Shown here piece by piece: positions 1 to 64,000 of a stretch of 64,000 bases of DNA (position 1 is the stretch's first letter; each line of letters starts with the position of its first letter). A program made the position numbers and the translations under genes. Origin of the DNA: Candidatus Obscuribacterales bacterium (lineage in GTDB: Bacteria > Cyanobacteriota > Vampirovibrionia > Obscuribacterales > Obscuribacteraceae); the NCBI GenBank assembly GCA_965228855.1, contig CBDDIJ010000003.1:2912001-2976000 (forward strand), read 5' to 3'. The notes beneath the pieces were generated by a model. The model was not told where the DNA came from. It ran no database searches and saw only the letters and a list, made by a program, of their open reading frames with translations.

Positions 1-120
1 TCTAACGTCGTCGACGCAGGCGATCACCAGGTAGTCATCGCCGAAGTCAAAGACGGCAAGTTACTCAACAAAGACTTGGAACCAATGACTCACCTCCGCA
101 ATAGCGGCTTCCAATACTAA
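1..120 (+). CDS. 3' end of flavin reductase-like domain protein (partial)
   Basis: Frame 1 reads SNVVDAGDHQVVIAEVKDGKLLNKDLEPMTHLRNSGFQY*. The GDH motif and HxRxSGxxY tail are typical of flavin reductase and flavodiiron C-terminal domains. Confidence 0.75.
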   Translation, partial: SNVVDAGDHQVVIAEVKDGKLLNKDLEPMTHLRNSGFQY

Positions 121-133
121 TCGAGGCTTTTCA

Positions 134-694
134 ATGAATATCCAATCGTTTTTGAAACCGACCACATCGTTGCTGTTGATTGTTGCATGCAGTTTCGCGC
201 TCAGCGGCTGTGGAGGCGGTTCTGAAGACGGCTGGAAGACCATAAATCCCCCGGGCACGCAATGCACCTTCGAACTTCCCGAGCCGGTCGAGAATCCGTC
301 TCGGGAAGGCTATAAGTTGTATCAAACTACATTCGGAGGACAGACTGGCGGCGATCCGGCAAAGGCGAAAACGATTCAAGTCGGAATTTTTCCAAGGACA
401 GGGCCGGTCGGCAGTCCGGAAGCCGAAGCAGAAATATTGAATCAGTTTGAAAAAGAATCGATTCCCCAATTTCAAAACAAATTGGTGGAACAGGGCTTCA
501 GCCCAACCCTCGAATTCCTCGGAGATCTGGCTGTCAAAGACGGGCTGGGACAGGAAATAAAAATCCTGGCGAACGGACCGTTTATAACTATGCTGTACTA
601 CATCACGCCTCGCGGAATGTACATGGTCAAAATCGACAATGCCGATGACACCGATCCGGTGATCAAGCGATTCATGGACTCTTTCGAGCCATAG
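134..694 (+). CDS. hypothetical lipoprotein
   Basis: 186-aa ORF with a hydrophobic N-terminus ending in the lipobox LSGC. Confidence 0.7.
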   Translation: MNIQSFLKPTTSLLLIVACSFALSGCGGGSEDGWKTINPPGTQCTFELPEPVENPSREGYKLYQTTFGGQTGGDPAKAKTIQVGIFPRTGPVGSPEAEAEILNQFEKESIPQFQNKLVEQGFSPTLEFLGDLAVKDGLGQEIKILANGPFITMLYYITPRGMYMVKIDNADDTDPVIKRFMDSFEP

Positions 695-752
695 ATTTAG
701 TTCGTTCGCTCAAATAAAGAAACTATCCAATTCGAGGCGCGTCGTAAACGAC

Positions 753-1694
753 TCAAGATGCGTTTGCGCTTATCGTCTGCCTATCCCCGAAAGTGCTGTC
801 GAGAACTTCCATCGCCTCCTCGTACCCCTGCCGGATCAGACGGCGCGAGCGTTCCGGATGTATGTCGAGGAGATTGGTGTTAACTGGCTTTCTGGGCTGA
901 AACACATGAATTTTGACGTTCTTTCTGCCGCGCGATTCGTCGGAACCGGAGGCGATAAGCCGATTGTAGAGCTCAGCTGTTTCAATCTCTTTGCGGGCTG
1001 AAGCTTCAAGGACGATGTCGAGGCAACGAACAAGCACCTCGAACATATTGACCGGGCAAACATTAATCTTCTCAGGATGGAGGAGAACCATGTAGACCTC
1101 GTCGGCGCCCATCTGTATCGCTGTCTCAACCGGCGTGTTACGCACTAGACCACCGTCGACCCAGAGTCCTTTGCCCTGGATATGGCGAGGAGGAAAAGCC
1201 ATCGGAATAGCCGAAGTCGCCATCAACACATCGATCAGTTCGTTAGTTGAAACAATATCGTCGATCGTAATTAACCGCGTTTCCAAACTGCAGAGGTCGG
1301 TTGTACACCAGCCAATTTTGGTTTTGCTCGCTTTGAGCTTTTGCAAATCGACTTCCCGACGAAGAACATCCTCGAGCGGACGCGTATCGAGCAAGCCCAG
1401 TTTATGCCCTAAAACAAGCCTTCCGATCTGATGAGCGGAAGGCAAAGAAAAAACGTCTTTTCCACGGATGTTGCACCATAGATCCTCAAGGCGCTTCATA
1501 TTTCCCTGCGCCATTAAGGTGGCATTGATGCCGCCGATGCTGGTCCCGAAAGCCAGATCGAACTCGATTCCTCGTTCTTGAAGAGCTTTCGAGACTCCGA
1601 CCTGGTAGGCTCCGCGACCGCCGCCACCTGGAAGGACAAGAGCACGAAAGGGTCGGTCGCCATTTTTGGAGCCGTTGTCTTCTGGTGTTGCCAT
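753..1694 (-). CDS. patatin-like phospholipase
   Basis: GGGGRG oxyanion loop, GTSIG nucleophile motif and DGG catalytic Asp motif. Confidence 0.9.
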   Translation of the reverse strand: MATPEDNGSKNGDRPFRALVLPGGGGRGAYQVGVSKALQERGIEFDLAFGTSIGGINATLMAQGNMKRLEDLWCNIRGKDVFSLPSAHQIGRLVLGHKLGLLDTRPLEDVLRREVDLQKLKASKTKIGWCTTDLCSLETRLITIDDIVSTNELIDVLMATSAIPMAFPPRHIQGKGLWVDGGLVRNTPVETAIQMGADEVYMVLLHPEKINVCPVNMFEVLVRCLDIVLEASARKEIETAELYNRLIASGSDESRGRKNVKIHVFQPRKPVNTNLLDIHPERSRRLIRQGYEEAMEVLDSTFGDRQTISANAS

Positions 1695-1928
1695 GCTGCC
1701 TGTCTCTCTGAGTTCCTAAATCCTTATCCCAGTCTATCCTATAACAACTATTGTGAGTCGTTAATAGCTCCAGAAAAATTTTGGCAGCTCCGGATGTGCC
1801 GAATAACGCCGTGTGTCATACTTGTGCGGTTCAGAGAGACCGAGCACTTTTGAATTTCTCTTCCGACAAAACGGTCGCTTATTGTAGACGTACGCAGCAA
1901 AGTTTATACCTCAGTGCCAACATCGGAT

Positions 1929-2513
1929 ATGTCGTCGTCAACCAACATTCAGAACTTTGCGGACCGCCAGGAAGATACGGTCAGGGTGATCGTTCAGCGT
2001 TTAATCTTTATATCGAGCGCAGTAATCTTCTCCTGGTTCGTCCTCGCAATGATTCTGCACTTCACCTCGTTTCCCGCATTGCAACCGCCCCCGGACGGGC
2101 AGCCCGTCCAGGGTCCGGCCATCTTGAGCGTGAGAATTGGGGCGGGACTGCTGATTACTCATTATCTCGCCACCACTTTCATTCAGATGTTCGCAGCGCG
2201 CCGTTTGGTACGAGGTCGGCTGATAAGTAACACCATGTTTGGTGGCTTGATTTTGGCCATCTGTGTAGCCATCTCGATTGCTGCCAATCTCATACCACCA
2301 GATGCGATACCATATCTCAAGCAGGCCATCGCAATTGCCTATGGACCGTCATTTGTGATCGCAAACTTTTTGCTCTGCACGCTGTGCGGTTTTTTCGTCT
2401 ATAGATTTAGAGAGCTACCTCTTGCATGCATGATTGAACTTTACTGGAGCCTCGGTCTGATGTTTCTTCTCGGACTTGCAATCGCTTTGCTTATGGCTAT
2501 TGCTCAAGCTTGA
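1929..2513 (+). CDS. hypothetical integral membrane protein
   Basis: About 5 hydrophobic segments. Start taken at ATG 1929; the ORF opens at GTG 1914. Confidence 0.6.
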   Translation: MSSSTNIQNFADRQEDTVRVIVQRLIFISSAVIFSWFVLAMILHFTSFPALQPPPDGQPVQGPAILSVRIGAGLLITHYLATTFIQMFAARRLVRGRLISNTMFGGLILAICVAISIAANLIPPDAIPYLKQAIAIAYGPSFVIANFLLCTLCGFFVYRFRELPLACMIELYWSLGLMFLLGLAIALLMAIAQA

Positions 2514-2699
2514 AACGTAAAACCATTGCAAAATAATCGTTCAGCGAAGCTTAATGGATCGCGCAACTCCAGAGCAGTCCAAGAATTCAGCCCTTTCCAG
2601 CTAATTGAAGATATCTTGAGAACATAACTTCAATTAGGAATTTAGCCATTGCCCACGTGTTAGTCTGAACAGACTCGCTTAAGAGTCACTGCAAGCGGA

Positions 2700-3476
2700 G
2701 TGGAATCAATGGACGATCAAGACATCAAAGAAGCACTTCTGCGGCTGGAAGAACGACAGGAAAAAATCCTGGCAGAGTACGCAGCCGCCAACAAGAAGAG
2801 GGATTTGTGGGACAAGATTTCCGCGATCAGTCCAATTATCTCCGGTATGGCAATTGCCTTGAGCGCCTTGCTGTGCACATATCAATACAATCAACAACAG
2901 ATTAAACTGCAAGAAGCTCAAACTGTGGAGCGATTCATTCCTCACTTGATGGGAAATGATACAAGTAAGCGCATGGCGATTCTGGCTATGAAAACGCTCG
3001 TCAATACCGACCTGGCCGCAAAGTACGCAGCTATGTTTCCCAGTGAGGGAACGATGTCTGCGTTAAAACAGATTGCAAAAACCGGCGATCGCCAGGACAA
3101 AGAAATCATCTACAAATACCTCCAAAAGGCGGAAGACGATCAGAATAATAAACCGAAAGTTGCCGATCAAAGTTCAGAACAGACCCAAAGCGAAACTACT
3201 GCAGCACCTGCGCATACAGATCAGCCGCAACAATTGGGAGCCTCCGTTGCGCCAGCAGACACGACGGACGCCGCGAAGGTAGATGCCACCATCCCTGGTG
3301 ACAAAGTGAAAACCCAATCGCGCCCCTATTTCACAGAGGAAACTGGAACCTTCGACGCGCCAAAACACGAAGTCGACACTGGTAAACCGATGCACCAAGA
3401 CAAGATGGGACATCCGGACAGATCGTCTTCCAAGATTCCGTCGACAACCGGCGATGAAAATTCGTACGATCTCTAA
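2700..3476 (+). CDS. hypothetical membrane-anchored protein
   Basis: Coiled-coil N-terminus, one hydrophobic segment, helical core and low-complexity tail. Confidence 0.6.
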   Translation: MESMDDQDIKEALLRLEERQEKILAEYAAANKKRDLWDKISAISPIISGMAIALSALLCTYQYNQQQIKLQEAQTVERFIPHLMGNDTSKRMAILAMKTLVNTDLAAKYAAMFPSEGTMSALKQIAKTGDRQDKEIIYKYLQKAEDDQNNKPKVADQSSEQTQSETTAAPAHTDQPQQLGASVAPADTTDAAKVDATIPGDKVKTQSRPYFTEETGTFDAPKHEVDTGKPMHQDKMGHPDRSSSKIPSTTGDENSYDL

Positions 3477-3477
3477 G

Positions 3478-4386
3478 TCACGTCCCGTTTTTTTGCGGAG
3501 AATTAGAATCTCTTGCAGGCGGTTTCGTCGTGCCTGACGGTTTCGAAGACGGGGCACCGTAGTTTCGAATGTACAGATTCGTGCCGCGCGGATCGAGCTT
3601 TGGTGCGCTCTTAGAATTCTTTTCCATCATCAAAGATTTCAAAGAGTCAGCTGTATCATGCACGCCACTGGATTTCTTGACGATGTTGCCCATCCGACGA
3701 TTTTTCTCTTCGATCAGTTGCTTAGTGTGATTCAAATGATTCATGGCTTCCGAGGTCAAATGCAGGTCTTCAGGATTGGCGCGCAATAACGCGTCGACTA
3801 CCGAATTGCGAGACTTGGCGATGTTTTCGTCTTGAATGCGAACCATCTCGATATCCTTCGGCGATAAATTCTTCACGTCAAATGCAGCATCGGCAGCCTG
3901 TTTTCTAAGCAGTTCGAGAGACTTTTCGAAAACCGGGTCGATCTTCGGCTCTTGCTTTGTGTTTTTCTTAGGCTCGACACGCTTAGTGACATTGTCGTCA
4001 TAGTTGTCGGCGCCCATGTACGAAAGTGCAAGATGCGAAAGCATACCAGCCTCTTCTTTTGGCGCTAGAGCGTATGCAATCCTGAATTCTCTGATCGCCG
4101 ATTCGCGCTGACGCATTCCAACGAGAGCATTCGCCATGTAATAGTGCAAGGTGGCATTATCGAAATCAGTGTTCAATGCCAATGCAAATTCGGTCATAGA
4201 ACCGCGGAAGTTCCCCTTCTTATAAAGCTCAATGCCGTCCTTCAAATGCGGATTGCGATTACTATGTTTTGCCACGGGCGGTGTTCCATCTACAGCCTGC
4301 GCCGAGGCGGAAAACAGAATGAAAACCGCCGGTACGCCAATCACTAGCAGCGATAGTTCGCGGTTAGCATGACTTCCTTTACTCAT
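3478..4386 (-). CDS. secreted TPR-containing hypothetical protein
   Basis: Signal peptide ending ASAQA, followed by TPR-like helices (LKDGIELYKKGNF..., HYYMANAL..., AIREFRIAYALAP). Confidence 0.7.
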   Translation of the reverse strand: MSKGSHANRELSLLVIGVPAVFILFSASAQAVDGTPPVAKHSNRNPHLKDGIELYKKGNFRGSMTEFALALNTDFDNATLHYYMANALVGMRQRESAIREFRIAYALAPKEEAGMLSHLALSYMGADNYDDNVTKRVEPKKNTKQEPKIDPVFEKSLELLRKQAADAAFDVKNLSPKDIEMVRIQDENIAKSRNSVVDALLRANPEDLHLTSEAMNHLNHTKQLIEEKNRRMGNIVKKSSGVHDTADSLKSLMMEKNSKSAPKLDPRGTNLYIRNYGAPSSKPSGTTKPPARDSNSPQKNGT

Positions 4387-4473
4387 AGTTCGAAAACCCT
4401 GGTGTCGCTAACTGGCTTCACTGTTATTCCCAAGATCTCTGGTCTATCCACCTTCAATCACTGGAGCGTTTCT

Positions 4474-5616
4474 CTAACGACCGCGCGGATTATGATCTAC
4501 AAGGGCCGAGAGAAACGATTGCACAGGCGAATAGCCGGCAGTGATGCTGCCTTCTTCATCGGCATCGAAATCTTCGTCATACCCATCTTGCCGTCGCGGC
4601 GCGAAATCATCATCGCCACCACCGCCGGTGCGCTTGGCTCGAAATACGAACTTATCATGCCCGCAATGCTCGCACACGACTTCGGTGGAACCGGATGACT
4701 CGCGAAGCACGACGTGCTTTCCCGTGGGAGAGCGCTCTCCGGAAACTTCCGGCTCGAAGGAACTATCTCCGTCATCAGAATCAGCGAGTAAGTTGCGCTC
4801 TGTACGCTCCTGATTTCGCCGAACCAGGCGTTTTCTTCGCGAAATTCCGCTTGCTCTGCGTTTGTCCATTTTATGTTTGTGTCGATTGATAGCATCGCCG
4901 AAAGCGGCAGCGAGAATACCGGCGGGCATAGCGATTAAACCGATACCGGCAAGCGCAGTTATACCGCTCACAACCTTCCCGAGCACGGTCTGCGGGAAAA
5001 CATCACCGTAGCCCACCGTTGTGAGTGTGATGATGCCCCACCATAGAGCACGTGGAATGCTGCGAAAATTGTCATCAGGCTCCACCACCCACATGATCGT
5101 AGATGCGCCCAATAGCACAAGACAGGTGAGTATCAGTGAAAAGACCAGCTCATGGCGGCGGCTGAATACAGCTTCGCGGACCAGTTGAAACGCCTGCGAA
5201 TAGCGCGCAGCCTTTGCTAAAGCCAGGATTCTAAATAATCGAATAAAGCGTGCGACGAAGAGATTGGAACTACTGGTTACGAAGAACGGCACGATAACCA
5301 GCAAATCAATAAGCGCATATGGCGTGACCATGTATCGGAGTCGCCCGATGAAACCTCGATATTTCTTGCGCTCGCCGACACTCCAGAGACGAAGCGCGTA
5401 TTCGACAGCGAAGAAACAGCCGGCGATAAAATCGAGCGATCTAAAAGTATGTTTGTACTGAATGTAGAACGGCTTCTCTGTTTCGATAATAACCAGAAAC
5501 ACGCTGAGACAAATGACCGTGAAGATCAGTTTGTTCAACAGTGATAAGCCTTCATGTTCCCAAGAACGCTGATAAAGCTGTTTGTAGACTATTCGGCGCA
5601 GGGACATCCGTTCCAA
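4474..5616 (-). CDS. 6-TM voltage-gated-type potassium channel
   Basis: TTVGYGD selectivity filter, S4-like RFIRLFRILALAKAAR and six hydrophobic segments. Confidence 0.9.
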   Translation of the reverse strand: MERMSLRRIVYKQLYQRSWEHEGLSLLNKLIFTVICLSVFLVIIETEKPFYIQYKHTFRSLDFIAGCFFAVEYALRLWSVGERKKYRGFIGRLRYMVTPYALIDLLVIVPFFVTSSSNLFVARFIRLFRILALAKAARYSQAFQLVREAVFSRRHELVFSLILTCLVLLGASTIMWVVEPDDNFRSIPRALWWGIITLTTVGYGDVFPQTVLGKVVSGITALAGIGLIAMPAGILAAAFGDAINRHKHKMDKRRASGISRRKRLVRRNQERTERNLLADSDDGDSSFEPEVSGERSPTGKHVVLRESSGSTEVVCEHCGHDKFVFRAKRTGGGGDDDFAPRRQDGYDEDFDADEEGSITAGYSPVQSFLSALVDHNPRGR

Positions 5617-5793
5617 AATCCAGCCAGAACTGAAGGGCTCATTATCCTATATCTTTGAAACCCTGTCGAGGCGCCTAGTTTAACGCAATTAAATGAACAG
5701 GCGAGCACCTGCTTTTCACCCGCTACTTTTGTTTACGAAGCGCTAATCTGCGAAACCTCGTGGCCGGTCACGCATCAACCTCGCAAGAGATCA

Positions 5794-5820
5794 GAAACGG
5801 CAGACCGAAGCCTGCCGTTC
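5794..5820 (-). terminator. probable terminator hairpin after sucD
   Basis: Minus strand reads gaacggcaggc-TTCG-gtctgccgtttc: a GC-rich stem with a UUCG loop and a short U tract. Confidence 0.55.
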
Positions 5821-5848
5821 CCACACTATTCTATTTTCCTAATTGCGC

Positions 5849-6730
5849 TCAGGCTTTGGCAGGCGTCTTCAGCAGGTCACCTGCTAGTTTTGCCACTTCA
5901 GCCGGCGTGAGAGCGACGTGCATGCCGTTAGCTTTGAATGCTGCGAGTTTGCTGTCCGCCGTTCCCTTGCCACCGGATATGATGGCACCTGCGTGGCCCA
6001 TACGTTTTCCGGGAGGAGCGGTTTGTCCGGCGATGAAGCCGACAACCGGTTTCTTCACGTTCTTCTTGATGAACTCGGCGGCTGCTTCCTCGGCGGTTCC
6101 GCCAATTTCTCCGACGAGTACGATGACATCGGTGTCTTTGTCATCGTTGAACATTTGAAGCAGTTCCTGATAGCCCATGCCCTTGATCGGGTCGCCGCCG
6201 ATGCCGACGCAGGTGCTCTGACCGAGACCGGCATCAGTAAGTGCAAGCGCGATTTCATAGGTGAGCGTTCCAGAACGGCTGATCATGCCGACTTTGCCAG
6301 GCGAGAAGATTTGACCTGGAAGGATGCCTATCAAGCACTGACCCGGTGTGATAACGCCAGGGCAGTTGGGACCGACCAGACGCGCGCCTTTCGCTTTGAC
6401 GGCGGCGACGAGTTTAGCAGTATCCTGCGGAGGCATGCCTTCGGTGATGAGCACGAGCAATTCGACGCCTGCATCGAGCGCCTCAAGACCGGCATCCAGT
6501 GCCAGGTATGGTGGCACGAAGATGACGCTGGTCGTGGCGCCTGTTGTCTCAACAGCTTCTCTTACGCTGTCGAAAACGGGCAGACCATGAACTTCCGTGC
6601 CGCCCTTGCCAGGTGTGACGCCGGCAACAATTTTGGTTCCATACGCAATCATGCGCTTCATGTGCGAGGAGCCCATCTTGCCTGTAGCCCCTTGAACAAT
6701 CACTTTAGTGTTCTTATCGATGAGAATCAC
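5849..6730 (-). CDS. sucD: succinyl-CoA synthetase alpha subunit
   Basis: [29 protein letters not shown] and the phospho-His motif RMGHAGA. Confidence 0.97.
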
Positions 6731-6778
6731 TTCTGTTCTCCTTGTGGTTTCTCTTCAGTTTCAACAAAATTTTCGGAC

Positions 6779-7918
6779 CTAGGCTTTAGCGCCAACCGGT
6801 TTCTTACTGACCTTATTTGCGGCCTCGACTGCTGCCTTCACGGCAGTCTCGATGTCCGGAATAAGTTTCAAACCGGATTCAGCAAGAATTTTTTCTGCCA
6901 GATCCTGGTTGTTGCCTCTGAGACGAACCACGAGAGTGCGCTCAGGATATTTCTTGATAAACGAAACAAGCGCTTTTGCCACTTCATCGCAGGCGGTGAT
7001 GCCACCGAGGATGTTGAGCAGCATGACGTCGCATTCAGGGTTGCTGTTTACTATTTCGAGCGCTTCAAGAGTTTTTTCAGTGTCGGAACCGCCGCCGACA
7101 TCGAGGAAGTTGCCGGGCTCGCCGCCGAACTTCTTGACCATGTCCATCGTGGCCATCGTCAATCCAGCGCCATTGCAAAGGATTCCGATGTTGCCGTCGA
7201 GTTCGACCAGGTTCAATCCGATCATTTTGCAACGGCGTTCACGCTCGCTGACGTCGAGGAGGTGGCGTTCTTGCCAGCCGTCGAAGTAGCGTTGGCGACC
7301 GATCGAGTCGTCGTTGACGGTAATTTTGCCGTCCAGCGCCAGAACCTCTTCGCCTTCGGTTACGAGAAGCGGGTTGATTTCAGCAAGATCGAGATCTTTC
7401 GATTCGAAGATTTTGTACAGCTTGGTGGCGACGTCGGCGACTTTAACCAGAAGGTTGCCTTTGAAACCAAGTTGTCTAGCCAATTCACGACCGACATACG
7501 GATGATAGGGATTTGGAATCGGCATCGTGATTACTTTGTCGGACGATTCGATTTCGATACCACCTTCAGCCGAAGCGATGAAAATGGGGCAGCCGCGCTC
7601 ACGGTCAAGGGTGACTGCAAGGTAAAGTTCTCTATGGATGTTCAGCTTGGGTTCGACCAACAAGCTTTCCGTCTTAGAACCCTTGATTACCATTTTAAGG
7701 AGCTCAGCAGCTTTCTCCTTGCCTTCCTTCAGGTTGTTGGCGAATTGAATACCGCCAGCCTTACCACGACCGCCTGAAAGTACCTGGACTTTCAAAGTGA
7801 CCGGAAAACCGAAGTGCACTTTGGCGAGCTCTTCCGGTTTTGTGATTCTGTGGGACGGAGGTACTGTAATGCCCCCTTCCGAGAAAATTTTCTTTGCTTC
7901 GTACTCGTACAGATCCAA
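6779..7918 (-). CDS. sucC: succinyl-CoA synthetase beta subunit
   Basis: LYEYEAK, KVQVLSGGRGKAGGI, EINPL, NGAGLTMATMD and NFLDVGGG motifs. TTG start at 7918 with a GAGGA RBS. Confidence 0.96.
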   Translation of the reverse strand: MDLYEYEAKKIFSEGGITVPPSHRITKPEELAKVHFGFPVTLKVQVLSGGRGKAGGIQFANNLKEGKEKAAELLKMVIKGSKTESLLVEPKLNIHRELYLAVTLDRERGCPIFIASAEGGIEIESSDKVITMPIPNPYHPYVGRELARQLGFKGNLLVKVADVATKLYKIFESKDLDLAEINPLLVTEGEEVLALDGKITVNDDSIGRQRYFDGWQERHLLDVSERERRCKMIGLNLVELDGNIGILCNGAGLTMATMDMVKKFGGEPGNFLDVGGGSDTEKTLEALEIVNSNPECDVMLLNILGGITACDEVAKALVSFIKKYPERTLVVRLRGNNQDLAEKILAESGLKLIPDIETAVKAAVEAANKVSKKPVGAKA

Positions 7919-8303
7919 TGTCCTGTCCTCTTGTGTGAAACCGTTGACGGCGGTCGACGCCGCCACAGACGAAATACTTTAATGGAAATGAGACTCAGAG
8001 CCTTGAAACTTTTGGAAAACAGTAATGTTTCATGTGGCAAATCGAAACTTATGCGGCAAGCGGGCGTATAGCATCACAATTCGTTTCCGCTTTCGTAATA
8101 ATGCGGAACTATCGACTCAAGCCACGAGGCAAGCCAAGTATACTGGTCTGGACGCGAAGCAAAGTCCACTGACGATGCGGCTTGGTCGCATTTCAGCCTT
8201 CTGTAACTTTGCGCGGACGCTTTCAACTTCGAAATACTAAGAGCCAGCAAGCCCTTGGCTTCCGGAACATCATCACAAACGACTTTTGAGAGGCAAAACA
8301 GTT

Positions 8304-9335
8304 ATGCGCATTGGACTCCTTACTGGCGGCGGCGATTGCCCCGGTTTGAATGCGGTGATAAGAGCAGTCGTGCGACACAGCATCAAAGGATATAGTTCCG
8401 AAGTCGTTGGATTTCTAGAGGGCTGGCGAGGGCCGGTAGACAACCTGAGTATGCCGCTTACGCTGAGAACGACCGATTCGATCATTAACAGAGGCGGCAC
8501 CATTCTCAGAACATCGCGCACAAACCCATTCAAGATGGACCGCGGCGCAGAGCGCATATTCGAGAACATGGAGCGCCACAACCTGGGAGCGATTATCGCA
8601 GTCGGCGGCGAGGAGACCTGCAGCGTTGCCAACAAACTCCACAAAGAACACAATCTTCCAGTAGTAGCCGTTCCCAAGACAATCGACAATGATTTGAACG
8701 CCACCGACTTCTCCTTCGGCTTTGATACGGCTGTGAACGTCGTGGCCGAGGCCATCGACCGCCTTCACACAACTGCCGAATCACATAATCGCGTCCTCGT
8801 TTGCGAAGTGATGGGCAGACACGCCGGATGGATCGCCTGCTATGGCGGTATCGCAGGTGGTGCGGATTTCATTCTTGTTCCAGAAAAACCGATTGTAATA
8901 CCGGAAGTAATCGAAGCTATCAAAAAGTCACACGCCCGTGGAAGAGACTACTCAATCGTGGTGGTCGCGGAAGGAGCGCGGTTTGATTCAGACAAACCGG
9001 CCGCCGATTCGGAAGAGGAGAACGGAAGCCGCTCCAACGGTTTTAACGGCATAGGTGAAAGGCTTGCCAAAATTATCAATGAGGAAACCGGCTACGAGAC
9101 TCGCGCAACAACGCTCGGTCACATTCAGCGCGGAGGCTCGCCAACAGCCTTCGACCGAGTACTTGCCACCAGATTTGGTGTTCATGCCGTGGACCTGGTT
9201 CACCAGGGCAAATTCGGTCGCATGGTAGCACTTCATGGCGGCGAAATCACGGACGTGCCGGTTGAGGACGCGGTCGATAAGCTGAAAACACTGGACCTTG
9301 GTCTCTACAAGGTCGCAGAAGTTTTCTTCGGCTAA
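8304..9335 (+). CDS. pfkA: 6-phosphofructokinase (PfkA family, group III-like)
   Basis: GGDCPGLN, GGTILRTSR, PKTIDND, EVMGRHAGW and LGHIQRGG motifs. Confidence 0.93.
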   Translation: MRIGLLTGGGDCPGLNAVIRAVVRHSIKGYSSEVVGFLEGWRGPVDNLSMPLTLRTTDSIINRGGTILRTSRTNPFKMDRGAERIFENMERHNLGAIIAVGGEETCSVANKLHKEHNLPVVAVPKTIDNDLNATDFSFGFDTAVNVVAEAIDRLHTTAESHNRVLVCEVMGRHAGWIACYGGIAGGADFILVPEKPIVIPEVIEAIKKSHARGRDYSIVVVAEGARFDSDKPAADSEEENGSRSNGFNGIGERLAKIINEETGYETRATTLGHIQRGGSPTAFDRVLATRFGVHAVDLVHQGKFGRMVALHGGEITDVPVEDAVDKLKTLDLGLYKVAEVFFG

Positions 9336-9352
9336 AAACTTTTACTCAACTC

Positions 9353-10459
9353 ATGGCAGAACTTTCAGCAGACGAGAAATTCATGAAACAGTGCTTCAGT
9401 CTAGCGCTGAAGGCTGAAGGTAGAACGGCGCCCAATCCGATTGTCGGCGCGGTCGTTGTTCAATCTGATGGAACCGTAGTCGGCAGCGGATATCATCCAA
9501 AACACGGCCAGCCGCATGCCGAAGTCTTCGCCCTCGACGAAGCCGGCGACCGAGCTCAGGGTGCCACGATATATGTAAGTCTCGAGCCATGCTGCCATCA
9601 TGGCAAAACACCGCCATGCACCGACAAGGTCATCGCCAGCGGTGTCAAGAAAGTTGTCGCGGCAATGACCGATCCCAATCCGAAGGTCGGCGGTAATGGT
9701 TTCGAAAAGCTTCGCGCTGCCGGAATCGAAGTTGTTACTGGTGTTTTGGAACAAGAGGCGCAGTGGTTGAACCGCGCTTTTGTGAAGACGATTAGAACGG
9801 GCATGCCATGGGTCGTGCTAAAAATTGCAGCGACTCTTGATGGAAAAATTGCCGATCGGACCAACACAAGCAAATGGATAACCGGTCCGGAAGCGCGTCA
9901 TTATGTGCATGAATTGAGAAACAGACTGGACTGTGTCCTTGTCGGAAGCAATACGGCAAGAATTGATAATCCCGAATTGAACGTGCGCGAATTGAATGAG
10001 TTTCGCCATCCTAAACGGGCTGTGATAGACACCAATCTGAGTTTGAAACCAACGGCGCGCTTATTCGACAGCAGCACCGGAGGCGATACCATTGTTTACT
10101 GTTCCGACCGTACAGAAACTCAAGCCAAACTTCCGGACTCCGTACAGGTGGTTTCGCTCCGCGAAACTTCCAGCGACGGCTGCAACCGATTGGACCTGCA
10201 AGAATTACTCAAAGACCTGCGCACTCGGGGCGTTTCATCAGTATTGTGCGAAGGTGGCGGCGCCCTCGCCGGCAGTCTTGTGGACCAAGATCTTGTGGAC
10301 GAGATAATTTGGATTGTCGCCCCTTCAATTCTTGGAGACGTCGAATCGGTCCCGGGCATCCGCATTGAGAAACAGATTGCTCTGGCAAACATGAAGCGCT
10401 ACCGCTTGATTGAATCCATTCGCCTCGGAGACGACATGGCAATTCACTTAACGCGCTAA
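9353..10459 (+). CDS. ribD: riboflavin biosynthesis deaminase/reductase
   Basis: PNPIVGAV, HAE and LEPCCHHGKTPPC zinc motifs; reductase domain with KIAATLDGKIA, WIT and EGGG. Confidence 0.96.
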   Translation: MAELSADEKFMKQCFSLALKAEGRTAPNPIVGAVVVQSDGTVVGSGYHPKHGQPHAEVFALDEAGDRAQGATIYVSLEPCCHHGKTPPCTDKVIASGVKKVVAAMTDPNPKVGGNGFEKLRAAGIEVVTGVLEQEAQWLNRAFVKTIRTGMPWVVLKIAATLDGKIADRTNTSKWITGPEARHYVHELRNRLDCVLVGSNTARIDNPELNVRELNEFRHPKRAVIDTNLSLKPTARLFDSSTGGDTIVYCSDRTETQAKLPDSVQVVSLRETSSDGCNRLDLQELLKDLRTRGVSSVLCEGGGALAGSLVDQDLVDEIIWIVAPSILGDVESVPGIRIEKQIALANMKRYRLIESIRLGDDMAIHLTR

Positions 10460-10660
10460 TAAGAAGTCGCCACGATTTCGATATCGGACGAAAGTTTCGA
10501 TTGAGAATTCGATGTGTTTTTTCTAAGAAACGGCTTGTCGAGGCCGGCACTTGATAATTCGATTCGACTCGTGACATCCACGGGACAATACCCAAATCAG
10601 TTGCTATAGTTGCTAACTCGATATCTACACCAGCCGTTGAACCACCAGGGGTAAGGCAAA

Positions 10661-10855
10661 GTGGCACTGACAGACCATCGAATCAAAACCAACAAACGCG
10701 GCGAACACGTCGTCGCGTTCAGCACCGACAAAAACGAATTCATCGCGCCGTCAAACTATGAAGAGCGCCTGGCTTGGATTCGTTCGTCCTTCGACTCCTT
10801 TTACAACGTAGTAAAAGAGAAAGAAGCGGTTCGCGAGTTTTGTAATAAAGCTTAG
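10661..10855 (+). CDS. small hypothetical protein (64 aa)
   Basis: GTG start after a purine-rich RBS (ggggtaagg). It fills the ribD-miaB gap in the same orientation. Confidence 0.5.
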   Translation: MALTDHRIKTNKRGEHVVAFSTDKNEFIAPSNYEERLAWIRSSFDSFYNVVKEKEAVREFCNKA

Positions 10856-10943
10856 ATGCTCTCTCGACATCTAGTAAACTAATTTCAGCACCAGCTGCCG
10901 GCGCTGTCGTTTCGGTCCTCTTCGGACCGCGGAGATTACCTAG

Positions 10944-12314
10944 ATGTCCACAACCCAAATCGAAAAACGCCAAAGCAATCTCGACGCCGGAGAGCGTGGG
11001 TCGAAAACCGTGTATGTTCACACCTTCGGATGCCAGATGAACAAGGCCGATTCCGAGAACATGCTAGGGCTGCTCGATGAAATCGGATATAGACAGACCG
11101 ACGACGTCAAAGGCGCCGATCTCATGATTTTAAACACCTGCGCCATCCGCGAAGGTGCCGAAGACAAAGTCTACAGCTATCTTGGAGCCTGGAATAAGTT
11201 TAAACAAAAACGTCCTGGGACACTAATCGCAGTCGGTGGATGTGTCGCTCAAGATGAAGGCGAAAAGCTCGTTGCCAGAGCTCCGTACGTCGATATCGTC
11301 TTCGGTACGCACAATCTATTTCGTCTTCCTGAGCTCGTAACTAGAGCCCAGGAGACCAATCAGCACGTTGTCGAAGTGTTCCAGGAACTGCCGGAGGATC
11401 TACCGGAGTTACCGGTCATCCGCCAGAACGATTTCAGTGCCTGGGTTTCCGTAATCTATGGTTGCGATTACAACTGCACTTATTGCATCGTCCCGTACGT
11501 GCGCGGTCGCGAACGTAGTAGAACGCCGGATGAAGTGCTGAAAGAGATAGAGGAACTCGCTGACGCCGGCTACAAAGAAGTAACCCTGCTCGGTCAGAAT
11601 GTCACTGCATATGGTCACGATTTGAAACCGGTTCGCCACCTCGGTCATCTGATCGAGATGGTTGGAGAACTTGATTCGATAAAGAGAATCCGCTTCCTGA
11701 CCGGGCATCCACGCGATCTCAATCCTGAAATTATCGATTCGGTAAAGAGAACACCGAGTGCTTGCGAGTATTTTCACATCCCCGTTCAAGCTGGAGATGA
11801 CCGCACCTTACGCCGCATGGCGCGTGGCTATACGATTGATTTTTATCGAAAGAAAATCGACGAGATTCGCTCTCGAATTCCTGATGCCGCCATTACTTCC
11901 GATTTGATCGTCGGCTTCCCTGGCGAGACAGAGGAGGAATTCCTCAACACGGTCCGCCTCGTCGAAGAAATGTGTTTTGACGCCTGCAATACGGCAGCAT
12001 ATTCGCCAAGACCGCACACTCCGTCTAAAAGCTGGGGAGAGCAAGTACCCGAAGACGTGAAGTTTGAACGGCTGCGCCTGCTCAACACGGTCGTAAGTGA
12101 AGTAAGTCATCGGCGAAATAAACGGTACCTCGGACAGACGGTCGAGCTACTAGTTGAAGGCCTGAGCCAACGCAATGACGAGCGCTTGATGGGTCGCACT
12201 CGCAGCAACAAGGTCGTGCACTTCGAGGGGCCGGTAGAACTGACCGGAAAACTCGTCAACGTGAAAATCGAAGCTGCAAATCCCTGGGCGCTTCGCGGCA
12301 CACTCGCTACCTAA
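10944..12314 (+). CDS. miaB: tRNA-2-methylthio-N6-dimethylallyladenosine synthase
   Basis: TFGCQMN, NTCAIRE, GGCVAQ, radical SAM motif CDYNCTYC and a C-terminal TRAM domain. Confidence 0.96.
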   Translation: MSTTQIEKRQSNLDAGERGSKTVYVHTFGCQMNKADSENMLGLLDEIGYRQTDDVKGADLMILNTCAIREGAEDKVYSYLGAWNKFKQKRPGTLIAVGGCVAQDEGEKLVARAPYVDIVFGTHNLFRLPELVTRAQETNQHVVEVFQELPEDLPELPVIRQNDFSAWVSVIYGCDYNCTYCIVPYVRGRERSRTPDEVLKEIEELADAGYKEVTLLGQNVTAYGHDLKPVRHLGHLIEMVGELDSIKRIRFLTGHPRDLNPEIIDSVKRTPSACEYFHIPVQAGDDRTLRRMARGYTIDFYRKKIDEIRSRIPDAAITSDLIVGFPGETEEEFLNTVRLVEEMCFDACNTAAYSPRPHTPSKSWGEQVPEDVKFERLRLLNTVVSEVSHRRNKRYLGQTVELLVEGLSQRNDERLMGRTRSNKVVHFEGPVELTGKLVNVKIEAANPWALRGTLAT

Positions 12315-12679
12315 GACTGTGCGATGCGCTGACGCAGCATTCTGAAATACTCTTGAATGTCGGCGCGCGAGATGCCATCGGATTTCTTGCAGTCCCACTC
12401 TTCGTCGTAGGACTCAGCGATGTCGGCTATCCGCCGCAGCATGAAGCAGATAAACGATTTTTCTCGCCATTTGTACACACCACTAGCCATCGCTTCAGAA
12501 AGCTCACCCTTCGAAAGGAAACCATCGCTGTCCTTGTCTAGCTTATCGAAACATTCGTAGGCGAATGTCTTCACCTCATCAAGCGTGTCGGCGACCCTCA
12601 GACCACCCGATGAGCTTCCGGCATTGGGGTACATCCAGGCGCTCTCCGACGTCTCAGAATGGCTGTGAGGTCCGCTCAT
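12311..12679 (-). CDS. small EF-hand protein
   Basis: Canonical EF loop DKDSDGFLSKGE plus a degenerate second loop (DGISRADI). ATG 12679 follows a GAGGT RBS; the stop overlaps the miaB stop. Confidence 0.7.
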   Translation of the reverse strand: MSGPHSHSETSESAWMYPNAGSSSGGLRVADTLDEVKTFAYECFDKLDKDSDGFLSKGELSEAMASGVYKWREKSFICFMLRRIADIAESYDEEWDCKKSDGISRADIQEYFRMLRQRIAQS

Positions 12680-12821
12680 ATTCGAATTTTGACCTCGCGC
12701 GACCACGTGAAGGCAATCAACTATAAAACTATGCCCCCTAAAGCTCTTTACATAAACAAGAAACCTGCCGAAGATAACGGTCATTGAGATTAGAATTGAA
12801 GGCTCACAAGGCTGGAATCTC

Positions 12822-13811
12822 ATGACGGCAATCGGCAACGATATCCAACAAGCAGCAAGACTCCTAAAGGAAGGCAACCTGGTTGCCATCCCGACTGAAA
12901 CCGTTTATGGACTTGCAGCAGACGCATCCAACAAAGAAGCGCTTCATAAACTATTCGACGCAAAAGGTCGTCCGAGAAATCATCCGGTTATCGTTCACAT
13001 CGCGTCCGCCGCGCAACTCTCCGACTGGGTCGCCGAGGTTCCACCCATTGCGAAGAAATTGGCCGAGAAATTTTGGCCTGGACCTCTGACCATGATTTTC
13101 AAGAAAAAGCATCACGTGCTGGACGACGTTACAGGCGGTCAGGACACCGTCGCGATTCGAGTTCCTAAGCACGATACGGCTCTGAAACTGTTGCAAGAGT
13201 TTGGCGGCGGTCTGGCTGCACCGTCAGCAAATCGTTTCGGAAAGCTTAGCCCGACTGAAGCTGCCGACGTCGCAAATGAGTTTCAAACCGAGGTGGCTTA
13301 CGTTCTCGATGGTGGCACATGCGATGTCGGCATTGAGTCTACGATTATCGATATGTCCGGAGACAAGCCTCGCGTGCTTCGTCCCGGGATGTTGAACTTA
13401 GATATGTTGAACGAAGTTGCTGGTTTGAACGCGACCCACAACAACGATGACGTCCCAAGCGTCAAAGCTCCTGGTACATTGAAAAGCCACTATTCACCGA
13501 TGACTCCAGTGATGCTTGTTGAAGGTGACGATTTGAAAACGGTTTTGCAAAAACTGAACGGTGCCGCAAAAACTGCAGCTGTTTTATCGTTCAAAGAAGA
13601 GGTTGTGAACGGAACCGACAAACAAACTGCATGGATAGCCGTTCCGAACGACCCCAAAGTTTACGCACGCCAACTTTATGGAAATTTGCGAAAACTAGAT
13701 ACTTTCAAATGCGATTGGATAATCGTAGAGCGAGTGCCGGACCACGACCAATGGTCAGGCATCAGAGATCGGTTACAGAGAGCGTCTTTCAGAGAGGACA
13801 ATCAGCAATGA
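12822..13811 (+). CDS. sua5: threonylcarbamoyl-AMP synthase (Sua5 type)
   Basis: PTETVYGLAA, KGRP, FWPGPLT, APSAN, GIEST and APGxxxSHY motifs, plus the SUA5 C-terminal domain. Confidence 0.95.
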   Translation: MTAIGNDIQQAARLLKEGNLVAIPTETVYGLAADASNKEALHKLFDAKGRPRNHPVIVHIASAAQLSDWVAEVPPIAKKLAEKFWPGPLTMIFKKKHHVLDDVTGGQDTVAIRVPKHDTALKLLQEFGGGLAAPSANRFGKLSPTEAADVANEFQTEVAYVLDGGTCDVGIESTIIDMSGDKPRVLRPGMLNLDMLNEVAGLNATHNNDDVPSVKAPGTLKSHYSPMTPVMLVEGDDLKTVLQKLNGAAKTAAVLSFKEEVVNGTDKQTAWIAVPNDPKVYARQLYGNLRKLDTFKCDWIIVERVPDHDQWSGIRDRLQRASFREDNQQ

Positions 13812-14434
13812 CTACGCCAGTAATGGAACTTCTGCGTGATTCGACCGCGGAATTGCACACGTCGGCAGAAGCTAACGAATTCCAGCATCAGCTAGGCTCG
13901 GGGAAAGTCGACAAGAAGCATTTCAGCCGCTATCTGGAACAGCTCTATTTGATGCACAAGCGACTCGCCGATTTGCTCAACGAGTCAAAGCCGGCTAACC
14001 ATGCAGTCAATCATGTCGTCAAAGACTATCACCTCGACCTATCCTGCCTGAGCAAAGATCTTGCTTACTTCGGTCAAAAACCGGACGGTGCCTCGCCGTT
14101 AAAAGCGACAGCGAAGCTCATGGATTCGATGAAATCCACCGCCCAGAATGACACGGCAGCACTGCTCGGTTATCTTTACGTCCTCGAAGGCAGCACCAAC
14201 GGCGCTAAATTCATGGCAAAAGCATTACGAGCAGGACTCGAATTGCCGGAAGAAGCCGGGGCTTCGTACTTCGACCGTTACGGCGATGCTCAACGTGAGC
14301 GCTGGACCGCGTTTAAAACATCCATGAACGAATTGGATTTCAGCGAGAAAGAGCGCGATTCGCTAGTCACAAGAGCAAAAGAAATTTTCCACAGCTTTGG
14401 CGAAATAGGCACCGAGCTGCTGTCCGAGAATTAA
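13808..14434 (+). CDS. heme oxygenase (HemO/BphO-like)
   Basis: Proximal His helix LRDSTAELHTSAE and distal helix YVLEGSTNGA. ATGA overlap with the sua5 stop. Confidence 0.85.
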   Translation: MTTPVMELLRDSTAELHTSAEANEFQHQLGSGKVDKKHFSRYLEQLYLMHKRLADLLNESKPANHAVNHVVKDYHLDLSCLSKDLAYFGQKPDGASPLKATAKLMDSMKSTAQNDTAALLGYLYVLEGSTNGAKFMAKALRAGLELPEEAGASYFDRYGDAQRERWTAFKTSMNELDFSEKERDSLVTRAKEIFHSFGEIGTELLSEN

Positions 14435-14562
14435 TCGCAGCATTCAAGCACTGCTGCTCACGCGGGTTAACGAGACTATCCAGAGGGAATAAGTTTCGTG
14501 TGTATAACCCGGCCGTTTGGCACAATTTTGGGCAACTCAACATGCTAAGAAAAGGCACTGGA

Positions 14563-16167
14563 ATGGCGAAGATCCTGCAGCAACTTCCTGCAGCGCCAGG
14601 CTTATCCGAGATTCACCACTTCCTGTCTCAAGCAATGGAGCGAAGAGGCAGACAGGTCGTAATTTCATGGGCGACGCCCGATAAATTAGTGGAGTTTTCC
14701 CTCGAAATACAATGTCCGATAAAAGGCGGGGATACGGAATGGAAGCTGTTTAGCGGAAAAGATCGCGAGAGAAAACTCTTGTGGGAGTACAAGACCTGCG
14801 ACGTCCTCCTTGTCTACAATCTTATCGTTTCCTCCTCCGGAGAGATTCATCACGCCGTACAGATTGACGGAACGATGCTGACTTCGGAGGCTTTCCGCGA
14901 CCAATCGCGAAAACGCGACACTTACTACATGCAGGCTATGCAAACTCACGAAGTCGACATCGCACGTTTATCGCAACTTGGTTTAAAAGATAACTCGTGG
15001 TCGCGAGGCACGGCCGAACATACTGGTGATCTCTCGATTGTTCAAATCAGTTCACTGCTTCAATCACTTCTGATTGCGAAACTGACTGGCTGTCTCGAAA
15101 TCAACAAGAGCAACGAAAAGGCCAGAATCTTCTTCGTGGACGGAGAGCCGACTTACGCGGATATCGCCGCCGGACGCATAACCGGCGACGAATGTATTTT
15201 GGAAATAGTTACCTGGCGCGAAGGCAAGTACGAATTTATTCAACGGCAGAGAACGGAACATAAGAACGTTAAAACCAGCCTGGAGACTCTGGTTCTCCAA
15301 GGTGTCAAACTCAAGGATCAAACTAATTATTTGAAAAACGCCGGGCTTGGTCCGGACTCGGTTCTCGTTCAAAAGTATCTGAACATCACGCAGCCCGAAT
15401 TCGACGCCCGCACCACAGCTGGTGCGCCGGTGGCACTTCAAGTTCTTCGAAGCATCTATGTCACGATTGATTCGGAGAGCACGCTGAAAACAATCGCCAC
15501 TCGTTTACACCTCCCGCAAAGTGTCTGGGTGCCGGCAATTATTCACTTGTTGGAACTGGACCTTATAGGTTTCACAAATCCGGAACAGAACAAATCGGCT
15601 CCACCTGAGAATTTGATACCGAAAAGCATCGATCCCACACTCATTCACTCGGTGATGATGGGATTGCGACGCCCGGAAACAGGGATGTTTACCTATCCAG
15701 CGTTTCTCTACTTTCTGGAACAAGAATATTTCCGCGGTTACCGTGCCGGTAGCCCGCTATGCGTAATGGTCATGGAAATGCGCGTCGTCAAAGGTCCGCC
15801 GAACTTCGAGCGTGAGCCACTGGATGTGGTGGCAGTCGCGGAAGTCTTCAGACGAATCAGTGCGTTAAAGCGACACATCGATCTGGTTGCTCACTACGAA
15901 TCGTACGATTATGCAATGATTCTTCCGAATACGAAAAGTTCAGGCGCAAATGTATTTGCTCAACGCATCGTGAACTCTCTGCTCAGCACTCCATTGCCAG
16001 GCGTGCAACACGGCAAACTATCATTGTCCTTCGGCGTCGCCTGCATTCCTGAGGACTGCACGGATCTGTCCTACGTTCTGGCAGCCGCAGAGGCCGCCAA
16101 AGCTCAAGCGATTCTACTTGCAGCGCCAGTCATCCTGTTCCGAGATATCCGCCCGGGCGCCGAGTAA
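14563..16167 (+). CDS. multidomain protein: unnamed N-terminal domain + DUF4388/PatA_N + degenerate GGDEF
   Basis: GDLSIVQISSLLQ...TGCLEI...IFFVDGEP...WREGKYEF (DUF4388). The C-terminus has GGDEF-fold motifs ETGMFT, RHIDLVAHYESYDYAMILPNT and LSLSFGVA. Confidence 0.8.
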   Translation: MAKILQQLPAAPGLSEIHHFLSQAMERRGRQVVISWATPDKLVEFSLEIQCPIKGGDTEWKLFSGKDRERKLLWEYKTCDVLLVYNLIVSSSGEIHHAVQIDGTMLTSEAFRDQSRKRDTYYMQAMQTHEVDIARLSQLGLKDNSWSRGTAEHTGDLSIVQISSLLQSLLIAKLTGCLEINKSNEKARIFFVDGEPTYADIAAGRITGDECILEIVTWREGKYEFIQRQRTEHKNVKTSLETLVLQGVKLKDQTNYLKNAGLGPDSVLVQKYLNITQPEFDARTTAGAPVALQVLRSIYVTIDSESTLKTIATRLHLPQSVWVPAIIHLLELDLIGFTNPEQNKSAPPENLIPKSIDPTLIHSVMMGLRRPETGMFTYPAFLYFLEQEYFRGYRAGSPLCVMVMEMRVVKGPPNFEREPLDVVAVAEVFRRISALKRHIDLVAHYESYDYAMILPNTKSSGANVFAQRIVNSLLSTPLPGVQHGKLSLSFGVACIPEDCTDLSYVLAAAEAAKAQAILLAAPVILFRDIRPGAE

Positions 16168-16210
16168 AATCTCTACCTAATGGGCGAGAACGTTGACACG
16201 AAATCGAGAG

Positions 16211-16510
16211 TTACTTCAGTGCATCAAATATTCTATTGAATGTGCTGATTAGCATGAATGCGGCAAACATGAGGAAGCAGCAACCAAGCACTGCAAAAAC
16301 TATCATCGCCTTGCCGGCGTTTCGCAGATACTTCTTGAGAAAACTTTCCTTGCTGTCTACAGGAGCGGAAGGTCTCCCTGCCGATTGAGCTTTAGGCTCA
16401 GGCAAGTGAAGATCAGGCGTCTCACCTACGTGTATTTCGACAGGCACCGCATCCGGTGGCGCTGCCGGCGGCAACTCACGTTCTTCACCTGGATCATTCT
16501 GTTGAGTCAT
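16211..16510 (-). CDS. small membrane protein
   Basis: Pro-rich N-terminus and a single C-terminal hydrophobic helix; same strand as, and downstream of, nagZ. Confidence 0.55.
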   Translation of the reverse strand: MTQQNDPGEERELPPAAPPDAVPVEIHVGETPDLHLPEPKAQSAGRPSAPVDSKESFLKKYLRNAGKAMIVFAVLGCCFLMFAAFMLISTFNRIFDALK

Positions 16511-16593
16511 GACATAACCTCGGGCGAGTCGCAAGATTTGAAACGGTTTCTAAAAATCTGATCGTGATTTCGGTTGTACTTAAACACGATAAT

Positions 16594-18153
16594 CTAAACG
16601 GTAACTGTCTCTGATTGTACAGGACTTACGCCGGTGGCGATACGAGAAGCGAAAACTTGGGCGAGGGCTTTCATTGCCTGGTCGGATGGATCGTGAGTGG
16701 CGACCACGTTAGGCCAATCAGGCAAACCGTGAACATCAAATGGCGTATCCACGCATACGGCAACCTTTTCCTGACAAACATCAGCAACCATCTGCCCCAA
16801 TCTCAGTTGGTCCTCGAAATGCAATGCACGGAACGTGAGATAAACCACGTTCTTACCCGTCAATTCCTCAGCTATAAGGCTAGCTTCTTCGAAGGTCGGT
16901 TCAAGCGGATAGCGACGCAGTTCCAACAGTTCCGGTTTCTCTGCTTGACCTAAAGCAGCACTTAGATACTCGTGCAGGTTCATTGAATAGCGCGGATGGT
17001 CGGGAATCAACAAGGTCCATTTTTGCCCCTGCAGTTCCGGAATGCCACCACGCACGATTGCAATACCTTTCAATGATGCGTTAAAACTGAGATCAGCGCC
17101 TTCACAAACGAGCTTCTCTAAGCGAGCATATTTTCGCGGATTGTGCACAGGCGAGCAAGTCGTTGGCTTCTTATTGAAATGAGCTTTGATGCGCTCTCTG
17201 GATTCCTCAAGGCGCTCCGTTGAAATTCTACCGGATTGCGCGGCGGCAAGAAGGGCGCTGTAAGATTCTTGCAGCTCGTCTTCAGAACCGCACACGAGGA
17301 CTAAATCGGCACCGGCTTCGACAGCCATCACGCAAGCTTCACCCAAACCATACTTCGAAGTGATGCCTTTCATAACCATGTCGTCGGTCATGACTATGCC
17401 CTTGAATCCCAGATATTCGCGCAGGATTGAATGAGTAATACGTTTTGAAAGGCTTGCCGGGACTTGCTCTTCATCAATCTCAGTGCACCAGATGTGCCCA
17501 GTGAGAACAATCGGCAAGCTTTCGAGAATAGTTTTAAACGGCGCAAGATCAGTGTTCCACAGTTTCTCAACCGGCAATTTGTTTATCGCCAGCGCAACAT
17601 GCGAATCCTCTGTCGTGGCGCCATGTCCAGGGAAATGCTTACCGACGGGAACCAAGCCCTCAGCAGAAATCGCCTCGGCAACCAGACGGCCGTACTTTGC
17701 CACCTTATCTGGTGCATTTCCAAATGCCCTGGTGCAAACGATTGGGTTTACGAAATTGGAGATCACATCGAGAACCGGCGCCAAAAGGCAGTTTATGCCC
17801 AAAAGTTTCAGCTGACGGGAACTCAAACTCGAAATTTTTTCTATGATGTCCTCATCTCCGGTTGCAGCTAAGGCCATCGGAGATGGCAGCGGACTGATTA
17901 CGCGATCGAAGCGCTGCACAGCGCCTCCTTCCTGATCGGTGCAGACCACCGGCGGATGCAGGGACGCTTCGACCACGTCGTGAACAAGCGTCGCCAGCTC
18001 TTGCAGCTGTTCAGCATTCTCGCGAAAAAAGCAGATACCACCCACGGTGCCTGCCTGCAAACGTTTTCGATACTCCGGTGTAAGAGTCGTCGCCGGCACA
18101 CGACCAATCAATAGCCGACCGACGTTCTTTTCCAGGTCTTGCTTGCCTGCCAT
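16594..18153 (-). CDS. nagZ: beta-N-acetylhexosaminidase (GH3, NagZ-like, with C-terminal domain)
   Basis: DQEGG, APVLD, KHFPGHGATTEDSH NagZ signature and TDDMVM nucleophile. Confidence 0.9.
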   Translation of the reverse strand: MAGKQDLEKNVGRLLIGRVPATTLTPEYRKRLQAGTVGGICFFRENAEQLQELATLVHDVVEASLHPPVVCTDQEGGAVQRFDRVISPLPSPMALAATGDEDIIEKISSLSSRQLKLLGINCLLAPVLDVISNFVNPIVCTRAFGNAPDKVAKYGRLVAEAISAEGLVPVGKHFPGHGATTEDSHVALAINKLPVEKLWNTDLAPFKTILESLPIVLTGHIWCTEIDEEQVPASLSKRITHSILREYLGFKGIVMTDDMVMKGITSKYGLGEACVMAVEAGADLVLVCGSEDELQESYSALLAAAQSGRISTERLEESRERIKAHFNKKPTTCSPVHNPRKYARLEKLVCEGADLSFNASLKGIAIVRGGIPELQGQKWTLLIPDHPRYSMNLHEYLSAALGQAEKPELLELRRYPLEPTFEEASLIAEELTGKNVVYLTFRALHFEDQLRLGQMVADVCQEKVAVCVDTPFDVHGLPDWPNVVATHDPSDQAMKALAQVFASRIATGVSPVQSETVTV

Positions 18154-18167
18154 GGGATACGAGGCTC

Positions 18168-19142
18168 CTAGTTTCTCGTGGAAAGCAGTCGATAAACTTC
18201 GACCGCTTTGGTTTTTCCTTTTATATTGTAAGAGCCCATGTACTCAAAATTACATCTGTCGTTAGACAAAGTGAATGTATTTCCATCCACGATAATGTCG
18301 CCAGGTCTGTCGTCGCCAATCAGTTTTTCCAGACGGAAAACCAGATTAGCGGTGTCGCCAAGCACGGCGGGATTACCGGATGAATGCCCGAGCGCGCCGG
18401 CAGCAACCGGACCTGTGGCAAGAGCGATATCCAGATTGAGCGGATAGTCTTCGAAAGGCCACATTCGCTTGTCATTTCCAAGCTTGGCAATGACCTCTCT
18501 TAGTTTCAATGCAGTATGGCAAGCTTGATAGGCGGGTATACGCGCACCTTCGCTCGAGCTGTCACCAGCCCAGTAAGCCATAATCGCGTCACCTGCAATT
18601 TTTTCGAGCTGACCGTAATTTTTATTGATCTCGTCATTGAGCGATTCGAAAATGCGCTGAGCCGCGCCCATGACGATTTCAGGCGACGCCGCATAGGTTT
18701 CCATCAACGTCGTGAATTTCTTGATGTCACCAACCAGAATGGTGGCGTTCATAAACTTGATGCTGTACTGCGTGCGGTCCTGTGAGTCTTCTTCGCCTTC
18801 GTCAGCATCGAGCTCGAATTCCATCTGAGGCGGAAACACGCGCAATTGATACTGCGCGATGCGCACCTCATCACCATGACGCAGCGGGTACTCCTCACCG
18901 GAGACGCAAACCTTGCCGTTTATCGTGGTTCCGTTGGTGCTGTTTCTGTCCATGATAGTCCAGCCATCTGCACTACAGCGGATTTCAGCATGCTGACCGG
19001 AGACTTCAGGATACGGCAAAATGAGCTTCTTCACACCACCAGGAGCAGGTCTGCGCCCAATGTGGAGAACCTCACCATCAGTCAATTCCACCGAATATTC
19101 ATCCGGCGTGTCAGGATTTACCTTGATATTGCCGGAAGCCAT
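18168..19142 (-). CDS. FHA domain + class III nucleotide (adenylate) cyclase
   Basis: FHA motifs IGRR, VSGQHA and STNGT; cyclase motifs GDIKKFT, EKIAGDAIMAYW and GDTANLVFRLE. Confidence 0.88.
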   Translation of the reverse strand: MASGNIKVNPDTPDEYSVELTDGEVLHIGRRPAPGGVKKLILPYPEVSGQHAEIRCSADGWTIMDRNSTNGTTINGKVCVSGEEYPLRHGDEVRIAQYQLRVFPPQMEFELDADEGEEDSQDRTQYSIKFMNATILVGDIKKFTTLMETYAASPEIVMGAAQRIFESLNDEINKNYGQLEKIAGDAIMAYWAGDSSSEGARIPAYQACHTALKLREVIAKLGNDKRMWPFEDYPLNLDIALATGPVAAGALGHSSGNPAVLGDTANLVFRLEKLIGDDRPGDIIVDGNTFTLSNDRCNFEYMGSYNIKGKTKAVEVYRLLSTRN

Positions 19143-19352
19143 TTACTGCATTTTGCCAAGAAGAAACGTCCTAATTGCCCAGGTAGCTATTATATCGGCA
19201 GAAAATGGCGCTTCCAAACCTGTGATACAACAACTTAACAGGGCTTAAAACCACAAGTTGACAAGCTTTTGACATCCCTGGAGGTTGGATAAACCGCTAA
19301 AGCCGGTTTCGGCACACTTACTTTCCAGCCAGCTTTCATCGCTCGTCCACGT

Positions 19353-19787
19353 TTATTCGTCAGGGTCCGACAGATCCTGTGCCGGCATCGGCGGCAGTTT
19401 GGTATGCGCGCGGAATTGCTCATCCGACCTTTCGTCAAGACTGAGCGCATCCAGACGGAATGTTTCTTCCTGTGAGCTGTACCAGACTTGAATCGGAATA
19501 TGTGCGATGCCGATCTCGTCTTCATGGCGAAGTACGTACTCATCACCGGGAATGAGGAGGCGTCCGTTCAGGCTAGTCCCGTTGGTACTGCCCCTGTCCG
19601 TAATTCGCCAGTAAAAGCCATCATGCCAAACTTCGGCATGGGTACCGGATACGTTTGGATCGTTAATCAAGAATTTCTGCGCATCAGGCTCGGGTCGCCG
19701 CCCAATCTTGAGCCTGGAGCCCGGCTCCAGTTCTATTACTTGCTCTTCCGGTGTGCCCGGATTCACTCTCAGTTGGAAGTCACTCAT
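19353..19787 (-). CDS. stand-alone FHA domain protein
   Basis: IGRR, VSGTHA and STNGT motifs; paralogous to the FHA of the neighbouring cyclase. Confidence 0.85.
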   Translation of the reverse strand: MSDFQLRVNPGTPEEQVIELEPGSRLKIGRRPEPDAQKFLINDPNVSGTHAEVWHDGFYWRITDRGSTNGTSLNGRLLIPGDEYVLRHEDEIGIAHIPIQVWYSSQEETFRLDALSLDERSDEQFRAHTKLPPMPAQDLSDPDE

Positions 19788-19869
19788 TTAGCGTATTCCG
19801 CGTGTAGACAGGCTTCTAATGAATCAGCGAGCCCTTACGCAGGACTCGCTGATATCAGCAACATGCTTT

Positions 19870-21102
19870 TTAAACGCTGGTCGCCTTGGACAGAGCCTTT
19901 TTCAGCTCCTCTACGCGATCCAACTTCTCCCAGGGAAGATCGAGATCCGGTCTGCCGAAGTGACCATAGGCAGCCACATTCTGGAAGAACCTTCCGCCGG
20001 CGATCTTAGGTTGCTCGTTGAGCTTGAAGTGCGAAATGATTGCTGTAGGGCGCAGATCGAACTTCTCATTAACCAGAGCGGTAATCTCATCATCAGCGAT
20101 TTTGCCGGTGCCGAAGGTCGTAACCAGCACTGAGAGCGGACGAGCAACGCCGATCGCATATGCAATCTGGACTTCGCATTTTTTGGCAAGACCGGCGGCA
20201 ACGATGTTTTTAGCAACCCAACGAGCTGCATATGCTGCGGAGCGGTCAACTTTTGTCGGATCCTTACCGGAGAAGGCGCCACCGCCGTGACGGGAGTATC
20301 CGCCATAAGTATCGACGATAATTTTTCTGCCTGTCAAACCGGCGTCACCGTGCGGTCCTCCAACAACAAAGCGGCCGGACGGATTGATCAAATACTTGGT
20401 TTTGTCATCAAGATTGATTCCAAGCTCTTTGAAGACCGGCTGAATTACATATGCTTTGAGGTCGGTTTCGATGCGAGCGCGAATTTCTTCATTCTCACTC
20501 AACTTGTCGATCACCGGATCATGCTGCGTGGATATCAAAATCGAATCTACGCGAACGGGCTTCCCATCTTCGTATTCGATGGTGACTTGAGTTTTACCGT
20601 CGGGGCGCAGGTATTTCAACGTGCCATTCTTTCTGACTTCGGTTAGTCGAAGAGCTAATCTATGAGCCGCCGAGATCGGCATGGGCATTAACTCTTTGGT
20701 TTCGTCGCAGGCGTAACCGAACATCATGCCCTGGTCGCCGGCGCCGAGATTTTCTTTGTCATCTCTGGCGGCATCGACGGCTGGTGCGATGTCCGGTGAC
20801 TGTTTCTTCAAACCGGTGAGAACGGCTGTGGAGTTTGAATCGAATCCACCGCCCTTCTCGCCTTCGTAGCCAATCTCTTTGATGACGTCACGAACGAGGT
20901 CCTGGAAATCGATCTGGGCAACAGTGGTAATTTCGCCAATGACCAGAACCAATCCGGTGGACGCTGCGCACTCGCATGCTACGCGCGCCTGCGGGTCCTG
21001 GCTCAAAATTTTATCGAGAACCGCATCGGAAATTTGGTCGCAGACCTTATCAGGATGTCCCTCTGTGACCGATTCCGACGTGAATAAATAGCGCGTAGAC
21101 AA
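19870..21102 (-). CDS. metK: S-adenosylmethionine synthetase
   Basis: [33 protein letters not shown] and GGGAFSGKD motifs. TTG start at 21102 after a GAGGTG RBS. Confidence 0.97.
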
Positions 21103-21442
21103 TGTATGCACCTCGTATATAAACAACCTAGACTCGTTCGCTATATTTGCTTTACGGACGCAGTGCAGCGGCTCGAATTGCTTGCGAACAGCCAGCCTTT
21201 GCCGCGGCATCAAGATCAAGCCGCGCATTGAATGACGGACGTTCCTCAGACTGGAAGGAACATTCAGCCAAGTATGCTACCATTTTTTCGCCCTTCTGAA
21301 TTAAAGAGATACAAGGTTTGGAGCGCGTTTGAGACTTATCGAAGCAAAACGTAACCCCAGTTTCCTTATACGTCGGCGACTGCTATTTAGATGGTACCAA
21401 TCAGGTGCTAACATTTAGGAAGATGTACTTACAGGACAAATC

Positions 21443-22069
21443 ATGGCAACCGCATATTCACAGCAGAGTGACCGGGATTTAGTGTTAGCGTGCCAGCGTC
21501 GAGAGCCACAGGCATTCGAAGAACTCGTCAAACGCCATCAAAAGACAGTATATGCATTGCTATACCAATTGGCACCAGACTGGTCGGACACTTCTGATCT
21601 GGCTCAAGAAGTCTTCATTAGAGTTTGGCGCTCGATAAACAATTTGCGAAATCCGTCGTCATTTCGCTCGTGGCTAACGCAGATCGTCACGAACCTCTTT
21701 TATGATGAATTGAGGAAACGTCCGCGCAAACTGCCTACAGTGAGTATGGACGTGGCTCTTGGAGATGATGAATCAGATGAGGGCGCAACCAGAGATATCC
21801 CAGATGAGACAGATCTTCCTCATGACAAGCTGCTCAACAAGGAACTCTCAGAAATAATTCGCGAAGCAATGTTGAAACTGCCGGAACAGTTTCGAACAGC
21901 CATCGTCTTGAGGGAAGTGGAAGGGTTAAGCTACGAAGAAATTGCAGACATAACTCAAACTGAAATGGGAACCGTTAAGTCACGAATAGCCCGTGCACGG
22001 TTGAAACTGCAAGAGATGTTGAAGCCCTATCTGGAATCCACCGAGTCCGCAAGCGAGGTCTCCAGTTAA
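21443..22069 (+). CDS. ECF RNA polymerase sigma factor (RpoE/cyanobacterial SigG-like)
   Basis: Region 2 DLAQEVFIRVW...FRSWLTQIVTNLFYDELRKR and region 4 LREVEGLSYEEIA...GTVKSRIARAR. Confidence 0.93.
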   Translation: MATAYSQQSDRDLVLACQRREPQAFEELVKRHQKTVYALLYQLAPDWSDTSDLAQEVFIRVWRSINNLRNPSSFRSWLTQIVTNLFYDELRKRPRKLPTVSMDVALGDDESDEGATRDIPDETDLPHDKLLNKELSEIIREAMLKLPEQFRTAIVLREVEGLSYEEIADITQTEMGTVKSRIARARLKLQEMLKPYLESTESASEVSS

Positions 22070-22969
22070 ATGGTGAGAGCGTGTACCGATTATCAAGAGG
22101 ATTTATCTGCCCTGCTCGATGATGAGCTTGGCGCAGATGAGCATCAAGACGTGACGGGTCATTTGACCGAGTGCACGGATTGCGCTGCCCGTTTTGAGAC
22201 TATCAAGTCTCTGAGCGGCTTACTTAATAAGGAAAGCAGCAAAATCGATGCGATGCCCGACCTCTGGGATAGTTTAAAAGATGAATTACCCAGCGTATGT
22301 CTGGTTATTGAAGAGGATTTGTCCGCATATTTGGACGGTGAGTTGCCCTCAGCCGCTCAAGAAGGTGTCAAACGTCATTTAGATGAATGCGCCGAGTGTC
22401 TGAATAAATTCAAGCTGCTCAATTCGACCAATCAAATGCTTTCGAAGGGCCTGGCTCTTCCGGAAGGATTGGAAATTGATATCTGGTCAGGCGTGAAAGA
22501 CAGACTTGACTCCGATTGCGAATCAGTTCGCGACGATTTGTCCGCATACGCGGATCAAGAAGTCGATAGCGGTCGCCATCGGTTCATAACGTCACATCTT
22601 ATAGATTGCCTGCCATGCAGAGATTCATACGAATCGGTGACCAAAGTCGGCGATTTAATCAAGGAGCACTACAAACCGAAGATTCCGGAGAACCTGAACC
22701 TCTGGCCCGGAATTAAGATGAAAATGCAGGTCGTGCCGTTTACGCCGCGCGAACAACAGCAGCAGCCAAAGACGAAGAAGAAAATTCGTCCGAGATTCGC
22801 TGTGATGGTTGGAGCTGCAGCAGCCGTCATCGGTATACTGGGTTCACTTGCAGTTTGGCTTTCCGCACCGGATGACATACAATTTCCATCAATCTCTCCG
22901 GAGCAGTACTTGATAGAATCATCGTTCCAAGAGCCGACTGATTCGGCGGAGGCAGTCGTTTATGAATGA
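22070..22969 (+). CDS. zinc-binding anti-sigma factor with three zf-HC2 repeats
   Basis: Three C..DLSAxxDxE..HLxxCxxC units and one TM helix; starts immediately after the sigma stop codon. Confidence 0.85.
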   Translation: MVRACTDYQEDLSALLDDELGADEHQDVTGHLTECTDCAARFETIKSLSGLLNKESSKIDAMPDLWDSLKDELPSVCLVIEEDLSAYLDGELPSAAQEGVKRHLDECAECLNKFKLLNSTNQMLSKGLALPEGLEIDIWSGVKDRLDSDCESVRDDLSAYADQEVDSGRHRFITSHLIDCLPCRDSYESVTKVGDLIKEHYKPKIPENLNLWPGIKMKMQVVPFTPREQQQQPKTKKKIRPRFAVMVGAAAAVIGILGSLAVWLSAPDDIQFPSISPEQYLIESSFQEPTDSAEAVVYE

Positions 22970-23474
22970 CAGACGGGTAGGTAGAATCGCGATAATTGCA
23001 TTCGTGCTCAGCGCGTATCCGATGTCGGCTGGCGCTCAGCAAGAATGTGCTACTGGCACGTGCAATATCGACTATTCGAAGCTCAACCTGACTCAAGAGC
23101 AAGCTGTGAAAATTCAGCAATGCGACCATGAGTGGTTCCAGGAGCTTCAACAAACGCAGCCTGAAATTCAGACGTTGCAACAAAAGTTCCGCAGACTTTT
23201 GTCGAGCTCAAAGCCTGATGCCACCGAGATTTTGCTCGTGCAGCAACAGATCGAAGCGAAGAAGAGTAAGCTGAAACTGAAAGCAACTCAGACCCTTTTG
23301 AAAAAGAAACAGCTGCTCGACGATTCACAAAAGAAAGCGTTCGACAATCAGTTTCAGGGCGAGGTTCTGAAAATGAGACAACAGGGCAATGGAGTTGAAA
23401 GCAACGTTGCACCGGTTCGTTGGAAGAAGATCTGGAACAACATGCAGAACGTTTTCAATCAAGAAGCTCATTAA
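22962..23474 (+). CDS. Spy/CpxP-like periplasmic protein
   Basis: Signal peptide plus LNLTQEQ and LDDSQK (LTxxQ-type) motifs; overlaps the anti-sigma gene. Confidence 0.7.
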   Translation: MNDRRVGRIAIIAFVLSAYPMSAGAQQECATGTCNIDYSKLNLTQEQAVKIQQCDHEWFQELQQTQPEIQTLQQKFRRLLSSSKPDATEILLVQQQIEAKKSKLKLKATQTLLKKKQLLDDSQKKAFDNQFQGEVLKMRQQGNGVESNVAPVRWKKIWNNMQNVFNQEAH

Positions 23475-23506
23475 TCTCTGCAGAGTTTCTCAAACCAAAA
23501 AAATTT

Positions 23507-23555
23507 GAACTGGTGCGGTGAACCTTGAGTTAATCACTGCGCCAGTTTCTTTTTT
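23507..23555 (+). terminator. intrinsic terminator of ECF sigma operon
   Basis: gaactggtgcggtga / tcactgcgccagtttc stem followed by TTTTTT. Confidence 0.75.
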
Positions 23556-23724
23556 CGCCACATACAGCCTTTCGCAATTTTGAAATGAAAAAAAATGTCC
23601 ATGAAAACTATGTACCTTCCACTAGAAATGTAGGAAACTTCTGGGGAAGAATATGAAGAAGCTTACTTGCTCGTAAGCTTCGGCTTGAAATGCTTTGTCA
23701 GGCGCACAACTCCGGGGGACATTG

Positions 23725-24120
23725 ATGGGATCGCGAGCAACAGAGATCAAAAAGGTTTTACTTGTCGATGACGACGCAAATATCCGATTCATAACGGAGA
23801 TGAGTCTGCAGGGCCTGACCGACTGGGAGATAACGCTTGCGGGGACGGCCCAGGAAGCCCTTTCCGCAGTCACGCAAGTGAAGCCGGATCTAGCTCTTTT
23901 AGACGTAATGATGCCTGGAATGGATGGCGTCACGCTCCTGGGGAAAATGCGAGAGCAAGTGGACGAAGCTGACATGCCGCTGGTAATTTTCATGACCGCA
24001 AAGGTGCAGACTCAGGAAATAGAAGCGTACAAAAATCTTGGCGCTGTCGGAGTGATTACAAAACCATTCGATCCAATGAAGCTTGCCGAGCAGATTGAAG
24101 GCATCTTGAACACCGCATGA
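23725..24120 (+). CDS. single-domain response regulator
   Basis: VLLVDDD, LLDVMMPGMDG, FMTA and ITKPF motifs. ATGA overlap with the kinase. Confidence 0.92.
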   Translation: MGSRATEIKKVLLVDDDANIRFITEMSLQGLTDWEITLAGTAQEALSAVTQVKPDLALLDVMMPGMDGVTLLGKMREQVDEADMPLVIFMTAKVQTQEIEAYKNLGAVGVITKPFDPMKLAEQIEGILNTA

Positions 24121-27100
24121 AAGTCTCGATTCTCACTAAAGTGACAATCGGGGTCATCGTCGTTATCGGGACGCTCTGCGTTTCGATGGCAATCAGTCTT
24201 GATGCTCGCAGCAAGCAAACCGAAAGTCGCAAGCTGGTGATGCACACGTATCAAGTCCTGAACCTATTAGAGCGCGTGCACTCAATGATGAAGGACGCAG
24301 AAACCGGTCACAGAGGCTTTCTGTTAACTGGTCAAAATGATTATCTCGAACCTCACAAGCGCGCCTCTTCGAAAATCGACAATTTGATTGAAGAGCTTAA
24401 GATGCAGGTGAGCGACAACCCTGCTCAACAACATCGACTTGGGATTCTGACGGTAAAAACCGATGAAGTGCTCGACTCTCAGCAAGCGTCGATAGAAGTG
24501 AGACGAAAACGAGGGCTGCAGGCGGCAGCAGGTGCAAATAACTTCGAGCTCGACAAAGAGCGAATGGAAGCGATACACAACACGATCGAAGAAATGATCG
24601 AAACGGAAGAGGCACTCCTCAACGAGCGCAGCGACAAGTTGAATGCAGCAACAGCAACGGCTTATGCTTATTCCACCTTATTTAGCGTAGCTTCAATTAT
24701 CTGCGTGGGCGTAGCCGGCTTAGCCCTGCTTGGATTCCTGAAGGCACAGCAAAAGTCTGAACGAGAACTGCAGGTTCAATATTCGGTTGCCAGAATACTA
24801 AATGAATCGAACGACCTCAAAGATGCTGCTCGAAGAATCGAGCAGTTGATCGGAGAAGCTGGAGCCTGGTGCATCGGAGCAACCTGGATGGTGCAGACGA
24901 ATGAACAAAGAGAAAACGTTCTTGTCTGTCTAGACCTCTGGAGACTGGCGACATTCGCTGATAGTGAGTTCACGAGAGACTCACACAAGCGCGTTTTCAA
25001 AATGGGCGAGGGGTTGCCCGGAAGAGTGTGGCAATCCGGGAAAGCAACGTCCATACACGACGTGACGCAGGACGCCAACTTCCCGCGCTCGAAAGTGGCC
25101 GAACAAATCGGATTGAAAACAGCCTTCGCTTTTCCAATCACATTCGGAGGTGACGTTCTCGCCGTGACGGAATTCTTCGCAACCGAGGAGCGTCCGGTCG
25201 ATCAAGCACTTCTAGACATGATGACAGCGATCGGAAATCAGCTCGGTCAGTTTATCGTAAGAAAAACAGTTGAAGTGGAAACCGAAAGGCAACGCCAGTT
25301 TTTACAGCTAATTCTTGACACCGTATCTGATGGCATCATGGTGGCAGATATGGAAGGCAAGTTCATTCTTACAAACGTCGCGGCCAAAGAGCTGACGGGA
25401 CAAACCAAACGATTTACCAGAGACGATTGGACTGATGAGACAGGAGTATATTTAAACGAAGCCGGCGATAAATATCCCCTGGAACAGCTTCCGCTTCTTC
25501 GAGCAATCAGAGGTGAAGAAGTCGATGATGCAGAGATGTTGATTCGCAATGACAGCATTCCGACAGGGAAATGGCTATCTGTAAGCGCTCGACCATTGCG
25601 CGAAATCGAAGACGAAGTCACAGGCGCAGTGATTTTCTTCAGAAACGTGAGCGAGAAGAAAGAAGCAGAAAAGAGAGTCAGTGAGTTTTACTCAACGGTT
25701 TCACACGAATTGAGAACGCCACTGACTTCCATCCGCGGTTCGCTGGGACTGATCGAGGGAGGCTTGGCCGGTCCGATACCGGAAAAGACGCTGAAACTGA
25801 TCAAAATCGCCAGGGCTGAGTCTGACCGGCTGATCAGGTTAATCAACGACATATTAGATTTGCGAAAAATCGAAGCTGGAATGCTCGAACTCAAGAAACG
25901 AACTTGTGATACGCAAAAGCTGGTTAAGCGTGCGATCGAAGGAATTCAGGGCATGGCGAACGAGCGAGGTGTGACGGTCGACGAGGAAATGAACACCGGC
26001 GGTCCGACTGAGTGCGATGAAGACAGAATAATTCAAGTCCTGACAAATTTGATGTCCAACGCCATCAAGTTTTCAGAGAAAGGCGATAAAGTGTTAGTAG
26101 CTCTCAATCCCGGAGAGCGTAACACATTCAAATTTTCGATTACGGACACTGGCCCAGGTATTGCTACGGAGCAGATGCATAAACTGTTCGGTAAATTCCA
26201 GCAGTTGGACCAATCGGATAGCAGAAAGAAAGATGGAACCGGACTGGGTCTTGCTATCACCAAGGCAATTATCGATGAACATGGTGGCACCATTGGTGTC
26301 AACAGCGAGTGGGGCAAGGGGTCGACCTTCTGGTTTGAGTTACCTGCGACCTTTTCACCAGTTCGGAATGTCGCCGTCAGCAACCTGCCACCAGCACACG
26401 TTCATCCGGCCTTGATAGTGGAAGATGATAAGAACTTATCGGAAGTTTTACGTACGCACCTTGAGGCAGACGGATTCGAGGTAATCCATGCTTCTTCACT
26501 CGAAGAAGCCGGCGATTTTCTGGACGCCTATACACCACTGGTGATACTGCTTGATTTGGGTTTACCTGACGGCAACGGCTTGGACTTGATGGAACGGCTA
26601 CAATCGGACGAGAAACGGAAAAACATTCCCGTCGTGGTAATCAGCGGGACGGAAAAGGATGGAAAAACAACCTGTGTTCACCCCGCGCTGATAGACTGGA
26701 TGGCCAAACCGTTCGATGAGAAACGGCTTCACGCCGCCCTCGACAATGCTCGTAGGCGCATTGGAATAGCCCAAGTTCTCGTGGTGGAAGACGATCCTTC
26801 GACACGAGAAATTTTAAAACAGCAAGTAGAATCGCTTGGAGTCAAATGCATCGAAGCCTCCAGTGGCGAAGATGCGCTGAAGAGTTTTGACGAATCCAAT
26901 CCGGACCTTGTAATTTTGGATCTGATGATACCGCCTCCGGACGGATTTGAAGTCGTAGAGAAGCTAAGAAGCCGCCTGGACAGTTCTGTTCCGCTGGTAG
27001 TCTACTCGGCGTTAGACCTGACTGAGGCGGAAAAGGCAAAGCTAAAGTTAGGCATCACAGCCCATCTCACAAAGTCGACAGCAAGTCCGGATCAATTATC

Positions 27101-27170
27101 GAACGTGATTCGAGAGTTTTTGAATGGTTTACTGCTACGCAAAGAGGGTGATGAGTCACTGAAGTCATAG
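24117..27170 (+). CDS. hybrid sensor kinase CHASE3-GAF-PAS-HisKA-HATPase-REC-REC
   Basis: CHASE3 DAETGHRGFLLTG; GAF GEGLPGRVW; H-box SHELRTPLTSI; N box NAIKF; G boxes DTGPGI and GTGLGL; two receiver domains. Confidence 0.92.
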   Translation: MKVSILTKVTIGVIVVIGTLCVSMAISLDARSKQTESRKLVMHTYQVLNLLERVHSMMKDAETGHRGFLLTGQNDYLEPHKRASSKIDNLIEELKMQVSDNPAQQHRLGILTVKTDEVLDSQQASIEVRRKRGLQAAAGANNFELDKERMEAIHNTIEEMIETEEALLNERSDKLNAATATAYAYSTLFSVASIICVGVAGLALLGFLKAQQKSERELQVQYSVARILNESNDLKDAARRIEQLIGEAGAWCIGATWMVQTNEQRENVLVCLDLWRLATFADSEFTRDSHKRVFKMGEGLPGRVWQSGKATSIHDVTQDANFPRSKVAEQIGLKTAFAFPITFGGDVLAVTEFFATEERPVDQALLDMMTAIGNQLGQFIVRKTVEVETERQRQFLQLILDTVSDGIMVADMEGKFILTNVAAKELTGQTKRFTRDDWTDETGVYLNEAGDKYPLEQLPLLRAIRGEEVDDAEMLIRNDSIPTGKWLSVSARPLREIEDEVTGAVIFFRNVSEKKEAEKRVSEFYSTVSHELRTPLTSIRGSLGLIEGGLAGPIPEKTLKLIKIARAESDRLIRLINDILDLRKIEAGMLELKKRTCDTQKLVKRAIEGIQGMANERGVTVDEEMNTGGPTECDEDRIIQVLTNLMSNAIKFSEKGDKVLVALNPGERNTFKFSITDTGPGIATEQMHKLFGKFQQLDQSDSRKKDGTGLGLAITKAIIDEHGGTIGVNSEWGKGSTFWFELPATFSPVRNVAVSNLPPAHVHPALIVEDDKNLSEVLRTHLEADGFEVIHASSLEEAGDFLDAYTPLVILLDLGLPDGNGLDLMERLQSDEKRKNIPVVVISGTEKDGKTTCVHPALIDWMAKPFDEKRLHAALDNARRRIGIAQVLVVEDDPSTREILKQQVESLGVKCIEASSGEDALKSFDESNPDLVILDLMIPPPDGFEVVEKLRSRLDSSVPLVVYSALDLTEAEKAKLKLGITAHLTKSTASPDQLSNVIREFLNGLLLRKEGDESLKS

Positions 27171-27471
27171 CTGTGATTATGTGTTCTGGCATTGGCAGAA
27201 TATGGGAGCCAATTTCGCACGGTCATGTCAATCACTCCTGCGCAGCAATGAACCATGACTATTCCCAGCCAGTTTCGGCGCTGCGTTCAAACCAGCACCT
27301 GGTTTGAGCTTGACGAACAGTTGCAAACGGTCTAATCAAGACCAGAATTGTAATATCATGTTGGGCTGGCGACGTGATTCGCCATTCGGGCGGCAAAAGC
27401 CGCGTAAATGCTTGAGGAGCACGCTTTCCTCTTGCTTGTCACTCGAGCCAGTTCCTCAAGGAGAATTGACA

Positions 27472-28014
27472 ATGGCTAAACTGCAAGGAATTAAAGTCGC
27501 GCTTGTTATCGCACCAGAAGCGTTTCGCGACGAAGAATTGTTTGTTCCACAAGAGCAATTGAAGGAAGCCGGAGCTCAGGTCATAGTCGCTTCAACTAGA
27601 ACAGGTGAAGCCAAGGGCATGCTGGGCGGAACAGCGCAGGCTGAAACAACCATTAAGGACTTGAAGAGCAGCGAACTCGATGCAGTCGTTGTCGTTGGTG
27701 GCATGGGCTCACCGGAGCATCTATGGTCGAACGCTGAATTGCACAACCTCGTGAAAGAATTGCACAAAGCCGACAAGCTGGTTGCTGCCATCTGTTTATC
27801 CGGAGCGGCGCTTGCAAATGCCGGCGTTTTGAACGGAAAGAAGGCAACCGTATGGGAGTGCCCCGAGTCGCTTGAAGCGCTCGAAAAGGGCAAAGCTGAG
27901 TACGTCAAACAACCGGTGGTGCAAGACGGCAAATTCATTACTGCAAACGGACCGGAAGCCGCTCCAGAATTTGCTCGGTTGATCGTTGGTGAACTGAGCA
28001 AAGTAAAAGTCTAG
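27472..28014 (+). CDS. DJ-1/PfpI family protein
   Basis: FRDEE, VVGGMG, nucleophile elbow AAICLS and ITANGP. AAGGAG RBS. Confidence 0.9.
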   Translation: MAKLQGIKVALVIAPEAFRDEELFVPQEQLKEAGAQVIVASTRTGEAKGMLGGTAQAETTIKDLKSSELDAVVVVGGMGSPEHLWSNAELHNLVKELHKADKLVAAICLSGAALANAGVLNGKKATVWECPESLEALEKGKAEYVKQPVVQDGKFITANGPEAAPEFARLIVGELSKVKV

Positions 28015-28018
28015 CTCA

Positions 28019-28071
28019 AGAGAGATGGCCGGCGCACGATCTGACACTCAGTGCGTCCGGCCGTTTCTCTT
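28019..28071 (+). terminator. hairpin/terminator between the DJ-1 gene and argS
   Basis: agagagatggccggcgcac / gtgcgtccggccgtttctct stem. Confidence 0.55.
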
Positions 28072-28111
28072 CCAGAATCGAATCCACAGGAAACTATAAG
28101 AGACCGGAATC

Positions 28112-29875
28112 ATGATTAAAGAACGCCTCAGAGATCTCATTACTAAAGCCTTCACTCAAGCCTGCGCAGACGGAAAAATGGGACCGCTCACGGAATGCCC
28201 GGAGCCGATTATTGTCGAGCAACCGAAACTCCCCGAGCATGGAGATCTAGCCTGCGGCGTTGCGCTAAAACTGGCTCGCCATGCGAAACTTGCGCCCATT
28301 CAAATCGCCAATAATCTGGCAGAATATATCAGGAATTCGCCTGAGGCGAAGAACGGCTGCATAGACAGCCTCGAGGTTGCCAATCCGGGATTTATAAATT
28401 TCAGACTCGGCAAAGTATGGCTTACAGACGCCATTCAGGAGATCATCCTGAAGAAGGAAAACTTCGGTCGAGAGGATGTAGGTCAAGGCAAAAAGGTTTT
28501 GATCGAGTATGTTTCTGCCAATCCGACCGGCAATTTGCACATAGGTCATGGGCGGGGAGCGGTTCTTGGAAGTTGCCTTGCAAATCTGTTTGCTTTTGCG
28601 GGCTATGATGTGGAAGAAGAATTTTACGTCAACGATGCCGGCGCGCAGATTGCGGCACTGGGAAGATGCGCTCTGGCAGCCTATCAACGCAAGCTCGGCA
28701 AAGAAGTCGAGTATCCAACCGACGGCTATCCGGAAGAGTCGCTTACGGAATACATCGACAAAGTTATCGAGCAGGACAAAGACAAATACTTGTCGATGGA
28801 TGAAACCGAAGCAATCCCGGCGATTGGAAACGCGACAAAGAAGGTCATACAAGACGATCAAGAGAAGTTGCTTGAACGCCTCCACATCACCTTTGACCGG
28901 TGGTTTTCGGAAGAATCATTGCACCAGGCCAATAAAGTCGATGAAGCGATGCAAGTTTTAGCCGACAACAAATTCACCTACGAGAAAGATGGTGCTCTCT
29001 GGTTGAAGTCGGAAGGCGAGGAGCGCGATCGAGTTCTGCGAAAGAGCAGTGGTGACTATACATACCTGGCTAACGATGCGGCTTATCACCTGGATAAGTT
29101 TAAGCGCGGTTACGATCTGATGATCAACATCTGGGGGGCTGATCACCATGGTCAGGTTCCGGGATTGAAAGCAGTAATCGAAGCGCTCGGTTATGACAAA
29201 GAAAAGCTTCAAGTGGTTTTGACTCAGATTGTCAATCTCAATCGTGACGGAAAAGCGGTGCGTATGTCGAAGCGTCGCGGGACAGTCGTCATGCTTGACG
29301 AAGTCATGGATGAGGTCGGAGTGGATGCGGTGCGATACTTCCTCGCCGAGTCTAATCCGAATAACCCGATCAATTTCGATCTTGAACTTGCGAAGAAACA
29401 GAAAAGAGAGAACCCGGCATTCTACATACAGTACGCTCATGCCCGTTGCTGCTCGATTCTTCGCAAGGCGGTCGAGGAGCAAAATGATAGAGAGACCGGT
29501 GAAACGAAACCGGCAGTTCTGACCGAGGAGCAGCTAAAGTCTTTCGAGAAGGAATTCGAGAAAGACGCGAGTTTATTTCTGGCTGTTTTTGACGAAGCTC
29601 CGGAAAAGTTTGTCTATCAAAAGAATCTGGTGATGCGTCTTGAAGCCCTGCCTGATGAAGTGCGCGATGCGGCTGTAAACTGGCAGCCAGGCAAGTTGGC
29701 TCATTATGCGTATGACGTGGCAAATCATCTTCAGAAATTCTATGAAGAGTCGCAAGTGATCTTGCCGGACAATCTGCCCGTGATGAAAGCGAGACTGGGA
29801 CTGATAATGGCGACCAGGCAGGTCTTAGCTAACGCGTTGCAAGTGATCGGAGTGTCGGCGCCGGAGCGAATGTAA
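28112..29875 (+). CDS. argS: arginyl-tRNA synthetase
   Basis: EYVSANPTGNLHIGH (HIGH), WGADHHG, RMSKRRG, YIQYAHAR and C-terminal APERM. Confidence 0.97.
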   Translation: MIKERLRDLITKAFTQACADGKMGPLTECPEPIIVEQPKLPEHGDLACGVALKLARHAKLAPIQIANNLAEYIRNSPEAKNGCIDSLEVANPGFINFRLGKVWLTDAIQEIILKKENFGREDVGQGKKVLIEYVSANPTGNLHIGHGRGAVLGSCLANLFAFAGYDVEEEFYVNDAGAQIAALGRCALAAYQRKLGKEVEYPTDGYPEESLTEYIDKVIEQDKDKYLSMDETEAIPAIGNATKKVIQDDQEKLLERLHITFDRWFSEESLHQANKVDEAMQVLADNKFTYEKDGALWLKSEGEERDRVLRKSSGDYTYLANDAAYHLDKFKRGYDLMINIWGADHHGQVPGLKAVIEALGYDKEKLQVVLTQIVNLNRDGKAVRMSKRRGTVVMLDEVMDEVGVDAVRYFLAESNPNNPINFDLELAKKQKRENPAFYIQYAHARCCSILRKAVEEQNDRETGETKPAVLTEEQLKSFEKEFEKDASLFLAVFDEAPEKFVYQKNLVMRLEALPDEVRDAAVNWQPGKLAHYAYDVANHLQKFYEESQVILPDNLPVMKARLGLIMATRQVLANALQVIGVSAPERM

Positions 29876-30255
29876 GCCAGACAACGTTTGCACAAACGGT
29901 ACGAAAGAAATATCAGATCCTCCGAATCGCTTAAGCGCAGCGGATCTGCACGATTTATCGGCAACGATCGGCATTTTTGGGCTGATAATGGGCTTTGACG
30001 AGATCGAGCTCCAAGACCCCGAAAGGAGCAGCCTTTTAGCTTCTCCGCCCCCGTAATTTTGTAAAAACAGCCAAAACGCTACCCGAATCTGTGAAGCAGT
30101 GCTAGGCTAGATTCAGAGGCACAGTTTAGGGACTAGCTAATTTCGTTCGCAACAGTTTCTTTGGACAACCATCCGACAGACTGAAAGGTTTTGTTCGGCT
30201 GGTGAAATCGTTTAACACGAATCCTGTCCGAAATTAGCTAAGCAAGGTACGCAAA

Positions 30256-31101
30256 ATGCAAGACGAATTCCACCTTGAACTTACTCAGGAAGAAGGTTTT
30301 CTACTTCTGACTGGGGCGAGATTATTCGACAAACTCGTCGCTGGAGTGACCATTCACTCACAGGAAAAGGATGAGTTGATACGCGAAGTTATTAGCAAGT
30401 TGTCGGAAATCATAAGTCCTCAAATGGAGGCAATGTCGAATGAGCTTGCTGACGCGATCGTCGATTCGGTTCTCGGATGCGATGAATTAGATGATGGAGA
30501 GCTGGAGGAACTGGAACTAGCGTGTCTGGAGTCAGACCTCGAAGATATGCTCATCGATGAGTTCTTCAACAATCCACCTCCGCGCCAATTATCCATTGAA
30601 GGTTTAACCGAGCGACTGGATGACTCGGAACTCGAAGAAGATTACTCTCACTACCCACATTCGAACTCGAAGAACTCGCGTTCTAAGAAGTCCGCCAACA
30701 CTCCTCCCTTCTATTTAGAGGAAGAGGAAGAGGTGTACGTTGCGGATCGAGCGATGGTTCGAAAATTCGAACGTTTTCTTGCGGACCAAACCTTTGCATA
30801 TCCTATGTATGCGATTGAAGAGAAACTTCCGATACTAGAAAAATCGCTGGTCAAGCACAATACGACTCAAATAAACTATTACTGCATCGAACGAGAAACC
30901 GTCGACCAGGTCACAATTGACCCACTGGTTCTCCTTCAGGAAGAGGGCATCTGGTTAGTGGTGGCGTACTGCCACGAGCGCGACGACATCCTGATTTTCA
31001 GAGCGGACAGAATGAAAGACGTGCAAGAAACTGCCACCCAATTCCAAACGCCAAAAGACATCAACGAATTGCGCTGCCAGTTACTCGCATCCTACAAATA
31101 A
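30256..31101 (+). CDS. WYL domain protein with acidic N-terminus
   Basis: C-terminal INYY...IDPLVL...WLVVAYCHERDDILIFRADRM is a WYL-type signature. Confidence 0.75.
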   Translation: MQDEFHLELTQEEGFLLLTGARLFDKLVAGVTIHSQEKDELIREVISKLSEIISPQMEAMSNELADAIVDSVLGCDELDDGELEELELACLESDLEDMLIDEFFNNPPPRQLSIEGLTERLDDSELEEDYSHYPHSNSKNSRSKKSANTPPFYLEEEEEVYVADRAMVRKFERFLADQTFAYPMYAIEEKLPILEKSLVKHNTTQINYYCIERETVDQVTIDPLVLLQEEGIWLVVAYCHERDDILIFRADRMKDVQETATQFQTPKDINELRCQLLASYK

Positions 31102-31109
31102 CTCTCCCG

Positions 31110-33257
31110 TCAATGACTCTGCTGCAGATGAGACGGGGACAGCCAGCGAGCTAGGACAGTCGCGAGGCGAGCAGGCGTAATTGGTTTGGTAATGTAATCA
31201 TCCATGCCGGCATCCAGACATCTTTCTCGGTCACCGTCAATAGCTTGGGCAGTGAGTGCAATAATTGGAATTCTCATGTTGTCGGATTCAGCTCCGCGAA
31301 TCTGGCGAGTGGCCTCGAAGCCGTCCATTACAGGCATCTGGCAATCCATTAAAACAAGATCGTAGTTATTCTTTCGAACCGCCTCTACAGCCTCCTGCCC
31401 GTTGCAGACGGCTTCCGCGCGCAGTCCTAGATGTTGCATAACGAGCAATGTAACTTTTCGATTGAGCGGACTGTCGTCAGCGACGAGAACAACTCCCTGT
31501 CCTTGAGATATAGTGGAAAAATTTCGATTGGCTGAAGGTGACTGCCAATCACCATTTTTCCATGCACCATGCTCCCAATCCCCTTTGACACCGGTGGCGT
31601 CGGAAGTCGGATCGACTATCACCGCATCCGGTGAATGTTGGAGTGAGATGGTGAACCAGAAAAGCGAGCCACTACCCTCGGTGCTTCGCACGCCGATTTC
31701 GCCGCCCATCAGCTGCACGAGCTCCCGGCAGATGGAAAGTCCCAGACCGGTTCCGCCAAATCTACGAGTGATGGACCCATCAGCTTGCATGAAGGGCTCG
31801 AATAGTTTCTCTGCGGTCCCTTCAGCCAGACCAATTCCAGTGTCGGTGACTGTAAACTGCAACTCGCAGCGTCCGTGCTCCATGAGCTGAGAATTTATGT
31901 GCAGCTCGATTCGGCCGTCAGTCGTAAATTTGATGGAATTTCCGACCAGGTTGAGCAAAATTTGTTTGATCCTGGCGGCATCTCCTCTGAGGGGAACAGG
32001 CAAATGTCCGCTGATCGCAGTTGATAAAACGAGATGTTTTTCGTCTGCTTTTGCCCCCAAAACATTGCGAACAGAATCGACAACCGAGCGCAAATCGAAC
32101 TCTTCGTCCGCCAGTTCGGCGCGTCCAGCCTCAATCTTAGAGAAATCCAGAATATCCTGAACAATCTCCAGGAGCGCCTTAGAAGACGACTTGATGATGT
32201 CAGCAAATTCGAGCTGATCGGAGCTGAGGTTTGTCTTCAGAAGCAATTCGGTGATCGCTACGACACTGTTTAACGGTGTTCTTATTTCATGACTCATGTT
32301 AGCAAGGAAGCTCGATTTCGCCTTTGACGCTTCCATCGCCTGATCTCGAGCCAGCATCAATTCATCAGAGAGTTCCTTCAGCTGCCGGTTTCTGTCCTCA
32401 AGCTCTCGGGTGCGCTCAAGTACGCGACCTTCAAGCATTGAATTGGCCGCTTGCAATTTCTCGTGCGCAATCTCCAATTGCTCATGCGCACGAGTTAGCT
32501 CTAGCTCTGCCTGTTTCCGCTCCGTTATGTCTTCGTAAGTTCCGAGCGTTCCAATCACATTCCCTTCGTAATCGTGTAGTGGCACCTTTGTTGTGTCGAG
32601 CCAGGCTTGTTTCCCATCGGCGTTTAGCTTCGGCTCGATTATGTGCTGGGTCGTGTTCGTCTCCATGACCTTACGATCCCACTCCACGAACCAATCGGAT
32701 TCTTCTGGCTTCCAGGGACAATCGTAATCGGTTTTACCAAGCATCTCCGAAGGATGGCTAAAACCAGCATCCTCAGCTAATTTCATGTTACAGCCGAGAA
32801 ATCGAGAGTCTCGGTCTTTCCACCAGATGCTGATCGGGAGAGTATCGATAATCAGTTGGAACATGTCCTGCAATCGCCTTGCACCAACCGGTGTCTCACC
32901 GTCAAGCGGACAGGCGAAGGGGCTGTTGTTTCGGCGTCTTTCGTCGGCAAGTTGGGCTCGAAGCGAGGTAAGTTCTGCGATGAGTTCGTCCTTTGACTTC
33001 TCGCTATCCGCCTTGTTCGCGCCGTTGCCATTCTTTTCGAGGTTCGTGGAAATGCCGCGGTCCTTCTTGCTGAGATCCGCTCTGATTCCAGTTTGAGATT
33101 TTGACCTGGTGGTTCCAGAATTCAGCTTCGCATTGGTCGAGCCTGATTGCTGTTTAGCCCTGGAATTTTCAGTCTGCAGAGTTGCCTCCGAGCGTACACC
33201 GGAGGATTCTTCAGCGCTGCGTTCCAGCGCTTTGAGAATATGCTCTTGTTGGTCCAT
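31110..33257 (-). CDS. cytoplasmic hybrid kinase PAS-HisKA-HATPase-REC
   Basis: PAS WWKDRDSRFLGCN...GTYEDITERK; FLANMSHEIRTPLN; DTGIG; GGTGLGL; LMDCQMPVMDG. Confidence 0.92.
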   Translation of the reverse strand: MDQQEHILKALERSAEESSGVRSEATLQTENSRAKQQSGSTNAKLNSGTTRSKSQTGIRADLSKKDRGISTNLEKNGNGANKADSEKSKDELIAELTSLRAQLADERRRNNSPFACPLDGETPVGARRLQDMFQLIIDTLPISIWWKDRDSRFLGCNMKLAEDAGFSHPSEMLGKTDYDCPWKPEESDWFVEWDRKVMETNTTQHIIEPKLNADGKQAWLDTTKVPLHDYEGNVIGTLGTYEDITERKQAELELTRAHEQLEIAHEKLQAANSMLEGRVLERTRELEDRNRQLKELSDELMLARDQAMEASKAKSSFLANMSHEIRTPLNSVVAITELLLKTNLSSDQLEFADIIKSSSKALLEIVQDILDFSKIEAGRAELADEEFDLRSVVDSVRNVLGAKADEKHLVLSTAISGHLPVPLRGDAARIKQILLNLVGNSIKFTTDGRIELHINSQLMEHGRCELQFTVTDTGIGLAEGTAEKLFEPFMQADGSITRRFGGTGLGLSICRELVQLMGGEIGVRSTEGSGSLFWFTISLQHSPDAVIVDPTSDATGVKGDWEHGAWKNGDWQSPSANRNFSTISQGQGVVLVADDSPLNRKVTLLVMQHLGLRAEAVCNGQEAVEAVRKNNYDLVLMDCQMPVMDGFEATRQIRGAESDNMRIPIIALTAQAIDGDRERCLDAGMDDYITKPITPARLATVLARWLSPSHLQQSH

Positions 33258-33531
33258 TTTCTTTCCGTGTTTAGAATCTGAATAGGCTTCGATTCTTGAA
33301 CCTTTGCAAACAGCGAGTGTACCCAGAATATGCCCAGAACATCAGACTTCGAAGCGGGTCCGAGGCGTGGCGCTTTACTGAGAGATGTGCCAAATGCAAG
33401 ATGTGACGCTGTGCTGCGCGAGGTGTACCTCTTAACCTCCAGGTGTGGCGCTAGGGGCTCGATGCAATGCAGACAAGACCCGGGCTTGCTGCTAAAATCC
33501 CTGAGTGTTCAAGTAAAGGAAGTAGTTGGCA

Positions 33532-34035
33532 ATGGTTCAGAAGGTAGGCATAGGCAGCGACCACGCGGGCTTCGAAGCAAAAGAAGCAATCAAGAAATTT
33601 CTGACTGATGAGAACATAGAATTCGTGGATTACGGCACATTCTCCAAGGACTCTTGCGATTATCCCGACTACGCTCGCAAAGTAGCAGAAGCTGTATCAA
33701 CCGGAGAATGTGAGCGCGGCATCCTTTGCTGTGGCTCCGGCATCGGAGTTTCGATTGTCGCCAATAAAGTGCGGAAAGTGCGGGCAGCGCTTTGTCACGA
33801 CGTAGAATCCGCAAAACTCTCAAGACAGCACAATGACTCTAACGTCATTTGCTTCTCAGCAAGAACGACCCCTCCCGACGAAATCGAGAGTATGCTCAAG
33901 GCATGGTTCACGACGGCGTTCGAAGGCGGCAGACACAAGACGCGCGTCGAAAAAATCGAAAAACCTCGCGCCGGCGAAGAAGCCAAAGCCGGTGCCCATG
34001 AGGGCGAGACGCAGAGCTGGTATTCAATTCACTAA
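33532..34035 (+). CDS. rpiB: ribose-5-phosphate isomerase B
   Basis: GSDHAG, DYPD, CGSGIG, RQHNDSN and FEGGRH motifs. Confidence 0.95.
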   Translation: MVQKVGIGSDHAGFEAKEAIKKFLTDENIEFVDYGTFSKDSCDYPDYARKVAEAVSTGECERGILCCGSGIGVSIVANKVRKVRAALCHDVESAKLSRQHNDSNVICFSARTTPPDEIESMLKAWFTTAFEGGRHKTRVEKIEKPRAGEEAKAGAHEGETQSWYSIH

Positions 34036-34151
34036 CCCGAAGGCGAAGCGCTGTCTCGGTATTTAATTCGCTGGCTGCGAAAACGATGCGCAGAGGCGGT
34101 GTTTAATTAGTTCCGAATGCGAAACGCGAGCAGATGTTCAAATCAGTAAAA

Positions 34152-34655
34152 TCAGTAGGTCCGGCGATACCTGCCGGAAAGGACTGGCTTGCGAGAGTGG
34201 GTTCTATAAGTCTCCTCTCGGCGCCAAACCGCAAAAGATTCCTGCACCAGATTTCCGTCACTATCGAATGCAGGGCCCAGTAAAGTCGAAGGCGGCTGCT
34301 TCTTCAGCCACTCATATTCGAACCGGCTGAGACACTCGACGAAACCGGGCACTTTTAGAGCCTCTTCTATGCTCACACATCGTCGGTTGCTGCGGCCACG
34401 TTCCAATACCACGGCGATGCAAGCGGTTCTCCTGGTGGCGCCACTGGTATCAATGACTCTTTTCTCCACGTTGTACGAATTGCCGACCAGAATATAGTTT
34501 CGCCCGGGCCACGCTTGGTTGGTTTTGAAAGACTTCAAACTATCGCGCGTGTAGAGCAGTTCCTCGGGACTTTTACGGATGGAAACTTGCTCGTCAGTAC
34601 TGAGCGCTTCCTTCATGTTGCCGATCAGTTTCTCAATCTCACGCGTTTTGGTCAT
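34152..34655 (-). CDS. hypothetical protein
   Basis: ATG 34655 after a GGAGGGG RBS; no motif recognised. Confidence 0.55.
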   Translation of the reverse strand: MTKTREIEKLIGNMKEALSTDEQVSIRKSPEELLYTRDSLKSFKTNQAWPGRNYILVGNSYNVEKRVIDTSGATRRTACIAVVLERGRSNRRCVSIEEALKVPGFVECLSRFEYEWLKKQPPSTLLGPAFDSDGNLVQESFAVWRREETYRTHSRKPVLSGRYRRTY

Positions 34656-34885
34656 GACAAAATCCCCTCCCGAACAGGAGTAAAAAAACAGCTTCATTTC
34701 TCTCCTATTTTTCTTCCACTGCACATGATTCGATAAACCCATCGCTAACTTGCGGAAGCAAGCTGTTACAAGCACAGAAATTGAGATTGTGGGATACAAC
34801 GAAACGGCAGTCACAATGCGCTCACGTTGGCAGAGTAAGTTTTATTAGCTGTTCCAAATCCTTACCAAAGATATCATCAAGCCTG

Positions 34886-36655
34886 ATGGCGAATAGAGAA
34901 GTTTCTGATACCACCAGTGGGAGCAGTGCTGAACGCACATCCAGCGGTGCTGCCGGTCTGACCGACCGCCCGGAACAGGGCGACAAATTGAGCGACCTCA
35001 ACCAGGTTGAATCGTCGAAGGAACTTAGCCTGACAGGCGAACGCCCGGAAGAAAACCTCAACATCATTAAGAACCTGAACAATAAGTCAGCGACAACGAT
35101 GCCCAGAGAATTCGCGGGCAGCGATTTCACCTTGATTGATGGAGCGGATGAGCGGCAAAATGCCAAAACAGGTGATACTCCGGCGCCTAACCAGGAAGAG
35201 CATGATGTCGCTCGCGGTGACAAGCGCACCGGCAAACCATTCGACCAGAGTGCGATTGCCGCCACCACTCGCGATACTACGCTCGACAAGTCAATCGAAC
35301 GAACAAAAATTGGTGATACCGAATTTGCTGTCACAAGATCCGTAGACGGCAAACCGACAGAGTTCACAGACCGAAGCGGGACCTGGAGAGCACAGAACGA
35401 TGGAGAAACCTTCGTCAACACAGGCGATAAGGACCAACCGCGCTTTATGCGTGGAACTCCGACTATCGACGCTGAAGGCAATTTCAGTTTTAAAAACTCA
35501 GACTTCGGAACTACTCAAACCCATTTTAGAAACGGACACTCTCGCACGGAAATCGAAAGCTCAGACGGTCGGAGAATCTCGTTAGAAAGAAACTCTAATG
35601 GTATAGCCACTCGCATCGAAGATCGAACCGGCACTTGGACCAGTAACGACGGGAAGAACTGGCGTAACGAGACCGGAGCAACAAAAAACGGTTCTCCGTC
35701 CATAGACGCCAACGGTGAATACACTTTCAGAGATCGAAGCGGCAAGACTGAAAAGACAGAATCGAAAGAGCTAAGTGAGGCTAAAAAACTTCAAGAAGAA
35801 ATCAGTCGAAAGTATGGTGTCGAAATTTCTAAGCCGGGTGAGAAACTAGAGGAAGGCGCGACCGTTCAGCCATCGGCAAGAGAACTGCGAGCCCTCGATG
35901 ACACTTTGGATCGGTCAAAACAAATGGATATGTTGAGCGGTAAAGACGGAGACAAAGACCGCAAGCCATTGAAAATTTCATTTTTCGGTCCGGATGCTAA
36001 AGGTACCCACGGCGAAGGTTTCGGGGTATACGCAGATGACGCTCTCGGCATCTTCCAGAACTCACGCATAAATCCCGAGGGCTGGCTCGGACTTAAAGGA
36101 GTGGGACTGCATGAGTTGGTGCATCACGAGCAAAGCAAAATGAGTTCCGACGACTGGCGCGGAAAAAATCCGGGTCCGGAAATCGAACAACTCAGAGAAG
36201 CATTTGGATGGAAATATCATCAAAAGTTTGGTCCCGTGATGTTGGACAAGGACGGTGGCATGTGGAGCCCCACGTCACGCGGCAACCACGATCATGAAGG
36301 TGGACCGTCAACTAGCTGGGTCTGGGTTGACGGTACGAAACTTCAGAAAGGCGATAAGCACACCATCAATGGTTCGGAAATGTCCGAACGAGCCAGGGTT
36401 AAGCAGGCAAGCGAATATAATTCCAGTCCCTACGAAAGTCACGCTGAGGCAGCATCGTTGCTTCGTCACGATCCGGGCGAGCTAGCTAAACGCGCGCCGG
36501 AAGTGTACAGAGCAGTTCGCGATTGGGATCAAACGAAAATCAACAAGGTCTTTGGTGAAGGTAAAATGATAAGAGGTATCAATGGCAAAATCGTTCAGGA
36601 TAATGCCGAAAACCGCCAGGCCCGCCAGGAGATGGAGAGACGATTCGGCATCTAA
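34886..36655 (+). CDS. hypothetical protein with internal beta-rich repeats and C-terminal zincin metallopeptidase
   Basis: HELVH (HExxH), a downstream YESHAEA, and two DRxGTW..NDG..G.P.IDA.G repeats. Confidence 0.7.
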   Translation: MANREVSDTTSGSSAERTSSGAAGLTDRPEQGDKLSDLNQVESSKELSLTGERPEENLNIIKNLNNKSATTMPREFAGSDFTLIDGADERQNAKTGDTPAPNQEEHDVARGDKRTGKPFDQSAIAATTRDTTLDKSIERTKIGDTEFAVTRSVDGKPTEFTDRSGTWRAQNDGETFVNTGDKDQPRFMRGTPTIDAEGNFSFKNSDFGTTQTHFRNGHSRTEIESSDGRRISLERNSNGIATRIEDRTGTWTSNDGKNWRNETGATKNGSPSIDANGEYTFRDRSGKTEKTESKELSEAKKLQEEISRKYGVEISKPGEKLEEGATVQPSARELRALDDTLDRSKQMDMLSGKDGDKDRKPLKISFFGPDAKGTHGEGFGVYADDALGIFQNSRINPEGWLGLKGVGLHELVHHEQSKMSSDDWRGKNPGPEIEQLREAFGWKYHQKFGPVMLDKDGGMWSPTSRGNHDHEGGPSTSWVWVDGTKLQKGDKHTINGSEMSERARVKQASEYNSSPYESHAEAASLLRHDPGELAKRAPEVYRAVRDWDQTKINKVFGEGKMIRGINGKIVQDNAENRQARQEMERRFGI

Positions 36656-36746
36656 ATGCAATTTTCCAGGCCGCACTGTATAGTATGAATTCGCAAAGCG
36701 ATCAAAAGTCTTAGACGCGTGGGTTGCGAATATACAGACAAACGCC

Positions 36747-37916
36747 GTGAGATATTTAGTAACTCCTTCAGCCTACAAAGGTTCGTTCTCGCCAACGCAG
36801 ATAGCGAACGCCATTAGTGACGGTATCAAACGTTTTAACCCAGACAGTGAATTGGTTTTAGCGCCGATTGCAGATGGTGGCGATGGCACGATCGAAGCAC
36901 TGAGGGTCGGCACAGGCGGGGTTGTTCAAACTATCAATGTTCAAGGTCCGACAGGACAAGAAGTCACGGCTCAGTGGCTCGAGGTTGAGCACTCACCTGA
37001 CACTGATGAAGATTTTTCATTCGTTCATCCTGACGATCGGAAATCAAAACCGCTTGCAGTTGCAGAACTCGCCTCAGCTTGCGGACTGGCTTACATAGCG
37101 CCTGATGACCTGGCTCCACTGGACTCAACTACTGTCGGCGCCGGAGAAGTTTTGAAACATCTGATCGCAGCGGGACATCGCAACATCGTTCTCGCAGTAG
37201 GAGGTAGTGCCTCTACGGATGGTGGCACAGGCATTTTGCATGCACTGGGAGCTCGCTTCTTCGACACGGAAGGGAACGCCGTGCCTCCCGGTGGAAGAAG
37301 CTTACTCAACATAAAATCCGTAGACCTCTCCGCGCTCGAAGTTTGGAAACGTGGACTTCGCCTGCGGGTTGCAACCGATGTCATAAACCCGCTGCTCGGA
37401 GCGGATGGCGCAGCAGCAATCTTTGCGCCACAGAAGGGAGCATCACCTGCGGATGTGGATCTTCTGGAAAACGGCCTTCGCAACCTTGCCGACATCCTTG
37501 AATCGCACACGGGGAAATTGGCTCGCGATTTGACTGGGGCTGGTGCCGCCGGCGGTGTGCCGTTTGGACTGGCTGTAGCACTTGATGCCGAGATTATTCC
37601 CGGGTTTCGATGGATAGCAAGCCTGCTCGACCTCGACGCGAAAGTGCAAAACGCTGACGTGGTTATCAGTGCCGAGGGCAGCCTGGATAGTCAATCAGTC
37701 AGTGGCAAGGCAACTGGAGAACTTGCACAGATGTGCAAGGAGAGGAACAAGCCTCTCTGGGTGGTTCCAGCAATCATGCAACCTAATATCTACTGGCCGA
37801 CTTTCGGCATCGCGAAAGTAAAGGCAAGCGCTCACGATGGAAATCTAGCGACAATCGAAGACGTCGCTGATGCAGCTTACCAACTTTGCTTAGAGCTATC
37901 GAATGAGGTTACTTAG
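36747..37916 (+). CDS. glxK: glycerate kinase (GlxK/GarK family)
   Basis: YKGS, PIADGGDGT, GGSASTDGG, FAPQKGA, GAGAAGG and EGSLDSQSVSGK motifs. Confidence 0.9.
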   Translation: MRYLVTPSAYKGSFSPTQIANAISDGIKRFNPDSELVLAPIADGGDGTIEALRVGTGGVVQTINVQGPTGQEVTAQWLEVEHSPDTDEDFSFVHPDDRKSKPLAVAELASACGLAYIAPDDLAPLDSTTVGAGEVLKHLIAAGHRNIVLAVGGSASTDGGTGILHALGARFFDTEGNAVPPGGRSLLNIKSVDLSALEVWKRGLRLRVATDVINPLLGADGAAAIFAPQKGASPADVDLLENGLRNLADILESHTGKLARDLTGAGAAGGVPFGLAVALDAEIIPGFRWIASLLDLDAKVQNADVVISAEGSLDSQSVSGKATGELAQMCKERNKPLWVVPAIMQPNIYWPTFGIAKVKASAHDGNLATIEDVADAAYQLCLELSNEVT

Positions 37917-40437
37917 TCGGCTTGCCGAACACAGCTTTGAGGTTAGAGAAAACACCACCAGCTACGACCGGGCTCTTGCCAGCCATCGAATTAGCCGTTG
38001 CCGCAGCATCATTTGCCGTCGCCACATTGTGAGTCATAGAACCAGCATCAATTGCCGTTTGAGGTGTCGCGGCGTAAGCGGCTCCAGGACCGGCTTCGAT
38101 TGGCGTCGAGTTCGCTGGAACTACCGGCAGTCCCTTGGTTTGCGCAATCGGTTGTTCGAAAGCTGCCGAAGAATTTGCATTCATCTGTCCAAGAGTTTGA
38201 GAATCCGGATAGCTTGATATAGATTCCGGAGCGATTTGTTGAGGAGCAAAGTGCTCGGCTCCAGCAGCACTATATTCGGTGCCCTGCATACTCTTAATAG
38301 GTTCAGCATTCATAGCCCCGCTCATATCAGCCGAAACCGGTTGAGCCGCTTGAGCCGATGGAGCAGCCATAGCGCTCGGGTCAACGGACGGAGCCGCTGG
38401 AGCAATCGAGCTGGAAGCTACCGAACCAGCGGCCGAACCGCCGGTAGGAATTTGCAACTGCTGACCGGGATGAATCAAGCTCGGGTTAGCGCCGATCACA
38501 TCTTTGTTCAGATTGTAGATATCACCCCAGTTTTTGCCTTCGCCGAGCATATCGTGCGAGATGTCCCAGAGGTTGTCACCTGGTTTAACCGTGTAGTTGG
38601 TCAATGAAGTCGTACCAGCGTTGGCGATTTCAGAACCGCCGCCCGGCAGTTGAAGTGTGGTACCTGGATAAATTAAGTCAGGATTTTGACCGATCAGGTT
38701 CTGGTTCAACTGATAGATCTCTTGCCACTTGGTTCCGCCGCCAAGCTGATCTTTAGCGATGTTCCAGAGACTGTCACCTTTTTGAACTACATACTGAGTC
38801 GCTGCCGTCGAATCGGTAGCGGCGATTTGCGTGCCATCAGCGATGGTGCCGTCTTGACCGACCGCATTCGGATCGACTTGCTCAGACTGTTGAGCAACCG
38901 CTTCGTTTTTAGGCGCTGAGTGCTTCGGAGCTTCAGCGACATGCTTGGCTTCAACATGTTTCGGAGCTGCATGTTTCGCGGCTTCATGAGAAACTTTCGG
39001 AGCTGCATCTCCAGCCGGTTTATTAGCACCAAGATTTGAAACCTTTTGCGAGGATGCGCTCGCCAGTTTTCCGCTTGCACCGTGGGCGGTGTTGGTAGCG
39101 GCCGACTTAGGTGCATCGAGCGAATCGAGGCTGAGCTGTTTAGCCTTCAGACCTGTAACATCACCACCGGACATTGATGCTTGACGGAATTGACTGGAAT
39201 CGGCGCCGCTCAAAGTTGGTTTGAAAGATTGAGTGGGCTGATCCATCGCGATCAGATTATCGTTATTGCCGACATAACCGGACGGTCCGTAGGTTGCTCC
39301 CGATGCGTCGGTATTGGGCATCGAGTTCATTCCGCCGTAACCGACATCCTGACCCATTCCGCCATTCATGCTGTAGCCGACGTCGTGACCGGCATTCGGT
39401 GCAAAGGAAGTCTTCAAATTGTTAGCCAACTGAGGAGCGCCTTCGAAACGAGCATTATTAAGGAAGCTTCCAGGCTGGCTGTAGGCATGTCCTTGCGACA
39501 TCGGGCTCAAGCCATGTGACATCGAGTTGTTGGCGACAGTGCTAGCACCGGTCGTTCCGAGCGGAGACTTGGTCGCCAGATTCATACTATTAAATGAACC
39601 GCCACCGGCAAGTCTATCGGAGAACAATCTGGTGTTGGTAGCAACGTGATTTGCGGAACCGACGTCTGTGAGGCTCGGACCAGATAGATGACCAGCTGGC
39701 ACGTCAGCAGGGACGGCACCCGCTCCGGCACCGGTTTCATAAACCGCGGTCTGCGGCGTCAGCTCACCACCAACGTTGAGTGAATTGGTTTGCATAGCAT
39801 CGACGCCTGACTTGGCGAGCGTACTATATTGATTGCCGAGCGATAGATTCAGTTTTGCCGAAAGCAGGTCGGACCCGAACATCGGCTGACCGAAGTTGGT
39901 CAAAGACGAAAGAATCGGAGCATTTGCCGGGAGCATGGACATCATGCTGATTGTGGGCATGTGAGCTGCCGTGGAAGAGAAGGCGGCTGCCGCATGCTGG
40001 GCCCACATTGCCGGGCTGAGCAAATCGAACCATGTGGTCGGATTAAAAAATGCTGCGAAGAAGTCGAAAATCGAACTTACGAAGCCCATAGCACCGGGCA
40101 TCTTCAAAATCATCTGAATCAAGGGGGAGATTGGTTCTGCACCGGGAGCAGCTGTGAGAGCGGTCGCTTCGAGCCCACCGGTAGGCGGCATCATCGCCAT
40201 TGCTTCGGTGCCTGCCATCGGCGCCGGAGGTGCAGCGATACCCTGGATATCCAGTCCCGAAAGAGCCTGACTGGCTACGCCGCCATCAGCCGGTTGGAAG
40301 AACTGGTTTGCTCTAGCGAAATCAGCACCCGAAACGTTTGAGAGACTGGCTTGCGAGAGTTCAGGGGACCCCGACAATGCGGAAGAGCCGGCATCTGGTA
40401 CCGAGCTCATTGCGGAATCTGTTGGTCTGAATGTCAT
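37909..40437 (-). CDS. large low-complexity protein with two LysM domains
   Basis: YVVQKGDSLWNIA...NPDLIYPGTTLQLP and YTVKPGDNLWDIS...NPSLIHPGQQLQIP. Confidence 0.85.
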   Translation of the reverse strand: MTFRPTDSAMSSVPDAGSSALSGSPELSQASLSNVSGADFARANQFFQPADGGVASQALSGLDIQGIAAPPAPMAGTEAMAMMPPTGGLEATALTAAPGAEPISPLIQMILKMPGAMGFVSSIFDFFAAFFNPTTWFDLLSPAMWAQHAAAAFSSTAAHMPTISMMSMLPANAPILSSLTNFGQPMFGSDLLSAKLNLSLGNQYSTLAKSGVDAMQTNSLNVGGELTPQTAVYETGAGAGAVPADVPAGHLSGPSLTDVGSANHVATNTRLFSDRLAGGGSFNSMNLATKSPLGTTGASTVANNSMSHGLSPMSQGHAYSQPGSFLNNARFEGAPQLANNLKTSFAPNAGHDVGYSMNGGMGQDVGYGGMNSMPNTDASGATYGPSGYVGNNDNLIAMDQPTQSFKPTLSGADSSQFRQASMSGGDVTGLKAKQLSLDSLDAPKSAATNTAHGASGKLASASSQKVSNLGANKPAGDAAPKVSHEAAKHAAPKHVEAKHVAEAPKHSAPKNEAVAQQSEQVDPNAVGQDGTIADGTQIAATDSTAATQYVVQKGDSLWNIAKDQLGGGTKWQEIYQLNQNLIGQNPDLIYPGTTLQLPGGGSEIANAGTTSLTNYTVKPGDNLWDISHDMLGEGKNWGDIYNLNKDVIGANPSLIHPGQQLQIPTGGSAAGSVASSSIAPAAPSVDPSAMAAPSAQAAQPVSADMSGAMNAEPIKSMQGTEYSAAGAEHFAPQQIAPESISSYPDSQTLGQMNANSSAAFEQPIAQTKGLPVVPANSTPIEAGPGAAYAATPQTAIDAGSMTHNVATANDAAATANSMAGKSPVVAGGVFSNLKAVFGKPTK

Positions 40438-40660
40438 AAAACCGCGTTACCTGCAATTCCTTGAGAATCTGCACTAAATTTAGCCTTTGTGAGGGTTTCC
40501 GCCAATGGTGGAATTCCCACGGCGACCTTGTTTATATGGGACAAACACGCCCTTGAAAACCACCAGATTGGCAGTTCGGTTATTTTGTTTTTTAGAGTCG
40601 CAACTTTACCAACCTGTTACCATGAACGGCGTAGTTCACCGTAATCGAGAGAGGCAGCCA

Positions 40661-41968
40661 GTGACGGCGTTTATGACAGTTTCGAAACTAAACCGATTTT
40701 CCGTTTCACTAGCCCTGTCGATTGCCTTTTCTCTAACTGCTGTGAAAGCGGGCGCCGCGGCTCAAACAACGCCCGCCGCAACACCATCAGGCGCCCCGAA
40801 CGAAGCGGCAGCGCCCGTCGTGAGCCTGACCTCTCAGGCCCTCAACCAGAAGGGGCAAAACTACAAAATGTCGCCGGACGACAGTACCTGGCGAGAGTTT
40901 CTCGAAACTCTTCGTATCTACCTGACTGATGTTCGCACACTTAAGGCGCCCTCGACAGCGGTTATCGGGCAAAACAAAGCACTCAAGGACATGCAAGCCC
41001 GAGTCCTGGACGCTGGTGGCGCGAGAGTCTGGACTTTCCCTGGCTCACAACACAATCACAGCCTGGTCATTCAGTCGGCGGGCTCGACTACACCAGAGGG
41101 CACAACAGGCGCGAGAGTTTCAATCGTACCGGTTCCGGAAACAGCCAACGTCACAGCCGCAAAAATCATCAGGTCTTTTACAACCACGACGAAACCGATG
41201 AAAGTTGGCAGACATAAAGTCGTGCAAAAGACGGTGAAAGTCGAAGGACCAAGCATGCTTTGCGTGGCGGGACTCGACCGAGTTTCCGGTCTGGTTTACC
41301 TGGGCGCTTTCAAACCGGTTGCCGGAGCATGGGTGGCAACCAGCGAGCCATTCTCCCAGATTCCATCACACTTTATGCAGTCTCTATCCGGTCAGGCGAG
41401 CTTCTCCGGCAACGACCTGGTGTTGTCGGTTTCATCGCAAAATTCCGCGCCGCCAAGCGAGAATGCCAACGGCAACACGCTCCCGCGGCCGAAGTCGACT
41501 TCCTATCAAATCGTCTTGAAGTTCAACGGTGGTCACTTCCAACTGGCGGGTAGCCCTGGCAAAGACGTTCCGCTCTCGGTGGTGTCTTACTTTGTGCAAT
41601 GCGTGCGGACCAATCGCATGGATCTAGCCAAAGCATGGGTCGCCGACCCGCTTTTGATCAACAACATGAAGTATGCAGGCTTGATTGGTAAAAACGGAGA
41701 CCCTTACAAACTCGTTGCCATGACACAGCCGCCAAATGCGTACGCGCGCTATCGACTGGTCACAGGAACCAAGTACGACTTGATTTTCGATGTCGGCAAG
41801 GTCAAAAAAGACATTCTGATCAAAGCTATTTTCATAGCGCCGCCGGACAACCTCGCCCGCAACCTTGCCGGTACGATGATCGGCGCACCAGTAACGCCTC
41901 CGGCAACGGTCGACGCAGGCGCCGCGCCCGCGACGCCCGCTGCCACAGCGCCGAAGGCGGAACACTAG
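40661..41968 (+). CDS. secreted hypothetical protein
   Basis: Signal-peptide-like N-terminus (…AVKAGAAA) with Pro/Ala-rich ends. Start is GTG 40661 or ATG 40673. Confidence 0.65.
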   Translation: MTAFMTVSKLNRFSVSLALSIAFSLTAVKAGAAAQTTPAATPSGAPNEAAAPVVSLTSQALNQKGQNYKMSPDDSTWREFLETLRIYLTDVRTLKAPSTAVIGQNKALKDMQARVLDAGGARVWTFPGSQHNHSLVIQSAGSTTPEGTTGARVSIVPVPETANVTAAKIIRSFTTTTKPMKVGRHKVVQKTVKVEGPSMLCVAGLDRVSGLVYLGAFKPVAGAWVATSEPFSQIPSHFMQSLSGQASFSGNDLVLSVSSQNSAPPSENANGNTLPRPKSTSYQIVLKFNGGHFQLAGSPGKDVPLSVVSYFVQCVRTNRMDLAKAWVADPLLINNMKYAGLIGKNGDPYKLVAMTQPPNAYARYRLVTGTKYDLIFDVGKVKKDILIKAIFIAPPDNLARNLAGTMIGAPVTPPATVDAGAAPATPAATAPKAEH

Positions 41969-42039
41969 AAGCGGTTTCAATCTCTTTAAACAGAAAAGAT
42001 GCTTTGTTCTACATTTAGATAAGAACCAGATCCAAATAT

Positions 42040-44040
42040 ATGATCTGGAACACTACTCGAAATGGGAATATTATTGAACAGATCAACACGGAAAGGTTTC
42101 AAAAGTTGCGTCGTCCTCCACCAAATAACGACTTGCAGGGACGCAAGCTGGAAACGGACCGCGATTTGACCCTCGATGAGAGAGGTTACTTCGGCGCCGC
42201 CCAGACATTTTTGACGTATTCATATCGAGAAAACCTCTTCGCGCAGCTCGACAGGCTTGTTGAGGCGGGTAAGACAGTCGACGGTTTAATCATCGATCTG
42301 ATGCAGACGGGCTTCTCGCTGCCGCTTGATGCACTGGCAAAATTTGCCCAGTACGCAAAACGCCTTTTGAAACCGTCCGGCGTTCTGCTCTTCGTCAAAG
42401 CGGACGGTGCCATTACACTGTCAAAGGACGACTCATCAGGTGGCTTGACACTCAACGTCTATGATAGCCCCTTCGGAATTTTCGCTCGCCATCCGCTTCT
42501 TGCAGACTACGTTTGCGCAACAGTCTCCGGTATCGATCGCCGACGACTTCGCGGCGGTGGCAGCACGCTTGCAACGCACATTCTCTACAATTCGGTTCCA
42601 GTCGTGCGCGAAGAAGGAAAAGCCATCAAAGGCGACTTCTCGCTTCCTGCGCCGCAGAACTGGGTCTTGCAATTGGTTGACGATTACTCTTCGGTGGAGT
42701 CGATTGTTCGCACACTGGAGGCGCGTAATCAATTGCCGGCGGATGAGACCCTGCGAATTCTTCAAGAGATGGAGTCGCAACGCTTTATCTATCCCATTTT
42801 TGCGCGGGTCCAGTTCTTATCGAATTGCTACCACAATCGCAAGAAGTTTCGCCTCGGTCGATACATGGTGGCAGCTGGAATATTGACGGAAAACGAATTG
42901 CAGGAGCTCTTGGAACTGCAGCAAGAAGAAGGCTGGGGTAAACAGCAGAAGACATATTTAGGCTTGCTGGCTGTGCGTCAGGGTTATCTGACGACGCGCG
43001 AACTCGAAGTTCTGCTCGACGATCAGTATCTCTACGGCGGCTACAACGTCGATCGAATGAAAGACTCCAATGGTAAGGAGCGCGCTGTCAATTCAGATTC
43101 CATGCGCGATTCGATGATTGGAAGTCTCGGAGCGATAGACACGGCCGGTCTATTGCAATCACTTTCAACTGCGAAGAAGACCGGTTTGCTTACAGTTGAG
43201 AACCGCGACAAATCTTGCACAATCGCATTCAATCTTGGAAAACCGACACACGCGAAGATGAATAAATTAGTCGGCATTGATGCGATGACTGAATTTCTTG
43301 TGGATTGGTCCGAAGGCATTTTTGTCTTCAAAGATAAAGCAGTGTCAACCGAGATTGACGATTCATGCACCTTTACACAATCACTGGACAAAATTCTTTT
43401 AGACTCGGCACTAGCACAAGATCAAGTAAATCAAATTCTCAGCGGTTTGCCTTCCGGAAAAAACACAATCCTGGAACGCGTATGGAATTTTGAAACCCTC
43501 TGGACAAAGGCTAACGAACGCCCTCTTCAATACATAGACGAAACCACTCCGTCCGAGCGCGACAAACAAAATATTCTGGACCTTGTGCAACTGATCGACG
43601 GACTCTCGACCATAGATGAAGTGATTCGATCACATGAATCCTGGCCGGGTCATATGATCATGAAGGCTATTCAACTGCTGATCGATAATAAACTTGTGTC
43701 GATTCAACAGGCGAGTTTGTTTAGACCTCTTACTGTTTTCCAAAAGATTACGGCTGAAATTCAGGATGTCATCGGCAGAGAAGACAACCGCAGTATTCTG
43801 GAAGCGAGCCTGCATTATGTGCACGGCGACTCACCGGCATCAAATCGTTTCAACATCGACCATGAAGGTCGCGTATCGGTAAACTTGAGCCAGGTTAAGC
43901 GCACCGGCGCGCCGGTATCCGCCGTGCTTCTTGAACTGCGACGCTGGATGGAAGCCTATCTTGCCTATTGTCGGCGTCAGAGCGATCCGGCCATCATCGA
44001 TGAAATTGTCACGCGCATCATCGACACGCACCGCTCCTGA
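42040..44040 (+). CDS. MshEN-motif + DUF4388/PatA_N multidomain protein
   Basis: Tandem RLGRYMVAAGILTENELQELLELQ / YLGLLAVRQGYLTTRELEVLLDDQ motifs; DUF4388 GSLGAIDTAGLLQ...KTGLLTV...WSEGIFVF. Confidence 0.8.
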   Translation: MIWNTTRNGNIIEQINTERFQKLRRPPPNNDLQGRKLETDRDLTLDERGYFGAAQTFLTYSYRENLFAQLDRLVEAGKTVDGLIIDLMQTGFSLPLDALAKFAQYAKRLLKPSGVLLFVKADGAITLSKDDSSGGLTLNVYDSPFGIFARHPLLADYVCATVSGIDRRRLRGGGSTLATHILYNSVPVVREEGKAIKGDFSLPAPQNWVLQLVDDYSSVESIVRTLEARNQLPADETLRILQEMESQRFIYPIFARVQFLSNCYHNRKKFRLGRYMVAAGILTENELQELLELQQEEGWGKQQKTYLGLLAVRQGYLTTRELEVLLDDQYLYGGYNVDRMKDSNGKERAVNSDSMRDSMIGSLGAIDTAGLLQSLSTAKKTGLLTVENRDKSCTIAFNLGKPTHAKMNKLVGIDAMTEFLVDWSEGIFVFKDKAVSTEIDDSCTFTQSLDKILLDSALAQDQVNQILSGLPSGKNTILERVWNFETLWTKANERPLQYIDETTPSERDKQNILDLVQLIDGLSTIDEVIRSHESWPGHMIMKAIQLLIDNKLVSIQQASLFRPLTVFQKITAEIQDVIGREDNRSILEASLHYVHGDSPASNRFNIDHEGRVSVNLSQVKRTGAPVSAVLLELRRWMEAYLAYCRRQSDPAIIDEIVTRIIDTHRS

Positions 44041-44145
44041 ACAGCTTCAATAAACGCAAAGTTGCAATGCTCGGATCAGGCTTGAAGTGCGCTAAAATTA
44101 GCGCTCGTTCGATCAGTGCAATTTACGTCAGATAGGAAACTTCGT

Positions 44146-45756
44146 ATGAATTTCGAGCTAGTTAAAACGTCGCTATCGCAGACCAAGGCAGACATCGTAG
44201 TCGTGGGATTGTTTAAGGGTGAGGACGCTGGAAAAGCGTTGAAAGGGATCGATGCCAAGTTCCCGCAGGCAATCCAAGAGGCTGTCACAAAGCATCTGGA
44301 CAGCGAAGGATTTAAAGCGAAAGTTTCCGATCTGGTGTCGATTCCGACGTTCGGTCATATCTCCGCTCCGAGAATGATTGTAGTCGGTTTAGGTCCAAAA
44401 GAAGAATTCACGCCGAATGTAATTCGTAAAGCGTCTGCGACAGTCGCTCGAAAGCTTAAGTCTGCAGGCGGCTCTATGAAAGTCGTGATGTTTTTGAGAA
44501 CTGAAGGCGCAGCAAAAACATCAGCGTCGAAAGCGCGCAAGTCACCTTCTCCAGCCACTACGGGCGGTGCCGAGCATCAAATCAGTTCCGCGGTTGAAGG
44601 CTGGTCGCTCGGCAAGTATGAGTTCGACAAATACAAGGCCGGAAAAGACAAAGAGAAAGAAACAGGCTCCGCAAAGAAATCTTCGACAAGCAAAACTGCA
44701 ACGGCAAAATCCAGCAAGAAAGCGCATCTTTCACTGGCAATCGGCGGTGTGAGCCTGGAATCCAAAGCATTCTCGAAGGCAGCTCATCAAGGAGAGGCAA
44801 TATCGGAAGCCACCAACTTCGCCAGAATGTTAATCAACGAACCTCCGATCTACATGACGCCCACACGCTTGTCGATTGAAGCGAAAGACATCGCGAAGCA
44901 TTATGGAATGTCTTGCACAATTATTGATGCAGCTCAGGCGGAGAAGCTCGGCATGGGATGCTTCCTCGGCGTAGCGCGGGGAGCGGCGGAACCTCCGAAA
45001 TTCATCGTCATGAAGTACACCGCTTCAAAGTCGAAGAAAACAGTCGCGATCGTCGGCAAAGGAATCACATTCGACTCGGGCGGACTCTCGTTGAAACCCG
45101 CACAAAGCATGGAGCGAATGAAGTACGACATGTCGGGAGCTGCATGCGTCTTGGGTGCAATGAAAGTTGTCGGAGAGTTGAAACCAAACGTCAATGTTCT
45201 GGCGGTTGTTGCAGCGACTGAAAACATGCCCGGAAGCAAAGCTCTCCACCCCGGAGATGTAATCACCGCAATGAACGGCAAAACGGTGGAGGTCAATAAT
45301 ACCGACGCGGAAGGCCGGCTTGTACTAGCCGATGCGCTCACATATGCGGTTGGTCAGAAGGCAGATGAGCTTATAGACGTTGCCACTCTCACCGGTGCCG
45401 TAGTCACAGCACTCGGTCGCGTGGCCGCGGGAATCATGGGTTCGGACCAAGATCTTGTCGATCGCGTAATGGAGTCAGGCGAGAAGTCCGGTGAGAAATT
45501 CTGGCAGCTTCCGCTGTTTGACGAATACAAGCAAGCGCTGCACAGTGATGTCGCCGATTTGATCAACGCAGGAGCTCGCGGTGAGGCAGGTAGTTCGTGC
45601 GCCGGGATGTTCCTCAAAGAGTTCGTTGACGGCAAACCCTGGGCACACCTCGATATCGCGGGTGTGGCGTGGTCTGACAAGAACGCCAATGATCTGAATA
45701 AAGGCGGAACAGGATTCGGCGTTCGCACGCTCTCGACATACCTTCTCTCACATTAA
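44146..45756 (+). CDS. pepA: leucyl aminopeptidase (M17)
   Basis: VGKGITFDSGG, MKYDMSG, NTDAEGRL, ATLTGA and WAHLDIAG motifs. Confidence 0.95.
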   Translation: MNFELVKTSLSQTKADIVVVGLFKGEDAGKALKGIDAKFPQAIQEAVTKHLDSEGFKAKVSDLVSIPTFGHISAPRMIVVGLGPKEEFTPNVIRKASATVARKLKSAGGSMKVVMFLRTEGAAKTSASKARKSPSPATTGGAEHQISSAVEGWSLGKYEFDKYKAGKDKEKETGSAKKSSTSKTATAKSSKKAHLSLAIGGVSLESKAFSKAAHQGEAISEATNFARMLINEPPIYMTPTRLSIEAKDIAKHYGMSCTIIDAAQAEKLGMGCFLGVARGAAEPPKFIVMKYTASKSKKTVAIVGKGITFDSGGLSLKPAQSMERMKYDMSGAACVLGAMKVVGELKPNVNVLAVVAATENMPGSKALHPGDVITAMNGKTVEVNNTDAEGRLVLADALTYAVGQKADELIDVATLTGAVVTALGRVAAGIMGSDQDLVDRVMESGEKSGEKFWQLPLFDEYKQALHSDVADLINAGARGEAGSSCAGMFLKEFVDGKPWAHLDIAGVAWSDKNANDLNKGGTGFGVRTLSTYLLSH

Positions 45757-45937
45757 GTCATACATCTATAGGATTCGATTTGCGGATTCGATCGGTCTCT
45801 GACAGGCGCGCCTAGAACAGGCTCCGTCAATGAGAGCGCGACGGTTTTCGCCAATTCCGTCGCTCTCTGATTGACAGGCGCAAAAATGCGCGCCTGGCAA
45901 GCATTTGAAATTCTTCAAAATCTTTTTTGAAAAAATT

Positions 45938-45963
45938 GAACTTTTTGGGTCGAAATTACGTAA
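45938..45963 (+). promoter_or_regulatory. candidate ECF sigma promoter
   Basis: GAACTT at 45938 and CGTAA at 45959 (AAC-N17-CGT), upstream of a Spy/CpxP-like gene. Confidence 0.4.
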
Positions 45964-46036
45964 TTAACAATAGAGGGCGATGCAGTTTCATCCGCCACCG
46001 AGAATCAATAATCTATCCAAGTTAAGGAGATACGCA

Positions 46037-46648
46037 ATGAGATTTGCTGTAGCTTTGTTCGCCCTGGGTTTTGTTGCCCAATCTTTTGCACCTGCATTTG
46101 CTGAAGAGACCGCTCTTGCCGAAATAGCAGCTGCCGTTCCAATAATGGAAGGAGTCAGTGCCAATGTTATTTCCGGCGAAGGTGCCGAAAGGGCACGAAT
46201 GCAATTTACCGATCAACAGAAAGAAAAATTCTATGAGCTGAAAAACAAATTGCTCTCGGAAGCGGGTCCGAAAAAGCTGGCCCTTGCTGAGCAAAAGCGA
46301 CTCTTAAAAGATCTGCTCACTCAGGAGACAATCGATCGAAAAGCAGTGCAAGCAGCGCAAGACAAAATCAATTCGCTCCACACCGAGCTTGCAAATGTTT
46401 CTGTTGCCTACAAGATGGACTTTCAACAGGAACTCACGCCGGATCAGCGCAAGATCATGCGTTACAAGAGCCTGAGACCGGGAGGCAAAGGTCGTTCACA
46501 CCATGGACGGAAAATGCATCACAAAGGTTTTCCGCGTGCGAGCGAACAAACCGGCGACAAAATCGGCAGCACCGAATCTGGTGGCGCTCAGCTGAACGTC
46601 GATGGCGACTTAATAAACGCCGACAACATTACCGCGTCGAACATCTAG
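46037..46648 (+). CDS. Spy/CpxP-like periplasmic protein
   Basis: Signal peptide ending APAFA; FTDQQK and LTPDQR motifs; AAGGAG RBS before ATG 46037. Confidence 0.75.
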   Translation: MRFAVALFALGFVAQSFAPAFAEETALAEIAAAVPIMEGVSANVISGEGAERARMQFTDQQKEKFYELKNKLLSEAGPKKLALAEQKRLLKDLLTQETIDRKAVQAAQDKINSLHTELANVSVAYKMDFQQELTPDQRKIMRYKSLRPGGKGRSHHGRKMHHKGFPRASEQTGDKIGSTESGGAQLNVDGDLINADNITASNI

Positions 46649-46682
46649 TTATCGAAGGATTTTCACGGTGCTCTGAAGTAAT

Positions 46683-46714
46683 AAGGCGGAAGTTGCAAGG
46701 CTTCCGCTTTTTTT
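46683..46714 (+). terminator. intrinsic terminator (between convergent genes)
   Basis: aaggcggaagtt-GCAA-ggcttccgc-TTTTTTT. Confidence 0.8.
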
Positions 46715-47444
46715 ATGCCATTCCTGGCTGAAGATATGCCAGATAACTCTGGGTGCGCTCATCGCTGGCCAATTTCTTCAATATTTTTCGAACGCTGGTG
46801 CGAACGGAATCAACGTTGACTGCCATTCGCATAGCAATCTCGTTCTCATCCTGACCATGCATGATAGATTTCAAAATCTGCAGCTCTCTCGAACTCAGAA
46901 TGGATAGCGCGTCTTCATCTTCGACATCTTCAACAGCGGAGATTTCAACACTCTCTTCATTCTCACTTGCTTCTGCAGTTTCGTAAACCTTTACGACATG
47001 ACGAGCAACAGTCGAATCGAGCCATCCACAACCCTCAAATACTTTCTGAATCACACTAACTAATTCAGGAGTCTGAATCGACTTGCAGCAATACGCATCG
47101 GCGCCCGCCGCAAGAGAGGCAAAGGTGCGCTGCTCGTCGTCGAAAGACGTCAGCATAACGACTCGCGTTTCGGGCAATTCACTTTTTATTATTCTAGTGG
47201 CATCGATACCGTTCAATTCGGGCAAGCCAATATCCATGATCACAACCAGTGGATTCAAGCTCCTCGCCTTCTCCACGGCATCAAGCCCGTTAGCCGCCTC
47301 CCCAAGAACCGCGAGGTTCTCGAATTTCTCAAGGGCCTTCTTCAAGCTGAACCGCATAATCTCCTGATCTTCGACGATGAGAACAGAAATACGATTTATG
47401 TTTGACGGACGGAGTTCTTCGGCCAAACTTTCCTCTGGTTTCAA
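46713..47444 (-). CDS. NarL/LuxR-family response regulator
   Basis: VLIVED, MDIGLPELNG and MLTS receiver motifs; LSSRELQIL LuxR-type HTH (divergent). Confidence 0.88.
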   Translation of the reverse strand: MKPEESLAEELRPSNINRISVLIVEDQEIMRFSLKKALEKFENLAVLGEAANGLDAVEKARSLNPLVVIMDIGLPELNGIDATRIIKSELPETRVVMLTSFDDEQRTFASLAAGADAYCCKSIQTPELVSVIQKVFEGCGWLDSTVARHVVKVYETAEASENEESVEISAVEDVEDEDALSILSSRELQILKSIMHGQDENEIAMRMAVNVDSVRTSVRKILKKLASDERTQSYLAYLQPGMA

Positions 47445-47499
47445 ACCCTTAGATAAACAAGTAAGTTATGCCCAAAACTCTTGCAGAATTAGTCCGACA

Positions 47500-48219
47500 T
47501 CAAGATTTTTTGTCATTTTCGACCACACGAAGCCTGTATCCCACACCAGGTTCGGTGATCAAATATTTTGGCCGCGCTGGCTGTTCTTCTAACTTTTGTC
47601 GCAATTGACCCAGGTAAACACGCAGATAATGGCCCTGTTTCGCATGTCCCGGTCCCCAGATTTCGCGTAGCAAGACCTGTTGTGTAACCACCCGATCGGC
47701 ATTTTTCACGAGCATGTTTAAAATCTGATGCTCGATCGGCGTGAGGTGAACTTCTTCGCCCTTCAAATGAACGGTTCGTTTTGCAAGGTCCACTTGCAGT
47801 TCCCCAGAAACAAAAACAGGTTCTTCCGTCGCAGTATTCTTTTCCCTATGTCTAAACGCAACTTTTATGCGAGCCAGCAGTTCGAGAATTCCAAAAGGTT
47901 TTGTGACGTAATCGTCGGCGCCAGCCTCGAGAGCCTCAATCTTATCTTTTTCCATGCTGCGCGCGGACAGCACTATTATTGGAACTCGCGTCCACTCCCG
48001 AGCTCTTTGAGTAAATGTGACACCATCGAGATCCGGCAGCCCGAGATCCAGAATCACCAGGTCAGGCTTTTTCTCAGCTAAAAGAGTCAAACCCTCTTCA
48101 CCTTTTGGCGTTTCAAGCAAGTTGTATCCGTGGTTCACCAGCGAGATACGCAAGAAACGCCTGATTTCAGGCTCATCTTCAACGATCAAAATTGTTGGTC
48201 CGTCATTCATGCTCGACAA
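47500..48219 (-). CDS. kdpE: KdpE-like OmpR-family response regulator
   Basis: VEDEPEIRRFLR, LDLGLPDLDG, HLTPIE, IWGP, YLRVYLGQLRQKLE and ITEPGVGYR. Confidence 0.85.
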   Translation of the reverse strand: MSSMNDGPTILIVEDEPEIRRFLRISLVNHGYNLLETPKGEEGLTLLAEKKPDLVILDLGLPDLDGVTFTQRAREWTRVPIIVLSARSMEKDKIEALEAGADDYVTKPFGILELLARIKVAFRHREKNTATEEPVFVSGELQVDLAKRTVHLKGEEVHLTPIEHQILNMLVKNADRVVTQQVLLREIWGPGHAKQGHYLRVYLGQLRQKLEEQPARPKYLITEPGVGYRLRVVENDKKS

Positions 48220-48281
48220 AAATCACCCTGCTACTTCCCTGCCTCCAACCTGCACAATATGCTTCTAGCTGCTCATCTCCG

Positions 48282-49445
48282 CTATTGCGCTTCAATTTCG
48301 ACTTGAGGAGTCTCGCTTGAAAGCGGCAGCTGAAACTTGATCGATACTCCATCTTTCAATCCCGGCACAGCAAATATTTTTCCACCATGCAGCTCGATTA
48401 TAGACTGGCAGATAGCGAGCCCGAGACCGGCTCCTTCGCTTTCGCTAATCGCTGAGCCACTTCGATAGAACTTCTCAAAAATCTTTTGCTCCTCCCCAGG
48501 CTCTATCGGATTGCCAAAATTAAAAACTTCTACCTCGGCGATTCCATCCAATTTCGCAACCTGAATTCTATAACTTTCAGTGGATGCATATTTGATGCAG
48601 TTTTCGATAAGATTGATAAACACCTTTTCAATCAACAATCCATCAACATAAAGGAGAGGAAAATCCTGCGGAATACGGATATCAATCTCCTTTTCAGTCA
48701 AGGAATTTTCCAGCGAGGTCAGGGCATTGCCCAAAATTTCATCAAACGAATACCATTCTTTATTTAAAACCAAACCGCCGGACTCCAGGCTCGTCATCTC
48801 CAGCAAGTTAGCAACCTGCCGATCAAGGCGTTTGCTCTCGCGACAAATCGATAGTGCCAGTTCCGTGCGGTCCTCTTCAGAGACCGCCTGCCCACTGGCA
48901 TCGAGCAGGCTACTTGCGGCTCCCATGATGGTTGACAACGGGCTACGCAAGTCATGCGACACAGAACGCAATAGCGTGTTCTTCATACGTTCTTTATCGA
49001 TTTGCGCTTCCGTGTCTCGAAGAAGAATCGCTTGTCGCCGAGCTTTGAACGAAAGCTCGTTTATCAATATTGCCACCACCAGAAATACTACCAGTATAAG
49101 GATGTAGTCCAGGTCATCTGGCTGCTGCATCGAAATTGGCCGGATATAGACGAGACAGAACGATATCACATTCAGTACCACGGCTAAAATCGCCCGGCTG
49201 CGATCAAAGCGAAGCGCACTCCATACGATGCCCATAAGATAGGGCATCACCAGGTTGGCAGAGTGGATCGGACGCGATAGTGAACTATCGATTGTTTGAA
49301 GAAGAAACGCCGCACCAGTAGTAATCAGCACGACACCAAGCACGCTCAGAACACCACCTACCGTTTGGAAGCCCTTGCCACTTCCAGTCAGAGATTGTTC
49401 AGCTTTGCTTGGTGTCATGTTTTTCGGCTCTTCGATCCCTTTCAC
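48282..49445 (-). CDS. short KdpD-like sensor kinase (DUF4118-type TM + HisKA + HATPase)
   Basis: Four TM helices, LLRSVSHDLRSPL, VANLLEMT, NLIENCIKY, IFEKFYR and GAGLGLAIC. Confidence 0.8.
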   Translation of the reverse strand: MKGIEEPKNMTPSKAEQSLTGSGKGFQTVGGVLSVLGVVLITTGAAFLLQTIDSSLSRPIHSANLVMPYLMGIVWSALRFDRSRAILAVVLNVISFCLVYIRPISMQQPDDLDYILILVVFLVVAILINELSFKARRQAILLRDTEAQIDKERMKNTLLRSVSHDLRSPLSTIMGAASSLLDASGQAVSEEDRTELALSICRESKRLDRQVANLLEMTSLESGGLVLNKEWYSFDEILGNALTSLENSLTEKEIDIRIPQDFPLLYVDGLLIEKVFINLIENCIKYASTESYRIQVAKLDGIAEVEVFNFGNPIEPGEEQKIFEKFYRSGSAISESEGAGLGLAICQSIIELHGGKIFAVPGLKDGVSIKFQLPLSSETPQVEIEAQ

Positions 49446-49550
49446 GTAAGGACCTTTTTGGAAAACTTACCAGCCCATATAACATTTGCACACGACCAAC
49501 TATATCACTCGATAAGCATCACCTCCTGGTTAACGACACGATTCACCTGA

Positions 49551-50120
49551 TTACGCCGCAGAGAACGAGCGATAACCAAAGTCGAGTCGTTCGAGCGTCA
49601 TCGCCGCCCTCATACTAACGAACGGATTTTCGTCCTCCTCTAAACGAAGTAAAACCGATACGCAGACGTGTGGACTTTCTGCCAGACGATATCGGACATC
49701 GGAATGCTCGTCCTCCACGAGCTCATGAAGAATGTTGGTCGGAGTGTTCGCATTTTCTGCCACTGCCATGCGAACTTCAAAATGGCTTGAACGGGCAAGC
49801 TCTGCCAAAGTGAATCCGCTGGCTCTCGGATGTTCTGCAATTCTTTCAAGAACTTCTTTATCGGCGGAGCCTGCTAATCGGTTTAACAGAGCGGATGGAG
49901 CGTCCGGATCTCGCACTATCAATCTCGCAAGCTTGTTGATCTTCTCATCGGAATCTTCGATCACGTCCGCAAGCTGGAGTGAGCACGCAGTGCCCTTTTC
50001 CTTGCTCTTGTGCAGTCTATCGCGGAGTTCGCTAACAAGTTCTTCGCGCACGTGCGCCGGCGATTCACAGAAATAACGACCAAGGCTTTTGAAGTAGATA
50101 AGCATCTCCATATCGATCAA
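49551..50120 (-). CDS. leucine-rich-variant (LRV/HEAT-like) repeat protein
   Basis: Repeats of about 24 aa: VLERIAEHP, VRMAVAENANTP, VRYRLAESP. GGGAGG RBS. Confidence 0.75.
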   Translation of the reverse strand: MIDMEMLIYFKSLGRYFCESPAHVREELVSELRDRLHKSKEKGTACSLQLADVIEDSDEKINKLARLIVRDPDAPSALLNRLAGSADKEVLERIAEHPRASGFTLAELARSSHFEVRMAVAENANTPTNILHELVEDEHSDVRYRLAESPHVCVSVLLRLEEDENPFVSMRAAMTLERLDFGYRSFSAA

Positions 50121-50599
50121 CCTCCCGCATCAAGTACTCTCCCAATCTAATGGGGACGTGCGTAAAGGAAACATCAAAATTTCAGAACTTTCCGAATTCG
50201 AGTTCTCACCAGGCGGTCTCAGCCGGAAGGCGCGGCACGAAAGCAAAATCAAAGCCGCAATAAAGTGCTGCACCATATTTACGGATTTCGGTCGAAACCC
50301 AGAGGGATTGCGGCTAATTGAAGTGACACGTGCTATGGGTACAGCAAACAGTTAGCGCCCCGCTGGCTAGACGGGGCGCTGACTGGGAGTTCTCATGACA
50401 ATAGCTTACAAACGAAAGCGATTTCCCAAAACCGGAAAAACCCTGGACTAGCCTCAGGAGAAGATACCTTATGGTCTGGAAACTCCAATAAAACATGGCA
50501 CATCTTCTCCATCGACCTCTTTATCTGGAAATTCTTGTGCTATTCTTGACAATCTCAAAAAACGCACTCAATCTGCTGAAATCACGGTATCCCAATTAA

Positions 50600-51571
50600 A
50601 TGGCGCGTCAACATAATCAATCCGACTTCAAAAGCGGATCCGAACTTGCTTCAAACGATATATCAGATCAAATTCGACTGCTCGAGTTGGAATTAGATCG
50701 GCTCAAACTGGCTCAGACTGGAGGCAAGTCCGCTCCACCGGCGGTCCCAGTCCTGCCCGAGACTGAAATATTGTCGCTGGACTTGAAACTACAGCGGCAA
50801 GTTCTCATGCTGATGGAAGCGATGCCGCATATGGTCTGGATTTCAGACAGCGAAGGCAGAGCTACTCAGGCTAATAACAGATTTTACGAGTTCACCGGAC
50901 TTGGCCGTCAGGTCGACGACGGCTGGGCTTGGGTCAATGTCCTCCATCCGGATGATTTGCAAGAAGCTCTCGAACGCGGCAATGAGGCCGCTCTGCAAAA
51001 CCAATCATTTTCAATGGAGTTACGCTGCAAAAATTTAAAGGGCGAATACTATTGGCACCTCATGCATAGTATTCCGTTTCACGACCCTGACACCAATTCT
51101 ACAAAGTGGTTTGGTACCACGGTTAATATCCATCAGCAGAAGCTCACTCAAGAGCATCTGGCAGCAAGCGAGGCGCAATTGCGAACGTTGGCCGATGCGA
51201 TACCTCACATCGTCTTCACCGCTAATCCTGATGGCTCTGTTCTACTCTGGAATCACCGCTTCTTTGAATACAGCGGTTTGACACCGGAACAAAGTCAGAC
51301 GGATGCCTGGTCATTACTCGTCCACCCGCAGGACCGCGCTCCGTACATGAAGCAATTGCAAGAGGTTTTAAAAACCGGAGACACGTTTGAAATGGAGTTC
51401 CGTTTGAAACGAGCGGTCGGCGTCACAAACGCTTCCAGCCAGGGTTATCTATGGCATCTGGCCCGCGCAGTCGCCCAACGCGATCAGTATGGCACCATCA
51501 TCCGATGGTTCGGAACCTGGACAGAGATTGAAGGTCAAAAGCGCAGCCGGAGCGATAAGTCACCGGATTGA
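50600..51571 (+). CDS. tandem PAS/PAC protein without output domain
   Basis: Two units of A(M/I)PH(M/I)V...N.RF.E..G...W...(L/V)HP.D...E.R....G.Y.WH......KW/RWFGT. Confidence 0.85.
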   Translation: MARQHNQSDFKSGSELASNDISDQIRLLELELDRLKLAQTGGKSAPPAVPVLPETEILSLDLKLQRQVLMLMEAMPHMVWISDSEGRATQANNRFYEFTGLGRQVDDGWAWVNVLHPDDLQEALERGNEAALQNQSFSMELRCKNLKGEYYWHLMHSIPFHDPDTNSTKWFGTTVNIHQQKLTQEHLAASEAQLRTLADAIPHIVFTANPDGSVLLWNHRFFEYSGLTPEQSQTDAWSLLVHPQDRAPYMKQLQEVLKTGDTFEMEFRLKRAVGVTNASSQGYLWHLARAVAQRDQYGTIIRWFGTWTEIEGQKRSRSDKSPD

Positions 51572-51666
51572 TTTTTTTTGCCTTCAGGCATTCACCAGAA
51601 GTTCACCATTATGATCTTTAAATTACAAACCTCTTTCCGCTAAGTCTTTCAGCCTGCACTGCGCTT

Positions 51667-51843
51667 TTAGCCGTTGGTCATCGCAGGACCATGTTTCATC
51701 AACGGATGCGAGGTTTCATTTTTGATCTCATTGCTCTGTGTCATGCATAAGACGCCAAACCCTGCGCCGAACACGATTGAGAAGATCAAAATAAATGCTA
51801 GTAAACTGGATTTTCTTTCATTGTCGACGTAACTGTATTGCAT
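51667..51843 (-). CDS. small membrane protein (58 aa)
   Basis: GGAGG RBS, ATG 51843 and a single TM helix. Confidence 0.55.
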   Translation of the reverse strand: MQYSYVDNERKSSLLAFILIFSIVFGAGFGVLCMTQSNEIKNETSHPLMKHGPAMTNG

Positions 51844-52226
51844 TTTCTGCCTCCGGATTTCTCGTCTCATGCCAAGTTGGTACTTCAAACCTTCGAATGT
51901 GTCTAATAATTTTGCGATATCGAAACCTTTTCCAAGCGTGCATCGCAAGCCGCTCACAATCGGGAAACCCGACCGCAACTAAAGCTTTTGACGCATCTTA
52001 CAAATCAGAGTTCCTAAATACTTAGAGAAAACTTTCTTGGATGTCACACAAACCCGGCAAAACGCGGGTGGAGTTGGTGTACATTGATTTGATAGTCGAA
52101 AAAGGTATCTCGATGTTATTTTATAGTCACTCTTTTGAGTGATATCTGGGTTTAACCCGAATGGGGGTTATGTATTACTTTCACCGATGATTAGATCGAG
52201 ATAGAGGTTTTGTTGGGGATAGATGC

Positions 52227-52520
52227 GTGGAAAATTCGGAATATGAGACACTCGTACTAGCTCTGTGCGAGGTCATCAGAGACTGTCGAAAAAAAAGAAA
52301 TCTCTCTCAGAGCGAACTCTCCAGACGAAGCGGGTTGCATCGCTCCTATATTGGAGATCTTGAGCGCGGCGCGAGAAACTTATCAGTAAAAAATATGTTT
52401 CGACTCGCAGCCGCTCTGGATGTTTCGGCGACGGAACTCGTCAAAATGGCAGAACAAAGAATGGACAACAATGAGCTAACGCTCGACCTTACGAGAGTCA
52501 AGCCTGTCCGTTCTGCTTAA
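52227..52520 (+). CDS. XRE-family HTH regulator (RM controller-protein-like)
   Basis: LSQSELSRRSGLHRSYIGDLERGARNLSVKN. Confidence 0.88.
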   Translation: MENSEYETLVLALCEVIRDCRKKRNLSQSELSRRSGLHRSYIGDLERGARNLSVKNMFRLAAALDVSATELVKMAEQRMDNNELTLDLTRVKPVRSA

Positions 52521-52602
52521 GAAGCTCGGCACCACATACAGTGCCTAATTTGCGCGATGAGAAAATTAGCAGCTCCTTGAGAGCATAAGCCTTTTGCAAA
52601 GG

Positions 52603-53238
52603 TCAACGGTCAGCTCCACAGCCACCGGAATCGCAGCTTGCTCGATTTTGGACGGCATCGCTGAGGATGCTGTGTTTGACACCCAGGGCATTGCACGACT
52701 CGTATCCGTTAAGCGCGCACTGACGGCGGCAGAGGACGGTATGGCAGAGGGCTGGATAAAGATTTAGCTTGAGCCACATGTCGAAGTGCTCCTGCGGACT
52801 GGCGAGCCGGTACGTGAAATAGTCGTCTGCATGCGCTACCGAGCCCTCAGTCGAACCATCAGGGCTTGCAACTGATGAACTGCAGCACTGGGGATGAGAA
52901 GCGGATGCTCGCCCGCCGGCGTTTCTATCCGATGTCGCGGAGCAGCTTCGGGCCGATTTAGAGCACGAGTCTTCTTTCGGAGCGACTGAATCTCGTTCAA
53001 GAGAAGCACTTGAGCGATGTTCGCAACTGACCGGTCGGTCTATTCGAGTTGCAGATCGTTCAAAACCCGAAGCTGTTTTCAAACGAAGAGAAGCAGCTAA
53101 ATTTGCGGCTCTTGCGTGATTCGCTTTGACATGCGAAAACGATTCTTCAGATGCAGCAGCTCGGTTTAAACCAACACAAGAAAACACGAGTATAAGCAAA
53201 GAGGACGAGACTGCGCGAAAGTAAGTAGCGCTGCACAC
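52603..53238 (-). CDS. Cys-rich secreted hypothetical protein
   Basis: AGGAG RBS just after the upstream stop; signal-like N-terminus; many Cys residues. Confidence 0.5.
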   Translation of the reverse strand: MCSATYFRAVSSSLLILVFSCVGLNRAAASEESFSHVKANHARAANLAASLRLKTASGFERSATRIDRPVSCEHRSSASLERDSVAPKEDSCSKSARSCSATSDRNAGGRASASHPQCCSSSVASPDGSTEGSVAHADDYFTYRLASPQEHFDMWLKLNLYPALCHTVLCRRQCALNGYESCNALGVKHSILSDAVQNRASCDSGGCGADR

Positions 53239-53247
53239 ACTAAACTC

Positions 53248-54357
53248 CTAGAATCTCAGGAAGTGGCACGCGGGGCAATGCAAGCCGGTTCCGCTAAGAG
53301 CTGCGCGCACTCCGACACGAAGAGCCGCATTCAGGGTCGCGCCGGCGACGCGTCTGCCACCCCCGCCGGAACGCTGGCTAACAGAAAGTGTCGGCGGCGG
53401 ACTCGAGTTCAAGACATTGTAGGTCCCAACATTCGTACCACCAACGCCTGCGAGCGCAGCGTTTTGCGTAGAGCTCAATTGAAATGGTCCATTGCTGGTT
53501 GCAGGTAACACAGGCGGCGGATCGCTAAATTGTGAAATCTGAGGAGTTTCCGGCGCATTGACTCCGAGCAGAGGAGGCTCCGAAAATTCAGCGGTCGGAT
53601 TGGGATTGCTGAACATCGTCGGAGGATGACGGAAGTTGCTGCTCCAACGACCGATGTCAGTGCGCCCGCTGGCAGCGCCTCCATCATAACCGTTCCCAAT
53701 ACTTTCCGAGTTGATTTGAGCATTGACACTGCCCTGACCCGATGCCAGGCGACTCTCCATTGAATCGACCGCTTCCTTCAGCGATTTGTCTTGCGGCATG
53801 AGCGCGAGTCCGGCACGATATTGAGTAAGTGCATCGACCAGGTCTCCCCGCCCCTCCGCGAGTGCGCCCAAGTTGAAAAACGCATCAGGGTTTCGCGGAT
53901 CCATCGCTACCGCTTGCTTGAAAAGACGCTCGGCATCAGCATATTCCCCGATTCTGTGCAAGCGCGCCCCCTCTTTCAGGAAGCGCTTCGAACGCATCTT
54001 ATTGGTTTCTACAGGCGGTGCAGTACGAGGTTTATTGCCTTCATCCAAACTAGCCTTCATAGGACTCATCAGGGAAGCCGCAGCGCGTTTCTTTTCGGCG
54101 GTTGTGACCGCATGACCGGAAGCGACTTTGGAATGCCCGGTCTTCGAGGAAACCTTGCCGCTAGACGTCGAGGCCGACGTTTTAGCCGCTCCGGCTGCTT
54201 TCACAGGTTTACCAGAAGAAGTGCCGGAATGAGAATCAGCAGCTTCGCTCTCACTGGAGTTAAAACCAACAGCAGCGCAGGTAACCACTACCGCGAGTCG
54301 AAGACATATTCGAGCCCCCTGGAGCTCTCCGACAAAAGCCTGCCGCAATCTCTTCAT
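53248..54357 (-). CDS. secreted TPR protein
   Basis: Signal peptide; TPRs AERLFKQAVAMDPRNPDAFFNLGAL; C-terminal CPAC. Confidence 0.75.
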   Translation of the reverse strand: MKRLRQAFVGELQGARICLRLAVVVTCAAVGFNSSESEAADSHSGTSSGKPVKAAGAAKTSASTSSGKVSSKTGHSKVASGHAVTTAEKKRAAASLMSPMKASLDEGNKPRTAPPVETNKMRSKRFLKEGARLHRIGEYADAERLFKQAVAMDPRNPDAFFNLGALAEGRGDLVDALTQYRAGLALMPQDKSLKEAVDSMESRLASGQGSVNAQINSESIGNGYDGGAASGRTDIGRWSSNFRHPPTMFSNPNPTAEFSEPPLLGVNAPETPQISQFSDPPPVLPATSNGPFQLSSTQNAALAGVGGTNVGTYNVLNSSPPPTLSVSQRSGGGGRRVAGATLNAALRVGVRAALSGTGLHCPACHFLRF

Positions 54358-54601
54358 CTGAAGCCTCCTGGTCGAAAAAATGACCAGACAATTCCACCCG
54401 GATACCTTACGGAGAACTCCTGAAAATTAGGAGTGATTTAGAATATATATTCCACAGCGTCTGTCACTCGTAGCAGACGATCGGAATGTCAGCCCTGATG
54501 AAAGACCTCCTGAGCCTGCTGAAGGAAATCAAGCTTTGGAATTCTACTGAAAGAAACACGACGATTTCTGGACAGGTTTGTTTCCGCGCTGCGGTTTAAA
54601 C

Positions 54602-56299
54602 CTAACGTCGGCTTCCCGAGAGTTCATTCGCTTGCGGTGAACGCACACTATAAGGCGGCTCAGTGAGGGCACGGTTGATACTACTCAAGCCATCATACAG
54701 TTGGGACACGAACGCACGCGCGTCGAATGTCTCTGGCTTCAGACTCGGGTGAACTTGATACCAGTCAGGGTAGTCGTGAACCTCGCTGATGTAGGCGCCA
54801 GCCCAGCGATCGGCCAGCCCAAGGACTATCGCGTAAGACAAATATTGGTCGAAAGCATTTGGATTTTCGCACGCAAACTTTTGCAGATCATTCTGATCGC
54901 CGGAGCGCAAAGCGCGTTGAAAGCGTTTCAACTGGCTGCAAGCGGACACGCCTTTGGATGTCCGCCGCGGCATCGCACCGGAAGCCAGAAGAATGACCAG
55001 ACCTGACAGGATCATGCCGATTGATGTAGCTTGCCCACCGGCATGGTACATCGAGATAACTAAGAAGCACACACCAACAGTGACGATCGATGCGCCGCCA
55101 GATATGAAGTTCTTTCGATCGATTTCAGGATCACGAGCGAACAGTCCCTCTGTCACAAGGTTCGAATAAATTTGTCGCTTGAGCATTGGTATATATTCAG
55201 CAAAGTTTCCTTTGACCGCAGACAGATATGTGGTGGTTGATAGTCCGCCGAACAAACCGGTTAAAAACAGCTGCTCATGAGGTTTCAGCTCCCTATCCTG
55301 TATCGATTTGATCAGAGTGAATTCGTAATCCTTGGTGTCCAGATACAGAAATCCGTTGTAGGGGACAACTCGAATCTTTATAAATCCTCGAGCGGCTAAA
55401 TCAATAACCGTTGACACTATGTCTGTGAGATCGCAACTCTCATCGATCAACGTACCGGCTTCCGCTGGAGTTATGAAATTTGGTGGCAAGGTGTTTGGGC
55501 TCTCATCCTTCTTCTCGCCCGGATCGCGACCGTACAACCACCACCATGCGCTCAATAAGATCACGGTCGCTACCGGCAGAACAAATACCTGATAAAACTT
55601 CTGAAGATACGCCACGGTATCGAATAACACCGAATGTGGTATCACACTTCCTTTCGGCAAATCAACAGCGACGGTTAATCCTTGAGATGGATTTAGTTTT
55701 TGTGCATTAAACTGAATGGACTCACCGCTTTCAGAAGCAGTGACGGCTTGAGCCTTTCCGTTGGCATCTACCACCGCTGATGACCTCACGCGACTCATGT
55801 CTGTGCCTTTAGGCGGCTTGACGGTCACGGAAACATTTTCGATTGGAAATGGGCTCTGTTCTCCGGTTACATTGATCAGAAGCTGCGGAGATCCATTGAC
55901 GAAATGAACGCCTCGGAAGATCTCATACTCAATTCGAAACTTATGTTCGCCTTGCAACGGTTTAACTGGATCACCGACGCGCAAGAAAAGATCGCGACCA
56001 GATATCCAGCTCTGAAACGGAATTGGAACGTTCTCATCCATCACAACGTTTTTTACGTTGACGTCTACGACGTGGAAGTCTCCTGATGGTTCATACCAGA
56101 TTGGCAGAACTCGATAAAATTGGTTTCTCTGTCCCTTGGGAGGGAAATCGATCTGCAGGTCTTCAATGACAGAAACGTTTCCGGAAGCCGATACGTTTAA
56201 CTGAGAGTCGAGATTCTTGATCGATTGCGCTTGCGCATTGCCTGCTACCGTGAGCAGCGAGACAGTGATTAGAGAACAAATGAATATAAACCTTCTCAA
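54602..56299 (-). CDS. DUF2207 family membrane protein
   Basis: Signal peptide, beta-rich ectodomain, GRDP, TPAEAGTLID, DLAARGFIKI and LSYAIVLGLADRW. Confidence 0.85.
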   Translation of the reverse strand: MRRFIFICSLITVSLLTVAGNAQAQSIKNLDSQLNVSASGNVSVIEDLQIDFPPKGQRNQFYRVLPIWYEPSGDFHVVDVNVKNVVMDENVPIPFQSWISGRDLFLRVGDPVKPLQGEHKFRIEYEIFRGVHFVNGSPQLLINVTGEQSPFPIENVSVTVKPPKGTDMSRVRSSAVVDANGKAQAVTASESGESIQFNAQKLNPSQGLTVAVDLPKGSVIPHSVLFDTVAYLQKFYQVFVLPVATVILLSAWWWLYGRDPGEKKDESPNTLPPNFITPAEAGTLIDESCDLTDIVSTVIDLAARGFIKIRVVPYNGFLYLDTKDYEFTLIKSIQDRELKPHEQLFLTGLFGGLSTTTYLSAVKGNFAEYIPMLKRQIYSNLVTEGLFARDPEIDRKNFISGGASIVTVGVCFLVISMYHAGGQATSIGMILSGLVILLASGAMPRRTSKGVSACSQLKRFQRALRSGDQNDLQKFACENPNAFDQYLSYAIVLGLADRWAGAYISEVHDYPDWYQVHPSLKPETFDARAFVSQLYDGLSSINRALTEPPYSVRSPQANELSGSRR

Positions 56300-56409
56300 A
56301 CAGCTTGTCCTCTTGGAAAGAGATCTCGCCCAGACGCGGTCATTATAGAGTATCCTGTAGGGACTGCACTAAGTAGTCGAGCCGTATATTCTGGTTTTCG
56401 CCGTATCTC

Positions 56410-58020
56410 ATGTTGAAGTCGAAAATCTCACTAGTTTTATCAAGCGCAATCGTACTTGCGTCCGCAAATTCTGCGGCTTCGCAGGACCAGGCGCTGACGA
56501 TCGCATCGCCATTCAAGAAAGACGAACAACCTGCCGGCCAACCAGATAAAGGCCATCTTGAGGATACGAATCAAACCGGAGATGTCGACTCACGAAAGAC
56601 TGAGCCCAAGAAGCAGTCCGCTCCACCGCAGGAAGGCCGCGTCGAGGCTGAGGTTGTTCTTAACTCTTCAGCCTGGGATAAGTATTACCGCAGCGGCATA
56701 AGCGCTCTTGCGGACCGCCGCTTCGACCATGCGGAGCAAATGCTTCTCAAGTCGCTCAAAGAATCAAAAGTCGCGGGTGTTCCTCAAGCAAATTTGACCT
56801 TGAGCAGACTCTCGCTTGCAGAATTATATTTGAAACAATCGAGATATTCAGAAGCACACACACTTTATGAGTCAACGCTCCAGCGGGCACAAGCGGCTTT
56901 TGGAAATAGTTCAATGGAAGTGGCCGAGTGTTACTACGGTCTTGCATATACGGAGATCAAATTCGATAAAGAGAAGCAGGCGAAGGAACATGCAGATATC
57001 GCCATCCAAATTCTCAAAGACCTCGGCAAGACAGATTCGGAATTGTACGGGCTAACCCTGCATACCATGGGTCTAATCATGGCTAAGCACGGCTGGACCG
57101 ATGACGCAAAGCCACTTTTCACTCTTGCGAGAAAAACCCTCGAGCGTCACCCTGGAAATAAGAAGTTAGATCTTGCGGAAGCACTTCGCGAGCAGTCTCT
57201 CTTCTATCACAGCCTCGGAGATCGGCATACCGCCCACGATTTGTATGAAACATCGTACAAGATCAGAGAGTCGAACGTAGTGGCTAGTCAGCCGGCGTCC
57301 ATCGTAGGTGAAGTTCGTTTTGCCTGGGAGCCAGGTTCGTCACGTGCTCAGGAGATCATCGACAACGATTTCCCTTTCCGGTACATGTCCGCGCACGGCA
57401 TCCGTGTTGCCTGCACCGTCGTTGATCTCTGGGAGTTGCTTGCCATTCTCGTTACGGTTACAAACGTCGGAGAAAAGCAAGAAGAGTTCGAACTTGGAAA
57501 AATCATTCTTGAACGAAAAAGCGCTGACATCTCCAATCGCTCTCGAGAGGTCCCAGTCGTCGATCACCAGCGCATCGACAGAATCGGAAAAGAGCGCAAT
57601 ATGTGGGACTTAACTCATACCCGCCCGTGGCTCGCCAACATTCAAAAGACGAGAACAGTGAGAGGCTTAGTTCCACCAAACGGTCATGATCTGTTCATGG
57701 GACCGAACGTGTTTGGTGTGTACGGCGAATGGAAGGCGATATCGCATATAGTACCAGAGCGTGTAGGTGTGATGCCATCAAGAGAACATCTCGTCGCCGT
57801 GCAATCAACCGCCGTAGATCTGCCGGGTCTGGTAAGACCAAGCAAAGCAAAAATGAGCGGTCTCATTCCGGTTTGGTTGGAGCCGTATGAATCACGCACG
57901 GGTGAGCAGTTTTATTTAAACCCTCGAGACGCTGATATCATCATCAAGGTGCCGGTCGGAAACGCTATCTTCGAGTTTCCATTTCACACGCGCAAAATCA
58001 AGATTCCACGTTCGATCTAA
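56410..58020 (+). CDS. secreted TPR protein with unknown C-terminal domain
   Basis: Signal peptide, TPR array (LAELYLKQSRYSEA...) and an unrecognised beta-rich C-terminal half. Confidence 0.7.
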   Translation: MLKSKISLVLSSAIVLASANSAASQDQALTIASPFKKDEQPAGQPDKGHLEDTNQTGDVDSRKTEPKKQSAPPQEGRVEAEVVLNSSAWDKYYRSGISALADRRFDHAEQMLLKSLKESKVAGVPQANLTLSRLSLAELYLKQSRYSEAHTLYESTLQRAQAAFGNSSMEVAECYYGLAYTEIKFDKEKQAKEHADIAIQILKDLGKTDSELYGLTLHTMGLIMAKHGWTDDAKPLFTLARKTLERHPGNKKLDLAEALREQSLFYHSLGDRHTAHDLYETSYKIRESNVVASQPASIVGEVRFAWEPGSSRAQEIIDNDFPFRYMSAHGIRVACTVVDLWELLAILVTVTNVGEKQEEFELGKIILERKSADISNRSREVPVVDHQRIDRIGKERNMWDLTHTRPWLANIQKTRTVRGLVPPNGHDLFMGPNVFGVYGEWKAISHIVPERVGVMPSREHLVAVQSTAVDLPGLVRPSKAKMSGLIPVWLEPYESRTGEQFYLNPRDADIIIKVPVGNAIFEFPFHTRKIKIPRSI

Positions 58021-58286
58021 CGATTGAGACACGAGAGCGCTGCGCAAAGCATCAGTTTCTGCAGTGCAAAAACACGTCAAAACATCAATATCAAAACCTC
58101 TGAAGAAGCGCATGGTTTGTCAAACATGCGCCCATTGTGCTTCAACGAATTTATTTAAACTTTTGTCGAAACACGACTCGAAGTGTATAGACTCAGACAC
58201 GCAAATTGACGTAGTAAGGGGCTGGGGAGCTACCTGACCGTTAAATAAATATGGTCTCTTTTTGGATTCCTAAGGAGGATCACCCC

Positions 58287-59162
58287 ATGTCTCAATCGTC
58301 AAACTTCGAAGCTTCTTCAGATGGACTCATAATGGGCGGCTTAGCTGCCGGCTCTCATGATGCTAGAAAAACACTTTCAGAGGAGTTTTCAGCAACTTTT
58401 GCCGACGCGTTAAAAAAACTGACCGCACCTAATCCCGATGCGCAGCCGGATAATACACCGAACAGACAACATTCGCAGCTGCAGTCGGAGGGCAGTTCTT
58501 CTGAAGTTCAGCGAGCAGAGAACACAGCGCCATCACTGATTGATGCGGCCAAACGAGCCGCACAGAATGCAATTGAAAGCGGCAGCGCAAAAAAGAACGG
58601 TTCAACAGATATAGAAAACGGAATGCTGAGTAAACTCTCAGACCGGCTAGACAATTCAATCTTAGAGAAGAAGATCTTCAACCCGTCATACGAAGTCACG
58701 GATAGAGATAGACAGCTAGCAAAGGAAAAACTTTCTAGAGGTTTGAGTGACTTGATCCCGGAAGCCGATCGCAAGCTTCTCAAGCAAATGCAGCACGCTG
58801 TTATAGATGGCGATGTTGAAGCGATGAAGAAGGGGTTAAACCAACTTGCTGACGATCCAGCAAGGATGGAGCGGTTCATCAAGGCGTTAAATTCACAGCT
58901 TAACGGAATTGAACTTTCGAAAGACGGAAAGGGAAACGTTCTCATGTACGCAAAACGTGGAAACACCGCGCTGTCAATCAACCCGGATAGCGGTGAAACA
59001 AGCGTTCGCGCAGTGGAACGGCAAGCCGATGGAAGTGTACTCTTAAAACCAGGCGAAATAATAAATCGCACCGCATCCGGTATCATGCAATCGCTGGGTG
59101 ATAACGTCACGCGCAACTTGACTGGATGGTACAATCGGCTCGACTCTAAACATGAGAAATAA
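58287..59162 (+). CDS. hypothetical protein
   Basis: AAGGAGG RBS before ATG 58287; no motif recognised. Confidence 0.65.
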   Translation: MSQSSNFEASSDGLIMGGLAAGSHDARKTLSEEFSATFADALKKLTAPNPDAQPDNTPNRQHSQLQSEGSSSEVQRAENTAPSLIDAAKRAAQNAIESGSAKKNGSTDIENGMLSKLSDRLDNSILEKKIFNPSYEVTDRDRQLAKEKLSRGLSDLIPEADRKLLKQMQHAVIDGDVEAMKKGLNQLADDPARMERFIKALNSQLNGIELSKDGKGNVLMYAKRGNTALSINPDSGETSVRAVERQADGSVLLKPGEIINRTASGIMQSLGDNVTRNLTGWYNRLDSKHEK

Positions 59163-59262
59163 ACTGGCCGTGAATTGAAGCTTGTTCATCAAGCAACTCA
59201 AGAAGAAAATCTAGATGGAAGCGGCATCGCCGATGGAATCGTGAAGGAGAAGATGAACGAAT

Positions 59263-60108
59263 TCACGCTTCCATCGCGGCTTCTCTAGTCGTATCGTATT
59301 CACGAATGCAATGTTCGAAACCGTCTCGATACGAAGGGAATCGAAGGGAAATACCAAGGTCGCTCAACACCTTTCGAGGGTTGATTTGTCTATTTCCTTG
59401 CTGCGTGATATGTGCTTGTTCAATCGGAATCGAAGGTGGCAATTCCAGGCGAAGTCGATCACAAAGCCACTGCACGACTTCGATTTGAGGACAAGGCGTT
59501 TCATCACCAACCACGTAGGTGGCTCCGCATGGCGCAAGGAGCAACGCTTTTAAAACGATCGCCGCAAGATCATCGAGATGTATGCGCGATGAATATCTCG
59601 TGCCGTCACCGGGGAGCCTGAATTTCCCGGCAAGCAGACTCCTGTGCATACCGTAGTTCGTATCGTACAAAGCGGGAGCACGCAAAACGATTGCACCGCA
59701 CTCCTGCCAGCTGCGTTCCGCACGAAGTCGCGCGGTTGTAGCAGGATTTCCGGAATCAACCGGCGAAGCTTCATCTATGATACCGGATAAGCCACCATAC
59801 ACACCCGTACTCGAGATGTATACGATTTTCGCCGCAGTCGAAACTGTCTCAGAAAGTACGCTATCAGAAACTTCGTCCGGTGGAAAACTTGCAACGACGT
59901 GAGAGTCCATTGCAATCTCACGAATTTTCACTAATGACTCAGGGAACATCGCGTCACACAATATCGGCGTTATCTGCCGATCCAGGAGATATGGCATTTT
60001 TTCCGGCTGACGCGTGGTACCATATATGGTTTCATAAGAACCATGAGCAGCTTTATTGACAGCCAGTGCGGCGTTTCCTACGCCCAATAGCAAAAGGGTT
60101 TTGATCAC
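59263..60108 (-). CDS. NAD(P)-dependent epimerase/atypical SDR (YeeZ-like)
   Basis: GTTR, YISSTGVYG, RLRAE, SRIHLDDLA and FPSYRDG motifs. The GTG start overlaps the upstream TAG. Confidence 0.85.
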   Translation of the reverse strand: MIKTLLLLGVGNAALAVNKAAHGSYETIYGTTRQPEKMPYLLDRQITPILCDAMFPESLVKIREIAMDSHVVASFPPDEVSDSVLSETVSTAAKIVYISSTGVYGGLSGIIDEASPVDSGNPATTARLRAERSWQECGAIVLRAPALYDTNYGMHRSLLAGKFRLPGDGTRYSSRIHLDDLAAIVLKALLLAPCGATYVVGDETPCPQIEVVQWLCDRLRLELPPSIPIEQAHITQQGNRQINPRKVLSDLGISLRFPSYRDGFEHCIREYDTTREAAMEA

Positions 60109-61808
60109 TAGTTTTCCCAGCCCAGCTCCTTGAGAGCCGAGTCCAGATCTATGCGACTGCGCTGGCAGTAATGCAGAGCGATAATCGCCTTACCTTCTTC
60201 CAGCTTGTTTTGCGCCACCAGTTCGTTGCATTTGAATGCACCATCCGCGGTGTGTTGATCGAGTTTGCCGGCCTTCACGAGGATACTGACGATCTGACCG
60301 CCGTGTTTGTCGCGAACTTTGCTGGCGGTTTCATTATCAAAGTCACTAACTAGTTGGGCTTTCCGCAGCAACTCTAGCGCCAACGTCGATTCATTTGTCT
60401 CACCTGAGGTCTCCTGGACCTTGCGCCCAACACCGAAGACCTCCAGGCAAAGTGCATCAAGCGCTTCATCTTTAGTCATTTCGCCGGAGCGGATACTTTC
60501 CTGAAGTTTCAGCGCCTGACGAATCACGGGACCGCGGATTATGGCAGCCTCAACGAGAATCTGACCGAGAGGCGGTGCCAAAGCCTTCATATCACTTGGT
60601 TTAAGAGGCGCCGCGATAAGCTTGGGATCTACCGCTCCACCTCGAATATGCGCTCGGCGGACCGCTTCTGCGGCCTTTGCCGTGCTCAAGCTGCCGGAGC
60701 GCACAAGCTCCTGTAACTGCAAAGCCGCATCTACTGTAGTCTCAGGAACCAGACCAGCCTCCACAAGAAACTGACCGAGACGGAGGTTGGGACGAGGCTG
60801 ATCACTCGGAGCAGGCATTTGCTGCGCGCCGGGCTGCATCATCGGCTGGACTCCCGACTGCAACATCGGCTGAACGCCTGACTGCATCATCGGCTGAACC
60901 CCGGACTCCATCATGCCCTGCTGAGGATACTGCTGATTTTGTTGGGGATAGCCCTGAGGATAGCCGTACTGCGGATACCCGGGATAACCTTGCGGATAGT
61001 AGCCCTGAGGATATCCCTGCGGATAGCCCTGCACGTAACCGTATTGCGGCGGGTACTGGTATCCCGGCGGATAGGGCAAACCTGGCGGCATTCCGGGCGG
61101 CGGAGCAGCAGCGGCGGTCGGCTGTACGTTGCCAGCTTCTGGCTGCGGCTGCTCATCAGCCTTCTCGCTCTTCTCCCTCTTCTGTTCCTTCTTCGCCTTT
61201 GTCTCAGGCGTGTCGGAAAGCAAGGCAAACTCATTGGCAGAAGCGAGTCCAGACTGGTAAAAGGATAGCCCCTTCGATGGCATTTCAACGGCTTCATTAC
61301 CGGTCAGAAGCCCATTGTCGTTGTATCCCGGGCGTTCCATCGATGGTTGAACCTGCGGAGCACGCTCGTCACGAGCGTCGCGGTTGAGCGCGCTCGGTCC
61401 CGCGGAACTTACGCCGCTGGTGGACTCGGAAAAACTGCTCGAACCGCTGAACGTTCCGCTGGTAGATGCTGATGAACTGTGCGACTTGCTGGAGAACTCA
61501 GTTTCGACTTCTTCAGGAATCGATAGCATCAACACGTCGTACAAGAGCTCCACGTCCTCGAAAGGCGAACTCCAAACGACACGAGACTTGCCGCCCTCGC
61601 CTTCATACAACGTCCATATCGGGTCGCCGCCTGCGACCTCAAGGCGCGTCGTGAGACTGTAATGCACGCCGGTAAGCTTATTCTTCCACGGCAGTTCCAC
61701 CGTGCAGCCCTTGGCCTTGCTTGCCTCGTCAGCCAGACTTTTGACGTCAGCGACTTTGGGAGCATGCGACAGTGGATTGAGGCGAACGTGTTTTTTGGGT
61801 CGGTACAT
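60108..61808 (-). CDS. unnamed N-terminal domain + Y/P/Q/G low-complexity linker + MshEN-like repeats
   Basis: RLGQFLVEAGLVPETTVDAALQLQ and PLGQILVEAAIIRGPVIRQALKLQ motifs; N-terminus paralogous to the 14563 protein. Confidence 0.75.
   Translation of the reverse strand: MYRPKKHVRLNPLSHAPKVADVKSLADEASKAKGCTVELPWKNKLTGVHYSLTTRLEVAGGDPIWTLYEGEGGKSRVVWSSPFEDVELLYDVLMLSIPEEVETEFSSKSHSSSASTSGTFSGSSSFSESTSGVSSAGPSALNRDARDERAPQVQPSMERPGYNDNGLLTGNEAVEMPSKGLSFYQSGLASANEFALLSDTPETKAKKEQKREKSEKADEQPQPEAGNVQPTAAAAPPPGMPPGLPYPPGYQYPPQYGYVQGYPQGYPQGYYPQGYPGYPQYGYPQGYPQQNQQYPQQGMMESGVQPMMQSGVQPMLQSGVQPMMQPGAQQMPAPSDQPRPNLRLGQFLVEAGLVPETTVDAALQLQELVRSGSLSTAKAAEAVRRAHIRGGAVDPKLIAAPLKPSDMKALAPPLGQILVEAAIIRGPVIRQALKLQESIRSGEMTKDEALDALCLEVFGVGRKVQETSGETNESTLALELLRKAQLVSDFDNETASKVRDKHGGQIVSILVKAGKLDQHTADGAFKCNELVAQNKLEEGKAIIALHYCQRSRIDLDSALKELGWEN
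60819..61090 (-). repeat. coding tandem repeats (M[ML][EQ]SGVQP x3-4; YPQG/YPPG)
   Basis: 24-nt repeats at 60819-60914 and ggatagccctg-type repeats at about 60925-61090. Confidence 0.8.
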
Positions 61809-61953
61809 GGAACTGCTCACGTAAGAATCTACGGCATTTATCAGACGCTTTTCAGTACACAACTGGAAGAGGCGCCAACTACTACTTTACCCACGTACAG
61901 GAGCAGTTCTACTCTTGAGATCATAAAAGAGTATCTAAATCTAAAATGCGCCT

Positions 61954-62508
61954 TCAATACTGCGATGCGTAAGGGTCCTGAGCGTATCCCGGATAAGACA
62001 GCGTAGGCGGTGTATAAGTGTTCTGCGAATAGCTGGGCTGACCTCCGCCGGACGCTGTCTGCGGCATAGCGACGAGCGGACTGGAAGGAGAGCGGTGCGA
62101 CAGCGGAATGTTCAAGTCGGCGACAACTTGCAAGTGCCCGTTCGGCAAACTGCGAGCGTAAAAAGTATGCTGTGTCTTGCCGACGAAATACCGGCATCCG
62201 GAGTTAGTTCGGATCACTCCTTCGAATTGGTCGGGAGACTTATTCCAGCCGCCATTCGCCTGCCTGTATAGAACGTTTCCCCTCATCAAAATACCGTCGT
62301 GCACATCGGCAGGCACCGGGCAAAACTGCTCCCACTCAGCCTTCATGCGCCCGACAAGAACTCGGACGTGCTCCTGTCCATACAGCCAGGCACCTCTGTA
62401 ATTGTCCATCGCGGTATTCAAATCGATATAGTGACGACCGGTCTGAGCGTCGGATTTCAAGTAAGTATCCGACGCAGAGGCGCTGAACGTCTCTTGCTGT
62501 TTAGGCAT
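61954..62508 (-). CDS. hypothetical protein with Tyr/Pro/Gln-rich tail
   Basis: 184-aa ORF co-oriented with its neighbours. Confidence 0.6.
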   Translation of the reverse strand: MPKQQETFSASASDTYLKSDAQTGRHYIDLNTAMDNYRGAWLYGQEHVRVLVGRMKAEWEQFCPVPADVHDGILMRGNVLYRQANGGWNKSPDQFEGVIRTNSGCRYFVGKTQHTFYARSLPNGHLQVVADLNIPLSHRSPSSPLVAMPQTASGGGQPSYSQNTYTPPTLSYPGYAQDPYASQY

Positions 62509-62604
62509 CTCATCATACGTCGCCGTACTTTTTACTTCACCTTGAAGAATTAAACCAGACAGCTTCCCTTCCTCCGAATCACGCGTTAAACCCTGAATAA
62601 AAGG

Positions 62605-63927
62605 CTACATACGAAAGTGCTCTTCTCCGTGTGGACTGTGCACGTGCAAATATCGCCGCGACAATTCATCAGCTTCTTCGACTTTGCCGTTTTCCTTCAG
62701 CAGAGCAGACATCGCGATCGGCAATTCGTAGAGTTTTCTCTTCAAATGCGGCGACAACTTATCGTAACCATCCATCGCCTTGCGGTAGGCAGTTTCAGCG
62801 TCCGCGCGTTTGTTATGTCGTTGATAGAAGTGTCCGAGCTCGACTAAACAATCGATGTGAAGATACGGATGCGGAGGCTTTCGCGTTTCTTCAATCTGAA
62901 CCGCTTCTTTGAAAAGCGCCTCTGCACGTTCGACTTTACCCAGTTGCTCGGCCCCCTTCGCAAGATTTAAAAGAGCGCTGGTGTTTTTATGATGATCGTT
63001 ACCGTGAACTTTTTTGCCCAACTCATACGTCGTCTCATAGTGAGCATGAGCTTTCTCTGGCTGCTTCAAATGCGCATACGATAAACCCAGATAATGGTGA
63101 ATCGGAATCAGATCCCGCTGATTTTCATCCTTCAATTGCTTCGCAAGATCCAGCGCGGCGTGCAGATTTTCGGTGGCCGCTTGGTACTCTCGACACTCAT
63201 AACAGTTGATACCGAGTGTGGTGAGATCGCGAACGATCTCAATGTGTTTTTCACCAAAGTGTTTCTTGTCGATTTCCATTGCTTGTTTAAGGAGTTCGAC
63301 TGAATCCTTGTACTTCTTCTCGCCCGCATACAGCCGAGCAAGATTATGCATCGTGACCGCGAGTTCAGGCGCGTCCGGTTTCAAAACCTTTCGCTTGATG
63401 GCAAGCGCCTTTTGATACCACTCTTCCGATTCATGCGGCTTGTGAAGCGCGTCACATACGACAGCAAGATTGCCCATCGTCTCAGCTATCCGCAAGTCAT
63501 ATTCCGGAAGCAAACGCTGCCTGATTTCAAGAGCGCGAACGAGGTTTTTATGCGAAAGCTCATACTCACCGGTGCGCGTATAAAGATGGTTGAGTTGATT
63601 CAGAGATGTGGCGAGATTCAACTCCTGGGATTTCTCGGACTCAGCGAACTTAACTGCATCCTTCCAGATTTTGCCGGCTTCCTCTAAGTTTCCTTTGACA
63701 AAAGTCTCTTCGGCTTTGCCCTCGAGCTCTTCCCATTTCTTATCGGCTACCGGATCGGGTTTTACCGTTTCGTGTTTTGAAACCGCCGCGCTGTTTGCCT
63801 GATTATTCGCATGGAGAGCCGGTTTAACGCCATCCGCGTCAAGAGCTGTCGAGGCAGAAACATTCGTCAATCCAAATAAGAGTGACAACAATACAGCGGA
63901 TTTGATTTTTCGTTCCCTTAGAACCAT
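62605..63927 (-). CDS. secreted TPR protein (kinesin-light-chain-type repeats)
   Basis: Signal peptide; 42-aa repeats LATSLNQL, IAETMGNLA, LAVTMHNLA. Confidence 0.85.
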   Translation of the reverse strand: MVLRERKIKSAVLLSLLFGLTNVSASTALDADGVKPALHANNQANSAAVSKHETVKPDPVADKKWEELEGKAEETFVKGNLEEAGKIWKDAVKFAESEKSQELNLATSLNQLNHLYTRTGEYELSHKNLVRALEIRQRLLPEYDLRIAETMGNLAVVCDALHKPHESEEWYQKALAIKRKVLKPDAPELAVTMHNLARLYAGEKKYKDSVELLKQAMEIDKKHFGEKHIEIVRDLTTLGINCYECREYQAATENLHAALDLAKQLKDENQRDLIPIHHYLGLSYAHLKQPEKAHAHYETTYELGKKVHGNDHHKNTSALLNLAKGAEQLGKVERAEALFKEAVQIEETRKPPHPYLHIDCLVELGHFYQRHNKRADAETAYRKAMDGYDKLSPHLKRKLYELPIAMSALLKENGKVEEADELSRRYLHVHSPHGEEHFRM

Positions 63928-64000
63928 TCGACCAGCCTCAAACGCAAACTTTCGTCCGGAAGACTATATTAGCGCCAAACACGAAAAGTTTCTCGTTTTT

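Follow-up and report, generated by a model that had tools for sequence, protein, structure and literature searches.

Domain organisation of genes A, B and C

The window, the 64,000-nucleotide stretch of DNA that was analysed, derives from the genome of a Candidatus Obscuribacterales bacterium. Three of its open reading frames, genes A, B and C, had been proposed in an earlier sequence-only reading to form an undescribed, lineage-specific network of soluble c-di-GMP effectors. All three were found where that reading had placed them, with products of 534, 666 and 566 aa respectively, and no transmembrane segment was evident in the sequences, in agreement with soluble proteins. Response_reg was not matched in A, B or C by Pfam.

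Gene A (14563–16167, forward strand) was resolved by profiles and a predicted model into a three-Trp domain, a disordered linker, a PATAN domain, a winged helix and a dead GGDEF domain, all on the forward strand. The three-Trp domain was delimited by HMM at aa ~3–96 (14569–14850). PATAN, which corresponds to PF14332 (DUF4388; PMC12448109), occupies aa ~152–262 (15016–15348) by Pfam and hhalign, with a Pfam match at 154–253 scoring 55.5 bits against a cut-off of 25. The winged helix that follows (aa ~263–340, 15349–15582; hhalign and predicted model) is common to B and, in the predicted model, matched the fold of 8fw5_C (Z 9.2, rmsd 2.4, 74 aligned).

The GGDEF fold of A (15634–16152) was retained in the predicted model (Z 20.4, rmsd 2.3, 157 aligned; Foldseek E 1e-8) and matched above the Pfam cut-off (427–515, 28.8 bits), but without GG(D/E)EF or the metal-binding motif. 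An RxxD is followed by five residues and then ESYDY in place of GGDEF, GG was absent from all rows of the alignment of A relatives, position 446 was E or D in 117/117 ungapped rows, and the metal/GTP-binding DxDxFKxxND..GH segment was absent when A was aligned with WspR and the cyclases of this genome. Gene A has lost the cyclase residues. Based on conservation, the RxxD (R437–D440, 15871–15882) is a candidate c-di-GMP I-site, both residues being present in 117 of 120 aligned rows with gaps in the other three, and the earlier description of a degenerate GGDEF with RxxD held on both counts. R468, in the next helix, was R in 113 and K in 4 of the 120 rows and is presumably the equivalent of PleD R390, the second I-site Arg. 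Among three-Trp GGDEF paralogues, RxxD was kept in 10/15 and lost in 5/15, and GG[DE]EF was found in 0/15; RxxD was also present in 10/10 exact GG[DE]EF domains of the genome and forms a common background. The retained residues suggest that A is probably a c-di-GMP receptor acting through RxxD.

Gene B (42040–44040, forward strand) encodes an alpha/beta N-domain, a winged helix, an MshEN-like pair, PATAN, a second winged helix and a helical C-domain. The conserved N-domain (aa ~55–162, 42202–42525, forward strand) weakly resembles the C-terminal half of class I methyltransferases (E 0.15–0.41, Z 5.1–6.5); these matches are weak and cover part of the fold, and methyltransferase identity is not claimed. 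An Atlas search with the N-terminal part of B matched its own cluster alone, at 0.84. PATAN (aa 357–470) and the adjoining winged helix (aa 476–558; together 43108–43713, forward strand) were assigned by Pfam, hhalign and fold match, with DUF4388 at 361–460 scoring 58.2 bits (cut-off 25). The proposed sharing of DUF4388 between A and B was therefore upheld and is wider than first described, as the winged helix is shared as well (hhalign 99%, E 1e-18).

The MshEN-like pair of B (42850–43026, forward strand) consists of two 24-residue motifs with an 11-residue spacer in a predicted four-helix bundle. PF05157 was not matched in B, and the score against NF053729, a 53-residue MshEN motif model, was 19.5 bits (cut-off 38). 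The contact positions L2, G3, L17, L21 and Q24 of both motifs were kept in 120/120 rows, and the spacer was 11 in 119/120 rows, the canonical length being 5. In the predicted model, the bundle overlays c-di-GMP-bound MshE (5htl_B) with rmsd 1.4 Å over 58 residues (Z 6.1) and PilF GSPII-B at 1.7 Å over 58 residues. As B is 63–91% identical across its matches, motif invariance says less here than it otherwise might, and the first motif is broken in a paralogue in the same genome. Overall, the contact residues and modelled bundle make it quite likely that B binds c-di-GMP.

Gene C (60108–61808, reverse strand) encodes a three-Trp domain (aa 9–100, 61509–61784; HMM), a low-complexity S/P/Q/Y linker and MshEN-like helical repeats, all on the reverse strand. 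No Pfam family was matched in C. Motif 1 (aa 343–366, 60711–60782), identified by motif pattern, was the sole strict-pattern match among the 25,971 ORFs of the genome, and motif 2 (aa 413–436, 60501–60572) lies 46 residues beyond it. A terminal degenerate helical unit (60111–60386) recurs in three further proteins with the three-Trp domain, of which two are Ser/Thr kinases. The ten contact positions of both motifs were kept in 100/101 rows, with spacers of 45–50 residues among aligned relatives. The first Arg of the motif was retained by 22/101 relatives; the residues found at this position (M/L/R/K) fall within the extended MshEN consensus (PMC11731258), and loss of this Arg was dropped as counter-evidence to binding on that account. 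Binding of c-di-GMP by C, through pairing of two distant motifs or of two chains, is conceivable but slightly doubtful. The proposal that B and C share MshEN was borne out by the contact residues and by matches of both to NF053729, but C, at 34.5 bits, like B falls below the cut-off of 38, and the spacers are 11 and 46. Profile support for the domain calls was likewise divided, with DUF4388 and GGDEF above their cut-offs and the MshEN of B and C below.

Distribution of the three-Trp domain and gene families

The three-Trp domain was predicted to adopt a beta-alpha-beta4-alpha arrangement, with conserved P12, W36, W60, W74 and D80 (A numbering). An HMM seeded with the N-domains of A and C converged on 19 proteins of the genome (E 2e-27 to 6e-18), confirming that A and C share this domain; the next real match was at E 0.13 and the best on reversed ORFs at E 0.2. 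No significant match was found in Pfam, PDB sequences or the PATAN profile, and the Atlas held no usable one. Fold-match lists for the model of A, three-Trp domain included, were filled by GGDEF, and a viral fold search gave matches to GGDEF alone. A diverged PATAN was ruled out (hhalign 0.2%).

The domain was present in 104/107 genomes of the order and in 0/400 others in the phylum; beyond the phylum, its range was assessed from named database matches only. Gene B was found in 100/100 genomes of the order compared to 0/201 others and is a core gene of the order. The A, B and C families are Obscuribacterales-specific, which agrees with the lineage specificity proposed earlier. Three genomes of one genus had MglA and B with the three-Trp match absent.

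The modular architecture described earlier extends beyond the window, with domains recombined across A, B, C and their families. Full A-type paralogues number 13 in this genome, and two three-Trp proteins are the Ser/Thr kinases noted above. A docking or localization tag common to the receptors and the two kinases is one tentative role for the three-Trp domain. A, B and C do not form a trio of their own; each is one member of a large paralogous family, and of the proposed network the shared modules stand.

Genomic content of c-di-GMP and pilus genes

Besides A's own domain, no GGDEF, EAL or HD-GYP was found among the 51 window ORFs scanned, and the earlier statement that the window holds no active protein of these types was correct. 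Across the genome, c-di-GMP turnover was complete by profile search, with 46 GGDEF matches (10 of which keep an exact GG[DE]EF), 4 EAL and 5 HD_5, so that the proposal does not founder on a lack of diguanylate cyclases. PilZ had just 1 match. A pilB-pilT-pilC...pilM cluster was present. Our own search recovered 43 MshEN-like proteins, compared to a published per-genome maximum of 22 in M. xanthus obtained by a different counting method. No Rfam match at gathering score was found in the whole window and therefore no c-di-GMP riboswitch at that score.

Gene neighbourhoods and association with mglA

One A-type clade was located directly upstream of a second mglA (mglA2), on the same strand, in nine genera. 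This arrangement was found at 28/30 of the best MglA loci and 3/20 further loci, and the mglA-linked A-types form one group (SH-like 98). The conserved A-type gene–mglA2 pair is new for this paralogue clade. None of A, B and C is adjacent to mglA, whereas a paralogue (G000:C2:1498480-1500075) and its clade are, and window gene A falls outside that clade. The mglA-linked clade lends support to the suggested role in motility control. Seven non-core mglA paralogues had no A-type link, and no roadblock gene was found beside either mglA.

MglA was present in 96/100 genomes of the order and 2/201 others in the class, a range nearly that of the three families. This common range represents a single evolutionary event, which limits its weight as support.

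The proximity of A and B was rejected as a functional cluster: the same block holds miaB, metK, argS and pepA in 3/7 genomes examined, and in one more the block is present but A is not matched. The closeness, shared with housekeeping genes, is ordinary synteny. Membership of an A-type gene in the pilM cluster was also rejected, being genus-level only and kept in 1/20 loci of other genera.

Comparison with known systems

PATAN plus winged helix, as in A and B, is also found in PatA, PixE and PixG of cyanobacteria and in SgnC and other Myxococcus PATAN proteins. The PATAN of PixE binds PilB1 and PilC, and PATAN genes neighbour mglA/B in other organisms, as one A-type clade neighbours mglA here. 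In contrast to PatA-type regulators, A and B have no REC domain, A and C bear the extra three-Trp domain, and input comes through a dead GGDEF in A and, in B, through an MshEN-like pair that precedes PATAN rather than lying inside it. The mglA partner here also has no coupled mglB.

The polar hub of Bdellovibrio (CdgA–RomR–TPR(Bd2492)–MglA) likewise brings together a degenerate GGDEF c-di-GMP receptor, an orphan MglA and type IV pili. CdgA showed no direct MglA binding in two-hybrid tests; here, the dead GGDEF is instead fused to PATAN, encoded beside mglA in one clade and present in 13–15 paralogues. PelD, PopA and SgmT are degenerate-GGDEF I-site receptors that, like A, keep the GGDEF fold and RxxD with a lost active site, although their partner domains differ and binding by A is predicted. 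As in MshEN/GSPII of V. cholerae MshE and T. thermophilus PilF, B and C have two 24-residue motifs with contact residues, of which Gly3 and Gln24 contact the ligand, but the MshEN C-subdomain is absent.

PATAN–MshEN fusions and PATAN–MglA neighbourhoods are already known. The literature searched yielded no description of the three-Trp domain, the PATAN–dead-GGDEF fusion or the expansion, though the supplements of PMC5013675 may list repeat or PATAN–MshEN proteins. The designation 'undescribed' is too strong for the pairing in B, as single chains that join PATAN to GspE_N/alpha-clip (MshEN) are in print.

Possible functions and alternative explanations

Taken together, these families combine three-Trp, PATAN plus winged helix, and dead-GGDEF or MshEN-like modules, and A, B and C would bind c-di-GMP and relay the signal via protein contacts to the MglA GTPase and type IV pili, which would in turn determine the polarity of the cell and its movement across surfaces. 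From domain content and gene order, we consider it an evenly balanced proposition that the families are adaptors of this kind, and somewhat favour PATAN and the winged helix as the output, touching MglA or PilB/PilC. That Obscuribacterales independently built a polarity circuit like that of Myxococcus or Bdellovibrio is a bolder and rather unlikely extension; orphan MglAs would be gated by c-di-GMP-controlled PATAN proteins rather than coupled MglB, and wired by the three-Trp docking domain and the largest known MshEN-like set (~40 proteins, many four-repeat).

Receptors with outputs mostly other than pili or MglA, such as division, development, exopolysaccharide or kinase signalling, would fit the position of A, B and C amid housekeeping genes, the single mglA neighbour among the 13 full A-type paralogues, the two kinases, the action of orphan PatA outside pilus control and a conservation of B far above that expected for a tunable motility adaptor. 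However, mglA is the sole conserved functional neighbour found and known PATAN partners are pilus motor parts, and this explanation appears unlikely. Ligand-independent scaffolding by the dead GGDEF and helical repeats (alpha-clip style) in an MglA/pilus hub, with binding lost or marginal, is likewise unlikely. It would account for the paralogues lacking RxxD, the highest conservation of A being at helix region 368–394 rather than at the I-site, the sub-cut-off scores, the second MshEN motif of PilB itself being without Gly and the rarity of Gln in both motifs (3/36 tandem MshEN units genome-wide), but not for Gly3 and Gln24 being invariant in either motif, both in B and in the fast-evolving C, nor for K436-R437-x-x-D440 and R468 being fixed among A relatives where flanking positions vary.

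Strong conservation of the A region matching the cyclase dimer helices, and a C-type paralogue adjoining a REC-GGDEF gene in this genome, would fit A-types as dead-enzyme regulators pairing with active diguanylate cyclases to tune local c-di-GMP synthesis. We regard this as improbable, as the 3-kb neighbourhoods examined showed no active cyclase next to an A-type gene, and B, C and the mglA pair would be left unexplained. A role for A and B as c-di-GMP-responsive transcription factors, with their winged helices on DNA, is more improbable still: some weak fold matches (Z about 5) are DNA-binding regulators, but the best, although middling, are peptide- or protein-binding (MccB, Z 8.3; PbtF RRE, Z 7.4; GATOR1 chain, Z 8.2–9.2), and DNA binding by PatA-type proteins has been judged unlikely in the literature.

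If true, the adaptor reading would open a first view of how second messengers and motility are controlled in Obscuribacterales, a barely studied but widespread non-photosynthetic sister group of cyanobacteria. It also contributes a new domain and, per genome, about 60 candidate receptors for c-di-GMP. The PATAN–dead-GGDEF and mglA pair renders the role of PATAN beside MglA GTPases testable in vitro and bears on whether c-di-GMP gates a bacterial Ras-like switch directly, while B and C probe the limits of MshEN spacer length.

Gene architecture and predicted folds

The open reading frames of A (window 14563..16167, forward strand, 534 aa), B (42040..44040, forward strand, 666 aa) and C (60108..61808, reverse strand, 566 aa), together with the pairwise sharing of their modules, were upheld by ORF, Pfam, profile and hhalign comparisons. 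The predicted fold of A (pLDDT 87, 125 sequences in the alignment) consisted of an N-domain of beta-alpha-beta4-alpha form (aa 3–99), a disordered linker (97–150), PATAN (DUF4388) and a winged helix, followed by a GGDEF fold (structural match Z 20.4); at a pTM of 0.45, the relative placement of these domains is not fixed by the model. B was predicted to fold in six parts (pLDDT 78). In this model residues 269–332 superpose on MshE with bound c-di-GMP (rmsd 1.4, 58 residues, Z 6.1) and on PilF GSPII-B (rmsd 1.7, 58 residues, Z 5.2), with the extra spacer length looping out. Both Z values are middling and are backed by sequence matches to PilB and MshE (E 0.09–2).

The neighbours of all three genes were housekeeping genes, and the proximity of A and B is plain synteny. 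In 7/7 genomes B was immediately preceded, on its own strand, by a 487-aa ORF with no Pfam match (window 40505–41968); pepA comes after B. Immediately upstream of A was a heme oxygenase gene (13631–14434), as in the three other genomes with A in the block. At a distance of two genes from A, window 18168–19787 encoded a protein joining FHA to a class III nucleotidyl cyclase, and an FHA protein that stands alone. Window 21443–23474 encoded an ECF sigma factor, a small helical protein and an anti-sigma factor in which zf-HC2 matched three times.

Family size and taxonomic range

The module sharing read from sequence as a three-protein network is real, but the families are larger than three. The three-Trp domain, the unnamed N-domain of A and C, was found in 19 proteins of the 8.2 Mb genome: 13 with PATAN and a dead GGDEF (A-type), two with a dead GGDEF only and four with MshEN-like ends, two of the latter carrying Ser/Thr kinase motifs. 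The domain had no significant match in Pfam, PDB or Atlas, and profile comparison ruled it out as a PATAN relative. In the A, B and C families, c-di-GMP and PATAN parts that were already known are put together in a new way, and one domain is new.

Consistent with the proposed lineage-specific family, both profiles proved order-specific. The three-Trp domain occurred in 104/107 genomes of the order (1–22 matches each) and 0/400 others sampled from the phylum, and the B profile, at a threshold of E 1e-10, in 100/100 genomes of the order and 0/201 others of the class. Relatives of A in other genome records were 99–71 % identical. One genome labelled Proteobacteria held 18 three-Trp matches, as in Obscuribacterales genomes, and is probably misnamed. 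Those hits to A, B and C that carried an organism name came from Obscuribacterales, Melainabacteria and a few MAGs labelled oxygenic cyanobacteria, which we take as mislabelled because genome-based searches gave none outside the order.

Four of the 19 three-Trp genes fell within ~100 kb (contig C3:2926500–3027137) in a region taking in the window; the one at C3:3003719 adjoins a REC-GGDEF cyclase gene. Two proteins that each combine the three-Trp domain, a Ser/Thr kinase and MshEN-like parts were encoded in tandem at C3:200389–203842 (loci L020, L023).

Candidate c-di-GMP sites

The genome is not without diguanylate cyclases, having 46 GGDEF matches and 10 active cyclases, alongside 4 EAL, 5 HD_5, 1 PilZ and 22 DUF4388 matches. 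On its sequence, A cannot be a cyclase, because its active site reads ESYDY in place of GGDEF and the metal motif is gone. The degenerate GGDEF with RxxD was borne out: among A and 119 of its 143 hits, RxxD was present in 117/120 rows (the other three gapped) and the second I-site Arg in 113/120. The fixed RxxD makes A a candidate binder, against which count the presence of RxxD in 10/10 active cyclases of the genome, i.e. as the background state, and its loss in 5/15 three-Trp GGDEF paralogues. About seven further single-domain degenerate GGDEF proteins (220–260 aa), several with RxxD, lacked three-Trp and PATAN.

Two papers describe ten MshEN motif positions that contact c-di-GMP (PMC5013675, PMC11731258). 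These were kept in 120/120 rows for B (aligned with 119 of 221 hits) and 100/101 for C (with 100 of 116 hits), in agreement with the MshEN motifs assigned earlier; against that assignment, the inter-motif spacers were 11 residues in B and 45–50 in C, and both proteins scored below the curated cut-off. B is the best candidate c-di-GMP binder; C would need pairing of its distant motifs or of two chains.

In this genome 43 proteins matched the MshEN motif model (NF053729), with 89 matches altogether; in 23 of the proteins a single match exceeded the cut-off. Matches numbered 12 to at least 50 per genome in 30/30 genomes of the order and 0–8 in 91 genomes outside it. About 25 proteins of ~400 aa were almost wholly three or four MshEN-like units (e.g. 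L027, L119–L125). Gln was present in both motifs in 3/36 tandem units, the final Gln usually missing from motif 1. One repeat gene overlaps an A-type gene (L030).

An mglA-linked A-type clade

One A-type paralogue ends 96 bases upstream of a same-strand GTPase gene, which we take to be mglA (MglA2) from its motifs, the NCBIfam match being only small_GTP. The pair recurred at 28/30 best-scoring loci for the linked GTPase (a set skewed towards close relatives) and at 3/20 further loci, covering nine genera in all. The pair was absent at the core MglA1 gene (0/13 loci) and at other mglA paralogues (0/7); contig ends cut short two of the stretches compared. The linked A-types formed one group (FastTree, SH-like 98), outside which A falls. 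The group of linked A-types has two subgroups, and these correspond to two groups among the linked MglA proteins (bootstrap not settled), which shows long co-inheritance and is not proof of binding. MglA was present in 96/100 genomes of the order versus 2/201 others of the class, a range that is one evolutionary event, not many. No roadblock gene lay beside MglA1 or MglA2; four roadblock matches occurred elsewhere in the genome.

The MglA1 gene (contig C2:1561963–1562541, L116) is an orphan next to hsp33-like and rpmB-like genes, its product 94–98 % identical across most genera examined. Many genomes had additional MglA paralogues, up to six.

Proposed contacts and type IV pilus genes

Most likely, A-types would bind c-di-GMP in their dead GGDEF and B would bind it in its MshEN-like bundle, and the bound ligand would alter what the PATAN/winged-helix module can contact: MglA for the mglA-linked clade, and PilB/PilC or other hub proteins for other A-types and B. 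The three-Trp domain may serve as a common docking tag. The analysis shows the architectures, the loss of catalysis, the conservation and the pairing with mglA, from which each step of binding is inferred. We consider this overall mechanism, from c-di-GMP through PATAN/winged-helix contacts to MglA or PilB/PilC, about evenly balanced between right and wrong; the families give a concrete lead to MglA. Several of its elements are in print: PATAN contact with PilB1/PilC and PATAN–GspE_N fusions (bioRxiv 10.1101/2021.06.11.447907), PATAN–mglA/B neighbourhoods (PMC4316618; the same preprint) and a CdgA–MglA hub (PMC3983030), with further background in PMC12448109 and PMC11580455. Searches outside which most subscription literature lay found no papers on Obscuribacterales with c-di-GMP, Melainabacteria with MglA or Vampirovibrionia with diguanylate cyclase, and only the ComFB paper on DUF4388 with GGDEF.

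The genome has a pilB-pilT-pilC to pilM cluster. A second A-type paralogue lies at the end of the pilM cluster in this genus only, plus 1/20 other loci. The MshEN motifs of PilB (C2:2297360–2299507, L026) are degenerate (26.8 bits), the first Arg missing and the second motif without Gly, and the protein ends in zinc-ribbon repeats rich in Cys. An intact-looking MshEN and a PilB fragment occur together in an acidic protein of 1227 aa (C3:1386903–1390586).
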